Source: Candidatus Saccharimonadota bacterium
GTDB lineage: Bacteria; Patescibacteriota; Gracilibacteria; BD1-5; UBA2023
Direction of reading: 5' to 3'
Assembly (NCBI GenBank): GCA_046350815.1
Contig: JAXLZO010000001.1
Location: 30,001-62,000 of the forward strand
Length of the DNA stretch: 32,000 nucleotides
The notes under the pieces were generated by a model. That model did no database searches. It saw only the letters and a list, made by a program, of their open reading frames with translations, and was not told the DNA's origin. Numbering within the stretch: the stretch's first letter is position 1; the number at the start of each line of letters is the position of its first letter. The translations under genes were made by a program, and so were the position numbers. This document shows positions 1 through 32,000 of the stretch, piece after piece.

Positions 1-32
1 AATCCTTCAGAAATATTTCTGAAGGATTTTTT
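1..32 (+). terminator. Rho-independent terminator-like hairpin at the window edge
   Basis: Stem 1-13 (AATCCTTCAGAAA) pairs perfectly with 16-28 (TTTCTGAAGGATT) and is followed by a T-run at 27-32. It would terminate a + strand transcript entering from upstream of the window. Confidence 0.5.
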
Positions 33-52
33 CATCTGATGACTCCAATATA

Positions 53-336
53 GATCCTGAACTAAATTCAGGATGATAAAATACAACTCCCCCCTACTCG
101 TAAACTCATTTTTTCCTCATTGAGGGGGATCAAAGTTGAAGTTCTTTATTTCTTCCCCTCTTGAGGGGTGCCGAAGGCGGGGTGGCTGTATTTTTGCCTG
201 AGTCATTTCGAACAAAGTGAGAAATCCCTTCGAATTACCTTTCAGTGAGAATATTATATATAAGGGATCTCTCCTAATGTCGAGATGACGAATATAGAAG
301 AAAAAGTAGGTCCCCTTATCTACGCGAGGATAACAA
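53..336. repeat. Intergenic mosaic hairpin-repeat cluster A
   Basis: Modules: GATCCTGAA-n-TTCAGGATGA hairpin at 53-77. AAAATACAACTCCCCCC at 78-94. CCTCATTGAGGGGG at 113-129. TTTATTTCTTCCCCTCTTGAGGGGTGCCGAAGGCGGGGTGG at 145-185, which is an inverted copy of 15508-15549. GTCATTTCGAACAAAGTGAGAAATC at 202-226. A reversed GTCATCTCGAC..GAGATCC hairpin at 265-289. A degenerate reversed copy of the 25-mer at 311-335. The stretch 53-122 is about 85% identical by eye to 25208-25277. Confidence 0.8.
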
Positions 337-354
337 ATTCACCGCAAAGAATCC

Positions 355-1671
355 CTACCGAAGTTCTTCAAGAACTTTATCTCGAATAGTATAATTTTCG
401 TATATTTTTTGAAACATACTAACTCATGGAGAAACAACAGAATTAACCATCATCATTCCAACAACATTCTTTCGTTGAAATATGGAACCAAAACTTTGAT
501 CTATAGAATATTCTTCCATAAAAGGCATATACGCTTTTCATTTGAAAAAACCCGACCACTCAAGACACCGCCATGAATCTGCTGGTAAATTATCTTGTCC
601 ATAGAGAATCTGAAAATAGCAAGCATCAAGCATTTGTTGTGTCTCTCTTCGATCCAGAGTTAGACGACCAAACCACTCGCTCAACACATCTGAATCACGG
701 GTCCAATCCTGTGGCACACCTGCCAGATCAAGCGTTTGATTCACTAGTTCATTCGTCTGATAATACTCAAACTGCCATGCACGCTGCTTTAAATCTTCCT
801 TAGAGACGATAGGCACAAGGAGTATTTCTTTGATTTGAGACCTTGAAACATCAGACAATTCAATGTTATGAAGGATATAAGAGATTAAATTGAGACTGTA
901 TTTCTCAGAAGCTATCATAATCATAGTTGGAACCATATTCGTCGTTCCTTCTTTCATTTTTTGACTAAATCAGTAGAGAAAGAGAGTTTTTCTCACGCAA
1001 TCATCCTCTCGATCTGCAAGACAATCCAGAAGTGCACTATAGCTCACATTTCTCGCAAATCTCTGTATTCACTCCTGAGGCATGCCCAGAGTCAAGAGAG
1101 AATCTTTATCACGAATATCAATTTTTGGAAGAACGGGAACAAATTGATATTGACTCATAATTTCCTCCATCTTTGGTATGATCTCATCCAAAGATGTGTT
1201 CAATATGTCAAAAGATTGTTGGTATTCTCCGGAGAGATATTGAGACTGAATAATGCGAATTTCATCAGGCGTTATGAAACGATTTTTTGGTGAACGTGCA
1301 CCAAAAGGCTCAGAAGAAAAAAGAACATTTCGAGAAACACTTCAATTATCAATATCAACGCTCGTACTTCCACCAAAAAGAAGATCTGATCATTCCATTT
1401 GACATATTTTCTGATCAATATTTATTTCGCTACAATGCTTCTTGCGAATATTCTGAAATTCCTCAGAGTAGAGCTTCTGGATAAGAAGATAACCATTTTG
1501 ACCATCCGGAATTGGTTGTACCTGAGGCATAAGAGATCCTGTATCCACATCAGGAATATTGAGATCCACATTGGAATTCCAAGCAAAAATACCAAGCCAA
1601 ACGACAAAAAGAAGAGCTGGAAGCATCAAGAGAACGATTAGGATTCTTTTAAGAATTTTCATACAAAACAT
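355..1671 (-). CDS. Hypothetical membrane-anchored protein (438 aa), last gene of the pilus operon
   Basis: Track ORFs 1390..1671(-) and 538..957(-), plus unlisted segments, are one frame joined through in-frame TGA (e.g. 1390-1392, 970-972, 538-540, 424-426). The true stop is TAG at 355-357. The N-terminus MFCMKILKRILIVLLMLPALLFVVWLGIFAW is a signal anchor. The ATG lies 10 nt after the pilT stop. I recognise no family. Confidence 0.6.
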
Positions 1672-1681
1672 ATATTATAAA

Positions 1682-2767
1682 CTACATCACACCATCACGA
1701 ATCATCTGTGGGTTATTTGCATACTTGAGAGCCTCATCAAGAGTGATTTCTCAGAACTTCACTGAATCAATAAGATCATGTTCCAGCAGCTGCATTCCTT
1801 CAGTTCGTCCTGTTTGCATGACGGATGGGAGTTGATGAAGCTCATTTTCACGAATAAGATTCGCGACCGCGGCATTACGAATAAGTATCTCTTTTACCAT
1901 TTTAACACCATATTGATCTTTTTTGAGAAGGAGACGTTGACTAAATACCGCTACAAGTGCTTCAGCAAGTTGCACACGAATTTGATTCTGTTGATCACCT
2001 GGAAAAGCATCGATAATACGAGTGATAGTTTGATACGCATTTCGAGTATGGAGAGTCGAGAATACGAGATGCCCTGTTTCTGCGAGCTTGAGAGCCATTT
2101 CAATCTCATTCTTAGTGCGCATTTCTCAGAAGAGAATAACATCCGGGGTTTGTCGCATAGCACCCATCAATGCTGTCGTATAATCAGGAACATCTTGACC
2201 GATATCCTTTTGTTCTACGATAGAGAGTTTGTGAGGGTGAATATACTCAATCGGATCTTCAATAGTAATAATATGCTTGTAATATCGATTATTGATCTCA
2301 TTGATAAGAGCTGCGAGTGTTGTAGATTTACCAGATCAGGTTGGTCCCGTGACGAGCACTAATCATTGTCCCACTTTCACAATATCCTCATAAACACGAG
2401 GGAGTCCTAATCCTTGAAGCGTTGGCATATCTCCAGAGAGAAGACGCAAAATTACCATGTGTGAGCCCATTTGAAATGAGAGATTTCCACGAAATCGAGA
2501 ATTTTGAAAACTGAATGCAAAATCAAGATTTTTGAGCGTGAGAAGTTTTTGATATTGCTCTTCATTGACAAGAGATTTTGCAAAATTTTCCGCTTCTTTT
2601 TGCGTGATCTCAGTCATTCCATCTTTGATGGGCGTGATCACACCACCAAGTTTGATAGATGGAAAAGCTCCTACGGTATAGTAGAAATCTGATCATTTAT
2701 TATCGATCATTACTGAGAGAAGTGCATCGCGAAGAGGATATTCGCTCAAGATAGTTTGGAAAGACAT
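1682..2767 (-). CDS. pilT: Type IV pilus retraction ATPase PilT (361 aa)
   Basis: Stitched from track ORFs 2363..2641(-) and 1751..2122(-) plus flanks. Walker A is GPT[TGA]SGKST with TGA at 2336-2338. Other motifs are PDVILF[TGA]EMR with TGA at 2126-2128, ETGHLVFSTLHT, and the C-terminal ITLDEALKYANNP. ATG is at 2765-2767 and stop TAG at 1682-1684. Confidence 0.9.
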
Positions 2768-2778
2768 AAAAAGAAAAA

Positions 2779-4008
2779 TTAAAGATTTTTAGCTACCTTA
2801 CCGAGTTCAAAGAATGGCATCATAATAGCGAGCACAATAACACCAACCATACCACCAACAACAACAATGATAATAGGCTCTAGTGCAGACATGATATTCG
2901 CAACATACTGTTTGAGTTCTTTCTCATAAATAATACCAGTATTCTTGATGCTGTTCGATACCGCACCAGTTTCCTCACCAACATTGATCATATAAGCAAG
3001 ATCCTCCGTAAAATATTTACTCGTAAAACTAAACTCATTTTTACCGCGAGAGAGTCACATGGATTGAGAGAGCTTCATTCATGCTTCTACCTCATTCTTC
3101 ATACGAATGATATCACGCTTGAAATGAATATTTGGAACAACCTTTGCAGTAATAACCAAAGCCTCAAGCATGAGAATGCCAGAATTGAGAAGCAAGGAAA
3201 GCGATGAAATAAAGAGAATAACATTCATCTGCTTTTCCATCCAACCAAAAACTGGGATCTTGAGGGAAATGCGATGAAGCCATATCTGCCCGTAATACGT
3301 TTGTCGGAAGAAATGAAAACCAACGATCAGTGCTACAAAAAACGAAAGAAGAATGATATAGTGATTGCGCATAAAATCAGACACATCGATCATAAATTGT
3401 GTAAGTGCAGGAAGTTGCACTTTTGCTTTTGCAAATGCCCCAGTAATCTTCGGAAGAATAAACACCAACATGAAGATCACGAGCGAGAATGAAAGAAAGA
3501 TGAGAATAGCTGGATATACCATCGCACCACGAATCTTCGAAGTAATCTCAATTTGTCATCGGAGGGTCTCTTCAAGATCTGTGAGTACTCTCGGAAGAGT
3601 ACCGGTTTTCTCCCCTACCTCGATCAATGAAATAATGATAGGATCAAAATATTTGCTATAGTTCTTGAGAGACTCTGATATAGGAATACCATAATCAAGA
3701 TTCTGATGAGTAGATATGAGTATATCCTTGAGTTTTTGATTCTTGATCTGCTTTGAAGCAATTCCCATGGCTGATTTAATATCAATACCCGAAGTGAGAA
3801 AACTCGCAAGTTTTGATATAAAGCGCCATACTTCTTTTTTACTAATACCGCCTATTTGTATCTGAAAATCAATATTATTATTTTGTAGAGATTTTCCTTT
3901 TGGTTGCTCAAGTTTGCTGCGTGCATTTTTGAGCAGCTTATAAAACAGTGCTGGATCAAATGAACCATCGCTGCGATAAAACTTGTGCGAACCAAAAGGA
4001 AATTCCAT
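2779..4008 (-). CDS. pilC: Type IV pilus platform protein PilC / GspF family (409 aa)
   Basis: Three same-frame track ORFs (3556..4008, 3079..3522, 2779..2991, all -) are joined by TGA at 3556-3558 and 3079-3081. The sequence shows the duplicated T2SSF architecture: GIPISESL..FDPIIISLIEVGEKTGTL and AYMINVGEETGAV, with hydrophobic TM segments. The real stop is TAA at 2779-2781. Confidence 0.85.
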
Positions 4009-4037
4009 AAAGTAGCAAGAAAGTTACAGATAATACA

Positions 4038-6020
4038 CTAGAGAGTGGTACCATTTTTTGAAATCAGATTAATACACTCTCGGATAACAAAGTCATACTC
4101 TCATTTGTGGTAGAGCTCCAGAAGAGTTTTATATTTTTCCCTCATCTTGATCTCTTGTTTTCTCTGAAGGGCATGTTCTTCGTTTTTCACCACCTCTTTG
4201 AGAAAGAAAACAAATTTTGGATGGACAAATCCATCACGATAGTTATTGAATACAGCTTGTTTCAGTTGGGTATACTCTCACAGACGAAGAAGTTCGGTAC
4301 ATTTGGCAAGGCGGATGCGAAGCTCCTCTTTTTGCTTCTTTTCTGTTATCATCTTTGTGATTTCTTCCTGAGTTTTTCAGCGAAATTCCACTTTTTTGGC
4401 TTCACGGAGATTGATTGCATCCAATGATTGAAGAATCTCTTTGAATATGGCATCATCTCGAACGATATCACGTTTCTCATTTCGCTCGAGAAAATAGAGA
4501 GATACATCATCGAGAAACTGCTCCTGACCCATAAATTTTCCTACAAAGAGAAGAGCATCTTCAATTCGATTTTTCGATTTCACTAATTCCATAACCATTT
4601 TCTGAACACGATCAAGTCAGAAAAGTTCTCATTTTTTATTACGTGCTTCAGGGATACCATCAGTATAACCAAAAATAATATCATCTTGATGGAGTACAAG
4701 AGGCTTTTTGTGGATGGAATCAAGATTGAGAATTTTTCGAACACCGAGTGCAAGTCAACCAGGAATCACCTTCTCCACTTTTCTCATGTTCGCACGATAT
4801 ATATAGAGTGGATCATGACCTGCTCCAATATAATAAATCTCTCGCTCTGAGTACACATATTCAAAGAAGATTGCTGTAACGAACATTCATCATTTGAGTG
4901 TAGCTTTTAAGCTATTATTGAGCTCAAACACGAGCTCTTCAAATGAGTATTTTTCAAAACGAACTTTATCAAAGAAGAGATTTGAGAGAGCTGCAACAGT
5001 CAATCCTGCTTTTACCCCATGTCATGTTGCATCTCAAAAATAGAATATCGTACTATCCTTACGGTGAAAATACCCAAACGTATCACCAATGACTCCATCT
5101 TTTCCAAGTATGCGCCCCTCAAAATTAAACCCTGGAAGTGAGAATCACTCCACATCCTTGATAGTACCATGCTGGATAATATTGAGTGCTGATTCACTAT
5201 TAGGATCGATGTTTCCATCTATCAGGTTCAACGCTCAAGCCTTTCGTAGAAGATCCTCAATAGATCGTAGATTCTTCGTACGGCTAATGTAATCACGATA
5301 TTTTTCCCTTCGTTCCTGAAAGTCATGATACATTTTTCTTATGCGTTCAAAAAAACCAATTTTTTCCTTTTCTTCACTTGTTCAAAGAGAAAGTGGATTT
5401 TTTATCGCATCATCACTAAATTCCTCTTTGATCAGAGCATCTACTTTTGCATCAATAATTTGAGAACCTTGTTGAGTATTCTTATTTTTCTCAAGTGCTT
5501 TTTGTGCATATTCAACCAGTGAAAATATAAGCTTCGATTCACGAAACTCGACACTGAGACGCTGTGCATACTTTACCGCTTCAAGATATTTTTTTGCTCC
5601 CACATAATTCTTCACTACCTTCTTTCCACGACTATAAGCAGTTGCCTCTCTTTTTTTAAACTCTTTCTCGAGAAAATATTTTTTCTTGCGAGAAACTTGT
5701 TTATCAAAAGAATCAAGCCTCTCAATATTCTTATCAAGATCCTTTATGGCATTACGAGACAATTCCAGCAATTGTTTTGCTTGAGCGGAGATTTTTGGAA
5801 TATTCGAAGAAATCAGTGGTTCATTCGATGCGATCATGCTACGATGATAATCTATTGCCTGATTGATTTTTGTACGAATCTCAAGAAGAGCTTTTTCAGC
5901 ATTTGCATAATCATTTGCACGAATATATACTTCGATCCACTCAAGCGCACTATTAAAAGTCTTCACACTTTCCTGAGAAGCATTTTTTGAGCGAAACCGA
6001 TGAAGAAAAGAGAAAAACAT
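4038..6020 (-). CDS. SpoIIE/PP2C-family serine phosphatase with long helical N- and C-terminal regions (about 660 aa)
   Basis: One frame runs from ATG 6018-6020 to TAG 4038-4040, reading through about 10 in-frame TGA (e.g. 5382-5384, 4377-4379, 4278-4280, 4101-4103). The core matches RsbU/SpoIIE motifs: GDTFGYF, FYFGDATGHGVKAGL, MFVTAIFFEY, YIGAGHDPLYIYR, IIFGYTDGIPEARN. The flanking regions are K/E-rich and look like coiled coil. An alternative GTG start at 6068 would overlap the pilB 3' end. Confidence 0.75.
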
Positions 6021-6028
6021 GAAGGTGA

Positions 6029-7270
6029 TTAAATCAATTGAAGAGCTTCTGAGAGGGTAGTTTTTCACATAATTGCCTTAATGAGACCATCTTGTAGTAT
6101 CGTGAGCATACCTTGTTCACGTGCCTTACGCTCGATATCAATAGCACTCATCTTCTCGAGAATCAGGGGATGCAATTCTTCGGTGATAGTGAGCACCTCG
6201 TGAGCAGCAATGCGTTTTTGATATCACGTATTATCACACTGATCACATCAGACTTTTACAGCAAATTCAAGATCACCAACTTGCTCATCACTGATAGCCT
6301 CTAGTTGCTCTCGTATGAGCTCTTGTTTTGCGTTATCACTTATTTTTGCATATGCTACACAATTGGGACATACTCGACGAATCAATCGCTGTGAGACAAC
6401 CATTTTTAGAGCCGAAGCAACGAGGTATGGCTCAATTCCCATATTTACCAATCGTTGTACCGTAGCAGATGCAGAATTGGTATGGATAGTCGAAAAAACC
6501 ATATGTCCAGTGAGCGCCGCCTCAATTGCCAACATTGCCGTTTCTCGATCGCGAATTTCACCAACCATAATAATATCAGGATCTTGACGCATCATAGATC
6601 GAAGTCCTGCGGCAAAATCATATCCTATCTCTGGTTTGACCTGACTCTGATTCACAAAAGGCATATTGTACTCGACTGGATCTTCCAGTGTTGAAATATT
6701 ATATTCAAGCGGCTTGAACTCTTTGAGCATGGAAAAAAGCGTGGTTGTCTTTCATGATCCTGTTGGACCAGCGATGAGAATAATGCCATAATGACTTTTC
6801 ATACTCTCACGAATACGATCAAGGTTAAGATCCATGAAATCAAGTCGATCGAGTGACAGCAAAGAGGAATCCTGTCGAAGAAGACGCATTACAATCTTCT
6901 CACCATATACAACCGGTAGTACTGAGACACGAATATCCACTGTCTCTCCCATTTTTTGAGAGATATATGCAATCTTTCCATCTTGCGGACGGAGCTTTTC
7001 ATCAATTCGTAAGCCAGAAAGCACCTTGATACGAGAATTAATTTTGGTGTATTCTTCATAGTTGAGCTTATCAATATAGACAAAATCACCATTTTCACGA
7101 TAACGGACAAGTACATAGTCATGAGTGCACTCAATGTGAATATCCGATGCACCACCTTGCAAAGCAAAATCAAAGAGCTCATCAGTATAACGCACCGTAT
7201 CAGTGATATTGGTTTTGATAGCAACCGTTGCAAATTGTTGTTCATCCCGAATGTGTTGTAGTGTGATCAT
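6029..7270 (-). CDS. pilB: Type IV pilus assembly ATPase PilB / GspE family, short form (413 aa)
   Basis: Track ORFs 6752..7270(-) and 6248..6730(-) plus a tail are in one frame. Walker A is GPTGS[TGA]KTTT with TGA at 6752-6754. Other motifs are MRQDPDIIMVGEIRD, TGHMVFSTIHTN, the tetracysteine CPNC..[TGA]CDQCDNTGY, and the C-terminal G[TGA]KTTLSEALQLI. Stop is TAA at 6029-6031. Confidence 0.9.
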
Positions 7271-7364
7271 AGAGTCAAAGAGTAATATGTCCTTGGAATT
7301 CTACCATATCTTCTTAGTTTACGCAAAATGTCGCCTTGCAAAGGAAGATAATCTGTTTGCAATT

Positions 7365-7394
7365 AAAAAACCCTCTTTTTCAAGAGAGTTTTTT
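7365..7394 (-). terminator. Rho-independent (bidirectional) terminator after the pilin gene
   Basis: AAAAAA-CCCTCTT-TTTC-AAGAGAG-TTTTTT. On the minus strand this gives a 7-bp stem with one G.U pair, followed by a T-run, 19 nt downstream of the pilin stop. Confidence 0.7.
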
Positions 7395-7412
7395 ACAATA
7401 ACAATCGGATGA

Positions 7413-8015
7413 TTAATAAGTTGAATGATGACCAACATCATTATGCACGATTTCACCAGATGCAGAGTTTGCTCGGGCAATAAGTCCCTTTGCACCATTA
7501 CCACCTGTATCAGCAGTAAAATTACCCTTTACATACACTGTTTCAACATCACCATTCATTACTGTAGAAGCAACTTGAAGTGCCGAATTACTAGATGTAC
7601 TAGCATAACCAACAAGAGGAGCACTCTCTGAAGATGTAGCATCACCCATATCCGCCTGAGCAATACCTGGAATTGCTGACCATTGTGGAGCTCCAGCCTT
7701 GATAGTAATAGAAGTAGCGCCGGTATTACCAAATACTGTTTTTCCAGTACCAACTACAATCGTTCGACCAGTAGCTGAACCACTATCAATAAGCGTAGTC
7801 ATGTCAACTGCTGTTGCACCCTTGGTATTCATAGCACTTGAGAGGAGACCCATATTCTCACGAACCTTCGCGGACTTAGCATCCTTTGTATAGTTCTGAT
7901 ATGAGAGGAATCCAACTGTTGCAAGAATTGCAAGAATCGTAATTACCACGATAAGTTCTACGAGAGTAAAACCACCTTTTTGACTCTTGAGAGCCTGCAT
8001 TTGAGAGAGCTTCAT
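7413..8015 (-). CDS. pilA: Type IV major pilin (200 aa)
   Basis: The class III signal [14 protein letters not shown]|[25 protein letters not shown] is the N-methylation motif (G/FTLxE). The rest of the protein is Thr/Ser/Gly/Ala-rich. There is no in-frame TGA. Stop is TAA at 7413-7415. The start is trimmed to the ATG at 8013-8015 rather than the track start at 8105. Confidence 0.85.
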
Positions 8016-8076
8016 ACAATATAATGATAAAAAAATAAAATTGTAGAAGGTTGTAGCATTCGCTGCGTACAGAGGC

Positions 8077-8105
8077 ATTATGGCAGATAATGAAAATTGT
8101 GTCAA
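8077..8105 (-). promoter_or_regulatory. Sigma70-like promoter for the pilin gene
   Basis: On the minus strand: TTGACA (8105-8100), a 17-nt spacer, then CATAAT (8082-8077). It sits about 60 nt upstream of the pilin ATG. Confidence 0.45.
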
Positions 8106-8316
8106 AAAAAACGTTATTCTTTTTGGAAAAAGAGGAATTTATGATTGTTTTGGTAAAAAAATTATGGTTTCTTCCACTCTTGATGAATGGTGGAATCTTA
8201 AGTATTTGCGACCACAGGGAATGATAGAGTTAGTATTCTATGTTCTTCCTTTAATACACCCACACAATTATAATTTAAGCACAATCATATATGCAATGTA
8301 AATACCAAAAGAGGAA

Positions 8317-8490
8317 GATCCTGAAACAAGTTCAGGATGACAGATAATTTGTTGTCATCCTCGCGGAGGCGGGGATCTACCAATTCAGCAAAGTCTGAGA
8401 TATATTTTCGTCCATCCAGAAGATTCACGACTTATCGCATCTATGCGATTTGCTGCATTCCCTATGGTCACCTGTCTGCACGGGAATGAC
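8317..8490. repeat. Intergenic mosaic hairpin-repeat cluster B
   Basis: Modules: GATCCTGAAACAAGTTCAGGATGACA at 8317-8342. The perfect 25-mer GTCATCCTCGCGGAGGCGGGGATCT at 8354-8378. ATCGCATCTATGCGATTTGCTG at 8434-8455. ATTCCC..CGGGAATGACA at 8457-8490. GGATGACA (8335-8342) and TGTCATCC (8353-8360) are reverse complements, so adjacent modules can also pair with each other. Confidence 0.85.
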
Positions 8491-8533
8491 AGATTTTTAT
8501 GATTTGACTTGAAAATCGAAAATTACCCGATCT

Positions 8534-9277
8534 TTATTCTTTCAAAAGAGCTTCAAGAGCCTTGTAAGCTCTCGAGAAAGGAATAAATGATGGGGAGGTT
8601 GCAATGGTAATAAGTCCAGCCCTATCAAACAACGACCGTACAAGAGGTATGCTATGCGACCATGGAATATAAGAAAGATCTTCACTCCAATAATCCAGAT
8701 CTATATTGAGAATATATCCAGATCGCCATTTTGAAATATCTCGAATGCACTCCAAATCATCTTCTCATTCCACTCGAAGAAAATCACCAATATAACCATG
8801 ATCGAGAAGCGGCCGAATATAATTTCCAACATTACAATACCTATGCGCGTATTCCCACCAATCAAGAGAGAATTGGCTGAAAAAGTCCTTAGGAATATTT
8901 TTATTCTCCCAAAGATCCGAATGTTCATCGATATGAATACATCAAACTCATTTTGAAAGCAATCCTTGATCAAATGCAATTCACCAAGCATGTGCTACCG
9001 CATTATGATTATCGCAGAGAACAACGGGGACTCATCCCATACAATCAATAAGACTCTTTTGAAGTGCAAAAAAAGAATCTGTTTGACTAAGACAAAAACC
9101 AATCTCCGAGGACTCACGTACATTTAAAAGTGAATCACGCTGATATTTAGGAATAAAAAGTTCTCTTGGCGGGTCAATAAGTTGACTATTGCCAGAATAA
9201 CTCATAACATATTTTCCACCACGATCTTCATTTAAGAGAGATTGAATGAAGACTTCAACCATCTGACCGTCTATCAT
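8534..9277 (-). CDS. Hypothetical protein, possibly UPF0489/arginase-fold like (247 aa)
   Basis: Track ORFs 9032..9277(-) and 8534..8755(-) are joined in one frame through TGA at 9032, 8981, 8948, 8942 and 8765. Motifs are VVLCDNHNAVAHAW and CIHIDEHSDLW (HxDxHxD-like). Stop is TAA at 8534-8536. The family assignment comes from motif memory only. Confidence 0.5.
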
Positions 9278-9810
9278 ACCTGAGGATCAAGATGTGCAAG
9301 TATGGTCGATACTACCTCATCAGGAGCAATCAAGGTTGTATCAACTGCTAAGTCAAACACATGTTCTTGAGGTGGAAATGGAATATGCGGATAGATTTGT
9401 GCATATCTCTCTGCATTTGCGTTATTTCTCGAATTTGTCTTTTGTGTTGCTTCTTCGACTGATAAGCCCTCACGTGAAGCGATACGATCCATGAAAACCG
9501 CATCATCTCATGTAAGTACAATCTTGTAACTATCAGGAATCCAATGCCATGCAAGACGGCTCTCAAACACAAACCCTTCAGTATTTTGACCATAGGATAC
9601 AATCCGTTCATCAATCTCATGATCCACATGAGGATGATCTTTTATATACTCACCAAACTCATAAATATCCATTCCATGATCGTGAGCACATTCACGCATC
9701 ATAGCACCAGAGGATTTGAACTCATATCCAAGCTTCTCAGCAAGAAGCTTTGCAGTAGTCGATTTACCACTTCCCTCAGGTCAGTAGATTGTTATTTTAG
9801 ATTTATTCAT
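9271..9810 (-). CDS. cmk: Cytidylate kinase, short (archaeal-like) type (179 aa)
   Basis: MNKSKITIY[TGA]PEGSGKSTTAKLLAEKLGYEFKSSG contains a P-loop. The rest reads ..VDHEIDERIV..FVFESRLAWHWIP..IASREGLSVEEA..ERYAQIY..FDLAVDTT. Track ORFs 9508..9702 and 9274..9492 are joined by a TGA. The gene ends GTA TGA TAG, with the true stop TAG at 9271-9273. Confidence 0.75.
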
Positions 9811-10195
9811 AAGAAGATATCTGAGAAATTGTTGCCTCAAGAAAGAGAAGTACAAAACCAAAAAGAAGTGCGGTCTGCCATATAAGCACTCAGTAATAGT
9901 CAAAAATTCGTATCATACATGCGTAAATAACGAGAAAAAACGCATGACGAAGAGAGGTGTAAATCAAGCTCGCATTGATCGCTCCACGATAGTAGAGTTT
10001 CTTCAGAAAATAAATCACAATCGTCAAATAACTCGTAAGAGCAAGAACGAGCGATACAACCATAAGTGTGAGCATCAATGGAAGATTCCTTTCAGGGGAA
10101 GTATAGAAAAGAAGAATGAGAACCGATAAACTGCTCGATGCACCTATAAGTGTCAAAAGTCCAAGAGTCGTGAGGCGTGGGTGAGATCAAAACAT
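9803..10195 (-). CDS. Small hypothetical integral membrane protein (about 130 aa)
   Basis: Track ORF 9890..10156(-) extends through TGA at 9890-9892 to TAA at 9803-9805, and upstream to ATG at 10193-10195. There are three to four hydrophobic segments. The 3' end overlaps the cmk start by 8 nt. Confidence 0.5.
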
Positions 10196-10328
10196 GATAT
10201 GGATGGTATATCTCCAGAGAAATATGTCAAGAAAAGAAGATTTTTTACGAAAATATGCAAGAAAAGAGTCAACTTTTTGCATTTTTTGAAAATATATCGT
10301 AGTATAGAAAAAAATATCTCTCTTGAGT

Positions 10329-11189
10329 ATGACATCACATTCTATTATTCATCGTTCTTCTCTCCCTTCAAAGCCTTCAAAAAGTAGTATTTTGCTCGCT
10401 ACGATATTACTTTGAAGTATCTTACTGACAGGTTGTGGAAAGACAATCAGTCCACAAGACAGCGAAAAACAAGCAACAGAGTCAAACGATCGCCAATTCA
10501 CAAAAAAGGGTGTTCCATATTTTGCCGACGTATGAGTTGCTATCGGTCTTAATGCTTGATACAAAAGCAAAAAAGACAATGACGTAGTAGTTAATCTCGC
10601 GGGCCAGGTCATCCCCATTCAGCAAGCTCTCGAAGAAAAAGATCTCAAACATCGAAAGATCATTGCATCCAATATTAATGAAATAGCGGCCTACCGCGAT
10701 ATACTCAAGATTGATATAAAAGAGAAGCTTGATAGCTCTCCGGATCGCCAAGCTACTCTCAAAGCTCATATGGAGCTCCTCAATAAACACTATAATCTCG
10801 CACAAGACAACCTCAAAGGACTCGATATTTCTCGAAAGGAAATCACAACAGCACTCGGTGAAATTACAACCAGAGTTAATAGTGCTCGAACTCAAGTGGA
10901 CAACTCTTTTGCAAAGCTTGATCCATCTGATGTTGATGAGTATGTCGGTGAGTATATCAGTGCAAAGGAAGACGAACGATATGCTCAGACCTATCTTGTA
11001 CTTACCGACCGATTGAGAGAACGGTATGCAAAACTGCAATCATACAATTCACTCCTCATTCAAACTATAGCGAACAATCGTGAAGCACTCATCGCCTGAG
11101 TAAGTGTAGTAATGCCAGCTCAAGGAAATGATTTTATGGATGATCTCTGACTTATAAAGACAGAAGCACAAAAAAAGACCGGGCAGTAG
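10329..11189 (+). CDS. Hypothetical lipoprotein with a coiled-coil-like body (286 aa)
   Basis: The frame of track ORF 10770..11099(+) extends upstream to ATG 10329 through TGA at 10413, 10533 and 10557, and downstream through TGA 11097 and 11148 to TAG at 11187-11189. The lipobox is SILLATILLGSILLTG|C. It is followed by the terminator at 11199-11232. Confidence 0.65.
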
Positions 11190-11198
11190 ACAAGATTC

Positions 11199-11232
11199 AA
11201 AAAATATTCTCCAATATTGGAGAATATTTTTT
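11199..11232 (+). terminator. Rho-independent bidirectional terminator
   Basis: AAAAAATATTCTCCAATATTGGAGAATATTTTTT is a perfect palindromic stem flanked by an A-run and a T-run, 10 nt after the lipoprotein stop. Confidence 0.8.
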
Positions 11233-11295
11233 GAATCAAAATTGATGATGGGTGGAAAAGATATAAACCTCTTATGGTCGAAATAATAAAAATAT

Positions 11296-11476
11296 GTCAT
11301 CCTCGCGGAGGCGGGGATCTACTTCTAATATCATTTTTGAATATACCATCTATTCATGAGATTCCCGTCTATATAGGAATGGCAAGAGAGTAGATATACA
11401 GAATGCAACCGACCTAAGCCCCTTTCTCAGATGGATAAAATCCGAATATGTCATCCTAAACTTAATTCAGCATCTT
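11296..11476. repeat. Intergenic mosaic hairpin-repeat cluster C
   Basis: Modules: the perfect 25-mer GTCATCCTCGCGGAGGCGGGGATCT at 11296-11320. GATTCCCGTCTATATAGGAATGGCA at 11360-11384. A degenerate GTCATCCTAAACTTAATTCAGCATC at 11449-11473. Confidence 0.8.
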
Positions 11477-11519
11477 CCTTTTTCTTATTACATACTATTT
11501 TGACTCATATCAGAGCAAA

Positions 11520-12383
11520 CTAACTTCGAGATTTCAGCCATTCATGAAATGCTGGGCCAATATCCGCTCGAGCAAGAGCAAAGTCAACAACTGCTTGCAA
11601 ATATCCAATTTTTGATCCAGCATCATAGCGTACTCATTGCGTCGTGATAGCAGTTAACTCCTCTTGTGCGGATAGTGCACGAATAAAGCCATCAGCAAGT
11701 CGCTTTTCACCACCAGCACTCACCCCAGAGAGCTCGATATATCGCCACATTGCCGGAGTGATAATATACTTTCCTATCACGGCTTGTCGTGAAGTTGTTT
11801 CGTCCGGACGAGGCTTTTCAAGAAATTGAGTTACACGATGCAGATGGTGAGTATTGTCAATATCAACAATACCATAAGAACTTACCGCTTCATCACTCAC
11901 TGTCTGAGTCAAAAGAACAGATGACCCATATTGTTCATATGCATCGACGAGTTCTTGAGCTCAAGTGCGCTCACCCATAATCAGGTCATCTCAGAACAAT
12001 ACAAGACACGGTTCATCACCTACAAAAGGACGAGCACAGAGAAGAGCATCCCCGTCTCATGTTGCTTCCGGCTGTCGTACATAAGCAATCTTTACACCGC
12101 AAGAAACCGATCGAACACTCTCAAGTTCTTTGAGTTTTCCTTTGCGTTCGAGTACTCATTCGAGCTCAAGAGAACGATCAAAATGATCAACAATCATATC
12201 CTTACCCCGAGAGAGCACAATTACGATTTCTTCAATACCAGCACTCACAGCCTCTTCGACAAGGTATTGAATTACTGGTTTATCAACCAATGTAATCATC
12301 TCCTTTGGCACTGCTTTGCTTGCTGGAAGCATACGCGTGCCATATCCAGCTGCTGCAATTATACATTTTTTGACGGCCTTCAT
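11520..12383 (-). CDS. galU: UTP--glucose-1-phosphate uridylyltransferase (287 aa)
   Basis: [45 protein letters not shown] is the canonical GalU N-terminus. YVRQPEAT[TGA]DGDAL and VLF[TGA]DDLI place TGA on conserved Gly. Track ORFs 12156..12383 and 11634..11912 are in the same frame. Stop is TAG at 11520-11522. Confidence 0.9.
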
Positions 12384-12443
12384 GAGAGAAAGGAGTGAAG
12401 AATAAATTATAGAGATTGTATTTCTCTGGAAAAAAAATCAATC

Positions 12444-13118
12444 TTATCTCTCATCAGAAATTTCCCGTGATCGAAGAGACTGTAATCGCCAAGTAGCAAT
12501 AGAATTGTGATTGCCAGAAAGAAGAACATCAGGCACCCTCATATTACGCCATATTTCTGGACGAGTATAATGAGGATATTCCATCTTCCCATCGAATGAT
12601 TCACTGAAGGATTCTTCCTCATGTGAAGCATCCTTGATTACTCATGGAATGAGGCGAGCTATCGAATCGATAAGTACAAGAGCCGCTGTCTCTCCTCACG
12701 TTAGGATATAATCCCCTATCGAGACACGACGCATATGATAATGATCTATGACACGTTCATCAATCCCCTCATAGTGGCCACAAATAATAATGATGTCTTT
12801 CTTATTCGTTGCAATATTTTGAGCGGAAGATTGAACCCAGCGCTCACCACCGGGAGACATGACAAATATCTCAGGTTTTTCAGGACTCTTATCGAGAATG
12901 TCATCTATTGCGAGTGCAATCGGCTCACACTGAAGAAGGGTGCCATTGCCACCACCATACACACGATCATCGACGCGGCGAGTTGAGCGCACACTATAAT
13001 CAGAGAGTTTGACAAAAACGGGAGTGATACTCCCGTTTTTGACGCTTCGCCCCAATATCGATGTTTCGAGAGCACTTGTGAGCGTCTCTGGAAATAGTCC
13101 AACGATAAAAATCTTCAT
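12444..13118 (-). CDS. trmD: tRNA (guanine37-N1)-methyltransferase (224 aa)
   Basis: Motifs: [11 protein letters not shown].., [33 protein letters not shown][TGA]GE with TGA at 12696-12698 on the conserved Gly of the SPOUT knot motif, and YPHYTRP. Stop is TAA at 12444-12446. Confidence 0.9.
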
Positions 13119-14119
13119 TATTTCGAAACGCTTACCATTTTAATCGAGAACACAAGACTCTTCCCTGCAAGATCTTGCTTGTTCGGTATTCGCAAAACCA
13201 CCTCATCTCCATCTGATCGAACATCTGCAATCTCCACTTCATCACCAATTTTTAAGCCAAAGCGTGCAAAAAGAGCAAGAGATTTTTCATTGAGTTTTTT
13301 CTTCGCACCATTTTTAATTTCATTATCTGCGAAAATTGCAGCATCTGGCATTTTTTCAGATACCATGATAACCGATCCACTCATAGAAATGATTTCATAA
13401 TCAATACCATCCTTTGAGGCTTTTGTGCCGACTGCTATAGGTTTGTCGTAGAATGGAAGCTTGGTCGTATCAAGAACATAGGTTACCTTATCACCGTCAA
13501 TAGCTGTAACCTTCATAAGAAGATTTGGATCGACGGAACTTGGATACACGCTTCCAACCTGGATTTTCGTTGTATCGACTGGCTCTCCAAGCGACTGAGT
13601 AATAGGTTTCTTCTCCGTATAAATCTTACTATCCATAGGACGAACAATATTTCCCTCAAGCATCTCACGAACCATAGGAATTTCAATAAATCCTTCTCCG
13701 TACGCATCCTTCGGAGAGAGTGTAAATTCTCGAGTTTGTCCTGCCTGCATGCCCATCATTGCCTGTGCAAAACCTGGTATAGTACCTTGGCCAACTACTG
13801 CATCAAATGCAAGACGATTCTCTCGTGTACCCTGAAGAGATGTACCACACGTATCATAGAGTGCATACTCTACCTTAACCTGTGAGCCTGTTTTTGAAAC
13901 AGGTCCACTACCAGTACCAGTTGGTGCGCCAAGATCTGTAGGCTTTATTGGACATGATTGTGCAGTTGCTTTGCTTTCTTCTGCTCCAGATTGAGTTGAA
14001 GTATTTTGAGGAGATGATTTTTGGTCGAGAGAAGCATTTTTATTCATTCATGGAAGACTACAACCAGTAACAAAAGCAGAGATGAAAATAAGAGAAATGA
14101 GAGAATGCATGGCTTTCAT
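13118..14119 (-). CDS. FKBP-type peptidyl-prolyl isomerase-like lipoprotein (333 aa)
   Basis: Track ORF 13118..14047(-) extends upstream through TGA 14048-14050 to ATG 14117-14119, giving the lipoprotein signal MKAMHSLISLIFISAFVTG|C. The FKBP-like core is VKVEYALYD...AVVGQGTIPGFAQAMMGMQAGQTREFTLSPKDAYGE. Stop is TAA at 13118-13120, a 1-nt overlap with the trmD start. Confidence 0.65.
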
Positions 14120-14179
14120 AAAGATCGAGGAAAAAATAAATCGCCCCTATGCTATGAAAAAAAGTCATGAGAGCAAGTC

Positions 14180-15187
14180 CTACTGACTCAGGTTACCTTG
14201 ACATGAACTTACGATCCTGATATATACATAATCTTCCATGGAACCAACCGAACCACCCGTGATCATCTGTCTCTGAATATCATTCACGCACATCATGAGT
14301 CTTGCGAGACTTTTAACAGTGTGTTTTCGCTGTATGAGTTTATCGAGAGGATATCTCTTCACACCAAAAATCCCACCGTCAAGATCTCTTCTTGAACCAT
14401 GTGCAAGCAGATCCAGTGCTGCAATATATTTACGAAGTTGGGTTCGGAGGCTGGGTAACACAGACCACATCATACCCATATCACAGAGTCCATACCAAAG
14501 TCTTGCAATTTCTTGAGCATTTCATCAAAGTATCGCATCAAGCATCTCATAGACTTTGAGATCAAGAGATGGCTTGTATGTTCGACTCACTTCTTCAATC
14601 GTCAACGATCATGCATCATCATGATAGCCAAGATGATAAAAATTGAGAGCCTGCTCCGTCACCTGAGATGGAAGAGACATCAAATAATCTAATACAGATC
14701 AAGAGATATTGGGAAGTAGTAATTTTGCCTTTGCCCGAAGCTCAACACCCGAGAGAACATCAAATGACTCGATATAAGCAGATTTTTCTATCCACTTAAA
14801 AAACGATGATTCGATAGAACTACTATCCCCTACTACTATAATCTTTGCATGGTTAGGTATTTGTGTAATATCATATTTAATAGCTGGTGTTTTTGATCGG
14901 CCTGTGCTGGATTCATCATCAACACCCTCCTCATCAGACATATCTTTTTTGGGAGATTTTACCGCTAGAGAATAGCGTGCGATAATAAGTTTACAATCAG
15001 AAAAAAGAGGCATGGCTCTTGCTTCAGCAAGAATATCTTCCCAAGTTGGCGCATCAAGCGATACTACATTGTGCTCACCATAATCTCATGAAAAATCCTG
15101 GATAACAGCTTCGAGACGAGCAAAAAGATTATCCGTATGAATCCCAGTATAGAGTGTGAGCGGCGAAGAAAGAGGAACGGTATTCAT
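14180..15187 (-). CDS. holA: DNA polymerase III delta subunit-like (335 aa)
   Basis: Track ORFs 15086..15376, 14699..15013 and 14180..14479 (all -) share one frame and are joined by TGA. The layout is HolA-like: PLTLYTG..., LDAPTWEDILAEARAMPLFSDCKLII, LKVYEMLDAIL[TGA][TGA]NAQEIARLW. Stop is TAG at 14180-14182. I chose the start MNTVPL at 15185-15187. The ATG at 15226 is an alternative. The track start at 15376 would read into repeat cluster D. Confidence 0.65.
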
Positions 15188-15302
15188 AATAGAAAGTATA
15201 TGAAAATTCGAATGTTTGTCATACATAATGAGACAAGATAGGAGAAAGAGAGAGCAACCCACCAGTCCACTCAATGACGGAGAACAATACAAACAGTTGT
15301 AG

Positions 15303-15549
15303 GTTCCCATCTTGCACGGGAATGACACAAATTTTATGTCATCCTCGCGGAGGCGGGGATCTACAACTATCGACACAGCAAGTTCTTATCATTGAAATGG
15401 GTTGAATCTGATATTTTTTTGATTTGAAAGCTCTATTGAGAATGCAAAAATAGTAGATTCCCGTCTACACGGGAATGACAAATAATTTAAAATCCGCATA
15501 CGTCACTCCACCCCGGCTTCGCCACCCCTCAAAGAGGGGAAGAAATAAA
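15303..15549. repeat. Intergenic mosaic hairpin-repeat cluster D
   Basis: Modules: GTTCCCATCTTGCACGGGAATGACA at 15303-15327. The perfect 25-mer at 15338-15362. GATTCCCGTCTACACGGGAATGACA at 15456-15480 (form ATTCCC-N8-GGGAAT). CCACCCCGGCTTCGCCACCCCTCAAAGAGGGGAAGAAATAAA at 15508-15549, an inverted copy of 145-185. Confidence 0.85.
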
Positions 15550-15550
15550 T

Positions 15551-15584
15551 AAAATCCCTACTCATAAAATAAGTAGGGATTTTA
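15551..15584 (-). terminator. Rho-independent terminator after the giant surface-protein gene
   Basis: AAAATCCCTACT-CATAAAATA-AGTAGGGATTTT is a 9-bp perfect stem with flanking A and T runs, 15 nt downstream of the TAG at 15599-15601. Confidence 0.75.
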
Positions 15585-15598
15585 AGAATCATTAGATA

Positions 15599-18500
15599 CT
15601 ATTGCACCGAAGTAACTTTTGTCAGATTGTACTGCTTGAGGAAGTCACTCACAAGTGGTGGTGGATCTGAGAGTACTCGGGAAGAATAATTCACCAGAAT
15701 TCCTGTCACGATACCACTTGAAGCACTACTACCACGAGCATAGGTACGAGCTGCTATCAGATCTGCAGCATTACCATAGAGACTACCATTGATGATCAGT
15801 TGAGATCATGATGGTTGTCACTTAATATGGTTCGCAATATAAACGCCATCCAACTGTGTCACATTTGTTCAAATTTCAATTTCATCTGCAATAAATGCAA
15901 CCGAATTATTACCAGCTGTTATGTTGCCATTAATGGTCAATTTCCCATTAATCACATAGGTAACCTTTTGAGGGATTATCACTGTATTTAAAGTTACATC
16001 CTTATTTTCAGCACGTACCATAGATGTTCCGGTAGGTAGACCAGAGAATAATCATGGCTGATGAGCTCAGGTAATATTTTTCAAATCAAAATTTGAATTA
16101 GATGTATTCGTATTTTTAGCATTACCAGTATTGAAGTTTGCTGCCTTGAGTTGCTCAAGAAAATCCTTAGCAACTGTATCAATATCAACTGTTTGATTCG
16201 GATTTGCAAAGTATCCGGCACCACCTGCATTGTTTGCAATGATTGGTCGAGTTACACGAATATTGATAGCACCAGGTAAGCGCATATCGTTATCTATATC
16301 ATCACTAGGTTGTTGCAAGGTAACATAAAAATCAAGAAATGGTTTATTTGGGTAATTGACTGTTCGATAAGCTGCATTTTTCAGATTGTTCGTTTGTCCA
16401 TAATCAGCCTTTCAGGCATCATTCCAACGATTTGGATCAGATGGCCAATTAACTATAGGCAATCATTTATGTTGATTCAAACGAGCTGAATTATTTTCAA
16501 AGTCACTGAAATTCATAAGTGGCTCACAAAGTTCCCACGCACTACCATTCCACCGAGAATTAAATTGATTCGGCTGATCTCATGGATTTGCATTTCCTAT
16601 ACAACTTTGATTCAACGTTTGGCTCCATGCATCATTCGTAATGAAATCTCATTGACTCTTGAGAACTATTTTAGATCCAGTAGGTGGAGCAAAGATATAT
16701 CCAGGAGATCGGAGATTGAGTTTATCTTTCTGTCGAAACACTGGAGTATTCTGCCCAATGATCATACTATATGTCCCAGATCAAGTAATATTCTGCCCAT
16801 TAAACAAAGTAAACTCTCTGGATGGACTTTCTGCAGGATTGATAGTAATAGATGGCAAAGTACAGCTCATCGGTTGAGTACTAATATCAAGTCCTATCTT
16901 ACATTCTCCAGGTGTTTTAAATCTATCAACGTAAACACCATTACATACATCGTATGTGCTTGCTGTTATAGTTTGAGATGGTGATCATGGTTTACCACAA
17001 TATCACCACTTGCTTGGATCAGAAGCATAGACAGAAGGATCACACTCTTCTCCAGCATCAAGGCGACCATTTCAACATACTAGTGAAGGATCTCCGCCAG
17101 TCTTACATTGATTAAATGCTCCTGGACGTCCACAGGCACCCCAGTTTACTGCAGATCACATATCACACGTTTCACCAACCTCAAGTGTACCATTTCCACA
17201 ATATGGATTTGATATGGTATTTGTGATCTTACATGTTGTGTCATTCGTATCGAGCGATGATGCGTAGTTTGAATATTCAGCATTATAGTTCCGTCCTACA
17301 GCGATTGGAAAAACTGGATAGTTTGAAACAATACATTTCACATTTTGAGAACCTGGACGATCTGGATTGACTGGAAAGCTCGCGGGATTGCCATGAGAGA
17401 AATCACCAATATAATCAATCACATTGTCACCATCACGATCCACTCAAAATGATCGAGCTTGAGCATTTCCCTGACAAGCAAATGTTGTGTTGTTAATTTT
17501 TGCTACAGACATACATTGAAGCTGGCTTCCTCCTCAACAGATTCCTGTACACCCAGTCTTCAATACCGCACTATTACAATTCGTCGTATCTCCACCAGCA
17601 AGAGTCTTTGCAGCAGATTCATTTGCATTCTCCACACACGCTGTATTTGTCACTGTTGTATTTGCACCAGCAGTTACACGCATAGGGATAAGAATCTCTG
17701 GCAACACATTTATACCAACAGAAGGTTGACCATTGAGATAGCAAGAGAGGATTGATCAACTACTTGCCGAACAATTCCATCCATTCGTCGTGATAGCTGC
17801 TGATGTACGCTCTACTCCAGCAGGGAAAGTATCAGATACAAAAGTTGTACCATTGATAGCAGCCGGGCCATTGTTAGTAACGACAATACGATAATTGAAG
17901 GTAGCTCCGTTTGCGAGATCGATCGCTGTCTCTGCATCATCACTATTGATGTACTTACGAATCGAGAGATCAAATCCATCATTCACTTTGATACAAGCAG
18001 GATCACTCTGTGTGTCAGCTGCACGAGCAGGACATCCAGTATCAGGAGGCAAAGGTGGAATGGTCGTTGTACAAGCAGGATTGTCTATGAGAGATCCACC
18101 ACTGAGAATCTTCTTCGCACAGACATAGGCAATATTCTGATGAAATGATCCCGATGCAGCAGATGCCCGAAGCTTCGCAATGATCGTAAAATTATACGTA
18201 CTACCGGACGCGAGGACATTATCTGTCTGATGCATCACTACTGAGTGAGTATGACCACTGTGTGTGGTAGTTGTCGATCCTGTCGACCATCCAGCTGGAG
18301 CTGATGCAAATCGCACAAATTCCACATATTCTGGAAGTACGTCTTTCACGATCGCACCATTCACCGATCCACTCGAAACCTTGACTTGGTAGAGATAGTT
18401 GAACTCTGTATCACGAGTAACGTTCACCGCACTCGACTCATTCTGAGAGTCACCGGCAGGCATAGTTCCAGCATATTTTTTGATAGAGAGAGTGCCTTGA

Positions 18501-20791
18501 GAGGTTGGAGTAGAGGAGATATGAATAACTGCTGGATCCGTGTTATCTGAAGTATTTATATCACCAGGATTTGATACTGTCGCTGAGTTGGTGATATATC
18601 CGCTTACTGAAGTGCTGGTGACTACAGGAATGTTGATAGTCTGAAATGTTAACCCAGATGCAATATTACCAGTATTGGTACAAGTAAAACTATTGCTAGC
18701 CTGAGAACATGACCATGTTGTGCCAGTCACATTACCCGAGAATGATACTCCTTCCGGAAGTGTATCAGTCACTGTTGTTATACCACTTACACTTGATGGG
18801 CCGTTATTCGTCACAACAACCTTATAGCTGAAAGTAGCAGAATTTGTCTTTTCAATAGCACTACTATTATTTTGAGCATCATTTGCAGGAGCTACGCTAT
18901 CGACATATTTCTTGAGAGAAAGATTGAACGTGTCAGGTATTGTTATTGGTTTACAAGATGTTGCATTACAACCACCAACTCACCAACCAGATTTTGAAGG
19001 ATCGTTTGGATCACACTGCTCACCTTGAATACCAGAAGTAACAAGATCTGTGTCGATATTCGTATCTACGATGCCGTCGCCACACCAAGTGATTTCATAC
19101 TTGGCACATTCTTTATGAACTTGTTGTGAACTTGATCCTATTCGATAATAAATTCCATAGTCAATTTTGAGATTCTCAAAAGAACGAACAGCTGGACGAT
19201 CAATGATATGATATTCTGTCTTTGATTGAATAATCTCTTGATCTACAGTATTGTTAGGGACAACAAAGGATCGATCTCGAATCCAAGGAGTCCATTCAAA
19301 CTCAAACTTTACATTTGATCTATTATAATCAGCCGGCTCTCGAAAAATAGCGGTAAAATTATTGAGAGTAAGATTATTTCACGTTCTATTCGTAAGCTTA
19401 TCTGTAAATCGAAACGTTTGTCCAACTCGGAGTGATCATGTAAATGTCTGGTTACACGCAAGAGAGGTAATGTCTGTTTGACATGTTGCGGTACAATATC
19501 CATCATTACCATTATTAGTACCATTATCACATGACTCATTTCCTTCTTTCTTTCCATCACCACAAACTGGAGTTTTTGTGTAATTTGCAGAACAAGATTG
19601 AGTACCTGATGTATTCTTACATGACCAAGTAAAGTTTTGTGTTAAACCTGAAGTACTACTGCTGAAGGTATCAACATTTCCTACAGAACAAAGATTTGGT
19701 GAATTTGATGAGATAGTTCCATTAAGAGCCCCAACAGAGGTTCAACATTGAGGTGATGGTTGAGTGATATTTGTTAAAGTACAGCTTGTAGTACACATCT
19801 TGCCAGAGGTTACACCATCATTACCATCACATGACTCAAGTCCCTCTTTCTTTCCATCACCACAAACTGGAGTTTTTGTGTAATTTGCAGAACAAGATTG
19901 AGTACCTGATGTATTCTTACATGACCAAGAATAATTTGTCTTCAATCCCTGATCTGTCATGCCAGTAGAGCTACTAAAAGATACTACCGAACCTCATGTA
20001 CAAAGATTTGGTGAATTAGAATTTATAGAATTTATAGAATTTGTAAGTATTCCAGAAGTAGAGCCACAGACAGGTGGTAACTTTGCTGTACAACTTGCAT
20101 TACAGTATCATGGTTGACCATTGTTTATACCATCGTCACAGGATTCTGCTGTCCAAGTCTCACCAGGTCATACTGTTGAATCAGTAACACCATCACCACA
20201 CCAAGTAATAATATATGGTTGACATTCGGTGTGACGAGGGAGATTGACCCAATTATCTGCAGACACTTCTTCTTGTGCCTGTACGAAAAATTTGATAAAA
20301 ATATCAGCCGTTGTATCACGACTAAGTGGATGATCATAAACATTATAATAGCCACCATATTGAGGGCCACGCGAAGGTGCATAGCTCGTTAAAATTGGTA
20401 ACCGTGAATTCCCAGGAATAATCATACTACTATCAACTATCTCCTGAGTTCTAAAAAGAATCTCACCCTTTCAATTACCAGTCCCATCAGAAGTTCCACC
20501 AAATACTGACGAACCACCGCCTGTACCACCACTCTCATTAAAATCCATGAGCTCGGAAATATAGTCGCGACCTAGGTCCGTAATCCTGTGCCTGTTGGAA
20601 GAGTTATTGATATATTCATCTCCAAACTTATAACGCTGATCATAGCGAAGATACAATGGGGAGAATGACTGGTCACAAGAAACTCACTCACCTGGATAGG
20701 CAGGTGCTGCGAGTAATCAGTATGGTGCAAAAGTAACTGCACCTATTCATAGGACCGTTGTAAGGGTGATGAATTTGAAAAAGTTTTTCAT
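15599..20791 (-). CDS. Giant secreted Cys-rich surface protein with CGDG-type repeats and DUF11-like repeats (1730 aa)
   Basis: Track ORFs 20471..20656, 20168..20425, 19742..19960, 17756..18814, 17156..17443 and 16067..16318 (all -) share one frame (top coordinate = 1 mod 3). Manual translation of the gaps found only TGA (about 28 in total) and no TAA or TAG between ATG 20789-20791 and TAG 15599-15601. The signal peptide is MKNFFKFITLTTVL.IGAVTFAP. There are two ITWCGDG..CD..N modules and repeated C.NTSGTQSCSANYTKTPVCGDGKKEG.ESCD modules. Three DUF11-like repeats occur, e.g. ATFSYKVVVTNNGPSSVSGITTVTDTLPEGVSF and ATFNYRIVVTNNGPAAINGTTFVSDTFPAGVE. Further modules are CGNGTLEVGETCD and CGNGRLDAGEECD. 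Confidence 0.8.
19545..19929 (-). repeat. Internal 300-bp-period tandem duplication inside the giant gene
   Basis: 19545-19629 and 19845-19929 are identical at all 85 positions at an offset of exactly 300 nt. Flanking sequence is similar but diverged. Each copy encodes (T/S)WSCKNTSGTQSCSANYTKTPVCGDGKKEG. Confidence 0.9.
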
Positions 20792-20809
20792 AACATCAAA
20801 AGAAAGAAA

Positions 20810-21013
20810 TTATTGAGCCGATACGGTCGTAACATCTACAGTAGTTACTTCCTCAGCTTGTTTGGAAGGAATAGATCTAGGTTCAACAGTGCCACCAGGG
20901 ATGGCTGTGATAGGCGATCATGCCTTATCAGTCTGATTCACCTTTGTTCCACAAGAAACCAGCATGATAGTTGATACAATCAAGACAAAGGTGAATATAG
21001 TAGTATTTTTCAT
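20810..21013 (-). CDS. Small lipoprotein (67 aa)
   Basis: MKNTTIFTFVLIVSTIMLVS|CGTK contains a lipobox. There is one in-frame TGA. Stop is TAA at 20810-20812. The gene sits 17-18 nt from both neighbouring genes. It is absent from the track because TGA splits it below the size cutoff. Confidence 0.55.
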
Positions 21014-21030
21014 ATACATAAATTAATTAT

Positions 21031-24000
21031 TTATAATAACATTGCTGACGATGTTTCTCAAGCTGTATTTGCTAGTGAAGCCTTTGTTTTTTCTTCTGCT
21101 AACTTTCTCGCAACCTCTTCTTTAGCTTGCTTTTCTAGTAATTGTTTAGCAGCCTCTTCTTCCAACAATTTTTTAGCAGCAGCATCTTTAGCTTGTTGCT
21201 CAGCCGTCGCTCAGAGAGCACTACTTACATCAACTCAACCAGTATTAGGAACCGCAGTACCAGATGGGATTTCCACAGCAGGTGTTCATGCTGTACTAGC
21301 TGGAGTAGTTGACACTCATGGTCGTGGCTCAGCAGCTCCGCCTCATTCAATAGTTGGTTTTGTTTCAGACTGAGTTGGTTTTGGCTGTTCTGGTGTTGGA
21401 GGGGTTGCAGGAATACTCTTTTGAATACCCGCACCGCCAGCCATATTCGTTTCTCGACCACCCTGCACACCAGCATCAGCTACCACATATCCATCAACTG
21501 CAGCAATAGTTGGAGTAGAAACCGAAGTAACCGTTCTATTATGCTTGATAAATTCAGGCTTTCCTATGAGAAAACTATCATTTGCACAGACAGAAAATTG
21601 TGCACGTGTGAATTTGAGTGGTTTTGCGAGTTTTACACCATCGATTTCCTCCTTTGCACCAGACAGAAGAGCAATAGCATCTTCTCGTGAAACATCTTTT
21701 CCAGTCGCTTTTTTAAGTGTCTCGAGAATAGCATCACGACGATCTGCAAAAGATTCACGGCTAAATGCAAGACCAAGAAGTGCCGCTTTATTTTCAGGGG
21801 ATAAAGCAGTTGTTTCCATCTGAGAACCCTTGATAACCTTTTCGATAGGAACAGCTATAAGCCCGCGAACTCCAACATTCTTTTGTGCCATACTTATGAT
21901 GGTGAAATAACCATCATTTGGTGAAATCTGCTCAACCGGTTTATCTTTTCATTCAAACTTTAATTTTGACAAACCCTGTTTCCACTGCACGCGATCAGTC
22001 GCTAACTCCGGACTGACAGTATCATTGATATCCCCAAAGAGACGGGCTTCATTATTCTGAAATGCATTTTGCTCATCTTTTTTATTATGATTTGCACGAT
22101 AAATATCCTGAAAATTCTTGCCAGACTTTGATCCAGCGTTTCGCATCTCACTATCGCCCATATTGATCGCAATAAGAGTATCAGCAAGATGGAGTAGTTT
22201 CTTTGGATCGTTTCATGCAGCTGCAAGGTCAGCTGCTAATTCTTTATTTCCTTTTTTTCCTGAAGCAAGTACTTGGAGTGATTTCTGAATAGACACAACA
22301 TCACCCTCCAACCAACCTCGTGTAAATGATCCAAATGCCTCTGTTTGCTCTCTCCGAAGTTCTTTTGCTCTTCATTCAGTAATTTTATACGACTCTGATT
22401 GTTTTTTCATATCACCGACAGCAATTTCTTCAGTCGTTTCACCAGATACTGTAGCACTCGGTGTAACTATTTTCTCACCTTCCTTGATAGAAAAGGTAAG
22501 GGTTTGAGTTCCATTAGGAGCAACACGAGCCTTGAAAGATATCTTGAGTGGAGCATCAGTCACTACCACCTGTTCACCATTTGCCTGAGTTGTAAAATTA
22601 AGTTTATCAGTAACTCAAGTAGTCCTTGCTATATCCCCACTAATAAATCGATATTCATATTTGTTATCAGGAAGCACCTTAGCTCGCACCACTCATCCAG
22701 GAAGTTTTACATATCCGTCTTCATCTTTAGTTGAAGAAAAATCGATAGATACATTACTAATGTCACTCGCGATTTTCTCAGCAAGTCATCTGTTTCCATT
22801 TTTCACTTCTACTCCATATTTATCAAGAACGATTCAGGCATAGACCGTAAGTGGTGACTCACCATGAAGGATTGATTTAAATCCGCCCCATTTCACCAGT
22901 CATTCAACTCACTTTACATTGAAACCCTCTGTGGAAGCAAATTCTATCATTTTGTTTTGTGATAGAAGATTTGCACAAGCTTCTTGAATATCAGCAAATG
23001 CAACGTTTTTTTGTGACAATTGACCAATTATATCACGAATAACCTGTTTTGAAGCAGCATCTGTAATCATACCATCTACAACACTCTGGAGTGATGCAAC
23101 ATCTTTAGTCTCACCGATTTTTTTGCGCATTACCTGAATCTCCTCATTCATCTTATGCTCAGCATCGTTAAAATTAAGACCGGCCCGAGCTCCAGTAACA
23201 TCAATCCCACCGCTTATCGTATATTGTCCCACTCCAACGCTTTTTTCCGCAAGAGCACTGGACTTACCATCACTCGTCAATTCATGTGTGTTGGCACGCA
23301 TATAAACATTGTTAAGTGCGATGGTATGACCAACATCAGGTATAGCTTTTACAACAGCAGCTAATTTTTTCTTAAAACCCTCTGGATTCTTACGATCATT
23401 CTCAGCAATTTTTTTCATTGCGACCGGATCCACCAAAAGTGCCTCAATGTATTTTTGATCGCCACCAGCAAGAACTGTTGCAATATCTACAGAGGTATCA
23501 TGCGAATCGGTAACCAAGTCTTGAACCATTTGAAGTTTTTTGGTAGCTTCCAGAATACCATTTCTGAGTTTCTCAGCACCAGCAGTATCCAGTTGTGTCA
23601 CGTCGAATCTTTCCTGCAGATCAGGAAGAAAGTTTGGATTATATGCTTGAGCATTTTTCATGAGAGTATAGAGCTGTGATTCACCCACAACAAACTTCTG
23701 AGATCCAGACGTAGAGTCAATTCCATAATCAGAATTAAAGACACGGATGAATTTCGTCCCGAGACCTTCTTTACTGCTTGCTTCAATACCAGCTTTATCG
23801 CCGTCAAGATTTGCAACCATCGCGATAAACTTTTGCTCAGGATTCTTAAGTTCTTGGATTTTATCTCATGATAGAGTTTCTCATTGTGCACTTAATGTTA
23901 TGGTTACTACAGAATCTGTTTTTTTTGCAATTTCAGTATTTACCTGGTTGAGATTATCTTTGGTAACCTTCAAGACCTCATTTTGATCTTTTTGCTTCTC

Positions 24001-24120
24001 ATTTGGTTTCAATTTCTTTAATCATTCATTCATTTGATGGTCAAAAGATGTCTCCCATACTTGAGGAGTTTCCGTTTTTTTGATAGGCTCTGGTCGATAT
24101 GGACCAAATTTTTCTGACAT
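21031..24120 (-). CDS. Large hypothetical protein with no N-terminal signal peptide and a Pro/Thr-rich plus Ala/Lys/Glu-rich C-terminus (1029 aa)
   Basis: Track ORFs 22909..23820, 22372..22569, 21949..22161 and 21343..21891 (all -) share a frame (top coordinate = 0 mod 3). They are joined by about 18 in-frame TGA with no TAA or TAG from ATG 24118-24120 to TAA 21031-21033. The N-terminus is MSEKFGPYRPEPIKKTETPQVWE. The tail reads PATPPTPEQPKPTQSETKP, then AEQQAKDAAAKKLLEEEAAKQLLEKQAKEEVARKLAEEK. Confidence 0.7.
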
Positions 24121-24263
24121 ATAAATATTTTTAGAATTTAATACCCCAATACACTACCATATTCCACTCAACTTTGTCGAATAGTTGAGCTTGACAAGAC
24201 TAAGATTTATGAAGAATCACTCCAAAGAGATATCCTGTAACAAAAAAGTCCTTCAAGAGAAAG

Positions 24264-24291
24264 AAAAATCACTCAACTATGAGTGACTTTT
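24264..24291 (-). terminator. Rho-independent terminator after the 220-aa secreted-protein gene
   Basis: AAAAA-TCACTCA-ACTA-TGAGTGA-CTTTT. On the minus strand the 7-bp stem is followed by a T-run, about 35 nt after the TAG at 24323-24325. Confidence 0.6.
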
Positions 24292-24322
24292 AAGAATAAG
24301 TAAAAATAAGAAAGAGAGACTA

Positions 24323-24985
24323 CTAGAAGTTAGCAGCTACAGTGACAATTACCTTATCAGTATAGCTTGTCGCTGGCGTATCTTCAGCAACCTTTGCAGA
24401 TGCAGTAAAAGTAAAGTCATCAATACCAACTGAAGTCTTGGATGGTTTGTTGGTGGTGTAGAGAGTGTAGGCAGTGACCGTACTGTTGATCTCACTACTG
24501 AGATTGGCAGTTTGAGTGAATCCAGGAGCAACACTATCAGATGCACCAGAGAGGGTAGTTGTCCACTTGTAGCTTTCAGCAATACCATCAGCAACGAGTG
24601 TATTGAGGATATCACCAGATGCAGAGAGCATACCTCCATTGAGAGATTTAGCAGTGACTGATGCACCAGCTGATGCATTGGTACCGATTTCCATAGTTAC
24701 TGATCCTGATGTATAGGTAGTAGGATTGAGGTATCCGAGATCAATAGTGTCTGCGGAGATTGCCATATTGAGGATAGGGCGTACTTTTGCTTTTACGATG
24801 ATACCATTGATGGTACCAGAGGCAGAACCTGGAATGGTATCATTCCAGTTGATCGCGGTGGTGAGACCACCGGATCCGGTAACCGTACCGGTACCGATCT
24901 GAGAAGCAAAAGCTGATGATGCACCGAACGCAGCAAATGCTGCTACGGTAGAGAGGGCGATAAATCGCTTGGTATTGGTATTCAT
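24323..24985 (-). CDS. Secreted beta-rich Thr/Ser/Gly/Ala-rich protein, candidate abundant surface or fibre subunit (220 aa)
   Basis: The Sec signal is MNTNTKRFIALSTVAAFAAFGASSAFA|SQ. There is no in-frame TGA despite 20 Gly by hand count. The protein ends YTDKVIVTVAANF. It has its own promoter-like element and terminator. The start is trimmed from the track start at 25120 to the ATG at 24983-24985. Confidence 0.75.
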   Translation of the reverse strand: MNTNTKRFIALSTVAAFAAFGASSAFASQIGTGTVTGSGGLTTAINWNDTIPGSASGTINGIIVKAKVRPILNMAISADTIDLGYLNPTTYTSGSVTMEIGTNASAGASVTAKSLNGGMLSASGDILNTLVADGIAESYKWTTTLSGASDSVAPGFTQTANLSSEINSTVTAYTLYTTNKPSKTSVGIDDFTFTASAKVAEDTPATSYTDKVIVTVAANF

Positions 24986-25092
24986 AACAATAACAATGAA
25001 AGAAGATGTAATATATAACAAAGCAATCATATGTACGATATGCTTGTTCACTCTCCAGACTACCCTATGTTTTTCTCTTACGCAAATAATCG

Positions 25093-25120
25093 AATATACA
25101 AAAAATGAGTTTGTGTTCAA
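25093..25120 (-). promoter_or_regulatory. Sigma70-like promoter for the 220-aa secreted-protein gene
   Basis: On the minus strand: TTGAAC (25120-25115), a 16-nt spacer, then TATATT (25098-25093). It lies about 100 nt upstream of the ATG. Confidence 0.4.
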
Positions 25121-25170
25121 AATAATAAATGATAACCGTCTATCATCCTCACGAAAAAGAAGCCCAAAGA

Positions 25171-25518
25171 GTAAAACGAGTCAGAGATTTGTATTTGAGG
25201 CGAGGAAGATCCTGAATCAAGTTCAGGATGACAAAATACAACTCTCACTGCTCGTAAACTCGTTTTTTCGACTCATTGCATCTATGTAATTCGCTGGACT
25301 ACTGAAGTTTACCCCATCATTGAAGGGTCTATGAGAAAATTTTTTTGTTCCTATCAAACCTCAATCAGTCCAAGAAAGTGTAACAACACAATAGTTCGGA
25401 GAATCAAAGTATGTCATCCTCGCGGAGGCGGGGATCTTGTATTCTTGTATTTGTCTTTATGTCTTTATGTATTTTGTTCCCCCTCATTGAGGGGGTTAGG
25501 GGGAGTTGTATTTTTTTT
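25171..25518. repeat. Intergenic mosaic hairpin-repeat cluster E
   Basis: Modules: GATCCTGAATCAAGTTCAGGATGACA at 25208-25233. AAAATACAACTC..CTCGTAAACTCGTTTTTTC at 25233-25270, homologous to 78-116. ATTGCATCTATGTAATTCGCTG at 25275-25296. The perfect 25-mer at 25413-25437. CCCCCTCATTGAGGGGG at 25479-25495. GGGGGAGTTGTATTTT at 25499-25514. Confidence 0.85.
25233..25514. mobile_element. Possible MITE-like unit bounded by 12-bp inverted repeats
   Basis: AAAATACAACTC (25233-25244) and GAGTTGTATTTT (25503-25514) are perfect inverted repeats enclosing about 280 bp of hairpin modules. A shorter analogous pair occurs in cluster A: 78-94 against the imperfect GGCTGTATTTTT at about 184-195. There is no coding capacity, and no target-site duplication was verified. 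Confidence 0.3.
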
Positions 25519-25527
25519 GAAATATAT

Positions 25528-25554
25528 AAAAAACGCAGGAATCTGCGTTTTTTA
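25528..25554 (-). terminator. Rho-independent bidirectional terminator downstream of the CHAP gene
   Basis: AAAAAACGCAG-GAAT-CTGCGTTTTTT has an 8-bp stem including A/T extension, with flanking A and T runs. Confidence 0.7.
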
Positions 25555-25559
25555 TTTCA

Positions 25560-25632
25560 CTGTCATCAGTCTATCATTAGCCTATCATCAGTCTATAATC
25601 AATTTTTGATCTATCATCAATCTTTAATCTAC
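25560..25632 (+). repeat. Phased 11-bp direct-repeat array (Pho-box-like architecture)
   Basis: Units: CTGTCATcagt (25560-70), CTATCATtagc (25571-81), CTATCATcagt (25582-92), CTATAATcaat (25593-603), a 7-nt spacer, CTATCATcaat (25611-21), CTTTAATctac (25622-32). The last two units overlap the CHAP stop codon at 25624-25626. Confidence 0.85.
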
Positions 25633-26226
25633 ATAGATGTATCACTTGATAGCAGGATGATCTTTGGGGATTTCTCGGATGGTTACGGTGTTGAGTTTTT
25701 GATAGTTCATGTCTTTGATGATGATCTTGGTATCTTTGATTCAGACAACAATTCATACATGTCAGTAGTAGGGATTGTATCCATGTCATTCAAGCTGTAT
25801 GATAGCACCAACAGCTGGGGCTTTACCAGTAGGTACTCATTGAGCTTTGGCATTACGGATCCATTGGTTTGCATTTCATCTCCAGGTTACACTCTTGTTC
25901 TGTGCGACGAAAGCGGTACAGTTTCACCAAGAAAAACGGGGATTATGACCATGATCTTTGATGCGATACGTCTTGTATCATCCCGTAAAAGGATCATCAG
26001 TATCAAGAAGACTTTCTGATTTTTTTGGTATTTCTGAGTGAATACTGGCTCATGTTTGATACACTTCAGCAGGTAGCATAAAAGATGGAGCATCCGTCAC
26101 ATAGTGACCTCATACATTAGCCGGATGGGACTCAATGATCTGGAAGGCAAATACTTGAGAAAAGCTTACCATCACACAGATAAGTGTCGTTGTAACCGTT
26201 GCTATCGATCTCGTATAACTATTCAT
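25624..26226 (-). CDS. Secreted CHAP-domain peptidoglycan amidase/endopeptidase (200 aa)
   Basis: This gene is visible only with TGA=Gly, reading through about 11 in-frame TGA. The signal peptide is MNSYTRSIATVTTLICVMVSFSQVFA. The catalytic region is FSW[TGA]NCTAFVAQNKSVTWR[TGA]NANQWIRNAKAQ[TGA]VPTGKAPAVGAIIQLE...Y[TGA]HV[TGA]IVV[TGA]IKDTKIIIKDMNY, with the Cys...His layout of CHAP. ATG is at 26224-26226 and stop TAA at 25624-25626. Confidence 0.8.
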
Positions 26227-26361
26227 AGAATACTTTTCGAACTAAAATCGAGTGGTCCTCCTACCACAAGCCCCTTACATATATCTAGCATGCTCTATAA
26301 ATTTCATATATGCAAATATTCGAATATACTCCTCGAAAATAGTATGCGTAATACAAAAAAT

Positions 26362-27222
26362 ATGAACTCTGAAAAGCTCTCTATTGTCTTCTTTGGAAGC
26401 AATCATCTCTCCGTCGCATGCCTGGAAAAACTCGTTATGGATGAACGATTTGAGGTGCTTGCGGTTGCCTCTCAAACCGACAAGCCAGCGGGTCGCGGAC
26501 ACAAACTCACACCAACACCCGTAAGTCAGTATGCCATTGATCATGAAATCGCACTCTATCGATGTGATCGACCTTCACGAGATGAAGTATTATTCAATGC
26601 ACTTCACTCTATGAGACCAGATTACTTTGTCGTGGTCGCCTATGGAGCCATACTTCCCCAAAGATATCTCGATATCCCCAAGAAGCTCTCGGTCAATGTA
26701 CATGGGTCAATCCTCCCAGCATATCGAGGAGCTTCACCAATACAGACTGCTATCCTCGACCAAGCATCCATCACTGGCGTAACTATCATGCAAATGAGTA
26801 TGGGTATGGATGAGTGAGATATACTCTCAACGCAAGAAATCCTCATCGATGAAGCTGAAACAACTGGAAGCCTCTTTGAGAAATTTGCCATCGTATCGCC
26901 TAATCTTCTTGTGGAGACAATAGCAGAATACCATCAAGGAAAGATTGAGAGAATTCCACAAGATCATGCAAGAGCAACCTACACTCGCAAATTCACCAAA
27001 GAAGATGCGCGTTGGAACCTAGAAAAAACCATGGACGAAAATCTCGCTATCATGCGAGCAAATACTCCGGGTGCAATGCTCTGGGGAGAAATCGACGGGA
27101 AGAGGTATAAATTCACAAAACTCGAGAAAACAAGCGCTATCAATGAAGAGTGGGTACTCTCGTGTAGTGATGGTTGACTCAAAGTCATTGAAGCAATCGA
27201 CAACCTCGGAAAGAAAGTTTAA
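26362..27222 (+). CDS. fmt: Methionyl-tRNA formyltransferase (286 aa)
   Basis: LSIVFFGSNHLSVACLEKL..LAVASQTDKPAGRGHKLTPTPV..PDYFVVVAYGAILPQRYL..SVNVHGSILPAYRGASPIQTAIL contains the HxSLLPxxRG motif. MDE[TGA]DIL has TGA at 26815-26817. A second TGA is at 27175-27177. Stop is TAA at 27220-27222. Confidence 0.9.
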
Positions 27223-27253
27223 AAAAATCCGTTTCACAATTTGTGAAACGGAT
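27220..27253 (-). terminator. Rho-independent terminator oriented for a minus-strand transcript (convergent with fmt)
   Basis: ATCCGTTTCACAA/TTTGTGAAACGGAT (27227-27253) is a perfect 13-bp stem. The T-run follows it only on the minus strand, as the complement of AAAAAAA at 27220-27226. Confidence 0.7.
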
Positions 27254-27331
27254 GGTTATCGATTTTATTTATACAAATGAGAGGACAGGAGCTTCAATTA
27301 AGTTTAAACTGGAAATTTCTGAAAATACAGA

Positions 27332-27766
27332 CTATATCCCCAATAATAATAAGATATTCGCAATTAGTAAATATAGAAATAACAATCAAACAGGTATAAA
27401 AAAGATCAATCGAGCGTACAATTTTTGTGTTATAACCAACATCAAGGTAATGTATCAAATATATATTAGTACTGGAGCAAATAAAAACATTGAGAAAATC
27501 AATAATGGTATCAAAAAATTCCTAGCTAATATACAACCATTACTAACCATAGTAACATTTGGTCATAAACTAAAAATATCTATGCATAAAAAACTAGAAA
27601 GAATTCACATAATTAGAATAGACAACGGAACTCAAACAACTCCAATATACAAAGATATTTTATTTAAATTAAAACGGGTGGTCATATTTAAAATAGAAAA
27701 TACTAAAACAAACAATTCAAGAATAACAGGCTTCCTTCAATATGTCAAAAAGAAAGAATATCACAT
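27332..27766 (-). CDS. Candidate small polytopic membrane protein in a low-GC patch (about 117-151 aa depending on start)
   Basis: The minus-strand frame is open from 27787 to TAG at 27332-27334 when TGA=Gly. It includes TGAs at 27632, 27605, 27563, 27455 and 27386, plus 27737 and 27761 (and 27779 with the 27787 start). The product is strongly hydrophobic: ...ISLYIGVVGVPLSILIMGILSSFLCIDIF...FLIPLLIFSMFLFAPVLIYIGYITLMLVI...LIFFIPVGLLFLYLLIANILLLLGI. A correctly oriented terminator lies at 27220-27253. The gene competes with the fully antisense standard-code ORF 27243..27797(+). Candidate starts are 27787, 27766 and 27685. Confidence 0.45.
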
Positions 27767-27827
27767 AAAAACTTGCCCTCACCCCATTCCTCTCTAAAAT
27801 ACGATCACTCATTTCTTACGACACGTC

Positions 27828-28595
27828 ATGTTTCCAATCGCCATCAATAGTTTTCGCGAATTTATTCGCAACAAAATACTCTCACTCATTACGTTCTTTG
27901 CTCTTCTTCTCATTGGCTTCTCCCTCTTTCTTGCATCGATTAGCATGGGAGAATCAACTCGACTCGTAGTAGATTTTGGACTTCAGATGATTGAACTCTT
28001 TGGGGTTTTGACGGTCGCATTTCTCGGGAGCCAAATGCTCTTTCGTGAGCTCGAAGGACGTACCATCTATCTCATTCTCTCAAAACCTATTGAGAGACAT
28101 GAGTTTCTCATTGGCAAATTTCTTGGGCTTGCTATGGTGATGCTCTTACTCGTCGGTATTGAATCAGGTGCGCTGCTGATCATTATGGCAATCAAAGGCA
28201 TGACCATCTCACCTTTGATTCTCCTTTCACTGCTCATGATTAGTATCAAGCTTCTTATCCTCATAGGAGTTATTATCTTCTTCTCTACCTTTACTGCGCC
28301 ACTCATAGCACTCAGCTCGAGTGTGGCAGTGTATTTGATAGGTCATACTGGTAGTGATCTTATCACTATGGGTATACGAACGGGAAATCATTTTATTGTC
28401 GCGATGGGGAGATTTATAGAAGTGGTATTTCCAAATATGGAAGCACTCTCACTTCCAAAATACGCTCTCAACTCTTCTATACATCTCTCATCATCAACTC
28501 TCTTTATAGCTATGGGAATAGCACTTGCATATATAACTATTCTTCTAATAAGTGCATCTTGGATCTTTAATCGAAAAAACTTTGAACGATTCTAA
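27828..28595 (+). CDS. ABC-2 family transporter permease (255 aa)
   Basis: This is an intact track ORF with six or more hydrophobic segments. The N-terminus MFPIAINSFREFIRNKILSLITFF..., followed by SKPIERHEFLIGKFLG, is typical of NosY/ABC-2-type permeases. There is no in-frame TGA, and no ATPase partner lies in the window. Confidence 0.7.
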   Translation: MFPIAINSFREFIRNKILSLITFFALLLIGFSLFLASISMGESTRLVVDFGLQMIELFGVLTVAFLGSQMLFRELEGRTIYLILSKPIERHEFLIGKFLGLAMVMLLLVGIESGALLIIMAIKGMTISPLILLSLLMISIKLLILIGVIIFFSTFTAPLIALSSSVAVYLIGHTGSDLITMGIRTGNHFIVAMGRFIEVVFPNMEALSLPKYALNSSIHLSSSTLFIAMGIALAYITILLISASWIFNRKNFERF

Positions 28596-29571
28596 TTATC
28601 CTTGGGCCTATATCCAAGGATTTGTTGACTTTTTCGGGGTACGGATTCTATGTGATGAGCGAGCACTGATCCCTCGATTTGAGAGCGAGAGTTTGGTACG
28701 TTATGCTCTCAAGCAAATAGAGCAAGCATGAACATCAAAACATCATAGTCTCATATGGGATGTCGGAGCTGGAACGTGAGTTCTCTGAATTAGCCTACTA
28801 AAAGCTCTGGATCACAAAAACACCGCACCCACCTCGCTTATCATCAGCGACATATCGCAAGAAGCTATTGATCTTGCTTATAAAAATATTGAACTCCACG
28901 CTCTCAGTGCAAGGAGTAGCCATCTTGTATCATCTCTGCTCTCAAGAGTCCCAGATGGTATACAGATAACAGATCATCTTATTATCCTTGCGAACCTTCC
29001 GTACATTCGAGATGATGAGAAAGAAATCATGAGCCCCGATACAGCATATGAACCAAGCATAGCACTCTATGGGAGTGATCCAGACGGGCTCTGACTCTAT
29101 CGTATACTCATTGAACAGATCAAGGATATCCATCGAAATTACAACAATCTCACAAGAATCGATATTTTTTTTGAATATGGACACGATCAAAAAACTGATT
29201 TTCTTGCTTCCCTTGACTGGCCTGGAACATACACAACCTTTGATGATCTCTCTGGAACGCAGCGATTTGCACATCTTACACTCACTTCTATGACATTCAA
29301 GAACCTCAATCTCTCACATATGTGGCAAAATCCACAAGCAAAAGCAGCAATCATCTATCATGATGTAGTCAAAACCATTCATGAAGCATCACCAGAAATA
29401 ACACCAACAAGTGTAGAACACAAATGAGAACAGATTATCATTAGTTGCCGAAACCCTGTATCAATCACGATTCTCAAAGAATCCCAAGAACTTATATTGC
29501 AAAATATTTCAGAACTCTTCAAGAAATATGGTGATACAAAAAATGCTCCGAAGAAAATTGCATTTCGTTAA
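28552..29571 (+). CDS. prmC: HemK/PrmC-family N5-glutamine methyltransferase with a short N-terminus and a roughly 100-aa C-terminal extension (339 aa)
   Basis: PWAYIQGFVDFFGVRILCDERALIPRFESE; the SAM motif DVGAGT[TGA]VL[TGA]ISL with TGAs at 28777-28779 and 28786-28788; and the catalytic NLPYI (NPPY-type). The frame runs from GTG 28552 (or TTG 28582) to TAA at 29569-29571. No fragment reaches the 60-aa cutoff of the track. The start overlaps the permease 3' end. Confidence 0.75.
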
Positions 29572-29583
29572 TTTCTAGTGACT

Positions 29584-30678
29584 ATGACACGAAGGCTCTC
29601 ACAAAAACATCGTATTATACTGTCATTGCTCAGTTTTATCGCGATCATTTTTGTAGGTTGATGGATCGGATATTCACATCAGGAATCATACCTCCAAGAG
29701 CTCAAGCCACTTGGGGAAAGAGTGCGAGAGGCATCAAACAAGAAAAATAGTATTGAAGCACCACTCAGCTTGAGTGATCATGCAATATATACCACCCCGA
29801 ATACCGATCTTATCAAGAAAATAGCAGAGCAAATTGATGAAGCAAAAACACAGGTGCTAGTAGAGGTCTATATCCTCTCAGAAAAAGAGATCAAATCAGC
29901 GCTCAAACGTGCAAAGGCAAGAGGAGTACGAGTGGAAGTCATACTCGAAAACGAACTCTATGGAAGCGATGTGCTTAGTAACAATAGTCGTCGGGAGCTC
30001 ATGTGATCAGGCATAGAAGTGATTGCGCCTGATCATGAACAATTCACATTCACACATTCAAAATTCATGATTATTGATGATGCCTACATTGTATCATCAT
30101 GAAACTTTGCCTACTCAAGCTTCAAAGATAACAAGGAATTTCTGATAATTTGAAAGAATGTTGAAGTTCATAACTATCTCATTCGTCTCTTTGAAAATGA
30201 CAAGGAACATAAAATATTTCGTGAAATCATACCTGGAGTCTTTTTCTCTCCAGTTAATGCACGATCTACCATCGAACACGCAATAGAGAGCGCACAAACC
30301 TCAATCGTACTGACAATGCAATCACTTGCAGACGAATCAATAATTAATCTACTCGAGTCAAAGGCGCAATCCGGGATAGATATATCCATATGCCTTGGTG
30401 ACACAAAGAAAGTGGAATGAAACCACAAAGTAGCCGCACAACTTATAAAATCAGGAATCAGAGTAAGTGCTCCGAAAAAGCCATATATTCATACCAAATC
30501 ACTCCTCATCGACGGATATGACTGGTATATAGGATCCATCAACTATACAGCTAATTCCATAGATCGAAACCGAGAACTCTGACTCTATCTGAGACTCGAT
30601 GAACAGAGGTCAAAGGAGCATATGCAAGGTTATCACAAAATTTGTTCTACTCCTTACATACCAGTATGAAAAAAATAA
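29584..30678 (+). CDS. Phospholipase D-like / cardiolipin-synthase-like protein with two HKD motifs (364 aa)
   Basis: The N-terminal TM segment is IILSLLSFIAIIFVG[TGA]W. HKD1 is HSKFMIIDDAYIVSS[TGA]NF. HKD2 is HTKSLLIDGYDWYIGSINYT. Track ORF 29722..30006 is in the same frame. Stop is TAA at 30676-30678. Confidence 0.8.
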
Positions 30679-31814
30679 CCCTTATGACCGCGCTCGGGGC
30701 ATGAAATTTGGGTGATGAACTGATTGCTTGGTGCGAGTACCGATGTATGCGTGAATATTTTCCAGAAACACAAATCTTTGTATACAACTATGAAGATTCA
30801 AATGGTCTTTTTTTAAAATTCGCAAAAAAAGACAAATCAGTACGCATGAGGCCATATTTTCCATTGAATATTTGCAAATATCCATTTCGTAATATAAGAG
30901 CACTCTGGAAAATGATCTTTGATATTGCTACATCAGATCTCCTCATTATTGGAGGGGGTGGACTTTGGTACGATAATGAACTTGGACAAAACCCTCATAT
31001 TCAACGATTGCAATGGATGCTACGAGTATGGATCGCAAAAGCTTTTCGCACATCTATACTCTTTTGGTGAATTGGTATTGATGTTGATAAAAAACATATC
31101 GCAAAATATCGATCAATATTTTCTGGAAGCAATACTCAAATCATCGTGCGTGACCATCATAGTCATGATTTACTGGAAAAAATTTGAATCTCTTCAATCA
31201 TTTCAACCGATTCGGTTATTACACTTTCAAGATATTTTCAAGAACTTCTCACACAAAATAAATCAGAATCATCTGAGAAGCTTCATATTGGAATCAGCGT
31301 GCGTTCAGGGTATCACCATGATGAAATTGATATTTTGAAGGATGTTGTGGGGCAACTACGCGAAAAATACTCAAATTGTGTTATTTATGGGCTCTCATAT
31401 TCACATCGAGAGGACAATCCTATTATCAGCGATACAACGCTCCTAAAACTCTTAAATTTAGATCAAATCATCATTGATCACGCAGAGATCGTCAAGCTAC
31501 TACCAACGCTTGATATCATGATAGCCACTCGATTGCATGCGATGATCACCGCTCGTCTCCTCAAAATACCCACACTCTGCCTCTCTTATGCAAGAAAAAC
31601 ACGCGAAGTATTTGTAACACTCAATGATCTGTGATACTGATACGGCATTATCACAGATCTTCAAACACTCAATTATGAAAACATTGAGCATCTCTTGATA
31701 GAATTCGAAAAAGGAAGAAACAATTTTTGACAAACAAAGCACAAAATTCAAAGAGAAAATCTGACTGATGAGAAAACAATTCTCAATTGGATATCTCAAA
31801 AAAATCCATCATAG
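30666..31814 (+). CDS. Polysaccharide pyruvyl transferase family protein (CsaB/WcaK-like, 382 aa)
   Basis: MKKITLMTALGA[TGA]NLGDELI is the GxGNxGDE motif. Other motifs are LIIGGGGLWYD and MIATRLHAMITARLLKIPT. Track ORFs 30708..31070 and 31299..31634 are in the same frame. Stop is TAG at 31812-31814. Confidence 0.75.
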
Positions 31815-31833
31815 CTATGATGGATTTTTTTGA
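31799..31833 (+). terminator. Rho-independent terminator overlapping the pyruvyl transferase stop
   Basis: AAAAAATCCATCATAGCTATGATGGATTTTTTT is a perfect 10-bp stem followed by a T-run. Confidence 0.75.
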
Positions 31834-31837
31834 GCAC

Positions 31838-32000
31838 ATGGACATTGAAGAAGAAATTCGTTTCGAAACCGAGAATACGTGAGACCAATTGTTTGATACG
31901 TATCAAACAAAGATCGTGCAATACTCGTCATTCCAAGTTGAGATGAACAGTATTCACAGAAATTCATATGGTATACCTCGAGCGCAAGTTTCGCTTGAAA
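31838..32000 (+). CDS. 5' end of an unidentified CDS, truncated by the window edge
   Basis: From ATG 31838 the frame is open to the window end, with one TGA read as Gly (MDIEEEIRFETENT.DQLFDTYQTKIVQYSSFQVEMNSIH...). It directly follows a terminator. There is no recognisable motif. Confidence 0.35.

Follow-up and report, generated by a model that had tools for sequence, protein, structure and literature searches.

Translated with the standard code, the 32-kb stretch of DNA analysed here (the window) appears to consist largely of broken genes, and the question it raises is whether its in-frame TGA codons truly stop translation or are read as sense and, if so, as which amino acid. Here we show that TGA is a sense codon in the window and, by comparison with homologous proteins, that it stands for glycine, as in NCBI translation table 25, the code of candidate division SR1 and Gracilibacteria (PMC8629427, citing Campbell 2013 and Rinke 2013). 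We put at about 95% the probability that the window belongs to the chromosome of an uncultured member of the UGA-recoded clade of Patescibacteria, in which UGA is an ordinary glycine codon. The original prediction of code 25 is upheld by four independent lines of evidence: the residues found in solved structures, Pfam scores, the scoring of all 20 residues against protein profiles, and codon comparison with a recoded relative.

Use of UGA for glycine, together with a tRNA-Gly(UCA) and loss of release factor 2 (RF2), is known in Gracilibacteria and Absconditabacteria alone (PMC8629427; gTranslate preprint), in agreement with the taxonomic restriction first proposed for this locus. The UGA-recoded clade, GTDB class JAEDAM01, unites Gracilibacteria/BD1-5 with Absconditabacteria (Absconditabacterales). 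The NCBI label 'Gracilibacteria' is known to be heterogeneous (gTranslate preprint).

Methods

Open reading frame (ORF) coverage and length were compared using a greedy longest-ORF procedure under code 11 and with TGA, TAA or TAG opened, and a gene map was refined with TGA as sense. Residues at TGA columns were taken from solved structures of standard-code organisms. For the scoring of all 20 residues, profiles were derived from standard-code PilB, PilT and PilC homologues with the query left out. Placement was based on the best match of one protein (PilB) and on synteny.

Results and discussion

TGA as a sense codon

With TGA read as sense, the refined map comprises 24 genes (9,429 codons, 88% coding) and 135 in-frame TGA codons spread over 20 of them (Table 1). 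Code 11 breaks these 20 genes, leaving a longest unbroken piece of typically one third to one half of the gene, which bears out the earlier statement that the standard-code track splits nearly every gene. With TGA opened, greedy ORFs covered 96% of the window, against 76% under code 11, and ORFs averaged 394 aa rather than 150 aa; the gain was small when TAA or TAG was opened in its place. In-frame TAA and TAG are absent from the genes of the window, versus 95-196 off-frame occurrences, TAA or TAG terminates all 24 genes, and in alignments to solved homologues homology runs through the TGAs and past them to normal C-termini. Because TGA is read as glycine, the genes are intact, as had been claimed, and table 25 is needed for their translation. 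The accompanying claim that all stitched genes end in TAA or TAG holds in the map but is partly circular, since the ORFs were defined as ending in these codons. All seven TGAs for which coordinates had been given are in frame on the strand indicated, in contexts matching the quoted motifs, and the GalU codon, for which none had been given, is now located (Table 1).

Opening TGA in sequence of 39% GC also creates long spurious antisense ORFs, so that the true gene may be shorter than the longest ORF. Greedy antisense shadow ORFs at 7191-8024 (real gene, the prepilin), at 10422-11318 and 13256-14458 (two lipoproteins), and at 25384-26076 (the CHAP amidase) were rejected.

Table 1. Genes and TGA codons of the window. 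Scores in bits are given for TGA read as glycine (G), tryptophan (W) or X.
Feature	Position	Strand	In-frame TGA	Match or remark	Residues at TGA columns
Hypothetical membrane-anchored protein, 438 aa	355..1671	-	6	no Pfam match	
PilT retraction ATPase	1682..2767	-	5: 2693-2695, 2363-2365, 2336-2338 (Walker A), 2126-2128 (GEMR), 1751-1753	Pfam T2SSE; PDB PilT 4.8e-81	PDB: A/G, G, G, G, G; 56 standard-code homologues: A47/G9, G56, G56, G56, G33/R17
PilC platform protein	2779..4008	-	3: 3556-3558, 3079-3081, 3055-3057	Pfam T2SSF	K/R; G 61/61; variable
SpoIIE/PP2C-type phosphatase within pilus cluster	4038..6020	-	13	Pfam SpoIIE: G 109.3, W 83.3, X 92.2	
PilB assembly ATPase	6029..7270	-	4: 6752-6754 (Walker A), 6248-6250, 6224-6226, 6065-6067	Pfam T2SSE, 357 bits	PDB: all G; 79 standard-code homologues: G 79/79, 47/79, 79/79, 51/63
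Type IV prepilin (G|FTLVELIVV)	7413..8015	-	none	Pfam N_methyl 5.6e-08	
UPF0489-domain protein	8534..9277	-	5		
Cytidylate-kinase-like (Cmk-like) P-loop kinase	9271..9810	-	3: 9781-9783 (first Walker A glycine), 9508-9510, 9274-9276 (directly before TAG)	Pfam Cytidylate_kin2	
Lipoprotein, LTGC lipobox	10323..11189	+	5	no significant Pfam match	
GalU-type UTP-glucose-1-phosphate uridylyltransferase	11520..12383	-	5: 12156-12158, 12057-12059, 11991-11993 (LVLF[TGA]DDLI), 11961-11963, 11634-11636	PDB 3.3e-71	A/A/F; G; A/A/G; V/V/A; G
TrmD tRNA (m1G37) methyltransferase	12444..13118	-	2: 12696-12698, 12642-12644	PDB 8.4e-49	G at both in 3/3 solved homologues
FKBP-type lipoprotein	13118..14119	-	1	Pfam FKBP_C 2.2e-10	
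HolA-like (DNA polymerase III delta, weak match)	14180..15187	-	5	Pfam DNA_pol3_delta 9.7e-4	
Giant Cys-rich secreted protein, 1730 aa	15599..20791	-	28	no Pfam match; internal 112-nt direct repeat	
Large protein, 1029 aa	21031..24120	-	18	no Pfam match	
Secreted protein, 220 aa	24323..24985	-	none		
Secreted CHAP-domain amidase	25624..26226	-	11	Pfam CHAP: G 55.3, X 41.2, W 35.7	PDB: G, G, V, G, A, K
Fmt methionyl-tRNA formyltransferase	26362..27222	+	2: 26815-26817, 27175-27177	PDB 4.3e-47	26815-26817: G in 3/3 solved homologues
ABC-2 permease	27828..28595	+	none		
PrmC/HemK-like methyltransferase with C-terminal extension	28552..29571	+	5: 28729-28731, 28777-28779, 28786-28788, 29092-29094, 29425-29427	PDB HemK 2.2e-15; catalytic motif NLPY	PDB: G, G, G, D
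PLD-family protein, two HKD domains	29584..30678	+	7	Pfam PLDc_2	remote PDB homologues: N/K, F/L, I/M
Polysaccharide pyruvyl transferase	30666..31814	+	6	Pfam PS_pyruv_trans: G 95.4, W 78.8, X 86.0	
Earlier TGA coordinates, confirmed	2336-2338, 2126-2128, 6752-6754, 12696-12698	-			
Earlier TGA coordinates, confirmed	28777-28779, 28786-28788, 26815-26817	+			

TGA read as glycine

Glycine occupies 20 of the 32 TGA columns that could be aligned to PDB homologues (binomial P ~3e-15 versus a 7.5% Gly background), the remainder being A4, V2, K2, D1, N1, F1 and I1, with no tryptophan; in PilT, PilB, TrmD and PrmC, the proteins singled out for this comparison, the columns are mostly Gly and never Trp. 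The original prediction that TGA falls on invariant glycines is thus correct in that Gly is the majority residue but overstated: the best homologue has Gly at about 60% of the TGA columns that can be aligned, about 12 of the 32 PDB columns are not Gly, and roughly one third of the sites lie on variable columns. GalU VLF[TGA]DDL, offered as an example, fails (Ala/Ala/Gly), as do the PLD columns and one Lys/Arg column of PilC.

Summed over 10 Pfam families, scores were 1474.5 bits with Gly, 1382.9 with X and 1349.3 with Trp, placing the Gly reading ~92 bits above X and ~125 above Trp; Trp scored under X in 7 of the 10 families, and in PLDc_2 Gly (126.3 bits) was marginally below X (128.8) and Trp (128.5). 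When all 20 residues were scored, Gly was the best in each profile: PilB, 499.1 versus 486.8 for the next-best; PilT, 410.6 versus 398.1 for Ala and 390.8 for Trp; and PilC, 284.8 versus 282.1 for Arg. Counting TGA raises the Gly content of the window from 5.7% to 7.1%, with TGA making up about 21% of all Gly codons, and its use is densest in the CHAP amidase (11 per 200 codons). For the SpoIIE domain no solved relative was detectable by sequence.

A recoded relative and the placement of the window

Among at least 588 GTDB species-representative loci, the closest PilB (57% identity; others listed, at most 49%) belongs to a 'Ca. Gracilibacteria' MAG, on contig JALNXF010000006.1 ('MAG: Candidatus Gracilibacteria bacterium SO_2016_LW3 bin 25'; hereafter L004). 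This contig has the gene order of the window, PilB, SpoIIE-type phosphatase (a syntenic ortholog), PilC and PilT, at 59/35/55/68% amino-acid identity, and reading TGA as sense lifts its ORF coverage to 96%, from 32% under code 11; the nearest reference relative among the matches listed is recoded likewise. Compared codon by codon, the 83 TGAs of L004 pair in the window with GGN-Gly (46), TGA (15) or Ala (6) and never with Trp, and the 25 window TGAs in the four pilus-cluster genes pair with TGA (15) or Gly (5) and again never with Trp. L004 differs from the window in its more frequent TGA (83 versus 25 in these four genes), its lower GC content (26% versus 39%) and its lack of the CGA and CGG codons that the window contains, and the two organisms belong to different genera at least.

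On these grounds the window probably comes from the recoded Patescibacteria (CPR) clade, GTDB JAEDAM01, on its BD1-5 'Gracilibacteria' side, and the taxonomic frame that the code had suggested agrees with this best reference match. The GC content of the window lies within the 0.21-0.53 reported for table-25 genomes, and its gene content is of CPR type with type IV pilus genes. The same genes were also found on public Logan contigs of up to 6.6 kb (SRR26348419/22/23; exact-protein match of the ABC-2 permease).

Intergenic and hairpin repeats

In metagenome loci, an intergenic 24-mer repeat of the window recurs in organisms that range from 35 to 70% GC and use either of the two codes. One hairpin repeat copy (15453-15480) fits the NTS / Ssn-related motif HGTCWYN(0-2)YYVSBRHN(0-5)WNVSBRGN(0-2)RNCYNB (0.03 expected), which is associated with the GIY-YIG gene ssnA (Chenal 2025, PMC11893778); two other stem variants share the GTCAT-hairpin-ATC architecture and do not match the NTS pattern. 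No SsnA-like ORF emerged from a crude motif scan, and the hairpin repeats' stereotyped junk peptides had no match in a literature search.

Other codons and the decoding of UGA

The window also uses TGG as Trp, as had been stated: TGG occupies conserved Trp columns (in TrmD, W in 3 of 3 solved homologues) and pairs with Trp in L004, never with TGA. The extended code of Absconditabacteria combines UGA=Gly with CGA/CGG=Trp (Codetta screen, PMC8629427), and CGA stays below 37 per 10,000 codons in all of them (PMC8629427). The window shares the first reassignment and differs in the second: CGA is frequent (121 per 10,000 codons), aligns to Arg at 3 of 4 conserved PilB columns and pairs with Arg or Lys in 15 of the 21 alignments to L004 that were listed, and CGG falls on a conserved Arg of GalU. 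CGA and CGG are still Arg and no other codon is visibly reassigned; the extended code is therefore rejected for the window, and plain table 25 applies with no further correction.

By analogy with the clade, a dedicated tRNA-Gly bearing the anticodon UCA would read UGA, and RF2 would have been lost, leaving termination to RF1 at UAA/UAG. Features of the recoding tRNA-Gly(UCA) are G1:C72, C2:G71, G3:C70 and U73. Neither the window nor the L004 locus holds a tRNA gene, and 120 related or repeat-sharing metagenome loci (730 kb) yielded 4 tRNAs, all with anticodons other than UCA. In these loci a motif scan for release factors picked up no more than one RF1-like gene and one RF-domain fragment, each on a contig that uses the standard code. 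In UGA=Gly, UAA/UAG as sole stops and UGG=Trp the window resembles table 25, with no tested difference.

Alternative readings

The alternative that survives best, although improbable, is a dual meaning in which TGA is Gly within genes and a residual, context-dependent stop at some ATGA junctions. In 2 of 24 genes, the Cmk-like and PLD genes, a TGA lies 0 or 2 codons before the back-up TAA/TAG and, together with the start codon of the gene that follows, makes up a classic ATGA overlap (9274-9277 and 30666-30669): the ATG of the UPF0489 gene overlaps the terminal TGA of the Cmk-like gene upstream, and the last PLD TGA (30667-30669, + strand) overlaps the ATG of the polysaccharide pyruvyl transferase gene. 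Such overlaps may equally well be fossils of ancestral TGA stops that are now read through to the nearby back-up stop, about one near-terminal TGA per 24 genes is expected by chance, and no UGA-reading release factor is known in the clade (gTranslate preprint). If true, dual meaning would place a two-way codon in a lineage thought to have fully lost UGA termination.

Far less probable than dual meaning is table 4, in which TGA is Trp. It is used by Mycoplasmatales, Hodgkinia, Zinderia, Nasuia, Stammera and some Eggerthellaceae, with several endosymbionts of insects among its users, shares with table 25 a sense UGA and a dispensable RF2, accounts equally well for the long ORFs and gains 2 bits over Gly in PLDc_2. 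The amino acid is what differs: Trp is absent from all 32 solved TGA columns and from either direction of the L004 comparison, trails Gly over the 10 Pfam families, and comes close to last in the profiles of PilB and PilT. At the level of the window this reading is already refuted.

Equally hard to credit is another residue, either selenocysteine or cysteine, or one of small size, for instance Ala or Ser. Ala is indeed the second commonest residue at TGA columns (4 of 32 solved; 6 of 83 in the ortholog comparison), but Gly scores 12-15 bits above Ala, Ser and Cys in the PilB and PilT profiles, and Cys occurs at no TGA column. Insertion of selenocysteine is incompatible with 135 sites, and Rfam at gathering thresholds found no RNA element in the window. 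TGA also falls on Walker A, SAM-motif and zinc-knuckle glycines, which are structurally obligatory.

Some phages recode stop codons, yet a phage or plasmid origin with its own recoding is just as implausible, given the housekeeping and cell-envelope content of the window (TrmD, Fmt, HolA-like, PrmC-like, GalU and the type IV pilus cluster), its synteny with a chromosomal MAG contig, and megablast searches of 50,697 phage and 72,556 plasmid records, which gave no match. Least probable of all is a pseudogenised or badly assembled standard-code region in which TGA truly stops, which explains the appearance of the code-11 translation and nothing more, whereas the frames are interrupted by TGA alone, the interruptions fall on conserved glycines of essential genes (TrmD, Fmt) and Walker A loops, independent public assemblies hold the same genes, and 15 of the 25 TGAs in the four pilus-cluster genes recur at the same positions in a relative of ~60% amino-acid identity.

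Conclusions

The TGA=Gly code is already textbook knowledge for this group, and the window adds one more case; the code was described in 2013, and tools including Codetta and gTranslate now detect it automatically. The observation is essential for annotation and not novel; its importance is practical and it opens no new scientific question. As the original prediction held, the code changes every downstream annotation: table 11 fragments 20 of the 24 genes, a table 4 annotation would place Trp in P-loops and SAM-binding motifs, and all other findings from the window are to be re-read under table 25.

Recoding of TGA as a sense codon

Open reading frames were called as greedy non-overlapping sets. 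With TAA, TAG, and TGA as stops the window gave 55 ORFs with a mean length of 150 aa, covering 76% of its length, whereas with TGA as sense it gave 27 longer ORFs that average 394 aa and together cover 96%; little was gained when TAA or TAG was opened in its place. The original prediction was that the window uses translation table 25 (UGA=Gly), and all seven TGA codons for which it gave coordinates lie on the strand indicated, in matching peptide contexts. After mending four places where antisense shadow frames had been picked, the refined map holds 24 genes (9,429 codons, 88% coding) with 135 in-frame TGAs, and standard stops (code 11) interrupt 20 of them. In-frame TAA and TAG are absent from the 17 first-pass genes, while the two off-frames hold 75-196 of each. 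Gly content rises from 5.7% to 7.1% once TGA is counted as Gly, and TGA accounts for approximately 21% of Gly codons.

All 24 genes end in TAA or TAG, as had been claimed, although this alone is also compatible with termination at TGA. In the cytidylate-kinase-like (Cmk-like) gene the final sense codon is TGA, followed at once by TAG, and in the gene for a two-domain PLD protein a TGA stands two codons ahead of TAA; both form ATGA junctions with the next gene. On the simplest reading, these TGAs are fossils of ancestral stops that are now read through to a near back-up stop; residual termination at the junctions, which the terminator count by itself would permit, appears very improbable.

Amino acid inserted at TGA

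Proteins with TGA positions masked as X were aligned with solved structures, each from an organism with the standard code, and the residue facing each TGA was read off; separately, Gly, Trp, or X was placed at TGA positions inside Pfam domains and bit scores were compared. Tabulated in this manner, as had been proposed with the original prediction, the 32 TGA columns (best homolog each) are dominated by Gly (20), followed by Ala (4), Val (2), Lys (2), and single columns with Asp, Asn, Phe, or Ile, with Trp absent. The probability of at least 20 Gly in 32 columns is 3e-15 at a background of 7.5% Gly. Invariant Gly, which had been claimed for the TGA positions, is indeed the rule at the sites in Walker A, GEMR, TrmD, PrmC, and Fmt, but not at VLF[TGA]DDL of GalU (Ala/Ala/Gly) or at roughly one third of alignable TGAs. 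Some non-Gly columns hold Lys/Arg and some are hydrophobic; AGA, CGA, and GGA are each one step from TGA.

Residues facing TGA in solved structures, and Pfam bit scores with Gly, Trp, or X at TGA positions
Protein or family	TGA columns in structures	Gly	Trp	X
PilT	A/G, G, G (Walker A), G (GEMR), G
PilB	G (Walker A), G, G, G
PilC	K, G, gap
GalU	A/A/F, G, A/A/G, V/V/A, G
PrmC-like	G, G, G (SAM motif), D
PLD	N/K, F/L, I/M (very remote homologs)
TrmD	G, G	159.5	149.2	152.7
Fmt	G	113.7	106.6	107.5
CHAP	G, G, V, G (yGHV), A, K	55.3	35.7	41.2
T2SSE		499.0	470.4	471.7
T2SSF		159.5	156.8	155.8
SpoIIE		109.3	83.3	92.2
NTP_transferase		103.7	92.4	96.8
Cytidylate_kin2		52.8	47.6	50.2
PS_pyruv_trans		95.4	78.8	86.0
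PLDc_2		126.3	128.5	128.8

Summed over the ten Pfam families, Gly exceeds Trp by approximately 125 bits and X by approximately 92 bits, PLDc_2 being the sole family that does not benefit from Gly. When all 20 residues were compared using profiles built exclusively from homologs on standard-code loci (from the PilB locus scan), Gly scored highest for PilB (n=79; Gly 499.1, next-best Ser 486.8, Trp 483.6), PilT (n=56; Gly 410.6, Ala 398.1, Trp 390.8), and PilC (n=61; Gly 284.8, Arg 282.1, Trp 280.9). Among these homologs Gly occupies the PilB TGA columns in 79/79, 47/79, 79/79, and 51/63, three PilT columns in 56/56, and one PilC column in 61/61.

Recoded relative and extent of the code

Among 588 PilB-encoding loci listed from GTDB species representatives, the best match (57% identity; all others listed, at most 49%) is on JALNXF010000006.1 (L004), a 'Ca. 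Gracilibacteria' MAG contig. It shares the window's gene order of PilB, phosphatase, PilC, and PilT (59, 35, 55, and 68% identity), and ORFs cover 32% of it when read with code 11 versus 96% once TGA is opened. When the four ortholog pairs were aligned codon by codon, the L004 TGAs (83 in all) faced GGN-Gly in 46 cases, TGA in 15, Ala in 6, and scattered residues in the rest, with Trp in none; the window's own 25 faced TGA (15), Gly (5), and others (5), and no window TGG stood opposite an L004 TGA. According to the gTranslate preprint, table 25 is used by GTDB class JAEDAM01 (orders BD1-5 and Absconditabacterales), while table 11 is in fact used by dozens of genomes that NCBI labels 'Ca. Gracilibacteria'. 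Taken alone, the label of L004 would therefore prove nothing; the weight of the comparison lies in the demonstrable recoding and synteny of this contig.

According to the Codetta screen (PMC8629427), no groups other than Gracilibacteria and Absconditabacteria are known to read UGA as Gly; Absconditabacteria also read CGA and CGG as Trp, and CGG may be Trp in some Gracilibacteria. An extended code of this type is disfavoured by Arg codon usage. CGA, which is rare in Absconditabacteria (<37 per 10,000 codons; PMC8629427), reaches 121 per 10,000 in the window and falls on Arg in 3/4 conserved PilB columns; in the alignments listed with L004, the residue opposite it is Arg or Lys in 15 of 21 cases. 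Only one of the 18 CGG codons in confirmed coding regions lies on a conserved column, the Arg of the GalU (T/S)GR(G/S/N)K motif (Arg in 3/3 structures), and no further deviating codons were found in the PilB alignment. Plain table 25 fits these codons, and the frequent use of CGA argues against placement in Absconditabacterales; the expected placement would be order BD1-5 of class JAEDAM01.

For the clade, RF2 has been described as lost and a tRNA-Gly(UCA) as present (PMC8629427; gTranslate preprint), and by analogy the window's organism would decode UGA in the same way and have RF1 as its only release factor. Such a tRNA would bear the Gly identity elements G1:C72, C2:G71, G3:C70, and U73. 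A tRNA search returned none in the window or in L004. Among at least 120 metagenome loci (730 kb) fetched with an intergenic repeat as probe, none of four tRNAs had UCA as its anticodon, and the recoded contigs yielded no release factor.

Gene content

Gene identities were assigned by Pfam on X-masked proteins. They comprise pilus-cluster genes (PilT, PilC, a SpoIIE/PP2C phosphatase, PilB, and prepilin), a UPF0489 protein, a cytidylate-kinase-like kinase, GalU, TrmD, an FKBP lipoprotein, HolA (weak match), a CHAP amidase, Fmt, an ABC-2 permease, a HemK/PrmC-like methyltransferase, a two-domain PLD protein, and a polysaccharide pyruvyl transferase. No Pfam family matched either of two giant proteins, which are probably surface proteins; the larger is rich in Cys and has repeated C-G-D/N-G motifs, and its gene contains a direct repeat. 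Megablast of the window against phage and plasmid records gave no match, and its content is cellular housekeeping and envelope.

The phosphatase, which has a long coiled N-terminal region, lies between pilB and pilC; conservation of this position in L004 suggests that it may be a regulatory component of this clade's pilus cluster. The PrmC/HemK-like methyltransferase carries NLPY in place of the family's catalytic NPPY (aligned with T. maritima HemK), has a C-terminal extension of approximately 100 aa without a match, and probably starts at GTG, the best start codon.

Coordinates of features in the window (in L004 where indicated)
Feature	Position	Strand	Remark
ATGA junction	9274-9277	-	Cmk-like TGA overlaps ATG of UPF0489 gene
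ATGA junction	30666-30669	+	PLD TGA overlaps ATG of pyruvyl transferase gene
Shadow ORF	7191-8024	+
Shadow ORF	10422-11318	-
Shadow ORF	13256-14458	+
Shadow ORF	25384-26076	+	25411-26076 annotated on L001
Giant gene 1	15599-20791	-	1,730 aa, 28 TGAs
Direct repeat, giant gene 1	19526-19637 / 19826-19937		112 nt, 95% identical
Giant gene 2	21031-24120	-	1,029 aa, 18 TGAs
SpoIIE/PP2C phosphatase	4038-6020	-
SpoIIE/PP2C phosphatase, L004	11170-13185		35% identity
CHAP amidase	25624-26226	-	11 TGAs/200 codons
PrmC/HemK-like	28552-29571	+
Hairpin repeat	52-78	+
Hairpin repeat	8316-8342	+
Hairpin repeat	8353-8378	-
Hairpin repeat	8471-8494
Hairpin repeat	11295-11320	-
Hairpin repeat	11359-11385
Hairpin repeat	15307-15330
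Hairpin repeat	15337-15362	-
Hairpin repeat	15453-15480	-	matches SRM pattern
Hairpin repeat	25207-25233	+
Hairpin repeat	25412-25437	-
24-mer probe	8354-8377
Palindrome	11194-11237		44 nt

Intergenic repeats

A family of hairpin repeats (GTCAT flank, 8-bp stem, ATC), all between genes, occurs in three stem variants: GTCATCCTCGCGGAGGCGGGGATC (four identical copies), GTCATCCTGAA-N5-TTCAGGATC, and GTCATTCCCG-N6-CGGGAATC. Each of the three folds stably (z from -2.3 to -4.1). Similar elements are the Neisseria dRS3/NTS and the Ssn-related motifs, which are cleaved by SsnA GIY-YIG ssDNA nucleases (Chenal et al. 2025, PMC11893778); only one copy matches the published SRM pattern (chance expectation 0.03), and a simple motif scan showed no ssnA-like ORF. 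The exact 24-mer GATCCCCGCCTCCGCGAGGATGAC, taken from another stem variant, occurs on >120 metagenome contigs; among the matches listed these span 35-70% GC, and TGA-recoded as well as standard-code organisms are represented. A GTCATTCCCGCG..CGGGAATC hairpin usually stands 25-35 nt upstream of the 24-mer. This short intergenic sequence is conserved across very different genomes. A perfect palindrome with 22-nt arms and no spacer lies 5 nt past the lipoprotein gene stop, between two convergent genes, and may be a bidirectional terminator or protein-binding site.

Implications for annotation

The assignment of table 25 to the window is correct. Knowledge of this code goes back to 2013, and its detection is by now automatic. 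Public copies of the window's genes, found only on Logan contigs of at most 6.6 kb (SRR26348419/22/23), carry gene calls that already pass through TGA; congeners with approximately 80% nucleotide identity are present in the ENA assemblies ERZ724506-ERZ724527. The importance of the table 25 assignment lies in annotation of the window. Once TGA is opened, antisense shadow ORFs of 230-400 aa opposite real genes beat those genes in longest-ORF calling, and one is also annotated as a gene on a public Logan contig (L001), which calls for caution when recoded genomes are re-annotated. The secreted CHAP amidase has approximately four times the window's average TGA density and a largest code-11 fragment of only 38 aa; TGA-dense genes of this kind would escape standard-code gene callers.

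What the first reader, a model, noticed from the sequence alone, without database searches (positions are those of the whole stretch)
4038..6020. A 660-aa SpoIIE/PP2C phosphatase inserted between pilB and pilC
Canonical pilB-pilC-(pilD) or pilB-pilT-pilC arrangements do not carry a phosphatase. Here a protein with a clear PP2C/SpoIIE core (FYFGDATGHGVKAGL, YIGAGHDPLYIYR, GYTDGIPEA) sits 8 nt after the pilB stop and 29 nt before the pilC start. It has about 250 aa of K/E-rich helical sequence upstream of the core and about 130 aa downstream. This implies co-expression with the pilus motor. It suggests phosphorylation-dependent control of pilus extension and retraction, or a partner-switching module. 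To my knowledge that has not been described for CPR pili.
Basis: partly seen in the sequence, partly recalled or inferred. Interest (0 to 1): 0.65.

Follow-up and report, generated by a model that had tools for sequence, protein, structure and literature searches.

The report
Phosphatase built into a pilus motor operon
A protein phosphatase with an intact active site sits between the motor and platform genes of the type IV pilus in every related genome checked, and is fused to the platform protein in a sister lineage. It is therefore probably an undescribed, pilus-dedicated regulatory part in these tiny host-dependent bacteria.

Summary
The 660-aa ORF (6020→4038) contains 13 in-frame TGA codons. 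It carries a SpoIIE/PP2C domain (Pfam E = 1.5e-31) and lies 8 nt after pilB and 29 nt before pilC, with pilT following.

The gene is not a strain-specific insertion. All 18 other loci found with a full-length homologue (28–92% identity) have pilC directly downstream. pilB lies directly upstream wherever upstream sequence exists, except L090. None of 79 outgroup PilB loci (other CPR phyla and non-CPR bacteria) has a SpoIIE gene nearby.

In standard-code relatives, one of them named Peregrinibacteria by NCBI, the whole protein is fused to PilC in one ~1050-aa polypeptide. Ten clusters at 50% identity show this. One code-25 genome carries an independent fusion.

The metal-binding Asp residues are invariant in both split and fused forms. 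The last ~90 aa are as conserved as the catalytic core and have no known relatives.

Best reading: an active PP2C phosphatase that works at the PilC platform and controls pilus dynamics. The substrate and kinase are unknown, and no STAS protein or kinase is encoded nearby. I found no description of this in the literature searched.

The parts
8077..8105 (-). Best sigma-70-like promoter site in 1-9000 (TTGACA-17-CATAAT with an upstream TG, 11 of 12 matches), just upstream of the pilin gene. It is a candidate operon promoter.
   Evidence: The total number of sites does not exceed the shuffled expectation, so only the position is suggestive.
7413..8078 (-). Type IV pilin gene with an N-terminal methylation motif (GFTLVEL). 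The true start is probably M22, near 8015.
   Evidence: Pfam N_methyl E = 6.4e-8. Pilin genes accompany the module in 12 of 18 loci.
6029..7270 (-). pilB: assembly ATPase, 413 aa. It lacks the first ~170 residues of canonical PilB.
   Evidence: Pfam T2SSE E = 7e-111. TIGR02538 matches only over positions 171-559 of 564. It is 56-65% identical to the PilB of related loci.
6021..6028 (-). 8-nt spacer between the pilB stop and the phosphatase start.
   Evidence: The equivalent gaps in relatives are 5-23 nt, and the genes overlap in L104.
5136..6020 (-). Phosphatase residues 1-295: long-helix N-terminal region. The conserved first ~100 aa carry the motif F..A..WI..Y......A....E...K. The middle is variable.
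   Evidence: The AF2 model of homologue P0008 shows helices 23-254. Pairwise identity is 37% for residues 1-100 and 25-28% for 101-295. No Pfam hit. The hairpin motif is repeated in longer relatives.
4476..5135 (-). Phosphatase residues 296-515: PP2C/SpoIIE catalytic domain with the motifs GDTF, GDATGHG, TDG and DDVS.
   Evidence: PF07228 E = 1.5e-31. D313, D330, D454, D504 and D505 are invariant. The motifs align to the Rv1364c phosphatase domain. Foldseek best hits, E 1e-13 to 1e-11: SiaA-PP2C, SpoIIE, Rv1364c, RsbX; RssB just above at 4e-11.
4041..4475 (-). Phosphatase residues 516-660: C-terminal helical domain. The last ~90 aa are as conserved as the catalytic core. This is the proposed PilC-proximal docking domain.
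   Evidence: Pairwise identity is 51% for residues 571-660, the same as the PP2C core. No Pfam or PDB relatives. In the fused proteins this region leads into PilC through a linker of about 8 residues.
4009..4037 (-). 29-nt spacer between the phosphatase stop (TAG, 4040-4038) and the pilC start.
   Evidence: In five relatives with whole gene calls the gap is 1-24 nt; from my own ORF reading it is 97 nt in L008.
2779..4008 (-). pilC: platform protein, 409 aa, with two T2SSF domains and hydrophobic transmembrane segments.
   Evidence: Pfam T2SSF E = 1.9e-48. NCBIfam GspF/PilC. Hydropathy scan.
1682..2767 (-). pilT: retraction ATPase, 361 aa.
   Evidence: TIGR01420 pilT_fam 395 bits, above the 319 cutoff.

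Best explanation
The 660-aa protein is a soluble cytoplasmic accessory subunit dedicated to the type IV pilus machine. It is co-transcribed with pilB, pilC and pilT. It most likely sits at the cytoplasmic face of the PilC platform, held there by its conserved C-terminal helical domain. In a sister lineage the same attachment is made covalent by fusion to the PilC N-terminus.

Its PP2C domain is catalytically competent. It removes phosphate from a phospho-Ser/Thr protein at the base of the machine. The substrate could be a pilus component (PilB, PilT, PilC or a pilin) or a small partner protein encoded elsewhere. This sets whether the pilus is assembled or retracted. By analogy with the regulatory helices of RsbU and SpoIIE, the long N-terminal helices would gate catalysis or mediate dimerisation.

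**Shown:** the gene, the domain, the intact active-site residues, the conserved gene order, the restriction to this lineage, and the fusions to PilC.

**Inferred:** physical docking on PilC in the split form, catalytic activity, the identity of the substrate, and the effect on pilus dynamics.
For: **The gene order is conserved across wide divergence.**
- pilB-PP2C-pilC holds in the window and in loci L001-L008 and L088-L098.
- These span 23-42% GC and 28-92% phosphatase identity.
- Intergenic gaps are mostly 1-29 nt.

**Only pilus genes travel with it.** The only gene families that co-occur with the phosphatase across loci are pilB/pilT, pilC and pilins.

**It is absent from other pilus loci.** No SpoIIE gene is present in the 79 outgroup PilB loci.

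**Fusions to PilC link the two proteins.**
- Ten 50%-identity clusters of 1026-1114-aa proteins are SpoIIE + T2SSF fusions in standard-code genomes.
- One of them is NCBI PCI25394.1, 'Candidatus Peregrinibacteria'.
- In the four fusion loci examined, pilB lies directly upstream.
- The homology covers the core, the C-terminal helices and the N-terminal motif: 30% identity over 406 aa, E = 1e-39.
- There is an independent in-frame fusion in a code-25 genome (P0070/L090).

**The active site is preserved.** The residues are invariant in 20 split and 11 fused members. The fold matches the RsbU/SpoIIE subfamily.

**The C-terminal domain is under selection.** It is as conserved as the catalytic core.

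**The protein is soluble.** It has no hydrophobic segment long enough to span a membrane.

**There are precedents.** RsbU-type phosphatases control type IV pilus motility (HmpU/V/W) and a secretion machine (BtrU/V/W).
Against: - **No kinase or partner nearby.** No Ser/Thr kinase, GHKL kinase or STAS protein was found in the 32-kb window or in the up to 10 kb of flank held on each side of more than 20 loci.
- **No genome-wide test.** Whether these genomes encode any cognate kinase could not be tested. The substrate is therefore wholly unknown.
- **No confident interface from the fusion model.** The AF2 model of a fused protein has pTM 0.37, so it gives no confident PP2C-PilC interface. It shows only a short tether.
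- **Not universal in the sister lineage.** One Peregrinibacteria genome (L011) has pilB-pilC with no phosphatase at that locus.
- **Operon structure is inferred.** It rests on spacing, not on transcript data.
Confidence: 0.5

Rival explanations
1. The protein is the input phosphatase of a classical partner-switching module, like RsbU-RsbV-RsbW or HmpU-V-W. It dephosphorylates a small STAS-domain protein that is phosphorylated by a GHKL Ser kinase, both encoded elsewhere in the genome. The unphosphorylated STAS protein is the actual output that binds the pilus motor or a transcription factor.
For: The closest structural relatives are nearly all partner-switching phosphatases: SiaA, SpoIIE, Rv1364c and RsbX. 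Profile matches to RssB and Rv1364c point the same way. HmpU/V/W shows that such a module can control pilus-driven motility through a non-sigma output.
Against: In known systems the STAS and kinase genes usually lie beside the phosphatase gene (own knowledge). Here none was found in the window or in any flank of more than 20 loci. The conserved partner, and the fusion partner, is PilC rather than a STAS protein.
Confidence: 0.2
2. The protein is a structural adaptor of the pilus machine, and catalysis is irrelevant. It would replace the missing PilB N-terminal domain or a PilM-like scaffold, and would help recruit or exchange PilB and PilT on PilC. The PP2C fold would serve only as a binding module, as in E. 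coli RssB.
For: PilB here lacks its first ~170 residues. The helical flanks are conserved and novel. The fusion to PilC is what one expects of a structural subunit. PP2C-like domains do act as adaptors in RssB (plus own knowledge of E. coli RssB).
Against: Every metal-coordinating Asp, and the GHG and TDG motifs, are invariant across split and fused forms at 25-50% overall identity. That is hard to explain without selection for catalysis. The Peregrinibacteria locus L011 has an equally short PilB but no phosphatase.
Confidence: 0.15
3. The phosphatase regulates something unrelated to pili, such as a general stress or cell-cycle response. It would merely hitch-hike in a highly expressed operon, or the ORF would be an artefact of reading through TGA.
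For: SpoIIE-family phosphatases are usually stress or developmental regulators (own knowledge). The ORF does not exist under the standard code.
Against: TGA codons fall on conserved Gly positions, and all neighbouring genes also need code 25. The position between pilB and pilC is kept across very divergent genomes. The protein is fused to PilC in two independent settings. No non-pilus gene is co-conserved with it.
Confidence: 0.04

Closest known systems
RsbU/SpoIIE-subfamily PPM (PP2C) phosphatases (PF07228): RsbU, RsbP, RsbX, SpoIIE, P. aeruginosa SiaA and RssB, M. tuberculosis Rv1364c
   Same: The catalytic fold and all metal-binding motifs are the same. A helical region precedes the catalytic domain, as in the regulatory regions of RsbU and SpoIIE (the comparison is from own knowledge).
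   Different: The N- and C-terminal helical domains have no detectable relatives. There are no transmembrane segments, unlike SpoIIE and SiaA. No STAS or kinase genes lie adjacent. The gene is embedded in, or fused to, the pilus platform gene. No NCBIfam model matches.
Hmp partner-switching system HmpU/HmpV/HmpW of Nostoc punctiforme (Riley et al. 2018, as cited in PMC6495340 and PMC8256260)
   Same: An RsbU-type phosphatase that influences type IV pilus-driven motility through a non-sigma output.
   Different: In Hmp the output is a STAS protein, and the genes form their own locus separate from pilB/pilC. Here the phosphatase lies inside the core pilus operon with no STAS or kinase nearby, and it is fused to PilC in relatives.
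BtrU/BtrV/BtrW of Bordetella (type III secretion) and the PpkA/PppA/Fha1 threonine-phosphorylation pathway of the P. aeruginosa type VI secretion system
   Same: A PP2C-family phosphatase is dedicated to post-translational control of one envelope nanomachine. BtrUVW is; PpkA/PppA is from own knowledge.
   Different: The machines are different. In those systems the kinase and substrate are encoded together with the phosphatase, and none is fused to a core membrane subunit.
Lineage-specific cytoplasmic regulators of PilB/PilC: PilZ-FimX, the MshE N-terminal c-di-GMP domain, cyanobacterial Hfq/EbsA, and the Myxococcus MasK kinase
   Same: These are accessory cytoplasmic proteins that tune the pilus motor and are restricted to particular lineages (own knowledge; MasK from the title and abstract listed).
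   Different: None is a phosphatase, and as far as I know none is fused to PilC or inserted between pilB and pilC.

Membership tests
PPM/PP2C phosphatase, SpoIIE-type (Pfam PF07228) | Match to the family profile above the curated threshold | tested here: met
   110.3 bits against a cutoff of 25; E = 1.5e-31; residues 322-513 cover profile positions 3-191 of 192.
PPM/PP2C phosphatase, SpoIIE-type (Pfam PF07228) | Conserved metal-coordinating Asp residues (the GD..., DxxGHG, TDG and DD motifs) | tested here: met
   D313, D330, D454, D504 and D505 are invariant in 20 family members and 11 fusions. They align with the same motifs in Rv1364c.
PPM/PP2C phosphatase, SpoIIE-type (Pfam PF07228) | PP2C beta-sandwich fold | tested here: met
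   The AF2 model of homologue P0008 (33% identical; block-mean core pLDDT mostly 74-94) hits SiaA-PP2C, SpoIIE, Rv1364c and RsbX at Foldseek E 1e-13 to 1e-11 and RssB at 4e-11, with target TM-scores up to 0.76. The window's own sequence could not be modelled.
PPM/PP2C phosphatase, SpoIIE-type (Pfam PF07228) | Mn2+/Mg2+-dependent phospho-Ser/Thr phosphatase activity | not testable with these tools
   This needs a biochemical assay.
SpoIIE proper (the Bacillus sporulation protein) | N-terminal multi-pass membrane domain and a central FtsZ-interacting region | tested here: not met
   No hydrophobic segment is present (maximum 19-residue Kyte-Doolittle mean 1.05). The flanks are unrelated helical domains. 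The protein is a family member by its catalytic domain only, not a SpoIIE orthologue.
Partner-switching module (RsbU-RsbV-RsbW type) | STAS-domain substrate protein encoded with the phosphatase | tested here: not met
   The Pfam scans that covered most of the window's long ORFs found no STAS domain. The precomputed Pfam lists of the flanking genes show none. No conserved extra neighbour exists. Presence elsewhere in the genome could not be tested.
Partner-switching module (RsbU-RsbV-RsbW type) | GHKL-type Ser kinase / anti-sigma factor encoded with the phosphatase | tested here: not met
   No HATPase or Pkinase families appear in any flank (same calls). A crude motif scan of about 220,000 residues of code-25 ORFs found nothing. 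Genome-wide presence could not be tested.
Type IV pilus core machine (PilB-PilC-PilT plus pilin) | Assembly ATPase, platform protein, retraction ATPase and a class III signal-peptide pilin | tested here: met
   T2SSE/PilB E = 7e-111. T2SSF x2 E = 1.9e-48. pilT_fam 395 bits against a 319 cutoff. N_methyl E = 6.4e-8. PilB scores below the TIGR02538 equivalog cutoff (433 against 676) because it lacks the N-terminal ~170 residues.
The PilC-associated PP2C family defined here | Full-length homology (N motif, PP2C core, C-terminal helical domain) plus a position directly upstream of, or fused to, pilC | tested here: met
   The window protein aligns end to end with about 27 database proteins at 33-36% identity, after which scores drop sharply to generic SpoIIE hits (237 to 72 bits). 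About 30 full-length 50%-identity clusters were found among 1.84 billion representatives. Synteny or fusion holds in every locus examined.

The most novel reading that the evidence does not exclude
Type IV pili of Gracilibacteria-class CPR bacteria carry a built-in Ser/Thr phosphatase on the PilC platform. It is free-standing in the code-25 lineages and covalently fused in standard-code (Peregrinibacteria-type) relatives. It acts directly on the motor or platform to switch between extension and retraction, for example on host contact. This would be the first case of phospho-regulation hard-wired into the core of a type IV filament machine.
Probability: 0.35. Interest if true: 0.8.

Novelty: new variant of a known kind. 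Interest (0 to 1): 0.62.

Why it matters
Type IV pili are the main tool that CPR/Patescibacteria episymbionts and predators are thought to use for host attachment, motility and DNA uptake (PMC11452946, PMC8080830). How these minimal cells control the pili is unknown.

A phosphatase that is conserved across the lineage, catalytically intact, and wedged between the motor and the platform gives a concrete regulatory handle that can be tested. Its physical fusion to the platform in a sister group strengthens the case.

It would also add a new kind of accessory subunit to the type IV filament superfamily.

There is a practical point for annotation. In the window's closest public relatives the gene appears only as 122-140-aa 'hypothetical protein' fragments. 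The likely cause is that those genomes were annotated with the standard code. The fused forms carry no name except one 'hypothetical protein' (PCI25394.1). The feature is therefore easy to miss.

Tried and rejected
- **Standard-code reading.** Table-11 ORF listing and translation of the stated coordinates on the + strand gave no gene. Table 4 was rejected in favour of table 25, because the TGA positions align with Gly.
- **PDB sequence search.** A single-sequence search found nothing. A profile search recovered only the PP2C core.
- **Flanking domains.** Pfam at E ≤ 1 on the N- and C-terminal regions gave only sub-threshold noise. A PDB profile search with the C-terminal domain also gave only noise.
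- **Model of a natural fusion.** It was run to look for a PP2C-PilC interface. pTM was 0.37, so the result is uninformative beyond the domain order and the short linker.
- **Kinase motifs.** A regex scan for Hanks-type and GHKL kinase motifs in all held code-25 sequence gave no hits. The sample is far too small to speak for whole genomes.
- **Conserved extra neighbours.** None was found beyond the pil genes and pilins.
- **Literature.** Ten searches and five papers were opened. None mentions a SpoIIE/PP2C gene in a pil operon or a SpoIIE-T2SSF fusion.
- **Replacement of the lost PilB N-domain.** This idea is weakened by L011, which has a short PilB but no phosphatase.
Full report
**1. The observation**

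Under the standard bacterial code the interval 4038-6020 holds no long ORF on either strand. Six-frame translation under other tables shows that the first quoted motif, FYFGDATGHG, appears only on the minus strand under table 25 (TGA = Gly). The other two (YIGAGHDP, GYTDGIPEA) contain no TGA and read under every table tried.

Under table 25 a 660-aa ORF runs from ATG at 6020 to TAG at 4040-4038. It contains 13 in-frame TGA codons. At 10 of these 13 positions Gly is the commonest residue in distant homologues, including both recoded Gly residues of the GDATGHG active-site motif. The background Gly frequency is 6%. All neighbouring genes, and all related loci, also read cleanly only under this code. 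The gene is real, and the organism belongs to the TGA-recoded Gracilibacteria/Absconditabacteria group.

Pfam and NCBIfam identify the following genes:

| Coordinates (minus strand) | Gene | Evidence |
|---|---|---|
| 8078-7413 | pilin | N_methyl motif |
| 7270-6029 | pilB | T2SSE, E = 7e-111 |
| 6020-4038 | phosphatase | SpoIIE PF07228, residues 322-513, E = 1.5e-31 |
| 4008-2779 | pilC | two T2SSF domains |
| 2767-1682 | pilT | TIGR01420 above cutoff |

The best promoter-like site in the region lies just upstream of the pilin gene, and no terminator-like site falls in the intergenic gaps. Neither count exceeds chance, so I infer the operon structure from the spacing.

**2. Conservation of position**

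A search of 5.8 billion proteins found about 27 proteins homologous over their full length. Those called whole are about 650 aa, and the shorter entries are truncated gene calls. Apart from two close relatives at 87-90%, they are 33-36% identical to the window protein. The scores then drop sharply from 237 to 72 bits, where generic SpoIIE proteins begin. An exhaustive profile search of 1.84 billion representatives found about 30 full-length clusters at 50% identity, plus fragments.

I retrieved the genomic context of 18 other loci that carry a family member: L001-L003, L005-L008 and L088-L098. They span 23-42% GC and 28-92% identity.
- pilC lies directly downstream in all 18. In L090 it is fused.
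- pilB lies directly upstream in 14 of the 15 loci whose contig extends that far. L090 is the exception.
- pilT follows pilC on the same strand in most loci.
- Gaps are mostly 1-29 nt.
- Clustering every ORF in these loci shows that only pilB/pilT, pilC and pilins are conserved together with the phosphatase.

As a control I scanned one genome per species (GTDB) with a PilB alignment, which returned 80 loci. Only the single code-25 locus, L008, has the phosphatase. The other 79 are Saccharibacteria, Paceibacterota, other CPR, one Peregrinibacteria genome, and proteobacteria and other phyla.
- 49 show pilB-pilC and 23 show pilB-pilT-pilC.
- None has a SpoIIE-family gene within the up to 7 kb of flank held on each side.

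The statement that canonical loci lack a phosphatase is confirmed.

**3. Fusion to PilC**

Among the profile hits were ten clusters of 1026-1114-aa proteins. Pfam shows all ten to be SpoIIE + T2SSF, that is, phosphatase and PilC in one chain.
- These genes translate under the standard code.
- The only one with a public name is a 'hypothetical protein' of Candidatus Peregrinibacteria, PCI25394.1.
- In the four fusion loci examined (L101-L104), pilB lies directly upstream. In L104 it overlaps the start.
- The homology to the window protein is not limited to the catalytic domain. It covers residues 251-642 (30% identity, E = 1e-39) and also the N-terminal motif. A profile of the C-terminal domain aligns weakly to the same region.
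- Separately, one code-25 genome carries an in-frame phosphatase-PilC fusion, with no W (the code-4 rendering of TGA) in the residues around the join (P0070/L090).

A gene fusion of this kind is classical 'Rosetta-stone' evidence that the two proteins act together. From established knowledge of PilC/GspF topology, the PilC N-terminus is cytoplasmic. The fused phosphatase must therefore sit at the cytoplasmic base of the machine, where the ATPases dock.

An AF2 model of one fusion (pLDDT 74) gives this domain order: N-terminal helices, PP2C, C-terminal helices, an ~8-residue low-confidence linker, then PilC. Its pTM of 0.37 means that the relative domain arrangement is not predicted.

**4. The protein itself**

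Alignment of 20 members shows D313 (GDTF), D330 (GDATGHG), D454 (TDG) and D504/D505 (DDVS) to be invariant. The same residues, plus H334, H402 and G455, are invariant in the 11 fused forms. These motifs align with those of the solved Rv1364c phosphatase domain.

The model has mean pLDDT 77.
- Long helices span residues 23-254.
- A PP2C sandwich spans 289-508.
- A four-helix C-terminal region spans 545-649.
- The best Foldseek hits are SiaA-PP2C, SpoIIE, Rv1364c, RsbX and RssB, all of the RsbU/SpoIIE subfamily.

The protein has no membrane-spanning segment. Region by region, the last ~90 residues are as conserved as the catalytic core (51% pairwise identity). The first 100 residues are intermediate (37%) and the middle of the N-terminal region is variable (25-28%). 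Neither flank matches any Pfam family or solved structure, and NCBIfam has no model for the protein. Longer relatives repeat the N-terminal helical hairpin motif several times.

**5. Mechanism**

These points are shown:
- a catalytically intact PP2C;
- dedication to the pilus locus;
- covalent attachment to PilC in relatives;
- a strongly conserved C-terminal domain lying next to PilC in the fusions.

From these I infer that the split protein docks on PilC through that domain. There it would dephosphorylate a phospho-Ser/Thr protein at the motor-platform interface and so control assembly versus retraction. By analogy with RsbU and SpoIIE (own knowledge), the N-terminal helices would act as a regulatory or dimerisation element.

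The substrate and the kinase are unknown. No kinase or STAS protein is encoded in the window or in any flank. I could not scan whole genomes.

The rival explanations are:
- a classical partner-switching module with unlinked partners. The structural relatives make this plausible, but the gene neighbourhood does not support it;
- a purely structural adaptor. The invariant active site argues against this;
- an unrelated function or an artefact. The synteny, the fusions and the codon evidence contradict this.

**6. Comparison with what is known**

RsbU-type phosphatases already control pilus-driven motility in Nostoc (HmpU/V/W) and type III secretion in Bordetella (BtrU/V/W). PP2C-kinase pairs control type VI secretion (own knowledge). 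Phospho-control of an envelope machine is therefore a known idea.

Three things differ here:
- the gene lies inside the core pilB-pilC unit;
- no STAS or kinase genes are linked to it;
- it has novel flanking domains and is fused to the platform protein.

Ten full-text searches and five papers on Gracilibacteria, Absconditabacteria, CPR pili and STAS partner-switching systems gave no mention of any of this.

In the window's closest public relatives the gene appears only as 122-140-aa 'hypothetical' fragments in genomes labelled Peregrinibacteria or Peribacteria. I attribute this to annotation with the wrong code.

**7. Verdict**

The finding extends to a family-level feature with a fused form. 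This is a new variant of a known kind: a type IV pilus machine with an integrated PP2C module.

Interest is moderate to high. The result would surprise pilus specialists, and it gives a direct experimental handle on pilus control in episymbiotic CPR bacteria. The mechanism, however, is still inferred.

Noticed in passing
whole window; e.g. 4038-6020 (-): The window uses genetic code 25 (TGA = Gly). Table-11 gene calling shatters almost every gene. In the window's closest public relatives this phosphatase exists only as 122-140-aa 'hypothetical protein' fragments, in genomes labelled Peregrinibacteria or Peribacteria. That suggests these genomes were annotated with the wrong code and possibly assigned to the wrong taxon.
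   Followed up: partly
6029-7270 (-): PilB is only 413 aa and lacks the first ~170 residues of canonical PilB (TIGR02538 matches positions 171-559 only). PilB of two Saccharibacteria loci translated for comparison runs to roughly 580 aa and has that region. The Peregrinibacteria PilB of L011 is also short (405 aa) without a neighbouring phosphatase.
   Followed up: partly
15599-20791 (-) and 21031-24120 (-): Two very large ORFs, of 1730 aa and 1029 aa. The 1730-aa ORF is Cys-rich, has repeated CGDG-type modules and begins with a hydrophobic, signal-peptide-like stretch (not tested). The 1029-aa ORF has no Pfam match, and the 1730-aa one was not scanned. They may be the giant surface proteins typical of episymbiotic CPR.
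   Followed up: no
355-1671 (-): A 438-aa ORF with one N-terminal hydrophobic segment lies directly after pilT. It has no Pfam match and is not conserved at this position in the other loci.
   Followed up: partly
P0063, P0080, P0079, P0069, P0074, P0087-P0089 (database relatives): Some family members are much longer than the window protein. P0063 is a tandem duplication of the phosphatase in one ORF. Others carry N-terminal extensions of 150-590 aa, some of which visibly repeat the N-terminal helical hairpin motif (roughly F.DA..WI..FI....W.KA...I.E.K) several times.
   Followed up: no
L002 15133-16752; L007 4775-9365: In one relative a methyl-accepting chemotaxis protein lies about 3 kb downstream of the pilus operon. 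In another, type IV secretion genes (T4SS-DNA_transf, T4SS_pilin) adjoin it.
   Followed up: no
8534-9277 (-) and 25624-26226 (-): A UPF0489-domain protein lies just upstream of the pilin gene. A CHAP-domain protein (a putative peptidoglycan hydrolase) is encoded further along the window.
   Followed up: no

What the first reader, a model, noticed from the sequence alone, without database searches (positions are those of the whole stretch)
8354..8378. A 25-nt hairpin GTCATCCTCGCGGAGGCGGGGATCT is perfectly conserved four times, always on the + strand
Identical copies lie at 8354-8378, 11296-11320, 15338-15362 and 25413-25437. A degenerate reversed copy lies at 311-335. All are intergenic. Each copy folds as AUCCUCGC-GGAG-GCGGGGAU with one G.U pair. 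Perfect identity across about 17 kb of otherwise unrelated sequence argues for active spread, gene conversion or strong selection. The fixed orientation is notable because the flanking genes are mostly on the minus strand. The sequence could be a protein- or RNA-recognition site, a transcription or replication signal, or the target or end of a mobile system.
Basis: seen in the sequence. Interest (0 to 1): 0.65.

Follow-up and report, generated by a model that had tools for sequence, protein, structure and literature searches.

The report
Hairpin repeats recognised by Ssn nuclease
The four identical 25-base hairpins belong to a repeat family described in 2025 (NTS/SRM, the single-stranded-DNA recognition sites of the small GIY-YIG nuclease Ssn), here found in a Gracilibacteria-like bacterium that reads UGA as glycine; this is a new host for a known system, not a new kind of element.

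Summary
GTCATCCTCGCGGAGGCGGGGATCT occurs four times, all exact, all on the + strand and all intergenic; shuffles give none. It folds as ssDNA into an 8-bp stem with a 4-nt loop.

It has the anatomy of an Ssn-related motif (SRM/NTS; Nat Commun 2025, PMC11893778): 5' GTC, a palindrome, then a 3' C. It differs from the published SRM search pattern at one loop base. It sits in mosaics with inverted sibling hairpins, and one sibling matches both the SRM and the Neisseria dRS3 patterns exactly.

The window encodes no nuclease or transposase. In two relatives (L142, L173), exact 25-mers bracket a 95-aa single-domain GIY-YIG gene. That gene carries the SsnA catalytic residues Y6, Y17 and E64 and an in-frame UGA. 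This is the published SRM-ssn-SRM layout. No RAYT homologue was found.

The 20-nt core recurs with the same flanks in many phyla. Orientation is not fixed: 34 independent sites split 18 to 8 by strand composition. The copies are old at their sites and vary mainly in the loop or by compensatory change, which points to constraint rather than recent spread.

Verdict: a new member of a known kind, of modest interest. Cleavage by Ssn and any biological role are inferred, not shown.

The parts
8353..8380 (+). A-type SRM hairpin copy 1 (TGTCATCCTCGCGGAGGCGGGGATCTAC; the exact 25-mer is 8354-8378). It lies about 250 nt upstream of the pilin promoter-like site at 8105-8077(-).
   Evidence: exact ortholog in L174
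11295..11322 (+). A-type SRM hairpin copy 2, in a convergent intergenic region
   Evidence: The ortholog in L175 has 2 substitutions. The copy is absent from L174 as part of a 154-bp indel.
15337..15364 (+). A-type SRM hairpin copy 3
   Evidence: exact ortholog in L174
25412..25439 (+). A-type SRM hairpin copy 4, in a divergent intergenic region
   Evidence: orthologous copy in 9 related contigs
306..335 (-). Degenerate A-like SRM (TGTTATCCTCGCGTAGATAAGGGGACCTAC)
   Evidence: SRM pattern, 1 mismatch
15453..15480 (-). B-type SRM (TGTCATTCCCGTGTAGACGGGAATCTAC). It matches the published SRM pattern exactly and contains an exact dRS3 pattern (15457-15476). It is the convergent partner of copy 3, and the same element flanks ssn in L142.
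15299..15327 (-). Diverged B-type SRM, head-to-head with copy 3 across a 9-nt spacer (11 nt between the GTCAT heads)
   Evidence: family D4
8464..8491 (-). Diverged B-type SRM with an expanded loop, convergent partner of copy 1
   Evidence: D4
11358..11383 (-). Degenerate B-type SRM (ATTCCCGTCTATATAGGAATGGC on the + strand), convergent partner of copy 2
   Evidence: (D13)
8318..8342 (-). C-type SRM (GTCATCCTGAACTTGTTTCAGGATC), head-to-head with copy 1; terminator-like on the minus strand
   Evidence: D3
25208..25232 (-). C-type SRM (GTCATCCTGAACTTGATTCAGGATC)
   Evidence: D3
53..77 (-). C-type SRM-like copy whose head is ATCAT instead of GTCAT, with the same flank as the copy at 25208
   Evidence: D3
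11450..11475 (+). Degenerate C-type SRM (GTCATCCTAAACTTAATTCAGCATCT)
11304..11457 (.). 154-bp segment that holds most of copy 2 plus its degenerate B partner. It is present here and absent from the 95-98% identical contig L174. In the window it is bounded by the 13-nt direct repeat AATATGTCATCCT (11291-11303 and 11445-11457), which forms the heads of two co-oriented SRMs.

Best explanation
The 25-mer is an Ssn-related motif (SRM), a close variant of the Neisseria Transformation Sequence (NTS) that contains dRS3. It is a strand-specific DNA hairpin with a 5' GTC, an 8-bp stem, a 4-nt loop and a 3' C. When its strand is single-stranded, it would be bound by a small single-domain GIY-YIG endonuclease of the Ssn family encoded elsewhere in the genome.

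[quoted passage not shown] It does not act on dsDNA, RNA or the complementary strand.

The copies sit in intergenic mosaics with inverted sibling hairpins (types B and C), much like Neisseria NIMEs or enterobacterial BIMEs. Recombination between hairpin heads adds and removes modules.

Shown here:
- the sequence anatomy and the fold;
- membership of a pan-bacterial repeat family;
- the ssn gene bracketed by the exact 25-mer in relatives;
- structure-preserving variation among copies;
- persistence of copies at orthologous sites;
- absence of a RAYT homologue.

Inferred:
- that this lineage's Ssn actually binds and cuts type A (rather than, or as well as, type B);
- that the exact identity of the copies reflects selection for recognition;
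- any role in handling ssDNA, for example during natural transformation.
For: Anatomy.
- A = T-GTC-ATCCTCGC-GGAG-GCGGGGAT-C-TAC, against the NTS C-GTC-ATTCCCGC-GMAV-GCGGGAAT-C-YRG.
- A matches the published SRM pattern at every position except one loop base. [quoted passage not shown] A keeps GTC upstream and a C after the palindrome.
- Sibling 15453-15480(-) matches the SRM pattern exactly and matches dRS3.
- SRM matches at up to 1 mismatch: 10 observed against 1.69 expected, with a maximum of 5 in 100 shuffles.

The nuclease.
- L142 and L173 carry A(+)..B(-)..ssn(+)..B'(-)..A(+), with exact 25-mers on both sides.
- The ORF is 95 aa and hits only GIY-YIG-type Pfam families (GIY-YIG at E = 2e-15, plus a weak overlapping T5orf172 hit). 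Y6, Y17 and E64 are invariant, the same residues mutated in SsnA.
- The family is very large, with a typical length of 94 aa.
- The gene contains an in-frame TGA, as do the window's genes.
- L173 comes from SRR26348420. Runs of the same series (SRR26348419, 22 and 23) hold an exact window protein.

Other evidence.
- The 20-nt core has GTC..C flanks in 72 of 112 matches across many phyla, 43 of them with an inverted partner. Three of the loci have an Ssn homologue nearby.
- Among 27 variants of A, changes fall mostly in the loop (positions 13 and 15), at the wobble (position 8) and at the compensatory pair 6/21. Of the 28 sequence types (A plus its variants), 23 keep all 8 pairs, and GTC and C24 are almost invariant.
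- The + strand hairpin is more stable than its complement.
- No RAYT homologue was found, and no transposase or recombinase domain in the window's genes.
Against: - No ssn gene lies in the window. The source genome beyond the window could not be read, so the presence of ssn in this exact strain is inferred from relatives and from a sister sample.
- A fails the strict published SRM regular expression by one loop base.
- Both A and B flank ssn, so which one is the cognate substrate is unknown.
- Assignment of the protein to cd10448 and direct similarity to N. meningitidis SsnA could not be tested. Neither CDD nor the SsnA sequence was available.
- Most loci were retrieved by searching for the exact motif, which inflates its apparent conservation. 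The motif-independent orthologs are only L174 and L175.
- No biochemical or transcript data exist for this lineage.
Confidence: 0.8

Rival explanations
1. REP/REPIN elements mobilised by a RAYT (an IS200/IS605-like Y1 transposase). On this view the hairpins are REPs whose inverted doublets (REPINs) are copied by a domesticated transposase, as Bertels and Rainey propose for the Neisseria ATTCCCGCGCAGGCGGGAATC repeat.
For: - Convergent A/B doublets are present. The stretch 15332-15481 can fold into one long imperfect hairpin of -20.1 kcal/mol.
- The Neisseria sibling repeat is treated as a REPIN with a Group 2 RAYT in bioRxiv 10.1101/2021.07.10.451892.
- Copies follow a master-sequence-plus-mutants distribution: 76 exact copies, then 16, 16 and 10 with 1, 2 and 3 mismatches.
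Against: - jackhmmer with E. coli RayT finds no homologue in the window or in any of the 175 loci searched, whereas Ssn homologues turn up in 5 of the loci held and again in L173.
- The gene actually bracketed by exact copies is the GIY-YIG ssn.
- The two arms of each doublet belong to different subfamilies.
- The 5' tetranucleotide is GTCA, not the GTAG typical of REPs (the GTAG rule is from my own knowledge, not from a tool result).
Confidence: 0.07
2. An RNA-level element: a terminator, an mRNA-stabilising 3' hairpin or a small RNA acting in transcripts of the flanking genes.
For: - The sequence is a stable hairpin in intergenic DNA.
- The partner elements B (15476-15457) and C (8338-8318) are followed by T-rich tails on the transcribed minus strand and score as terminator-like.
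Against: - A is not followed by a T-run on either strand and was not called terminator-like.
- Neighbouring genes are mostly on the minus strand, where the transcript would carry the weaker complement with a C.A mismatch.
- Copy 1 lies upstream of the pilin promoter-like site, and copy 4 lies in a divergent region with no upstream gene.
- No Rfam family matches.
- The conserved unpaired GTC and 3' C fit protein recognition of DNA, and SsnA does not bind RNA.
Confidence: 0.05
3. A target or attachment site for a site-specific recombinase (as dRS3 is for the Neisseria filamentous-phage IS110-type recombinase), or an operator for some other DNA-binding regulator, with Ssn only incidentally nearby.
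For: - dRS3 is a documented phage-recombinase target (cited in PMC11893778).
- Modules are gained and lost next to the hairpins. An ssn cassette and a DUF559-like gene alternate at one locus between relatives.
Against: - No recombinase, integrase or transposase domain was found in the window's genes or in the precomputed Pfam calls of orthologous contigs.
- The one indel examined in detail is bounded by a 13-nt direct repeat formed by two hairpin heads, which ordinary homologous or slipped recombination explains.
- The four neighbouring gene sets share no function that would suggest a common regulon.
Confidence: 0.05

Closest known systems
NTS / SRM hairpin repeats with the Ssn (SsnA) GIY-YIG ssDNA endonuclease (Nat Commun 2025, PMC11893778)
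   Same: - The layout GTC + palindrome + C, with orientation set by the non-palindromic flanks.
- An 8-bp stem and a 4-nt loop.
- Many intergenic copies.
- An SRM-ssn-SRM arrangement around a single-domain GIY-YIG gene of about 94 aa with Y6, Y17 and E64.
- Canonical NTS-like copies (GTCATTCCCGCGCAGGCGGGAATCT) alongside type A in the same lineage.
   Different: - The stem differs from the NTS at two pairs (C-G for T-A, T.G for C-G), and the loop is GGAG, which falls one base outside the published SRM pattern.
[quoted passage not shown]
- The ssn gene itself is recoded.
- Two subfamilies (A co-oriented with ssn, B inverted) flank it.
- No biochemistry exists for this pair.
Neisseria dRS3 repeats and NIMEs (neisserial intergenic mosaic elements)
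   Same: - Intergenic mosaics of short modules bounded by hairpin repeats.
- One window element (15457-15476) is an exact ATTCCC-N8-GGGAAT.
- A cluster lies next to a type IV pilin gene.
- Modules are present or absent between close relatives.
   Different: - Type A itself does not fit ATTCCC-N8-GGGAAT.
- The phylum and genetic code differ.
- No DUS-like uptake sequence was examined.
REP / BIME / REPIN elements with RAYT transposases
   Same: - Short extragenic palindromes, often in inverted doublets.
- They are acted on as ssDNA hairpins by a small nuclease-type protein whose gene they flank.
   Different: - The associated protein here is a GIY-YIG nuclease, not an HUH Y1 transposase.
- No RAYT homologue was found.
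- The head is GTCA rather than GTAG.

Membership tests
SRM/NTS (Ssn-related motif) repeats | Matches the published degenerate pattern HGTCWYN(0-2)YYVSBRHN(0-5)WNVSBRGN(0-2)RNCYNB | tested here: inconclusive
   The four focal copies match with one substitution (second loop base is G where the pattern has H). Sibling 15453-15480(-) matches exactly. The paper reports that loop identity is not needed for cleavage.
SRM/NTS (Ssn-related motif) repeats | Orientation-giving flanks: GTC immediately 5' of the palindrome and C immediately 3' | tested here: met
   All four copies read GTC-ATCCTCGCGGAGGCGGGGAT-C. These positions are almost invariant among 27 variants and are present in 72 of 112 cross-phylum core matches.
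SRM/NTS (Ssn-related motif) repeats | Forms a hairpin as single-stranded DNA | tested here: met
   8-bp stem and 4-nt loop, -6.3 kcal/mol, z = -3.1. Structure-preserving and compensatory variation among copies.
SRM/NTS (Ssn-related motif) repeats | Spatial association with an ssn gene (SRM-ssn-SRM) | tested here: met
   Met in relatives, not in the window itself. Exact 25-mers lie on both sides of the GIY-YIG gene in L142 and L173. The window has no ssn.
SRM/NTS (Ssn-related motif) repeats | Enrichment over a shuffled genome | tested here: met
   10 matches at up to 1 mismatch against a mean of 1.69 and a maximum of 5 in 100 shuffles. For the 25-mer, 4 observed against 0.
SRM/NTS (Ssn-related motif) repeats | Bound and cut by the cognate Ssn only as ssDNA of the correct strand | not testable with these tools
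   Needs EMSA and nuclease assays.
Ssn nuclease family (for the associated protein in L142/L173) | Small single-domain GIY-YIG protein (about 94 aa) with catalytic Y6, Y17 and E64 | tested here: met
   95 aa. Pfam GIY-YIG over residues 2-75 at E = 2e-15; the only other hit is a weak overlapping T5orf172 match. Y6, Y17 and E64 are invariant in the alignment. The mutated residues are listed.
Ssn nuclease family (for the associated protein in L142/L173) | Assignment to CDD cd10448, or E < 1e-10 against N. meningitidis SsnA | not tested
   Neither CDD nor the SsnA sequence was available, and the paper's supplements are not held.
REP/REPIN-RAYT | A RAYT (Y1 transposase) gene flanked by the repeats | tested here: not met
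   No hit to E. coli RayT by jackhmmer (E <= 0.01) in the window or in the 175 loci searched. A whole genome was not available.
REP/REPIN-RAYT | Inverted doublets of the same repeat forming a long hairpin | tested here: inconclusive
   Convergent A/B doublets occur at 3 of 4 sites and can pair imperfectly, but the arms belong to different subfamilies.
Neisseria dRS3 | ATTCCC-N8-GGGAAT | tested here: not met
   The focal 25-mer does not match. Only the sibling at 15457-15476 matches exactly, and 11361-11380 matches with 1 mismatch.
Intrinsic terminator | GC-rich hairpin followed by a T/U tract | tested here: not met
   None of the three A copies within the scanned stretch 7900-15700 is among the terminator-like sites on either strand. 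Copy 4 was not scanned, but the sequence after it shows no T-run.
CRISPR array | Regularly spaced repeats separated by unique spacers | tested here: not met
   Copies lie 2.9-10 kb apart. The tandem array in L133 has identical 10-nt spacers.

The most novel reading that the evidence does not exclude
SRM-ssn-SRM and the A/B hairpin doublets may form a GIY-YIG-driven mobile system that moves through ssDNA, with Ssn acting as its 'transposase' and the doublets as non-autonomous passengers. Alternatively or in addition, in this UGA-recoded episymbiont-type lineage the Ssn/SRM pair may gate which incoming single-stranded DNA survives uptake. That would link the hairpin cluster beside the type IV pilin gene to natural transformation, as reported for Neisseria.
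Probability: 0.15. Interest if true: 0.65.

Novelty: new member of a known kind. Interest (0 to 1): 0.3.

Why it matters
- It extends the Ssn/SRM system, characterised biochemically only in Neisseria species and Wolbachia, to a UGA=Gly Gracilibacteria-like lineage.
- It shows that an almost identical 20-nt core recurs with the same flanks across many phyla.
- It supplies a natural enzyme-site pair with an altered stem (one T.G wobble). That pair could widen the set of site-specific ssDNA nucleases.
- For annotation, these hairpins create spurious start codons and junk ORFs (…DPRLREDD…, …SSSRRRGS…). Recognising them prevents false gene calls.
- The biological role remains open. No function in this lineage was demonstrated here.

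Tried and rejected
- Phage origin. Under table 11 the window looked like many small ORFs. There was no megablast hit to phage records, and the fragmentation is due to UGA=Gly.
- tRNA, tmRNA or a known RNA family: none found.
- Extending the source contig from a window protein: only short Logan contigs of 6.6 kb or less were found, so the source genome's own ssn could not be read.
About 40 of its 112 matches lack the GTC..C flanks; most of these lie in GC-rich genomes and look like chance coding matches (ILAEAGI).
- The paper's supplements, wanted for the SsnA sequence, are not held.
- PDB sequence search with the Ssn candidate: no hit. NCBIfam gave only a sub-threshold group I intron endonuclease hit.
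- GC-skew orientation test: 18 against 8 site groups, not decisive, and a second group of contigs shows the opposite tendency.
- A badly spaced TGTCAT…TCTAC pattern search was uninformative.

Full report
**1. Observation**

The pattern search finds exactly four matches to GTCATCCTCGCGGAGGCGGGGATCT at up to 3 mismatches. All are exact and all are on the + strand: 8354, 11296, 15338 and 25413. None appeared in 100 shuffles. There are no near-exact copies in the window, only much more diverged relatives.

As ssDNA the + strand folds into ATCCTCGC/GGAG/GCGGGGAT: 8 pairs including one T.G, -6.3 kcal/mol, z = -3.1. The complement is weaker at -4.5 kcal/mol because the wobble becomes a C.A mismatch.

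**2. Genome context**

Under table 11 the genes look shattered. Treating TGA as a sense codon raises the total length of ORFs of at least 100 aa (all six frames, overlapping ORFs included) from 5,917 to 22,287 residues. TGA falls on invariant glycines: GPTGSgKT in the PilB-like ATPase, TGPTgSGKS in the PilT-like ATPase and LTgGE in TrmD. This is genetic code 25, which from established knowledge marks Gracilibacteria and Absconditabacteria. Among the TrmD homologues that carry a name, 'Candidatus Gracilibacteria' is the most frequent.

With these gene calls all four copies are intergenic.
- Copy 1 lies about 250 nt upstream of a strong promoter-like site for a type IV pilin gene.
- Copy 2 lies between convergent genes.
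- Copy 3 lies between tandem minus-strand genes.
- Copy 4 lies in a divergent region.

ORFs that seem to start inside the repeat are artefacts of its CAT/ATG. Relatives carry frame-breaking indels there.

**3. The copies are parts of mosaics**

Each copy sits among related hairpins.
- B-type, on the minus strand: GTCATTCCCGTG-NNNN-CGGGAAT at 15453-15480, 15299-15327, 8464-8491 and 11358-11383.
- C-type: GTCATCCTGAAC-TTGW-TTCAGGATC at 8318-8342(-), 25208-25232(-) and 11450-11475(+, degenerate), plus a copy at 53-77(-) whose head is ATCAT.
- A degenerate A-like copy at 306-335(-).

A and B usually converge, with 3' ends facing across 35-88 nt. A also lies head-to-head with a B or C element 9-10 nt away (11 nt between the GTCAT heads).

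So 'always + strand' holds only for the exact subfamily in this window.

**4. Identification**

A scan of GTDB representative genomes with the 20-nt core returned more than 111 loci from many phyla. In 72 of 112 matches the flanks are again GTC…C, and 43 of those have an inverted partner within 150 nt.

A full-text search for the sibling sequence led to PMC11893778. That paper makes these points.
- The Neisseria Transformation Sequence is CGTCATTCCCGCGMAVGCGGGAATCYRG, and it contains dRS3.
- Its generalisation is the Ssn-related motif (SRM).
- These are hairpins bound and cut, only as ssDNA of the right strand, by SsnA, a 94-aa single-domain GIY-YIG nuclease with catalytic residues Y6, Y17 and E64.
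- The C after the palindrome is the base most crucial for binding.
- The three bases before the palindrome most affect cleavage.
- The loop is dispensable.
- The cut falls a few nt upstream.
- ssn genes are typically flanked by SRMs.

Type A has exactly this anatomy. It fits the published SRM pattern except at one loop base. Sibling 15453-15480 fits exactly and is also an exact dRS3. SRM matches at up to 1 mismatch number 10 against 1.69 expected.

**5. The nuclease**

No Ssn homologue is encoded in the window (jackhmmer). The window's genes carry no transposase or recombinase domain.

The exact 25-mer occurs in 58 metagenome loci. Several of them match parts of the window at 75-93% identity.

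In L142, and in L173 from a sister sample, a 95-aa ORF is bracketed as A(+)..B(-)..ssn(+)..B'(-)..A(+), with exact 25-mers on both sides. L173 comes from SRR26348420; runs SRR26348419, 22 and 23 of the same series hold an exact window protein.
- The ORF hits Pfam GIY-YIG at E = 2e-15; the only other hit is a weak overlapping T5orf172 match.
- Y6, Y17 and E64 are invariant in the alignment.
- It has an in-frame TGA.
- It belongs to a very large family typically 94 aa long.

A related contig, L141, lacks the cassette at the same locus and carries a DUF559-like gene instead.

**6. Age, variation and orientation**

Two contigs were retrieved through TrmD and are therefore independent of the motif.
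- L174 (95-98% identical) keeps exact A at the orthologs of copies 1 and 3. It lacks a 154-bp segment holding copy 2 and its B partner. In the window that segment is bounded by the 13-nt direct repeat AATATGTCATCCT, which forms the heads of two co-oriented hairpins.
- L175 (about 77-83% identical) has copy 2 with two substitutions. It has no A at the ortholog of copy 1, where a dRS3-like palindrome sits instead.

Copy 4 is present in nine relatives, while neighbouring modules come and go. That set was found by searching for the motif, so its conservation is overstated.

Among 27 variants of A, changes concentrate in the loop, at the wobble position and at a compensatory pair. GTC and the 3' C hardly change.

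The copies are therefore old and constrained rather than recently spread.

The 81 exact copies collapse to 34 sites. In the 26 with enough flanking sequence to score, the motif strand is C-rich in 18 and G-rich in 8, and orientation relative to neighbouring genes is mixed. Orientation is not fixed.

**7. Rivals**

- RAYT/REPIN: no RAYT homologue in the window or in 175 loci.
- Terminator or RNA element: no T-tract after A, and A was not called terminator-like, although the B and C partners are. No Rfam hit.
- Recombinase target: no such gene was seen, and the one indel examined is explained by recombination between repeats.

**8. Verdict**

This is a new member of the known SRM/NTS-Ssn kind, in a new host with an alternative genetic code. 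Cleavage by the lineage's Ssn, the choice between A and B as substrate, and any role in handling ssDNA or in transformation are inferences by analogy and remain untested.

Noticed in passing
whole window, e.g. 6029-7270(-), 1682-2767(-), 12444-13118(-): TGA is a sense codon and falls on conserved glycines (GPTGSgKT, TGPTgSGKS, LTgGE). This is genetic code 25, so table-11 ORF lists are misleading for this window.
   Followed up: yes
1682-8105(-): A type IV pilus gene cluster: PilT-like and PilB-like ATPases and a pilin with a G|FTLVE-type signal (read from the translations), plus T2SSF (PilC-type), T2SSE, N_methyl and SpoIIE Pfam domains on the orthologous genes of L174/L175. A hairpin mosaic lies directly upstream of the pilin promoter. 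From my own recollection, the RS3/dRS3 repeats of Neisseria were first described beside pilin genes. This may be coincidence.
   Followed up: partly
15528-15545, 25300-25320, 25479-25496; also L141, L159, L163: A second repeat family sits next to the SRMs. It consists of CCCC(C)TCAWWGAGGGG hairpins, often with a module of about 45-50 nt (…CAGCAGTCCAGCGA…GACTGAGTCGG). The module is present or absent, and occurs in either orientation, among close relatives.
   Followed up: partly
25563-25625: A cluster of CTATCATYA-like direct repeats at the point where gene orientation switches from minus to plus, conserved in L136. GC skew does not flip there, so an origin of replication is not indicated. It may be a regulatory site.
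   Followed up: no
L141 (reverse strand, about 5650-6350) compared with L142 and L173: Downstream of an orthologous methyltransferase gene, relatives carry either the SRM-ssn-SRM cassette or a gene I judged DUF559/Vsr-like from its translation (not scanned against Pfam), flanked by the CCCCCTC…GAGGGGG modules. Small nuclease cassettes appear to alternate at one hotspot.
   Followed up: partly
L133 2426-2542; L159 8582-8640 and 9271-9365: Tandem arrays of co-oriented SRM hairpins with a 34-36 nt period. L133 has identical 10-nt spacers and runs to the contig end, so it is not CRISPR-like and may be an assembly effect.
   Followed up: partly
19526-19637 and 19826-19937: A 112-nt direct repeat, 95% identical and 300 nt apart, inside the 1730-aa ORF (15599-20791, minus strand). 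It corresponds to an internal protein repeat. This ORF and the 1029-aa ORF at 21031-24120 have no Pfam hit.
   Followed up: no
11194-11237 and 31795-31834: Perfect palindromes with arms of 22 and 20 nt, with flanking A/T runs, at gene ends. They are probably bidirectional terminators.
   Followed up: no

Follow-up and report, generated by a model that had tools for sequence, protein, structure and literature searches.

TGTC-tagged REP hairpins in five intergenic clusters of a code-25 Gracilibacteria-like genome, their turnover in relatives and their wide occurrence

Gene content and hairpin clusters of the locus

The window, by which we mean the whole 32,000-nt stretch of DNA analysed here, has a GC content of 39% and is Gracilibacteria-like DNA using genetic code 25, in which TGA is read as glycine. 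When TGA is taken as a stop codon the window splits into short ORFs, whereas taking it as a sense codon gives ORFs of 1730 and 1029 aa. The code was assigned as 25 because both TGA codons of trmD align with a conserved glycine, kept in 75/81 and 77/81 homologs, and the nearest named TrmD relatives are those of Gracilibacteria. The corrected gene map holds a type IV pilus operon, cmk, galU, trmD, an FKBP gene, a holA-like gene, the 1730-aa and 1029-aa surface-type proteins, a small secreted protein, a CHAP-like gene and fmt. A 112-nt direct repeat in the gene of the 1730-aa surface protein (19526-19637 and 19826-19937, 95% identical, 300-nt spacing) is an internal duplicated domain. Non-coding DNA accounts for 13.9% of the window (4448 nt).

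Scanning for structure under relaxed rules revealed 12 short hairpin units in five intergenic clusters, plus decayed relics. A strict scanner based on structure only, which required GTC, then an AT-initiated 8-bp stem and then a 4-5 nt loop, returned seven units, every one of them within the five clusters, versus 1.6 in shuffled sequences. These are the five intergenic mosaic clusters of GTCAT-headed hairpins reported in a preliminary description of this DNA, and each module listed there was recovered at or beside its expected position. The accompanying claim that the clusters make up most of the non-coding DNA did not survive: with the cluster coordinates of that description, they cover 1234 of the 4448 non-coding nt (27.7%), and only 5 of the 11 intergenic regions with a length of 130 nt or more are occupied. 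Known RNA genes that might account for the clusters were sought by searching the window against Rfam (E ≤ 1) and for tRNAs, which gave no family above threshold and no tRNA.

Three types of hairpin, units A, B and C (Table 1), share a common build, namely an unpaired TGTC tag, an 8-bp AT-initiated stem, a 4-5 nt loop and a CT-tail. They are GC-rich, non-coding palindromes 26-29 nt in length. Unit A reads TGTC / ATCCTCGC / GGAG / GCGGGGAT / CTAC, with one T.G pair on the tag strand; unit B reads TGTC / ATCCTGAA / N5 / TTCAGGAT / CTTC; and unit C reads TGTC / ATTCCCGT / GTAG / ACGGGAAT / CTAC. For unit A, the 25-mer GTCATCCTCGCGGAGGCGGGGATCT is present in four copies with 0 mismatches, all on the + strand (at 8354, 11296, 15338 and 25413), and in none of the shuffles. 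The unit B pattern GATCCTGAA-N5-TTCAGGATGAYA occurs at 53, 8317 and 25208 (shuffles 0), the GATCCTGAA...TTCAGGATGACA hairpin being represented by three copies and one degenerate inverted copy. Hairpins of the unit C type, ending in ...GGGAATGACA, number three, at 8468/8457-8491, 15304-15327 and 15457-15480, with one more degenerate copy (0.02 in shuffles). An ATTCCC-N8 module with the dRS3 pattern of Neisseria had been listed among the components of the clusters; this holds exactly for a sole copy of ATTCCC-N8-GGGAAT, at 15457-15480, and the other copies of unit C have N9, N21 or degenerate arms.

Table 1. Hairpin units, interleaved modules and neighbouring structures in the window (HH, tags outside; TT, tags inside).
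Feature	Coordinates	Strand	Remarks
Unit A, copy 1, perfect	8353..8378	+	Sharp repeat edges at 8353/8378
Unit A, copy 2, perfect	11295..11320	+	
Unit A, copy 3, perfect	15337..15362	+	
Unit A, copy 4, perfect	25412..25437	+	Preceding A makes an ATG that seeds a spurious ORF
Unit B	8316..8342	-	Loop CTTGT; TT dimer with A at 8353, spacer 10-12 nt
Unit B	25207..25233	-	In relatives, synteny and contigs break at its outer edge (25205)
Unit B, decayed tag (GATGATA)	52..78	-	
Unit B, degenerate, opposite orientation	11449..11474	+	
Unit C	15455..15480	-	dRS3 pattern; makes an HH pair with A at 15337
Unit C' (GTTCCC...GGGAATGACA, one mismatch and one wobble)	15303..15327	-	TT dimer with A at 15337
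Unit C variant, 17-nt loop	8457..8491	-	HH partner of A at 8353
Unit C, degenerate (AGATTCCCGTCTATATAGGAATGGCA)	11359..11385	-	
Decayed A-like relic (TGTT / ATCCTCGC / ... / GGGGAC / CTAC)	305..335	-	Read from the sequence
F block (AAAATACAACTCCCCC...CCTCATTGAGGGGG), non-REP hairpin module	78..130	+	Depth ~16-30 in relatives
F block, inverted	25477..25512	-	CCCCCTCRTTGA bounds ~180-nt indel versus L150/L176
D motif, copy 1	8434..8455	+	
D motif, copy 2	25275..25296	+	Within 45-nt block missing from L150/L176
41-nt unit	145..185	+	Low-copy in relatives
41-nt unit, inverted	15508..15549	-	Adjoins terminator of the 1730-aa gene; 92-95% complementary to 145-185
Intrinsic terminator of the 1730-aa gene, non-REP	15550..15584	-	Cluster 4 units lie downstream of it
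Perfect palindrome, 22-nt arms, no spacer	11194..11237	.	Separated from the galU stop codon by the cluster 3 units
154-nt block (A, spacer, degenerate C, spacer)	11291..11444	.	In the window, not in L120; from alignment

Other modules are interleaved with the units. The F block recurs at 25233-25274 and, inverted, in cluster 5, and the 41-nt unit of the preliminary description was found again together with its inverted copy. The palindrome at 11194-11237 lies between convergent genes and is probably a bidirectional terminator. A second perfect palindrome is found at a gene end (31795-31834, 20-nt arms, no spacer), where the Logan contig L125 ends, and it too is probably a bidirectional terminator.

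With regard to genomic position, clusters 1 and 3 lie between convergent genes, in the interval from a stop codon to a hairpin terminator that serves both genes, and clusters 2, 4 and 5 lie between same-strand genes, where their units are downstream of intrinsic terminators, in the gap ahead of the next gene. No REP units occur in the divergent intergenic regions of the window. The association with operon ends and gene-pair orientation raised in the preliminary description thus takes the form of unidirectional or convergent sites only, in agreement with the published bias. One divergent intergenic region, of 512 nt (9811-10322), separates cmk from the gene of a 288-aa lipoprotein-like protein and contains zero REP units, Rfam hits or convincing ORFs; long gaps are present at the same position in the related contigs L120 and L121.

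The units of the window pair into doublets with imperfect inverted ends, three of them with tags outside (HH; A..C, spacers of 40-96 nt) and two with tags inside (TT). Each unit was found to fold as DNA as predicted, and unit A does so with -6.3 kcal/mol on the + (tag) strand versus -4.3 kcal/mol on the - strand. The facing GTCAT/ATGAC heads at 8335-8360, for which alternative folds had been proposed, are real, and in this abutted TT pair (B at 8316 and A at 8353) the DNA fold allows tag-tag pairing in a three-way junction. Moreover, the A and C units that form the doublet of cluster 4 can zip together as a single long hairpin.

Read as protein, unit A gives ...HPRGGGD... from one strand and ...DPRLREDD... 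from the other. From the ATG formed by A+TGTCAT at its fourth copy starts a spurious 221-aa ORF (25411-26076, +; 'MSSSRRRGS...'), which is called as a gene in a public contig (L125 208-873) and lies opposite the CHAP-like gene (25624-26226, -). The ORFs 14180-15376 and 24323-25417 are likewise artificially lengthened at their 5' ends by unit A.

Relation to known repeat families and occurrence across bacteria and phages

CGTC REPs were defined by Di Nocera, De Gregorio & Rocco in 2013 (PMC3733652) as hairpins with the tag CGTC, which is often TGTC and for which CCTC is also accepted, a stem of 8-9 bp with A-T and T-A at its first and second positions, a loop of 4 nt (family 1) or 5 nt (families 2-4), and a 3-nt tail with the consensus CCA. 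In that survey dRS3 is the CGTC-1 family, CGTC REPs were present in five phyla, and no dedicated transposase was found for them, nor was one found in later surveys. In the window, GTC is the tag of 7/7 strict units, the preceding base always being T, as in the TGTC variant (the tag of one B copy, at 54-77, is decayed). The stems ATCCTCGC/GCGGGGAT, ATCCTGAA/TTCAGGAT and ATTCCCGT/ACGGGAAT conform to the 8-9 bp AT-start rule, with which the DNA folds agree, and the loops have 4 nt in A (GGAG) and C (GTAG) and 5 nt in B, one C variant having 17 nt. A short tail is present, reading CTA, CTT or CTG versus the consensus CCA. In addition, the units are multi-copy and intergenic (12 in 32 kb, in unidirectional or convergent regions only), they form inverted doublets in which the HH form predominates (3 HH vs 2 TT in the window), and a dedicated flanking transposase was found neither in 119 hairpin loci of other genomes nor in the loci of the lineage.

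Judged by their sequence and predicted folds, the modules are CGTC/TGTC-tagged REP elements, members of the superfamily whose CGTC-1 family is dRS3 of Neisseria. The likeness to NIMEs and dRS3 pointed out in the preliminary description is therefore closer than was claimed there: as the units conform to the published definition of CGTC REPs and dRS3 is CGTC-1, the formal resemblance becomes one of family membership. The tag, AT-stem, loop (4 nt in A and C, 5 nt in B), presence of a tail, intergenic site, lack of a transposase, inverted doublets with spacers of 20-100 nt and near-same sequences in distant phyla are all shared with CGTC-1 and CGTC-2 REPs. The differences are that the tail here is CTA/CTT and not CCA, that TT doublets (spacers of 10-12 nt) are as prominent as tags-outside ones, and that the host, a ~39% GC code-25 Gracilibacteria-like bacterium, falls outside the five phyla of 2013.

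We then compared the clusters with other systems. NIMEs are defined as 20-bp dRS3 inverted repeats that flank RS elements of ~50-150 bp, which belong to repeat families (PMC1797815). Here, there is one exact dRS3 (unit C at 15457-15480), and A..C pairs flank 40-96 nt; as in NIMEs, GC-rich hairpins flank AT-rich spacers, some of which are repeat families (that of cluster 2, with the D motif, is one, and that of cluster 4 is unique), and module content varies between strains. However, NIMEs were described as Neisseria-specific, with ~200-700 dRS3 per genome and >100 RS families (PMC1797815), whereas the arrays of the window have 2-3 units, and most of their left-hand units are of the ATCCTCGC type and not of the ATTCCC type. 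In Neisseria, an IS110-type recombinase integrates at dRS3; neither an Nf-type filamentous phage nor an IS110 recombinase of the NIME kind was seen in the window or the lineage DNA.

GTAG REPs, BIMEs and REPINs likewise consist of tagged hairpins, form inverted doublets that zip into a long hairpin, and lie in intergenic, mosaic clusters. They differ in the tag, which is GTC(AT) here vs GT[AG]G, and in that no RAYT/REPtron was found; moreover, GTAG REPs are species- or genus-specific, whereas the hairpin of the window is nearly identical across phyla. Membership in the GTAG REP / BIME / REPIN-RAYT group was rejected on account of the GTC-AT tag and the absence of a Y1 transposase in the window or related loci, so that the REP-associated tyrosine transposase envisaged in the preliminary description has no counterpart there. 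Classification as a MITE was rejected as well, since the direct repeats at the indel edges described below (13 and 12 nt) are module sequence and not duplicated target, and no parent IS was found. RPE-4 and RPE-6 of Rickettsia (CGTC-4 and CGTC-1, respectively, per PMC3733652) belong to the same superfamily and also reside in a small reduced genome; they have in-frame intragenic copies, like the phage terminase genes presented below, and none lies within the genes of the window. In the literature we found no report of such repeats in Patescibacteria or Gracilibacteria, which bears out the earlier statement that they had not been characterised in code-25 CPR lineages.

To see how far the hairpin extends, the core of unit A, with its loop left free, was searched in species-representative genomes (20 specified bases, ~1 chance match expected in 596 Gb). 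Exact matches came from >119 genome stretches, which span a dozen phyla or more and include, by record title, alpha-, beta-, gamma-, delta-, epsilon- and zetaproteobacteria, Bacteroidota, Chlorobiota, Leptospirales, Acidobacteriota, Hydrogenedentota, Cloacimonadales, Abditibacteriia, Endomicrobium, Bdellovibrionales and many CPR groups including Gracilibacteria. The lineage specificity implied in the preliminary description has thus to be abandoned, the same hairpin being present across many bacterial phyla. In 119 of these loci, GTC is preceded by C in 162 tags and by T in 107, and the tail is CCA in 180/280 and CTT/CTA/CTG in 55/280, the tail of the window being a minority variant. The commonest partner stem is the dRS3-type ATTCCCGC, and dimers are tags-outside in 79 cases vs tags-inside in 12, with a median HH gap of 32 nt, the predominance of HH being that of the 2013 survey.

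Within four sets of loci (L056; L035/L055/L061; L065/L076/L078/L118; L009/L021/L034), at least 40 nt of sequence on the tag side of hairpin A are conserved between copies, and these conserved tag-side flanks, found in unrelated genomes, suggest longer composite elements that end in the hairpin. The hairpin was also present on ~14 viral contigs. Two of these, L187 and L183 (IMG/VR 3300037245_002917 and 3300037246_003066), are bona fide phages with terminase, portal and protease genes, and both carry two copies of hairpin A 63 nt apart (L187 5253-5339; L183 ~2963-3049), in-frame in the large terminase gene and translated KMDPRVREDD twice; in total, 6-8 hairpin copies are found on these phage contigs. 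Three copies with a regular 63-nt period are present in a Rikenellaceae genome (L069 4805-4954).

Recurrence and turnover in code-25 relatives

The lineage-specific 26-mer, with its GGAG loop and CT tail, gave 55 exact matches in metagenome contigs, which are mostly TGA-recoded, have a GC content of 0.38-0.43 and, in their homologous parts, match the window with 74-92% identity. Allowing few mismatches, 356 kb of these contigs contain unit A 109 times, unit B 49 times, unit C 16 times, and the D motif and the 41-mer 5 and 3 times, respectively. Most of these occurrences are at loci other than orthologs of the window, and the modules therefore do recur elsewhere in related metagenome contigs. 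Repeat depth over the clusters of the window has sharp edges at 8353/8378 (unit A) and 25205/25233 (unit B), and the D block, the F block and the inverted F block behave as independent repeat families, the spacer of cluster 4 being unique. Arrays of relatives, with 5-7 units, are longer than those of the window, one ~2-kb stretch comprising 5 A and 5 B units, and relatives also hold two copies of a ~139-nt A-D-C doublet homologous to 8353-8491 of the window. At one locus, recovered in two assemblies (L177 1600-3600 and L174 140-2120), arrayed A and B units, five of each, bracket ~1 kb in which small opposite-strand ORFs may be present.

Two contigs, L120 (TrmD 96% identical) and L121 (78%), show synteny with the window. 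L120 has clusters 2 and 4 in identical form and lacks, at cluster 3, the 154-nt block of the window (Table 1). This block is flanked on both sides by a 13-nt direct repeat, AATATGTCATCCT, which is the head of two same-orientation units, its right-hand copy being the head of the degenerate unit B at 11449..11474. At the same site, L121 has a third arrangement, in which A is joined straight to a headless B. Because L121 also has A there, the state of L120 is most simply explained by a deletion between the direct repeats. Almost no units are found in the rest of the 13.8 kb of L121, which carries a HicA toxin gene (PF07927; 890-1120) upstream of its holA ortholog.

At cluster 5, the contigs L150 and L176 have a further block of ~180 nt (inverted D, B, F) with the direct repeat CCCCCTCRTTGA at its edges, and are without the 45-nt D block of the window. 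In L151 and L152, similarity to the window starts a few bases before unit B (25205), and the upstream DNA is unrelated. Assemblies also break at these places, as L120 ends within cluster 4, L125 begins at unit B of cluster 5, and Logan contigs from the window's own region are short and end at clusters. Clusters 3 and 5 thus display the module-level turnover between orthologous intergenic regions that was anticipated in the preliminary description, and the arrays are reshuffled by indels that start and stop within repeated module sequence. For the two well-resolved indels a deletion between direct repeats is a sufficient explanation, no insertion event having been directly captured; active transposition in this lineage is therefore a proposal. 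Moreover, the four perfect 25/25 copies and the exact conservation across phyla imply recent spread, gene conversion or selection, and fit poorly with purely neutral junk.

The comparison with L120 also revealed that the pilin next to cluster 2 is 70% identical (protein) to its ortholog, all neighbouring genes being 96-100% identical. Nucleotide identity is 50-76% over 7395-7890 and is back to 100% by 7940; the divergent block as a whole (~6950-7900) covers the 5' part of pilB and the C-terminal part of the pilin, and, from the sequences compared, it looks like allele replacement or diversifying selection. It ends within the gene, ~400 nt short of cluster 2, and the repeats do not bound it.

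Origin of the arrays, alternative readings and implications

An enzyme that could be linked to the hairpins was looked for in several ways. All-vs-all ORF clustering of the 119 hairpin loci gave families present in at most five loci each, all of them housekeeping, and no transposase was found in the long conserved flanks of the Hydrogenedentota, Abditibacteriia and gammaproteobacterial loci. Code-25 ORF clustering of ~400 kb of lineage DNA, aimed at multi-copy enzymes, retrieved only repeat-derived pseudo-ORFs and orthologs, and no recombinase is present among the window proteins (Pfam, ~32 kb); a mobilising gene may lie elsewhere in the genome.

Taking these results together, we regard as probable an account in which the units are CGTC/TGTC REPs, mostly neutral passengers, that are seeded in trans and stand in arrays reshaped by recombination. 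According to this account, the arrays would be reshaped mainly by recombination or replication slippage between repeated units, while new copies would arise in trans through an activity recognising the tagged hairpin, probably in single-stranded form. The units themselves would be tolerated, largely neutral passengers piling up in the gap after gene ends, and their near-identity across phyla may come from constraint at the recognition step, from horizontal transfer (phage-borne), or from both. A bolder proposal is that the CGTC/TGTC hairpins are one pan-bacterial mobile element, kept nearly identical in at least a dozen phyla through copying or repair by a universal host activity instead of a dedicated transposase, and moving on phages or via DNA uptake, which we hold to be improbable. 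If true, their abundance in a ~1-Mb, transposase-poor code-25 epibiont would narrow the search for that activity to the few genes that its lineage has in common with Proteobacteria; alternatively, the epibiont would acquire the hairpins from its hosts.

A different role for the units would be at the RNA level, as 3' UTR hairpins that stabilise mRNA or as auxiliary terminators, kept by selection on the transcript. RNA roles are preferred for many REPs by Di Nocera et al. (PMC3733652), and the units of clusters 1 and 3 do sit within a 3' UTR, before the shared bidirectional terminator, B and C receive weak terminator-like scores on the - (gene) strand, and the T.G pair of unit A is a legal wobble on the tag strand only. 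Nevertheless, the units of clusters 2, 4 and 5 lie beyond strong intrinsic terminators, and all four copies of A are antisense to the flanking - strand genes, so that the mRNAs would have a C.A mismatch at that pair. Moreover, in a strand-asymmetry test for single-strand function carried out on unselected units, G.T was not clearly favoured over A.C (7 vs 7 and 17 vs 9), and whole blocks are gained or lost in close relatives with no visible compensation. We consequently find an RNA function as the main explanation unlikely, though the copies within 3' UTRs may have one. It is less likely still that the arrays are selected recombination hot spots, as the NIME hypothesis would have it. Every cluster adjoins at least one secreted or surface gene (pilin, 1730-aa, 220-aa secreted, lipoprotein-like 288-aa), but surface proteins fill much of the window, which makes adjacency weak evidence, and the secreted 220-aa gene beside cluster 5 is 98% conserved. 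The pilin by cluster 2, diverged from L120 far more than its neighbours, would suit a hot spot, yet its divergent block stops inside the gene, at a distance from the cluster; and while synteny breaks at a unit edge, and dRS3 of Neisseria is targeted by an IS110-type recombinase, a recombinase gene was found neither in the window nor in the lineage DNA.

Hardly any credence can be given to readings of the units as remnants of a CRISPR, palindromes arisen by chance or an already known structured RNA gene. The three copies at a regular 63-nt period in L069 look superficially CRISPR-like; this reading was rejected, because the same period recurs in-frame in the phage terminase gene, which makes it a duplicated insertion and not an array. 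In the window the copies are dispersed, in both orientations and at irregular spacing, the Rfam and tRNA scans remained below threshold, and shuffles give 0-0.02 for the repeat patterns.

The CGTC/TGTC REP superfamily itself is known already; new are its presence and turnover in a code-25 CPR lineage, the wider range of an exactly conserved hairpin, and its carriage by phages. In practical terms, the units break assemblies and seed false gene calls, and annotation pipelines for CPR genomes should mask them. What mobilises CGTC-type REPs such as dRS3 and the Rickettsia RPEs, for which there is no linked transposase, has been a puzzle since at least 2013, and the occurrence in code-25 CPR, the exactness across phyla and the phage carriage all bear on it. 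Overall, these findings extend the range of the family well past five phyla, and provide a small-genome system in which candidate host factors could be listed.

What the first reader, a model, noticed from the sequence alone, without database searches (positions are those of the whole stretch)
15599..24985. Surface-protein gene cluster: abundant secreted subunit, 1029-aa protein without a signal peptide, mini-lipoprotein and a 1730-aa Cys-rich giant
Four minus-strand genes occupy 9.4 kb. The first (220 aa, 24323-24985) has its own sigma70-like promoter and a terminator. The next three are separated by only 17-18 nt and end at a strong terminator (15551-15584). This composition resembles an adhesion or attack apparatus rather than any described secretion or pilus system. 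None of the four proteins matched a functionally characterised family by eye. Giant surface proteins are a hallmark of predatory Absconditabacteria. This is the best candidate in the window for an undescribed cell-surface system.
Basis: inference. Interest (0 to 1): 0.75.

Follow-up and report, generated by a model that had tools for sequence, protein, structure and literature searches.

The report
Pilin gene beside hypervariable surface operon
In a UGA-recoded Gracilibacteria-type bacterium, a highly conserved gene for a pilus-like fibre subunit sits next to a separate three-gene operon (an orphan 1029-aa protein, a tiny lipoprotein and a giant adhesin) whose middle gene is swapped like a cassette between close strains, so the locus probably decides what the cell sticks to.

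Summary
In detail: four minus-strand genes under genetic code 25, with the stated lengths, spacers and terminators. The reading as one undescribed four-gene apparatus is only partly supported.

- **The 220-aa gene is its own transcription unit.** It belongs to a ~220-aa family found across Gracilibacteria. The family is a remote single-domain relative of the C-terminal domain of the Pam pilins described in 2026. All 40 members tested hit NCBIfam CPR_Pam_pilin_C, and all fall below its cutoff.
- **Its usual partner is absent here.** In about 60 of 80 related loci the family sits beside a membrane-anchored ~490-aa protein, not these neighbours. That partner is not in the window.
- **The 1029-aa / lipoprotein / giant operon is clade-specific.** It occurs in only four close relatives.
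- **The giant looks like a fibrillar adhesin.** It has Cys-rich acidic repeats and three DUF11/CLIPPER-like domains.
- **The 1029-aa protein is an orphan.** It has no signal peptide or membrane helix in any allele and matches no known family. Between two near-identical strains its first ~920 residues are replaced (16-30% identity) while its tail, the lipoprotein and the giant stay ~97% identical.

Best reading: a conserved pilin gene next to a recombining, host-facing surface locus. The mechanism is inferred.

The parts
25624..26226 (-). Secreted CHAP-domain peptidoglycan hydrolase (200 aa). It is the conserved upstream neighbour of g220 in every context-A locus.
   Evidence: Pfam CHAP, E 9.6e-15, 55.3 bits against a cutoff of 26. 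It is 75-78% identical in L081, L086, L008 and L089. A hydrophobic N-terminus is present.
25093..25120 (-). Promoter-like hexamers TTGAAC-16 nt-TATATT, about 105 nt upstream of the g220 start.
   Evidence: Consensus scan, 9 of 12 matches. Such matches are not enriched over shuffles, so the function is not shown.
24323..24985 (-). g220: a secreted 220-aa single-domain protein of a Gracilibacteria family, remotely related to the Pam pilin C-terminal domain. It is the candidate fibre (pilus) subunit.
   Evidence: family and conservation; AF2 model: confident beta-sandwich at residues 65-220; conserved but unplaced residues 28-60; 32; 41, 55 and 67 (NCBIfam CPR_Pam_pilin_C hits); 53; dN/dS 0.057.
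24264..24291 (-). Terminator-like hairpin (12-bp stem followed by a T run) that ends the g220 transcription unit.
   Evidence: the sequence is shown.
21031..24120 (-). g1029: an orphan 1029-aa protein with no signal peptide or membrane helix. The body is mixed helical/beta, followed by a Pro/Thr-rich linker and a charged helix at the C-terminus. It belongs to a hyperdivergent, cassette-swapped family.
   Evidence: no TM-like segment; pI 5.9; no family, PDB or PHROG match; 71% orthologue in L081; 29% allele in L086 with sharp boundaries; L089 links it to L008's 1135-aa protein; dN/dS 0.275.
20810..21013 (-). Mini-lipoprotein, 67 aa, lipobox LVS|C at Cys21, one in-frame UGA.
   Evidence: A small lipoprotein sits at the same position in L081, L086, L008 and L089. 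Pfam Lysis_col scores 21.5 bits, below its cutoff of 27.
15599..20791 (-). Giant 1730-aa secreted modular protein. Layout: signal sequence 1-29; related modules at 37-190 and 444-570; six CG[DN]G..ExCD Cys-rich acidic repeats; three DUF11/CLIPPER-like domains at about 616-760, 766-900 and 934-1060; a Cys-free, Asn-rich C-terminal third. The last ~65 residues are invariant across the alleles compared.
   Evidence: TIGR01451 26.3 bits vs cutoff 24; TIGR02232 20.8 vs 20.8; TIGR04226 29.5 vs 30; repeat map, 56 Cys; CLIPPER, weak, on the L008 homologue; homologues; identity profile and invariant C-terminus.
15550..15584 (-). Strong terminator-like hairpin (16-bp stem followed by a T run) that ends the three-gene operon.

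Best explanation
Two adjacent but separate surface-protein units lie here.

**Unit 1: g220.** It is the Sec-exported subunit of a Gracilibacteria-type fibre related to the Pam pili of other CPR bacteria. Inferred mechanism: after signal-peptide cleavage, the conserved N-terminal extension (QIGTGTV..INWND..GTINGIIVKAKV) supplies a strand that completes the beta-sandwich of the next subunit (donor-strand exchange). In most Gracilibacteria this would be helped by a membrane-anchored ~490-aa beta-domain partner. In this lineage that partner must be encoded elsewhere or is missing.

**Unit 2: g1029 - mini-lipoprotein - giant.** This is one operon found only in this clade. The giant is a secreted fibrillar-adhesin-like protein with variable outer modules and an invariant C-terminal module. 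g1029 has a variable ~920-residue body and a conserved tail that travels with the lipoprotein and the giant's N-terminus. The inference is that it is presented outside the cell by a route that does not use an N-terminal signal peptide, and that frequent recombination changes its specificity for hosts, prey or phages.

**Shown:** gene structures, family memberships, synteny, recombination boundaries and selection. **Inferred:** polymerisation, export of g1029, and the role in host contact.
For: **g220**
- 51 clusters of ~220-aa homologues, with the mature N-terminus and the C-terminal TVTGNF motif conserved.
- The AF2 model has a confident beta-sandwich at residues 65-220. The highly conserved residues 28-60 are left unplaced, as expected for a strand used in trans.
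- All 40 family members hit NCBIfam CPR_Pam_pilin_C (best E 1.9e-7). Several hits cover profile positions 3-148 of 148.
- An exhaustive profile search finds 270-760-aa proteins whose C-terminal ~165 residues match. Of 50 tested, 31 hit CPR_Pam_pilin_C at E <= 1e-3 (best 6.9e-12).
- The best Foldseek matches, though weak, are donor-strand fibre subunits: TasA, Csu, PsaA and Fim.
- dN/dS is 0.057 and dS is only 0.32, against 1.06-1.35 in four of the five flanking genes (fmt 0.67).
- A terminator follows the gene.
- About 60 of 80 loci pair the family with a signal-peptide plus C-terminal-TM partner. This matches the published description of Pam chaperones (paper 10.64898/2026.03.03.709456).

**Operon**
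- Spacers of 17-18 nt and one shared terminator.
- The same order in L081, L086, L008 and L089.
- L081 and L086 are 91.6-96.7% identical on both sides, with no nucleotide match across the body of the middle gene. The boundaries fall 8 nt after the start codon and at about residue 923.
- The bodies are 16-30% identical.
- L089 links all the alleles into one family.
- dN/dS of 0.24-0.28 shows these are constrained coding genes.
- The giant has DUF11 and Cys-rich repeat hits.
Against: - Every Pam hit is far below NCBIfam's cutoff (17-26 bits against 55).
- g220 has one domain, not the two of PamA and PamB.
- Foldseek gives nothing at E <= 1e-3.
- A profile search of PDB sequences finds nothing.
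- No chaperone-like partner lies in the window or within 10 kb of either g220 locus of this clade.
- The partner family hits WxLIP_PGBD rather than any Pam chaperone model.
- No polymer has been observed.
- g1029 has no export signal that I can recognise, no known fold (AF2 pLDDT 49.6) and no known domain, so it could be cytoplasmic.
- The giant has no recognisable wall or membrane anchor.
- Nothing ties unit 1 to unit 2 except adjacency within one clade.
Confidence: 0.55

Rival explanations
1. One reading: all four genes form one dedicated adhesion or attack apparatus. g220 builds the fibre, and the giant and g1029 are mounted on it.
For: The adjacency CHAP - g220 - middle gene - lipoprotein - giant is kept in five genomes of this clade. 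In L046, from a different Gracilibacteria genome, a g220 homologue is followed by a 2111-aa secreted DUF11-repeat protein. The Pam paper notes a tail-fibre-like protein near pam operons.
Against: - g220 has its own terminator.
- Near-identical g220 copies sit at a second locus without the operon.
- The other Gracilibacteria loci searched lack g1029 and giant homologues within 10 kb of g220, apart from DUF11-repeat hits in L046.
- The g220/Pam profile detects no acceptor-type domain in the giant, middle protein, lipoprotein or p105.
Confidence: 0.15
2. g220 is not a polymerising pilin. It is a wall-associated secreted protein of a WxL/Csc-like cell-surface complex and is held by the membrane-anchored partner protein.
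For: Six of 12 members of the partner family hit Pfam WxLIP_PGBD (best E 1.6e-6). The partner has the signal-peptide plus C-terminal-TM layout of WxL-interacting proteins. Tandem small secreted paralogues beside it resemble csc/WxL clusters (established knowledge of those clusters).
Against: g220 has no Pfam WxL hit and no WxL motif. All 40 family members hit the Pam pilin C model, and the two-domain relatives do so more strongly. The conserved N-terminal extension left unplaced by AF2 fits strand donation.
Confidence: 0.15
3. g1029 is an S-layer-like coat protein. Its conserved C-terminal tail anchors or exports it, and its exposed body is exchanged between strains, as in S-layer cassettes.
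For: The protein is about 1000 aa, has pI 5.8-6.1 and only 2-3 Cys. It carries a Pro/Thr-rich linker. The body is replaced as a cassette while the tail is conserved. The lack of an N-terminal signal peptide recalls type-I-secreted S-layer proteins such as RsaA (my own knowledge).
Against: No SLH, CWB2 or other anchoring domain was found. No ABC exporter gene lies beside it. It shares an operon with a 1730-aa gene instead of having a strong unit of its own. No expression data exist.
Confidence: 0.15
4. g1029 and the mini-lipoprotein form a bacteriocin-like pair: a large toxin without a signal peptide, released by a small lysis lipoprotein as in colicin operons.
For: A large protein without a signal peptide is followed within 17 nt by a 67-aa lipoprotein. 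That lipoprotein gives a weak Pfam Lysis_col hit (E 2e-4, 21.5 bits). The body is hypervariable.
Against: - The hit is below the cutoff of 27 and covers mainly the signal and lipobox.
- No toxin domain and no immunity gene were found.
- The variable part is N-terminal and the conserved part C-terminal, the opposite of polymorphic toxins.
- The lipoprotein does not co-vary with the body: it is identical in L081 and L086.
- Colicin release relies on an outer membrane, which CPR bacteria lack.
Confidence: 0.05
5. g1029 is a cytoplasmic protein unrelated to the surface, and its variability reflects weak constraint.
For: It has no signal peptide and no TM segment. The AF2 fragment is mostly helical. 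No extracellular domain was recognised.
Against: dN/dS is 0.275 over 1004 codons. ORFs of 1029-1140 codons are intact in four genomes. Replacement with sharp boundaries, rather than gradual drift, is what is seen. The gene is tightly packed with a lipoprotein gene and a secreted giant. Pro/Thr-rich linkers are typical of wall-spanning regions (my own knowledge).
Confidence: 0.1

Closest known systems
Pam pili of CPR bacteria (PamA, PamB and PamT of Ca. Mycosynbacter amalyticus; bioRxiv 10.64898/2026.03.03.709456; NCBIfam NF058581 and NF058579)
   Same: Both are Sec-exported beta-sandwich subunits found only in CPR bacteria. The g220 domain ends at the protein's C-terminus and aligns to the whole Pam_pilin_C profile in several family members. 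The segment just before the domain is conserved, as is the donated linker of Pam pilins. Elsewhere in Gracilibacteria the gene neighbours a membrane-anchored beta-domain protein, as PamC and PamD are described.
   Different: g220 has a single domain plus an N-terminal extension of about 35-45 residues, not the NTD-linker-CTD layout. Scores are 17-26 bits against a cutoff of 55. The lineage is Gracilibacteria with code 25, which the paper does not report. The window holds no chaperone, PamR-like anchor or ATP synthase genes. The partner family resembles WxLIP_PGBD.
Chaperone-usher pilins (Fim, Pap, Csu) and TasA fibres
   Same: These are the top Foldseek matches of the g220 model (8aur TasA, 7zl4 Csu, 4f8p PsaA, Fim subunits). 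The logic of an N-terminal extension plus an Ig-like or jelly-roll domain is shared.
   Different: E-values are only 0.007-0.09 and TM-scores 0.3-0.5. There is no sequence match. No usher or outer membrane is present, and no Peptidase_M73/TasA domain.
WxL / Csc cell-surface clusters of Firmicutes (WxL proteins plus WxL-interacting DUF916 proteins)
   Same: In other Gracilibacteria, one to three tandem small secreted proteins lie beside a signal-peptide plus C-terminal-TM protein whose N-terminal domain hits WxLIP_PGBD.
   Different: g220 has no WxL domain. The partner is not in this window. The hits are weak (E 8e-4 to 1.6e-6).
Fibrillar adhesins with CLIPPER (DUF11) stalk domains and Cys-rich acidic repeats (TIGR02232)
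   Same: The giant has a signal peptide, three DUF11-type domains, six CG[DN]G..ExCD repeats and large size. A CLIPPER structure (9ifr) exists in the PDB.
   Different: No LPXTG, TM or other known anchor is present. The C-terminal ~430 residues match nothing. The last ~65 residues are invariant between alleles.
S-layer cassette variation (e.g. the Clostridioides difficile slpA locus). This is an analogy from my own knowledge.
   Same: A large surface-type gene is replaced wholesale between near-identical strains, with sharp boundaries and a conserved anchoring end.
   Different: g1029 has no signal peptide and no wall-binding domain. That it is an S-layer protein is unproven.

Membership tests
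Pam pilus pilins (NCBIfam NF058581 CPR_Pam_pilin_C) | Score at or above the curated cutoff of 55 bits. | tested here: not met
   g220 scores 18.6 bits. Six family members tested individually score 17-26 bits. All 40 members hit the model at E <= 0.1, best 1.9e-7.
Pam pilus pilins | N-terminal Sec signal peptide. | tested here: met
   A hydrophobic segment spans residues 8-27 and an AFA|SQ motif follows. The motif is conserved in the family. No dedicated signal-peptide predictor was available.
Pam pilus pilins | Two domains (a nine-strand NTD and a truncated Ig-like CTD) joined by a donated linker strand. | tested here: not met
   g220 has a single beta-sandwich at residues 65-220 and a 35-45-residue extension. 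Two-domain relatives of 270-360 aa do exist elsewhere.
Pam pilus pilins | Polymerisation by donor-strand exchange. | not testable with these tools
The only indirect sign is that the conserved residues 28-60 are unplaced in the monomer model.
Pam pilus system | An operon with membrane-anchored PapD-like chaperones (PamC/D) and an anchor (PamR). | tested here: not met
   No such gene is in the window or within 10 kb of g220 in this clade. In other Gracilibacteria a signal-peptide plus TM partner is adjacent, but it matches no NCBIfam Pam model.
Chaperone-usher pilins | An incomplete Ig fold with structural similarity to Fim, Pap or Csu subunits. | tested here: inconclusive
   Foldseek E-values are 0.014-0.09 and TM-scores 0.3-0.5. 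There is no sequence match.
WxL-domain surface proteins | A C-terminal WxL domain. | tested here: not met
   No Pfam hit. The family alignment shows no WxL motif.
TasA/camelysin fibres | A Peptidase_M73/TasA domain. | tested here: not met
   No Pfam hit. Only a weak fold match to 8aur (E 0.008, TM-score 0.33).
Fibrillar adhesins (giant) | A signal peptide plus repeated stalk domains. | tested here: met
   TIGR01451 DUF11 repeat scores 26.3 bits against a cutoff of 24. Three mutually similar domains were found (self-comparison E as low as 1e-16). TIGR02232 scores exactly at its cutoff.
Fibrillar adhesins (giant) | A recognised cell anchor (LPXTG, TM helix, lipobox, SLH). | tested here: not met
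   There is no hydrophobic segment other than the signal sequence. The protein ends in ...LKQYNLTKVTSVQ.
Isopeptide-forming fimbrial domain (TIGR04226), giant residues 785-890 | Score at or above the cutoff of 30 bits. | tested here: inconclusive
   29.5 bits, E 1.1e-6.
Bacterial lipoproteins (67-aa gene) | A signal sequence ending in the lipobox [LVI][ASTVI][GAS]C. | tested here: met
   The sequence reads MKNTTIFTFVLIVSTIMLVS|C. Lipoboxes are also present in L081, L086, L008 and L089.
Colicin-type lysis (bacteriocin release) lipoproteins | Pfam Lysis_col at or above 27 bits, beside a toxin and an immunity gene. | tested here: not met
   21.5 bits. No toxin domain or immunity gene was found.
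S-layer proteins (g1029) | A known anchoring or lattice domain (SLH, CWB2, etc.). | tested here: not met
   No allele hits Pfam or NCBIfam.

The most novel reading that the evidence does not exclude
The 1029-aa protein family is a new kind of surface-exposed specificity protein of code-25 CPR bacteria. It is made without a signal peptide. It is exported or mounted through its conserved Pro/Thr-rich tail together with the mini-lipoprotein and the invariant C-terminal module of the giant adhesin. Its ~920-residue body is exchanged between co-existing strains as a cassette to change host or prey range, or to escape phages.
Probability: 0.25. Interest if true: 0.8.

Novelty: new variant of a known kind. 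Interest (0 to 1): 0.6.

Why it matters
**Extending Pam pili.** Pam pili were described only in 2026, and mainly in Saccharimonadia and Microgenomatia. A single-domain relative spread through Gracilibacteria, with a different membrane-anchored partner, would extend that fibre type to the UGA-recoded lineages. It also gives a simple subunit for structural work.

**A candidate host-specificity locus.** How epibiotic or predatory CPR bacteria choose hosts is an open question. This locus shows a sharp replacement of one large gene between strains that are otherwise about 92-97% identical across the rest of the locus. That is a concrete candidate for a specificity determinant, and it can be tested by read mapping, proteomics and cryo-ET in wastewater enrichments.

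**An export puzzle.** The middle protein has no signal peptide in any allele. If it is extracellular, it also poses a question about protein export in bacteria without an outer membrane.

Tried and rejected
- **Homology searches.** The word-indexed search found nothing for g1029. For the giant's last 544 residues it found one fragment.
- The exhaustive search and the structure tool refuse code-25 translations. Only UGA-free stretches could be used.
- **AF2 on g1029.** Residues 86-403, run as a single sequence, gave pLDDT 49.6. I did not run a fold search on it.
- **Library scans.** PHROGs, PDB sequence searches and Pfam on four alleles of the middle protein gave nothing.
- **PDB profile searches.** The g220 family profile found nothing. 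The partner-family profile gave only spurious helix and TM matches.
- **BFVD fold search.** Nothing at E <= 1e-3 for g220.
- **g1029 against L008's 1135-aa protein.** Direct comparison, including hhalign, was not significant. The link comes only through L089.
- **Exact look-up.** The window's g220 sequence is not on record.
- **Rfam.** No hit in the window.
- **Giant as tip adhesin.** I tested whether the giant carries a Pam-like acceptor domain. It does not.
- **Lipoprotein as immunity protein.** Rejected, because the lipoprotein is identical in L081 and L086 although the bodies differ.
- **Promoter scan.** Not above chance.


Full report
**1. Observation**

The window is UGA-recoded. With UGA read as sense, ORFs lengthen several-fold.

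The four minus-strand genes are real.
- g220 lies at 24323-24985.
- g1029 lies at 21031-24120.
- A 67-aa lipoprotein gene lies at 20810-21013, with lipobox LVS|C.
- The 1730-aa giant lies at 15599-20791.

The giant has 28 in-frame UGA codons and no TAA or TAG. The chance probability of such a run is about e^-81. The spacers are 17 and 18 nt. Hairpin terminators follow g220 (24291-24264) and the giant (15584-15550). Promoter-like hexamers lie upstream of g220, but such matches are at chance level in this region. Against the orthologous locus L081 all four genes show purifying selection, with dN/dS of 0.057, 0.275, 0.155 and 0.239.

**2. The 220-aa protein**

It has no Pfam or PDB sequence match. 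NCBIfam gave weak hits to CPR_Pam_pilin_C and PamT. These models derive from a 2026 preprint that describes donor-strand-exchange pili in the CPR bacterium Ca. Mycosynbacter amalyticus. That system has two-domain pilins PamA and PamB, a single-domain tip protein PamT, and membrane-anchored PapD-like chaperones PamC and PamD.

g220 belongs to a tight family of ~220-aa proteins from Gracilibacteria-labelled MAGs, with 51 clusters found. The mature N-terminus (QIGTGTVxGSG..INWNDTF..SASGTINGIVVTARVLPTLNMTIS) and the C-terminal TVTGNF motif are the most conserved parts.

AlphaFold2 with this alignment gives a confident beta-sandwich for residues 65-220 (pLDDT 85-95). It leaves the conserved residues 28-60 unplaced. 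Foldseek finds no strong match. Its best PDB hits are a CLIPPER domain, the TasA fibre, Csu and Fim pilins and PsaA, at E 0.007-0.09. The viral library gives nothing.

Three results support remote homology to the Pam pilin C-terminal domain.
- All 40 family members hit that model (best E 1.9e-7).
- In several members the hit spans profile positions 3-148 of 148 and runs to the C-terminus.
- An exhaustive profile search of 1.84 billion representatives finds 146 relatives. Many are 270-760-aa proteins that match only in their last ~165 residues. Of 50 of those, 31 hit the Pam model at E <= 1e-3 (best 6.9e-12; one reaches 43 bits).

All scores stay below the curated cutoff of 55 bits, and g220 has one domain rather than two. 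I therefore file it as a new single-domain variant, not as a member. The Pam paper does not mention Gracilibacteria.

**3. Context of the g220 family**

A scan of species-representative genomes found 71 loci, all in Gracilibacteria, Peribacteria or Patescibacteria MAGs. In about 60 of 80 loci held, one to three tandem g220 paralogues are immediately followed by a ~430-550-aa protein. That protein has a signal peptide, beta domains, a C-terminal membrane helix and a charged Lys/Pro-rich tail. Six of 12 of these partners hit Pfam WxLIP_PGBD, and none hits a Pam chaperone model.

The partner is absent from the window. About 15 loci carry solitary g220 copies in unrelated contexts.

**4. The operon and its relatives**

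No g1029 homologue lies near g220 in any of the 71 genome loci, and the only giant-related matches there are DUF11-repeat hits in L046. Four close relatives do share the window's arrangement: CHAP hydrolase - g220 - (a 104-105-aa secreted protein in three of them) - large middle gene - mini-lipoprotein - giant - holA-like gene.
- L081, ENA ERZ724509.
- L086, JGI 3300056789.
- L008, JGI 3300056999.
- L089, the NCBI MAG GCA_020632315.1.

The same MAG, and the contigs L085, L087 and L088 from other metagenome samples (L087 is from wastewater), carry g220 copies more than 90% identical at a second locus. There the copy is a tandem pair in L085 and lies next to an M48 peptidase gene, with no operon.

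g220 is 95-98% identical across all these loci. The neighbours vary widely.

**5. Cassette behaviour of the middle gene**

L081 and L086 are 94.8% identical upstream and 91.6% identical through g220. They then show no nucleotide match from 8 nt after the middle gene's start codon to about codon 923. From there they are 96.7% identical through the gene's tail, the lipoprotein gene and the giant. The protein bodies are 16-30% identical, with small conserved islands.

The window's g1029 is 71% identical to the L081 protein, in a mosaic pattern of 36-100% per 50 residues. L008's 1135-aa protein shows no direct similarity to g1029. The L089 protein links them, because it matches two alleles.
- The N-terminus of the L086 protein, at E 4e-7.
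- L008's protein over 500 residues, at E 2e-21.

All alleles share these features.
- No signal peptide.
- No convincing membrane segment. L008's allele has one hydrophobic stretch at residues 763-782.
- pI of 5.8-6.1 and 2-3 Cys in the four alleles for which these were computed.
- A motif F.[YR]A[EQ]...C[TA]N near the end of the body.
- A Pro/Thr/Ser-rich tail.

No allele matches Pfam, NCBIfam, PHROGs or PDB.

The lipoprotein does not co-vary with the body, which argues against an immunity role.

**6. The giant**

It is modular.
- A signal sequence.
- Two related N-terminal modules.
- Six Cys-rich acidic repeats.
- Three DUF11/CLIPPER-like domains. NCBIfam TIGR01451 scores above its cutoff.
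- A borderline isopeptide-domain hit.
- A Cys-free C-terminal third that has no relatives except fragments from the same clade.

Identity between alleles ranges from 7% to 100% along the protein. The last ~65 residues are invariant in the window, L081, L008 and L089. No known anchor is present.

**7. Interpretation**

The evidence fits two units. Unit 1 is a conserved and probably highly expressed fibre subunit of the Pam superfamily. Its low dS of 0.32 and dN/dS of 0.057 fit that. Unit 2 is a clade-specific, recombining surface operon.

That g220 polymerises by donor-strand exchange is an inference from homology and from the conserved, unplaced N-terminal segment. That g1029 is exposed is an inference from its cassette-like replacement, its Pro/Thr-rich tail and its operon partners. 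The rivals are one integrated apparatus, a WxL-like complex, an S-layer protein, a bacteriocin with a release lipoprotein, and a cytoplasmic protein. They are set out with their tests in the rival section.

**8. Novelty and verdict**

g220 is a new variant of a kind described in 2026. The giant is a new member of the fibrillar-adhesin kind. The middle-gene family is undescribed, and its cassette exchange is the most interesting feature. The 'single undescribed system' reading is only partly supported.

Noticed in passing
window 1682-8138 (minus strand): A type IV pilus gene set lies here: PilT-like ATPase (1682-2767), PilC/T2SSF (2779-4008), a SpoIIE-type phosphatase (4038-6020), PilB-like ATPase (6029-7270) and a prepilin-like ORF with a GFTLVE motif (7413-8138). 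Housekeeping genes separate it from the cluster.
   Followed up: partly
window 25410-25437, 15335-15364, 11293-11322, 8353-8380; and 25202-25233, 8311-8342, 52-89, 11449-11479: There are two families of short palindromic intergenic repeats. Copies of type 2 (TGTCATCCTCGCGGAGGCGGGGATCT) are 100% identical over 28-30 nt. Two of them, in the same orientation, bracket the four-gene cluster. The repeats also occur in L081 and L008. They may be REP-like elements or recombination sites.
   Followed up: partly
loci L001-L007, L010-L080 (e.g. L001:10781-12244): A conserved ~430-550-aa partner of the g220 family. It has a signal peptide, an N-terminal domain with weak WxLIP_PGBD and fn3_5 hits, a GGHYGA motif, a C-terminal TM helix and a charged Lys/Pro-rich tail. 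A few members also carry a zinc ribbon. It is absent from the window.
   Followed up: partly
L008:2546-3112: In this close relative, two small antisense ORFs are inserted between g220 and the middle gene. One gives a weak CopG-antitoxin hit. The other looks BrnT-like by eye. Together they suggest a toxin-antitoxin pair.
   Followed up: no
L081:6562-6879, L086:10782-11096, L089 ~10820-11080: An extra 104-105-aa secreted protein (MKK..VPVANVKLD..) is encoded between g220 and the middle gene in three relatives. The window has none, only a 202-nt spacer.
   Followed up: partly
L082, L085, L087, L088 (second g220 locus): g220 copies more than 90% identical, as a tandem pair in L085, lie next to an M48 peptidase gene in a different genomic context. 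The MAG GCA_020632315.1 carries both locus types. This suggests gene conversion or very strong constraint on the subunit.
   Followed up: partly
window 24986-25623: The 638-nt non-coding stretch between the CHAP gene and g220 is unusually long for a small genome. It is 88% identical to L081 and contains a hairpin plus T run just after the CHAP stop (about 25527-25553) and several repeat hairpins. No Rfam family matches.
   Followed up: partly
window 15599-15793 (giant residues ~1666-1730): The last ~65 residues of the giant are invariant in four alleles whose other regions differ by up to 90%. This may be an assembly, anchoring or processing module.
   Followed up: partly
window 13118-14119 (minus strand): A lipoprotein with an FKBP-type peptidyl-prolyl isomerase domain (lipobox VTGC) lies downstream of the cluster. 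It may be a folding helper for exported proteins. It is conserved next to the holA-like gene in L081.
   Followed up: no
contigs carrying close g220 homologues (P0001, P0002 clusters): Many contigs carrying near-identical g220 genes are only 1-4 kb long. This fits assemblies breaking in the variable neighbouring region.
   Followed up: no
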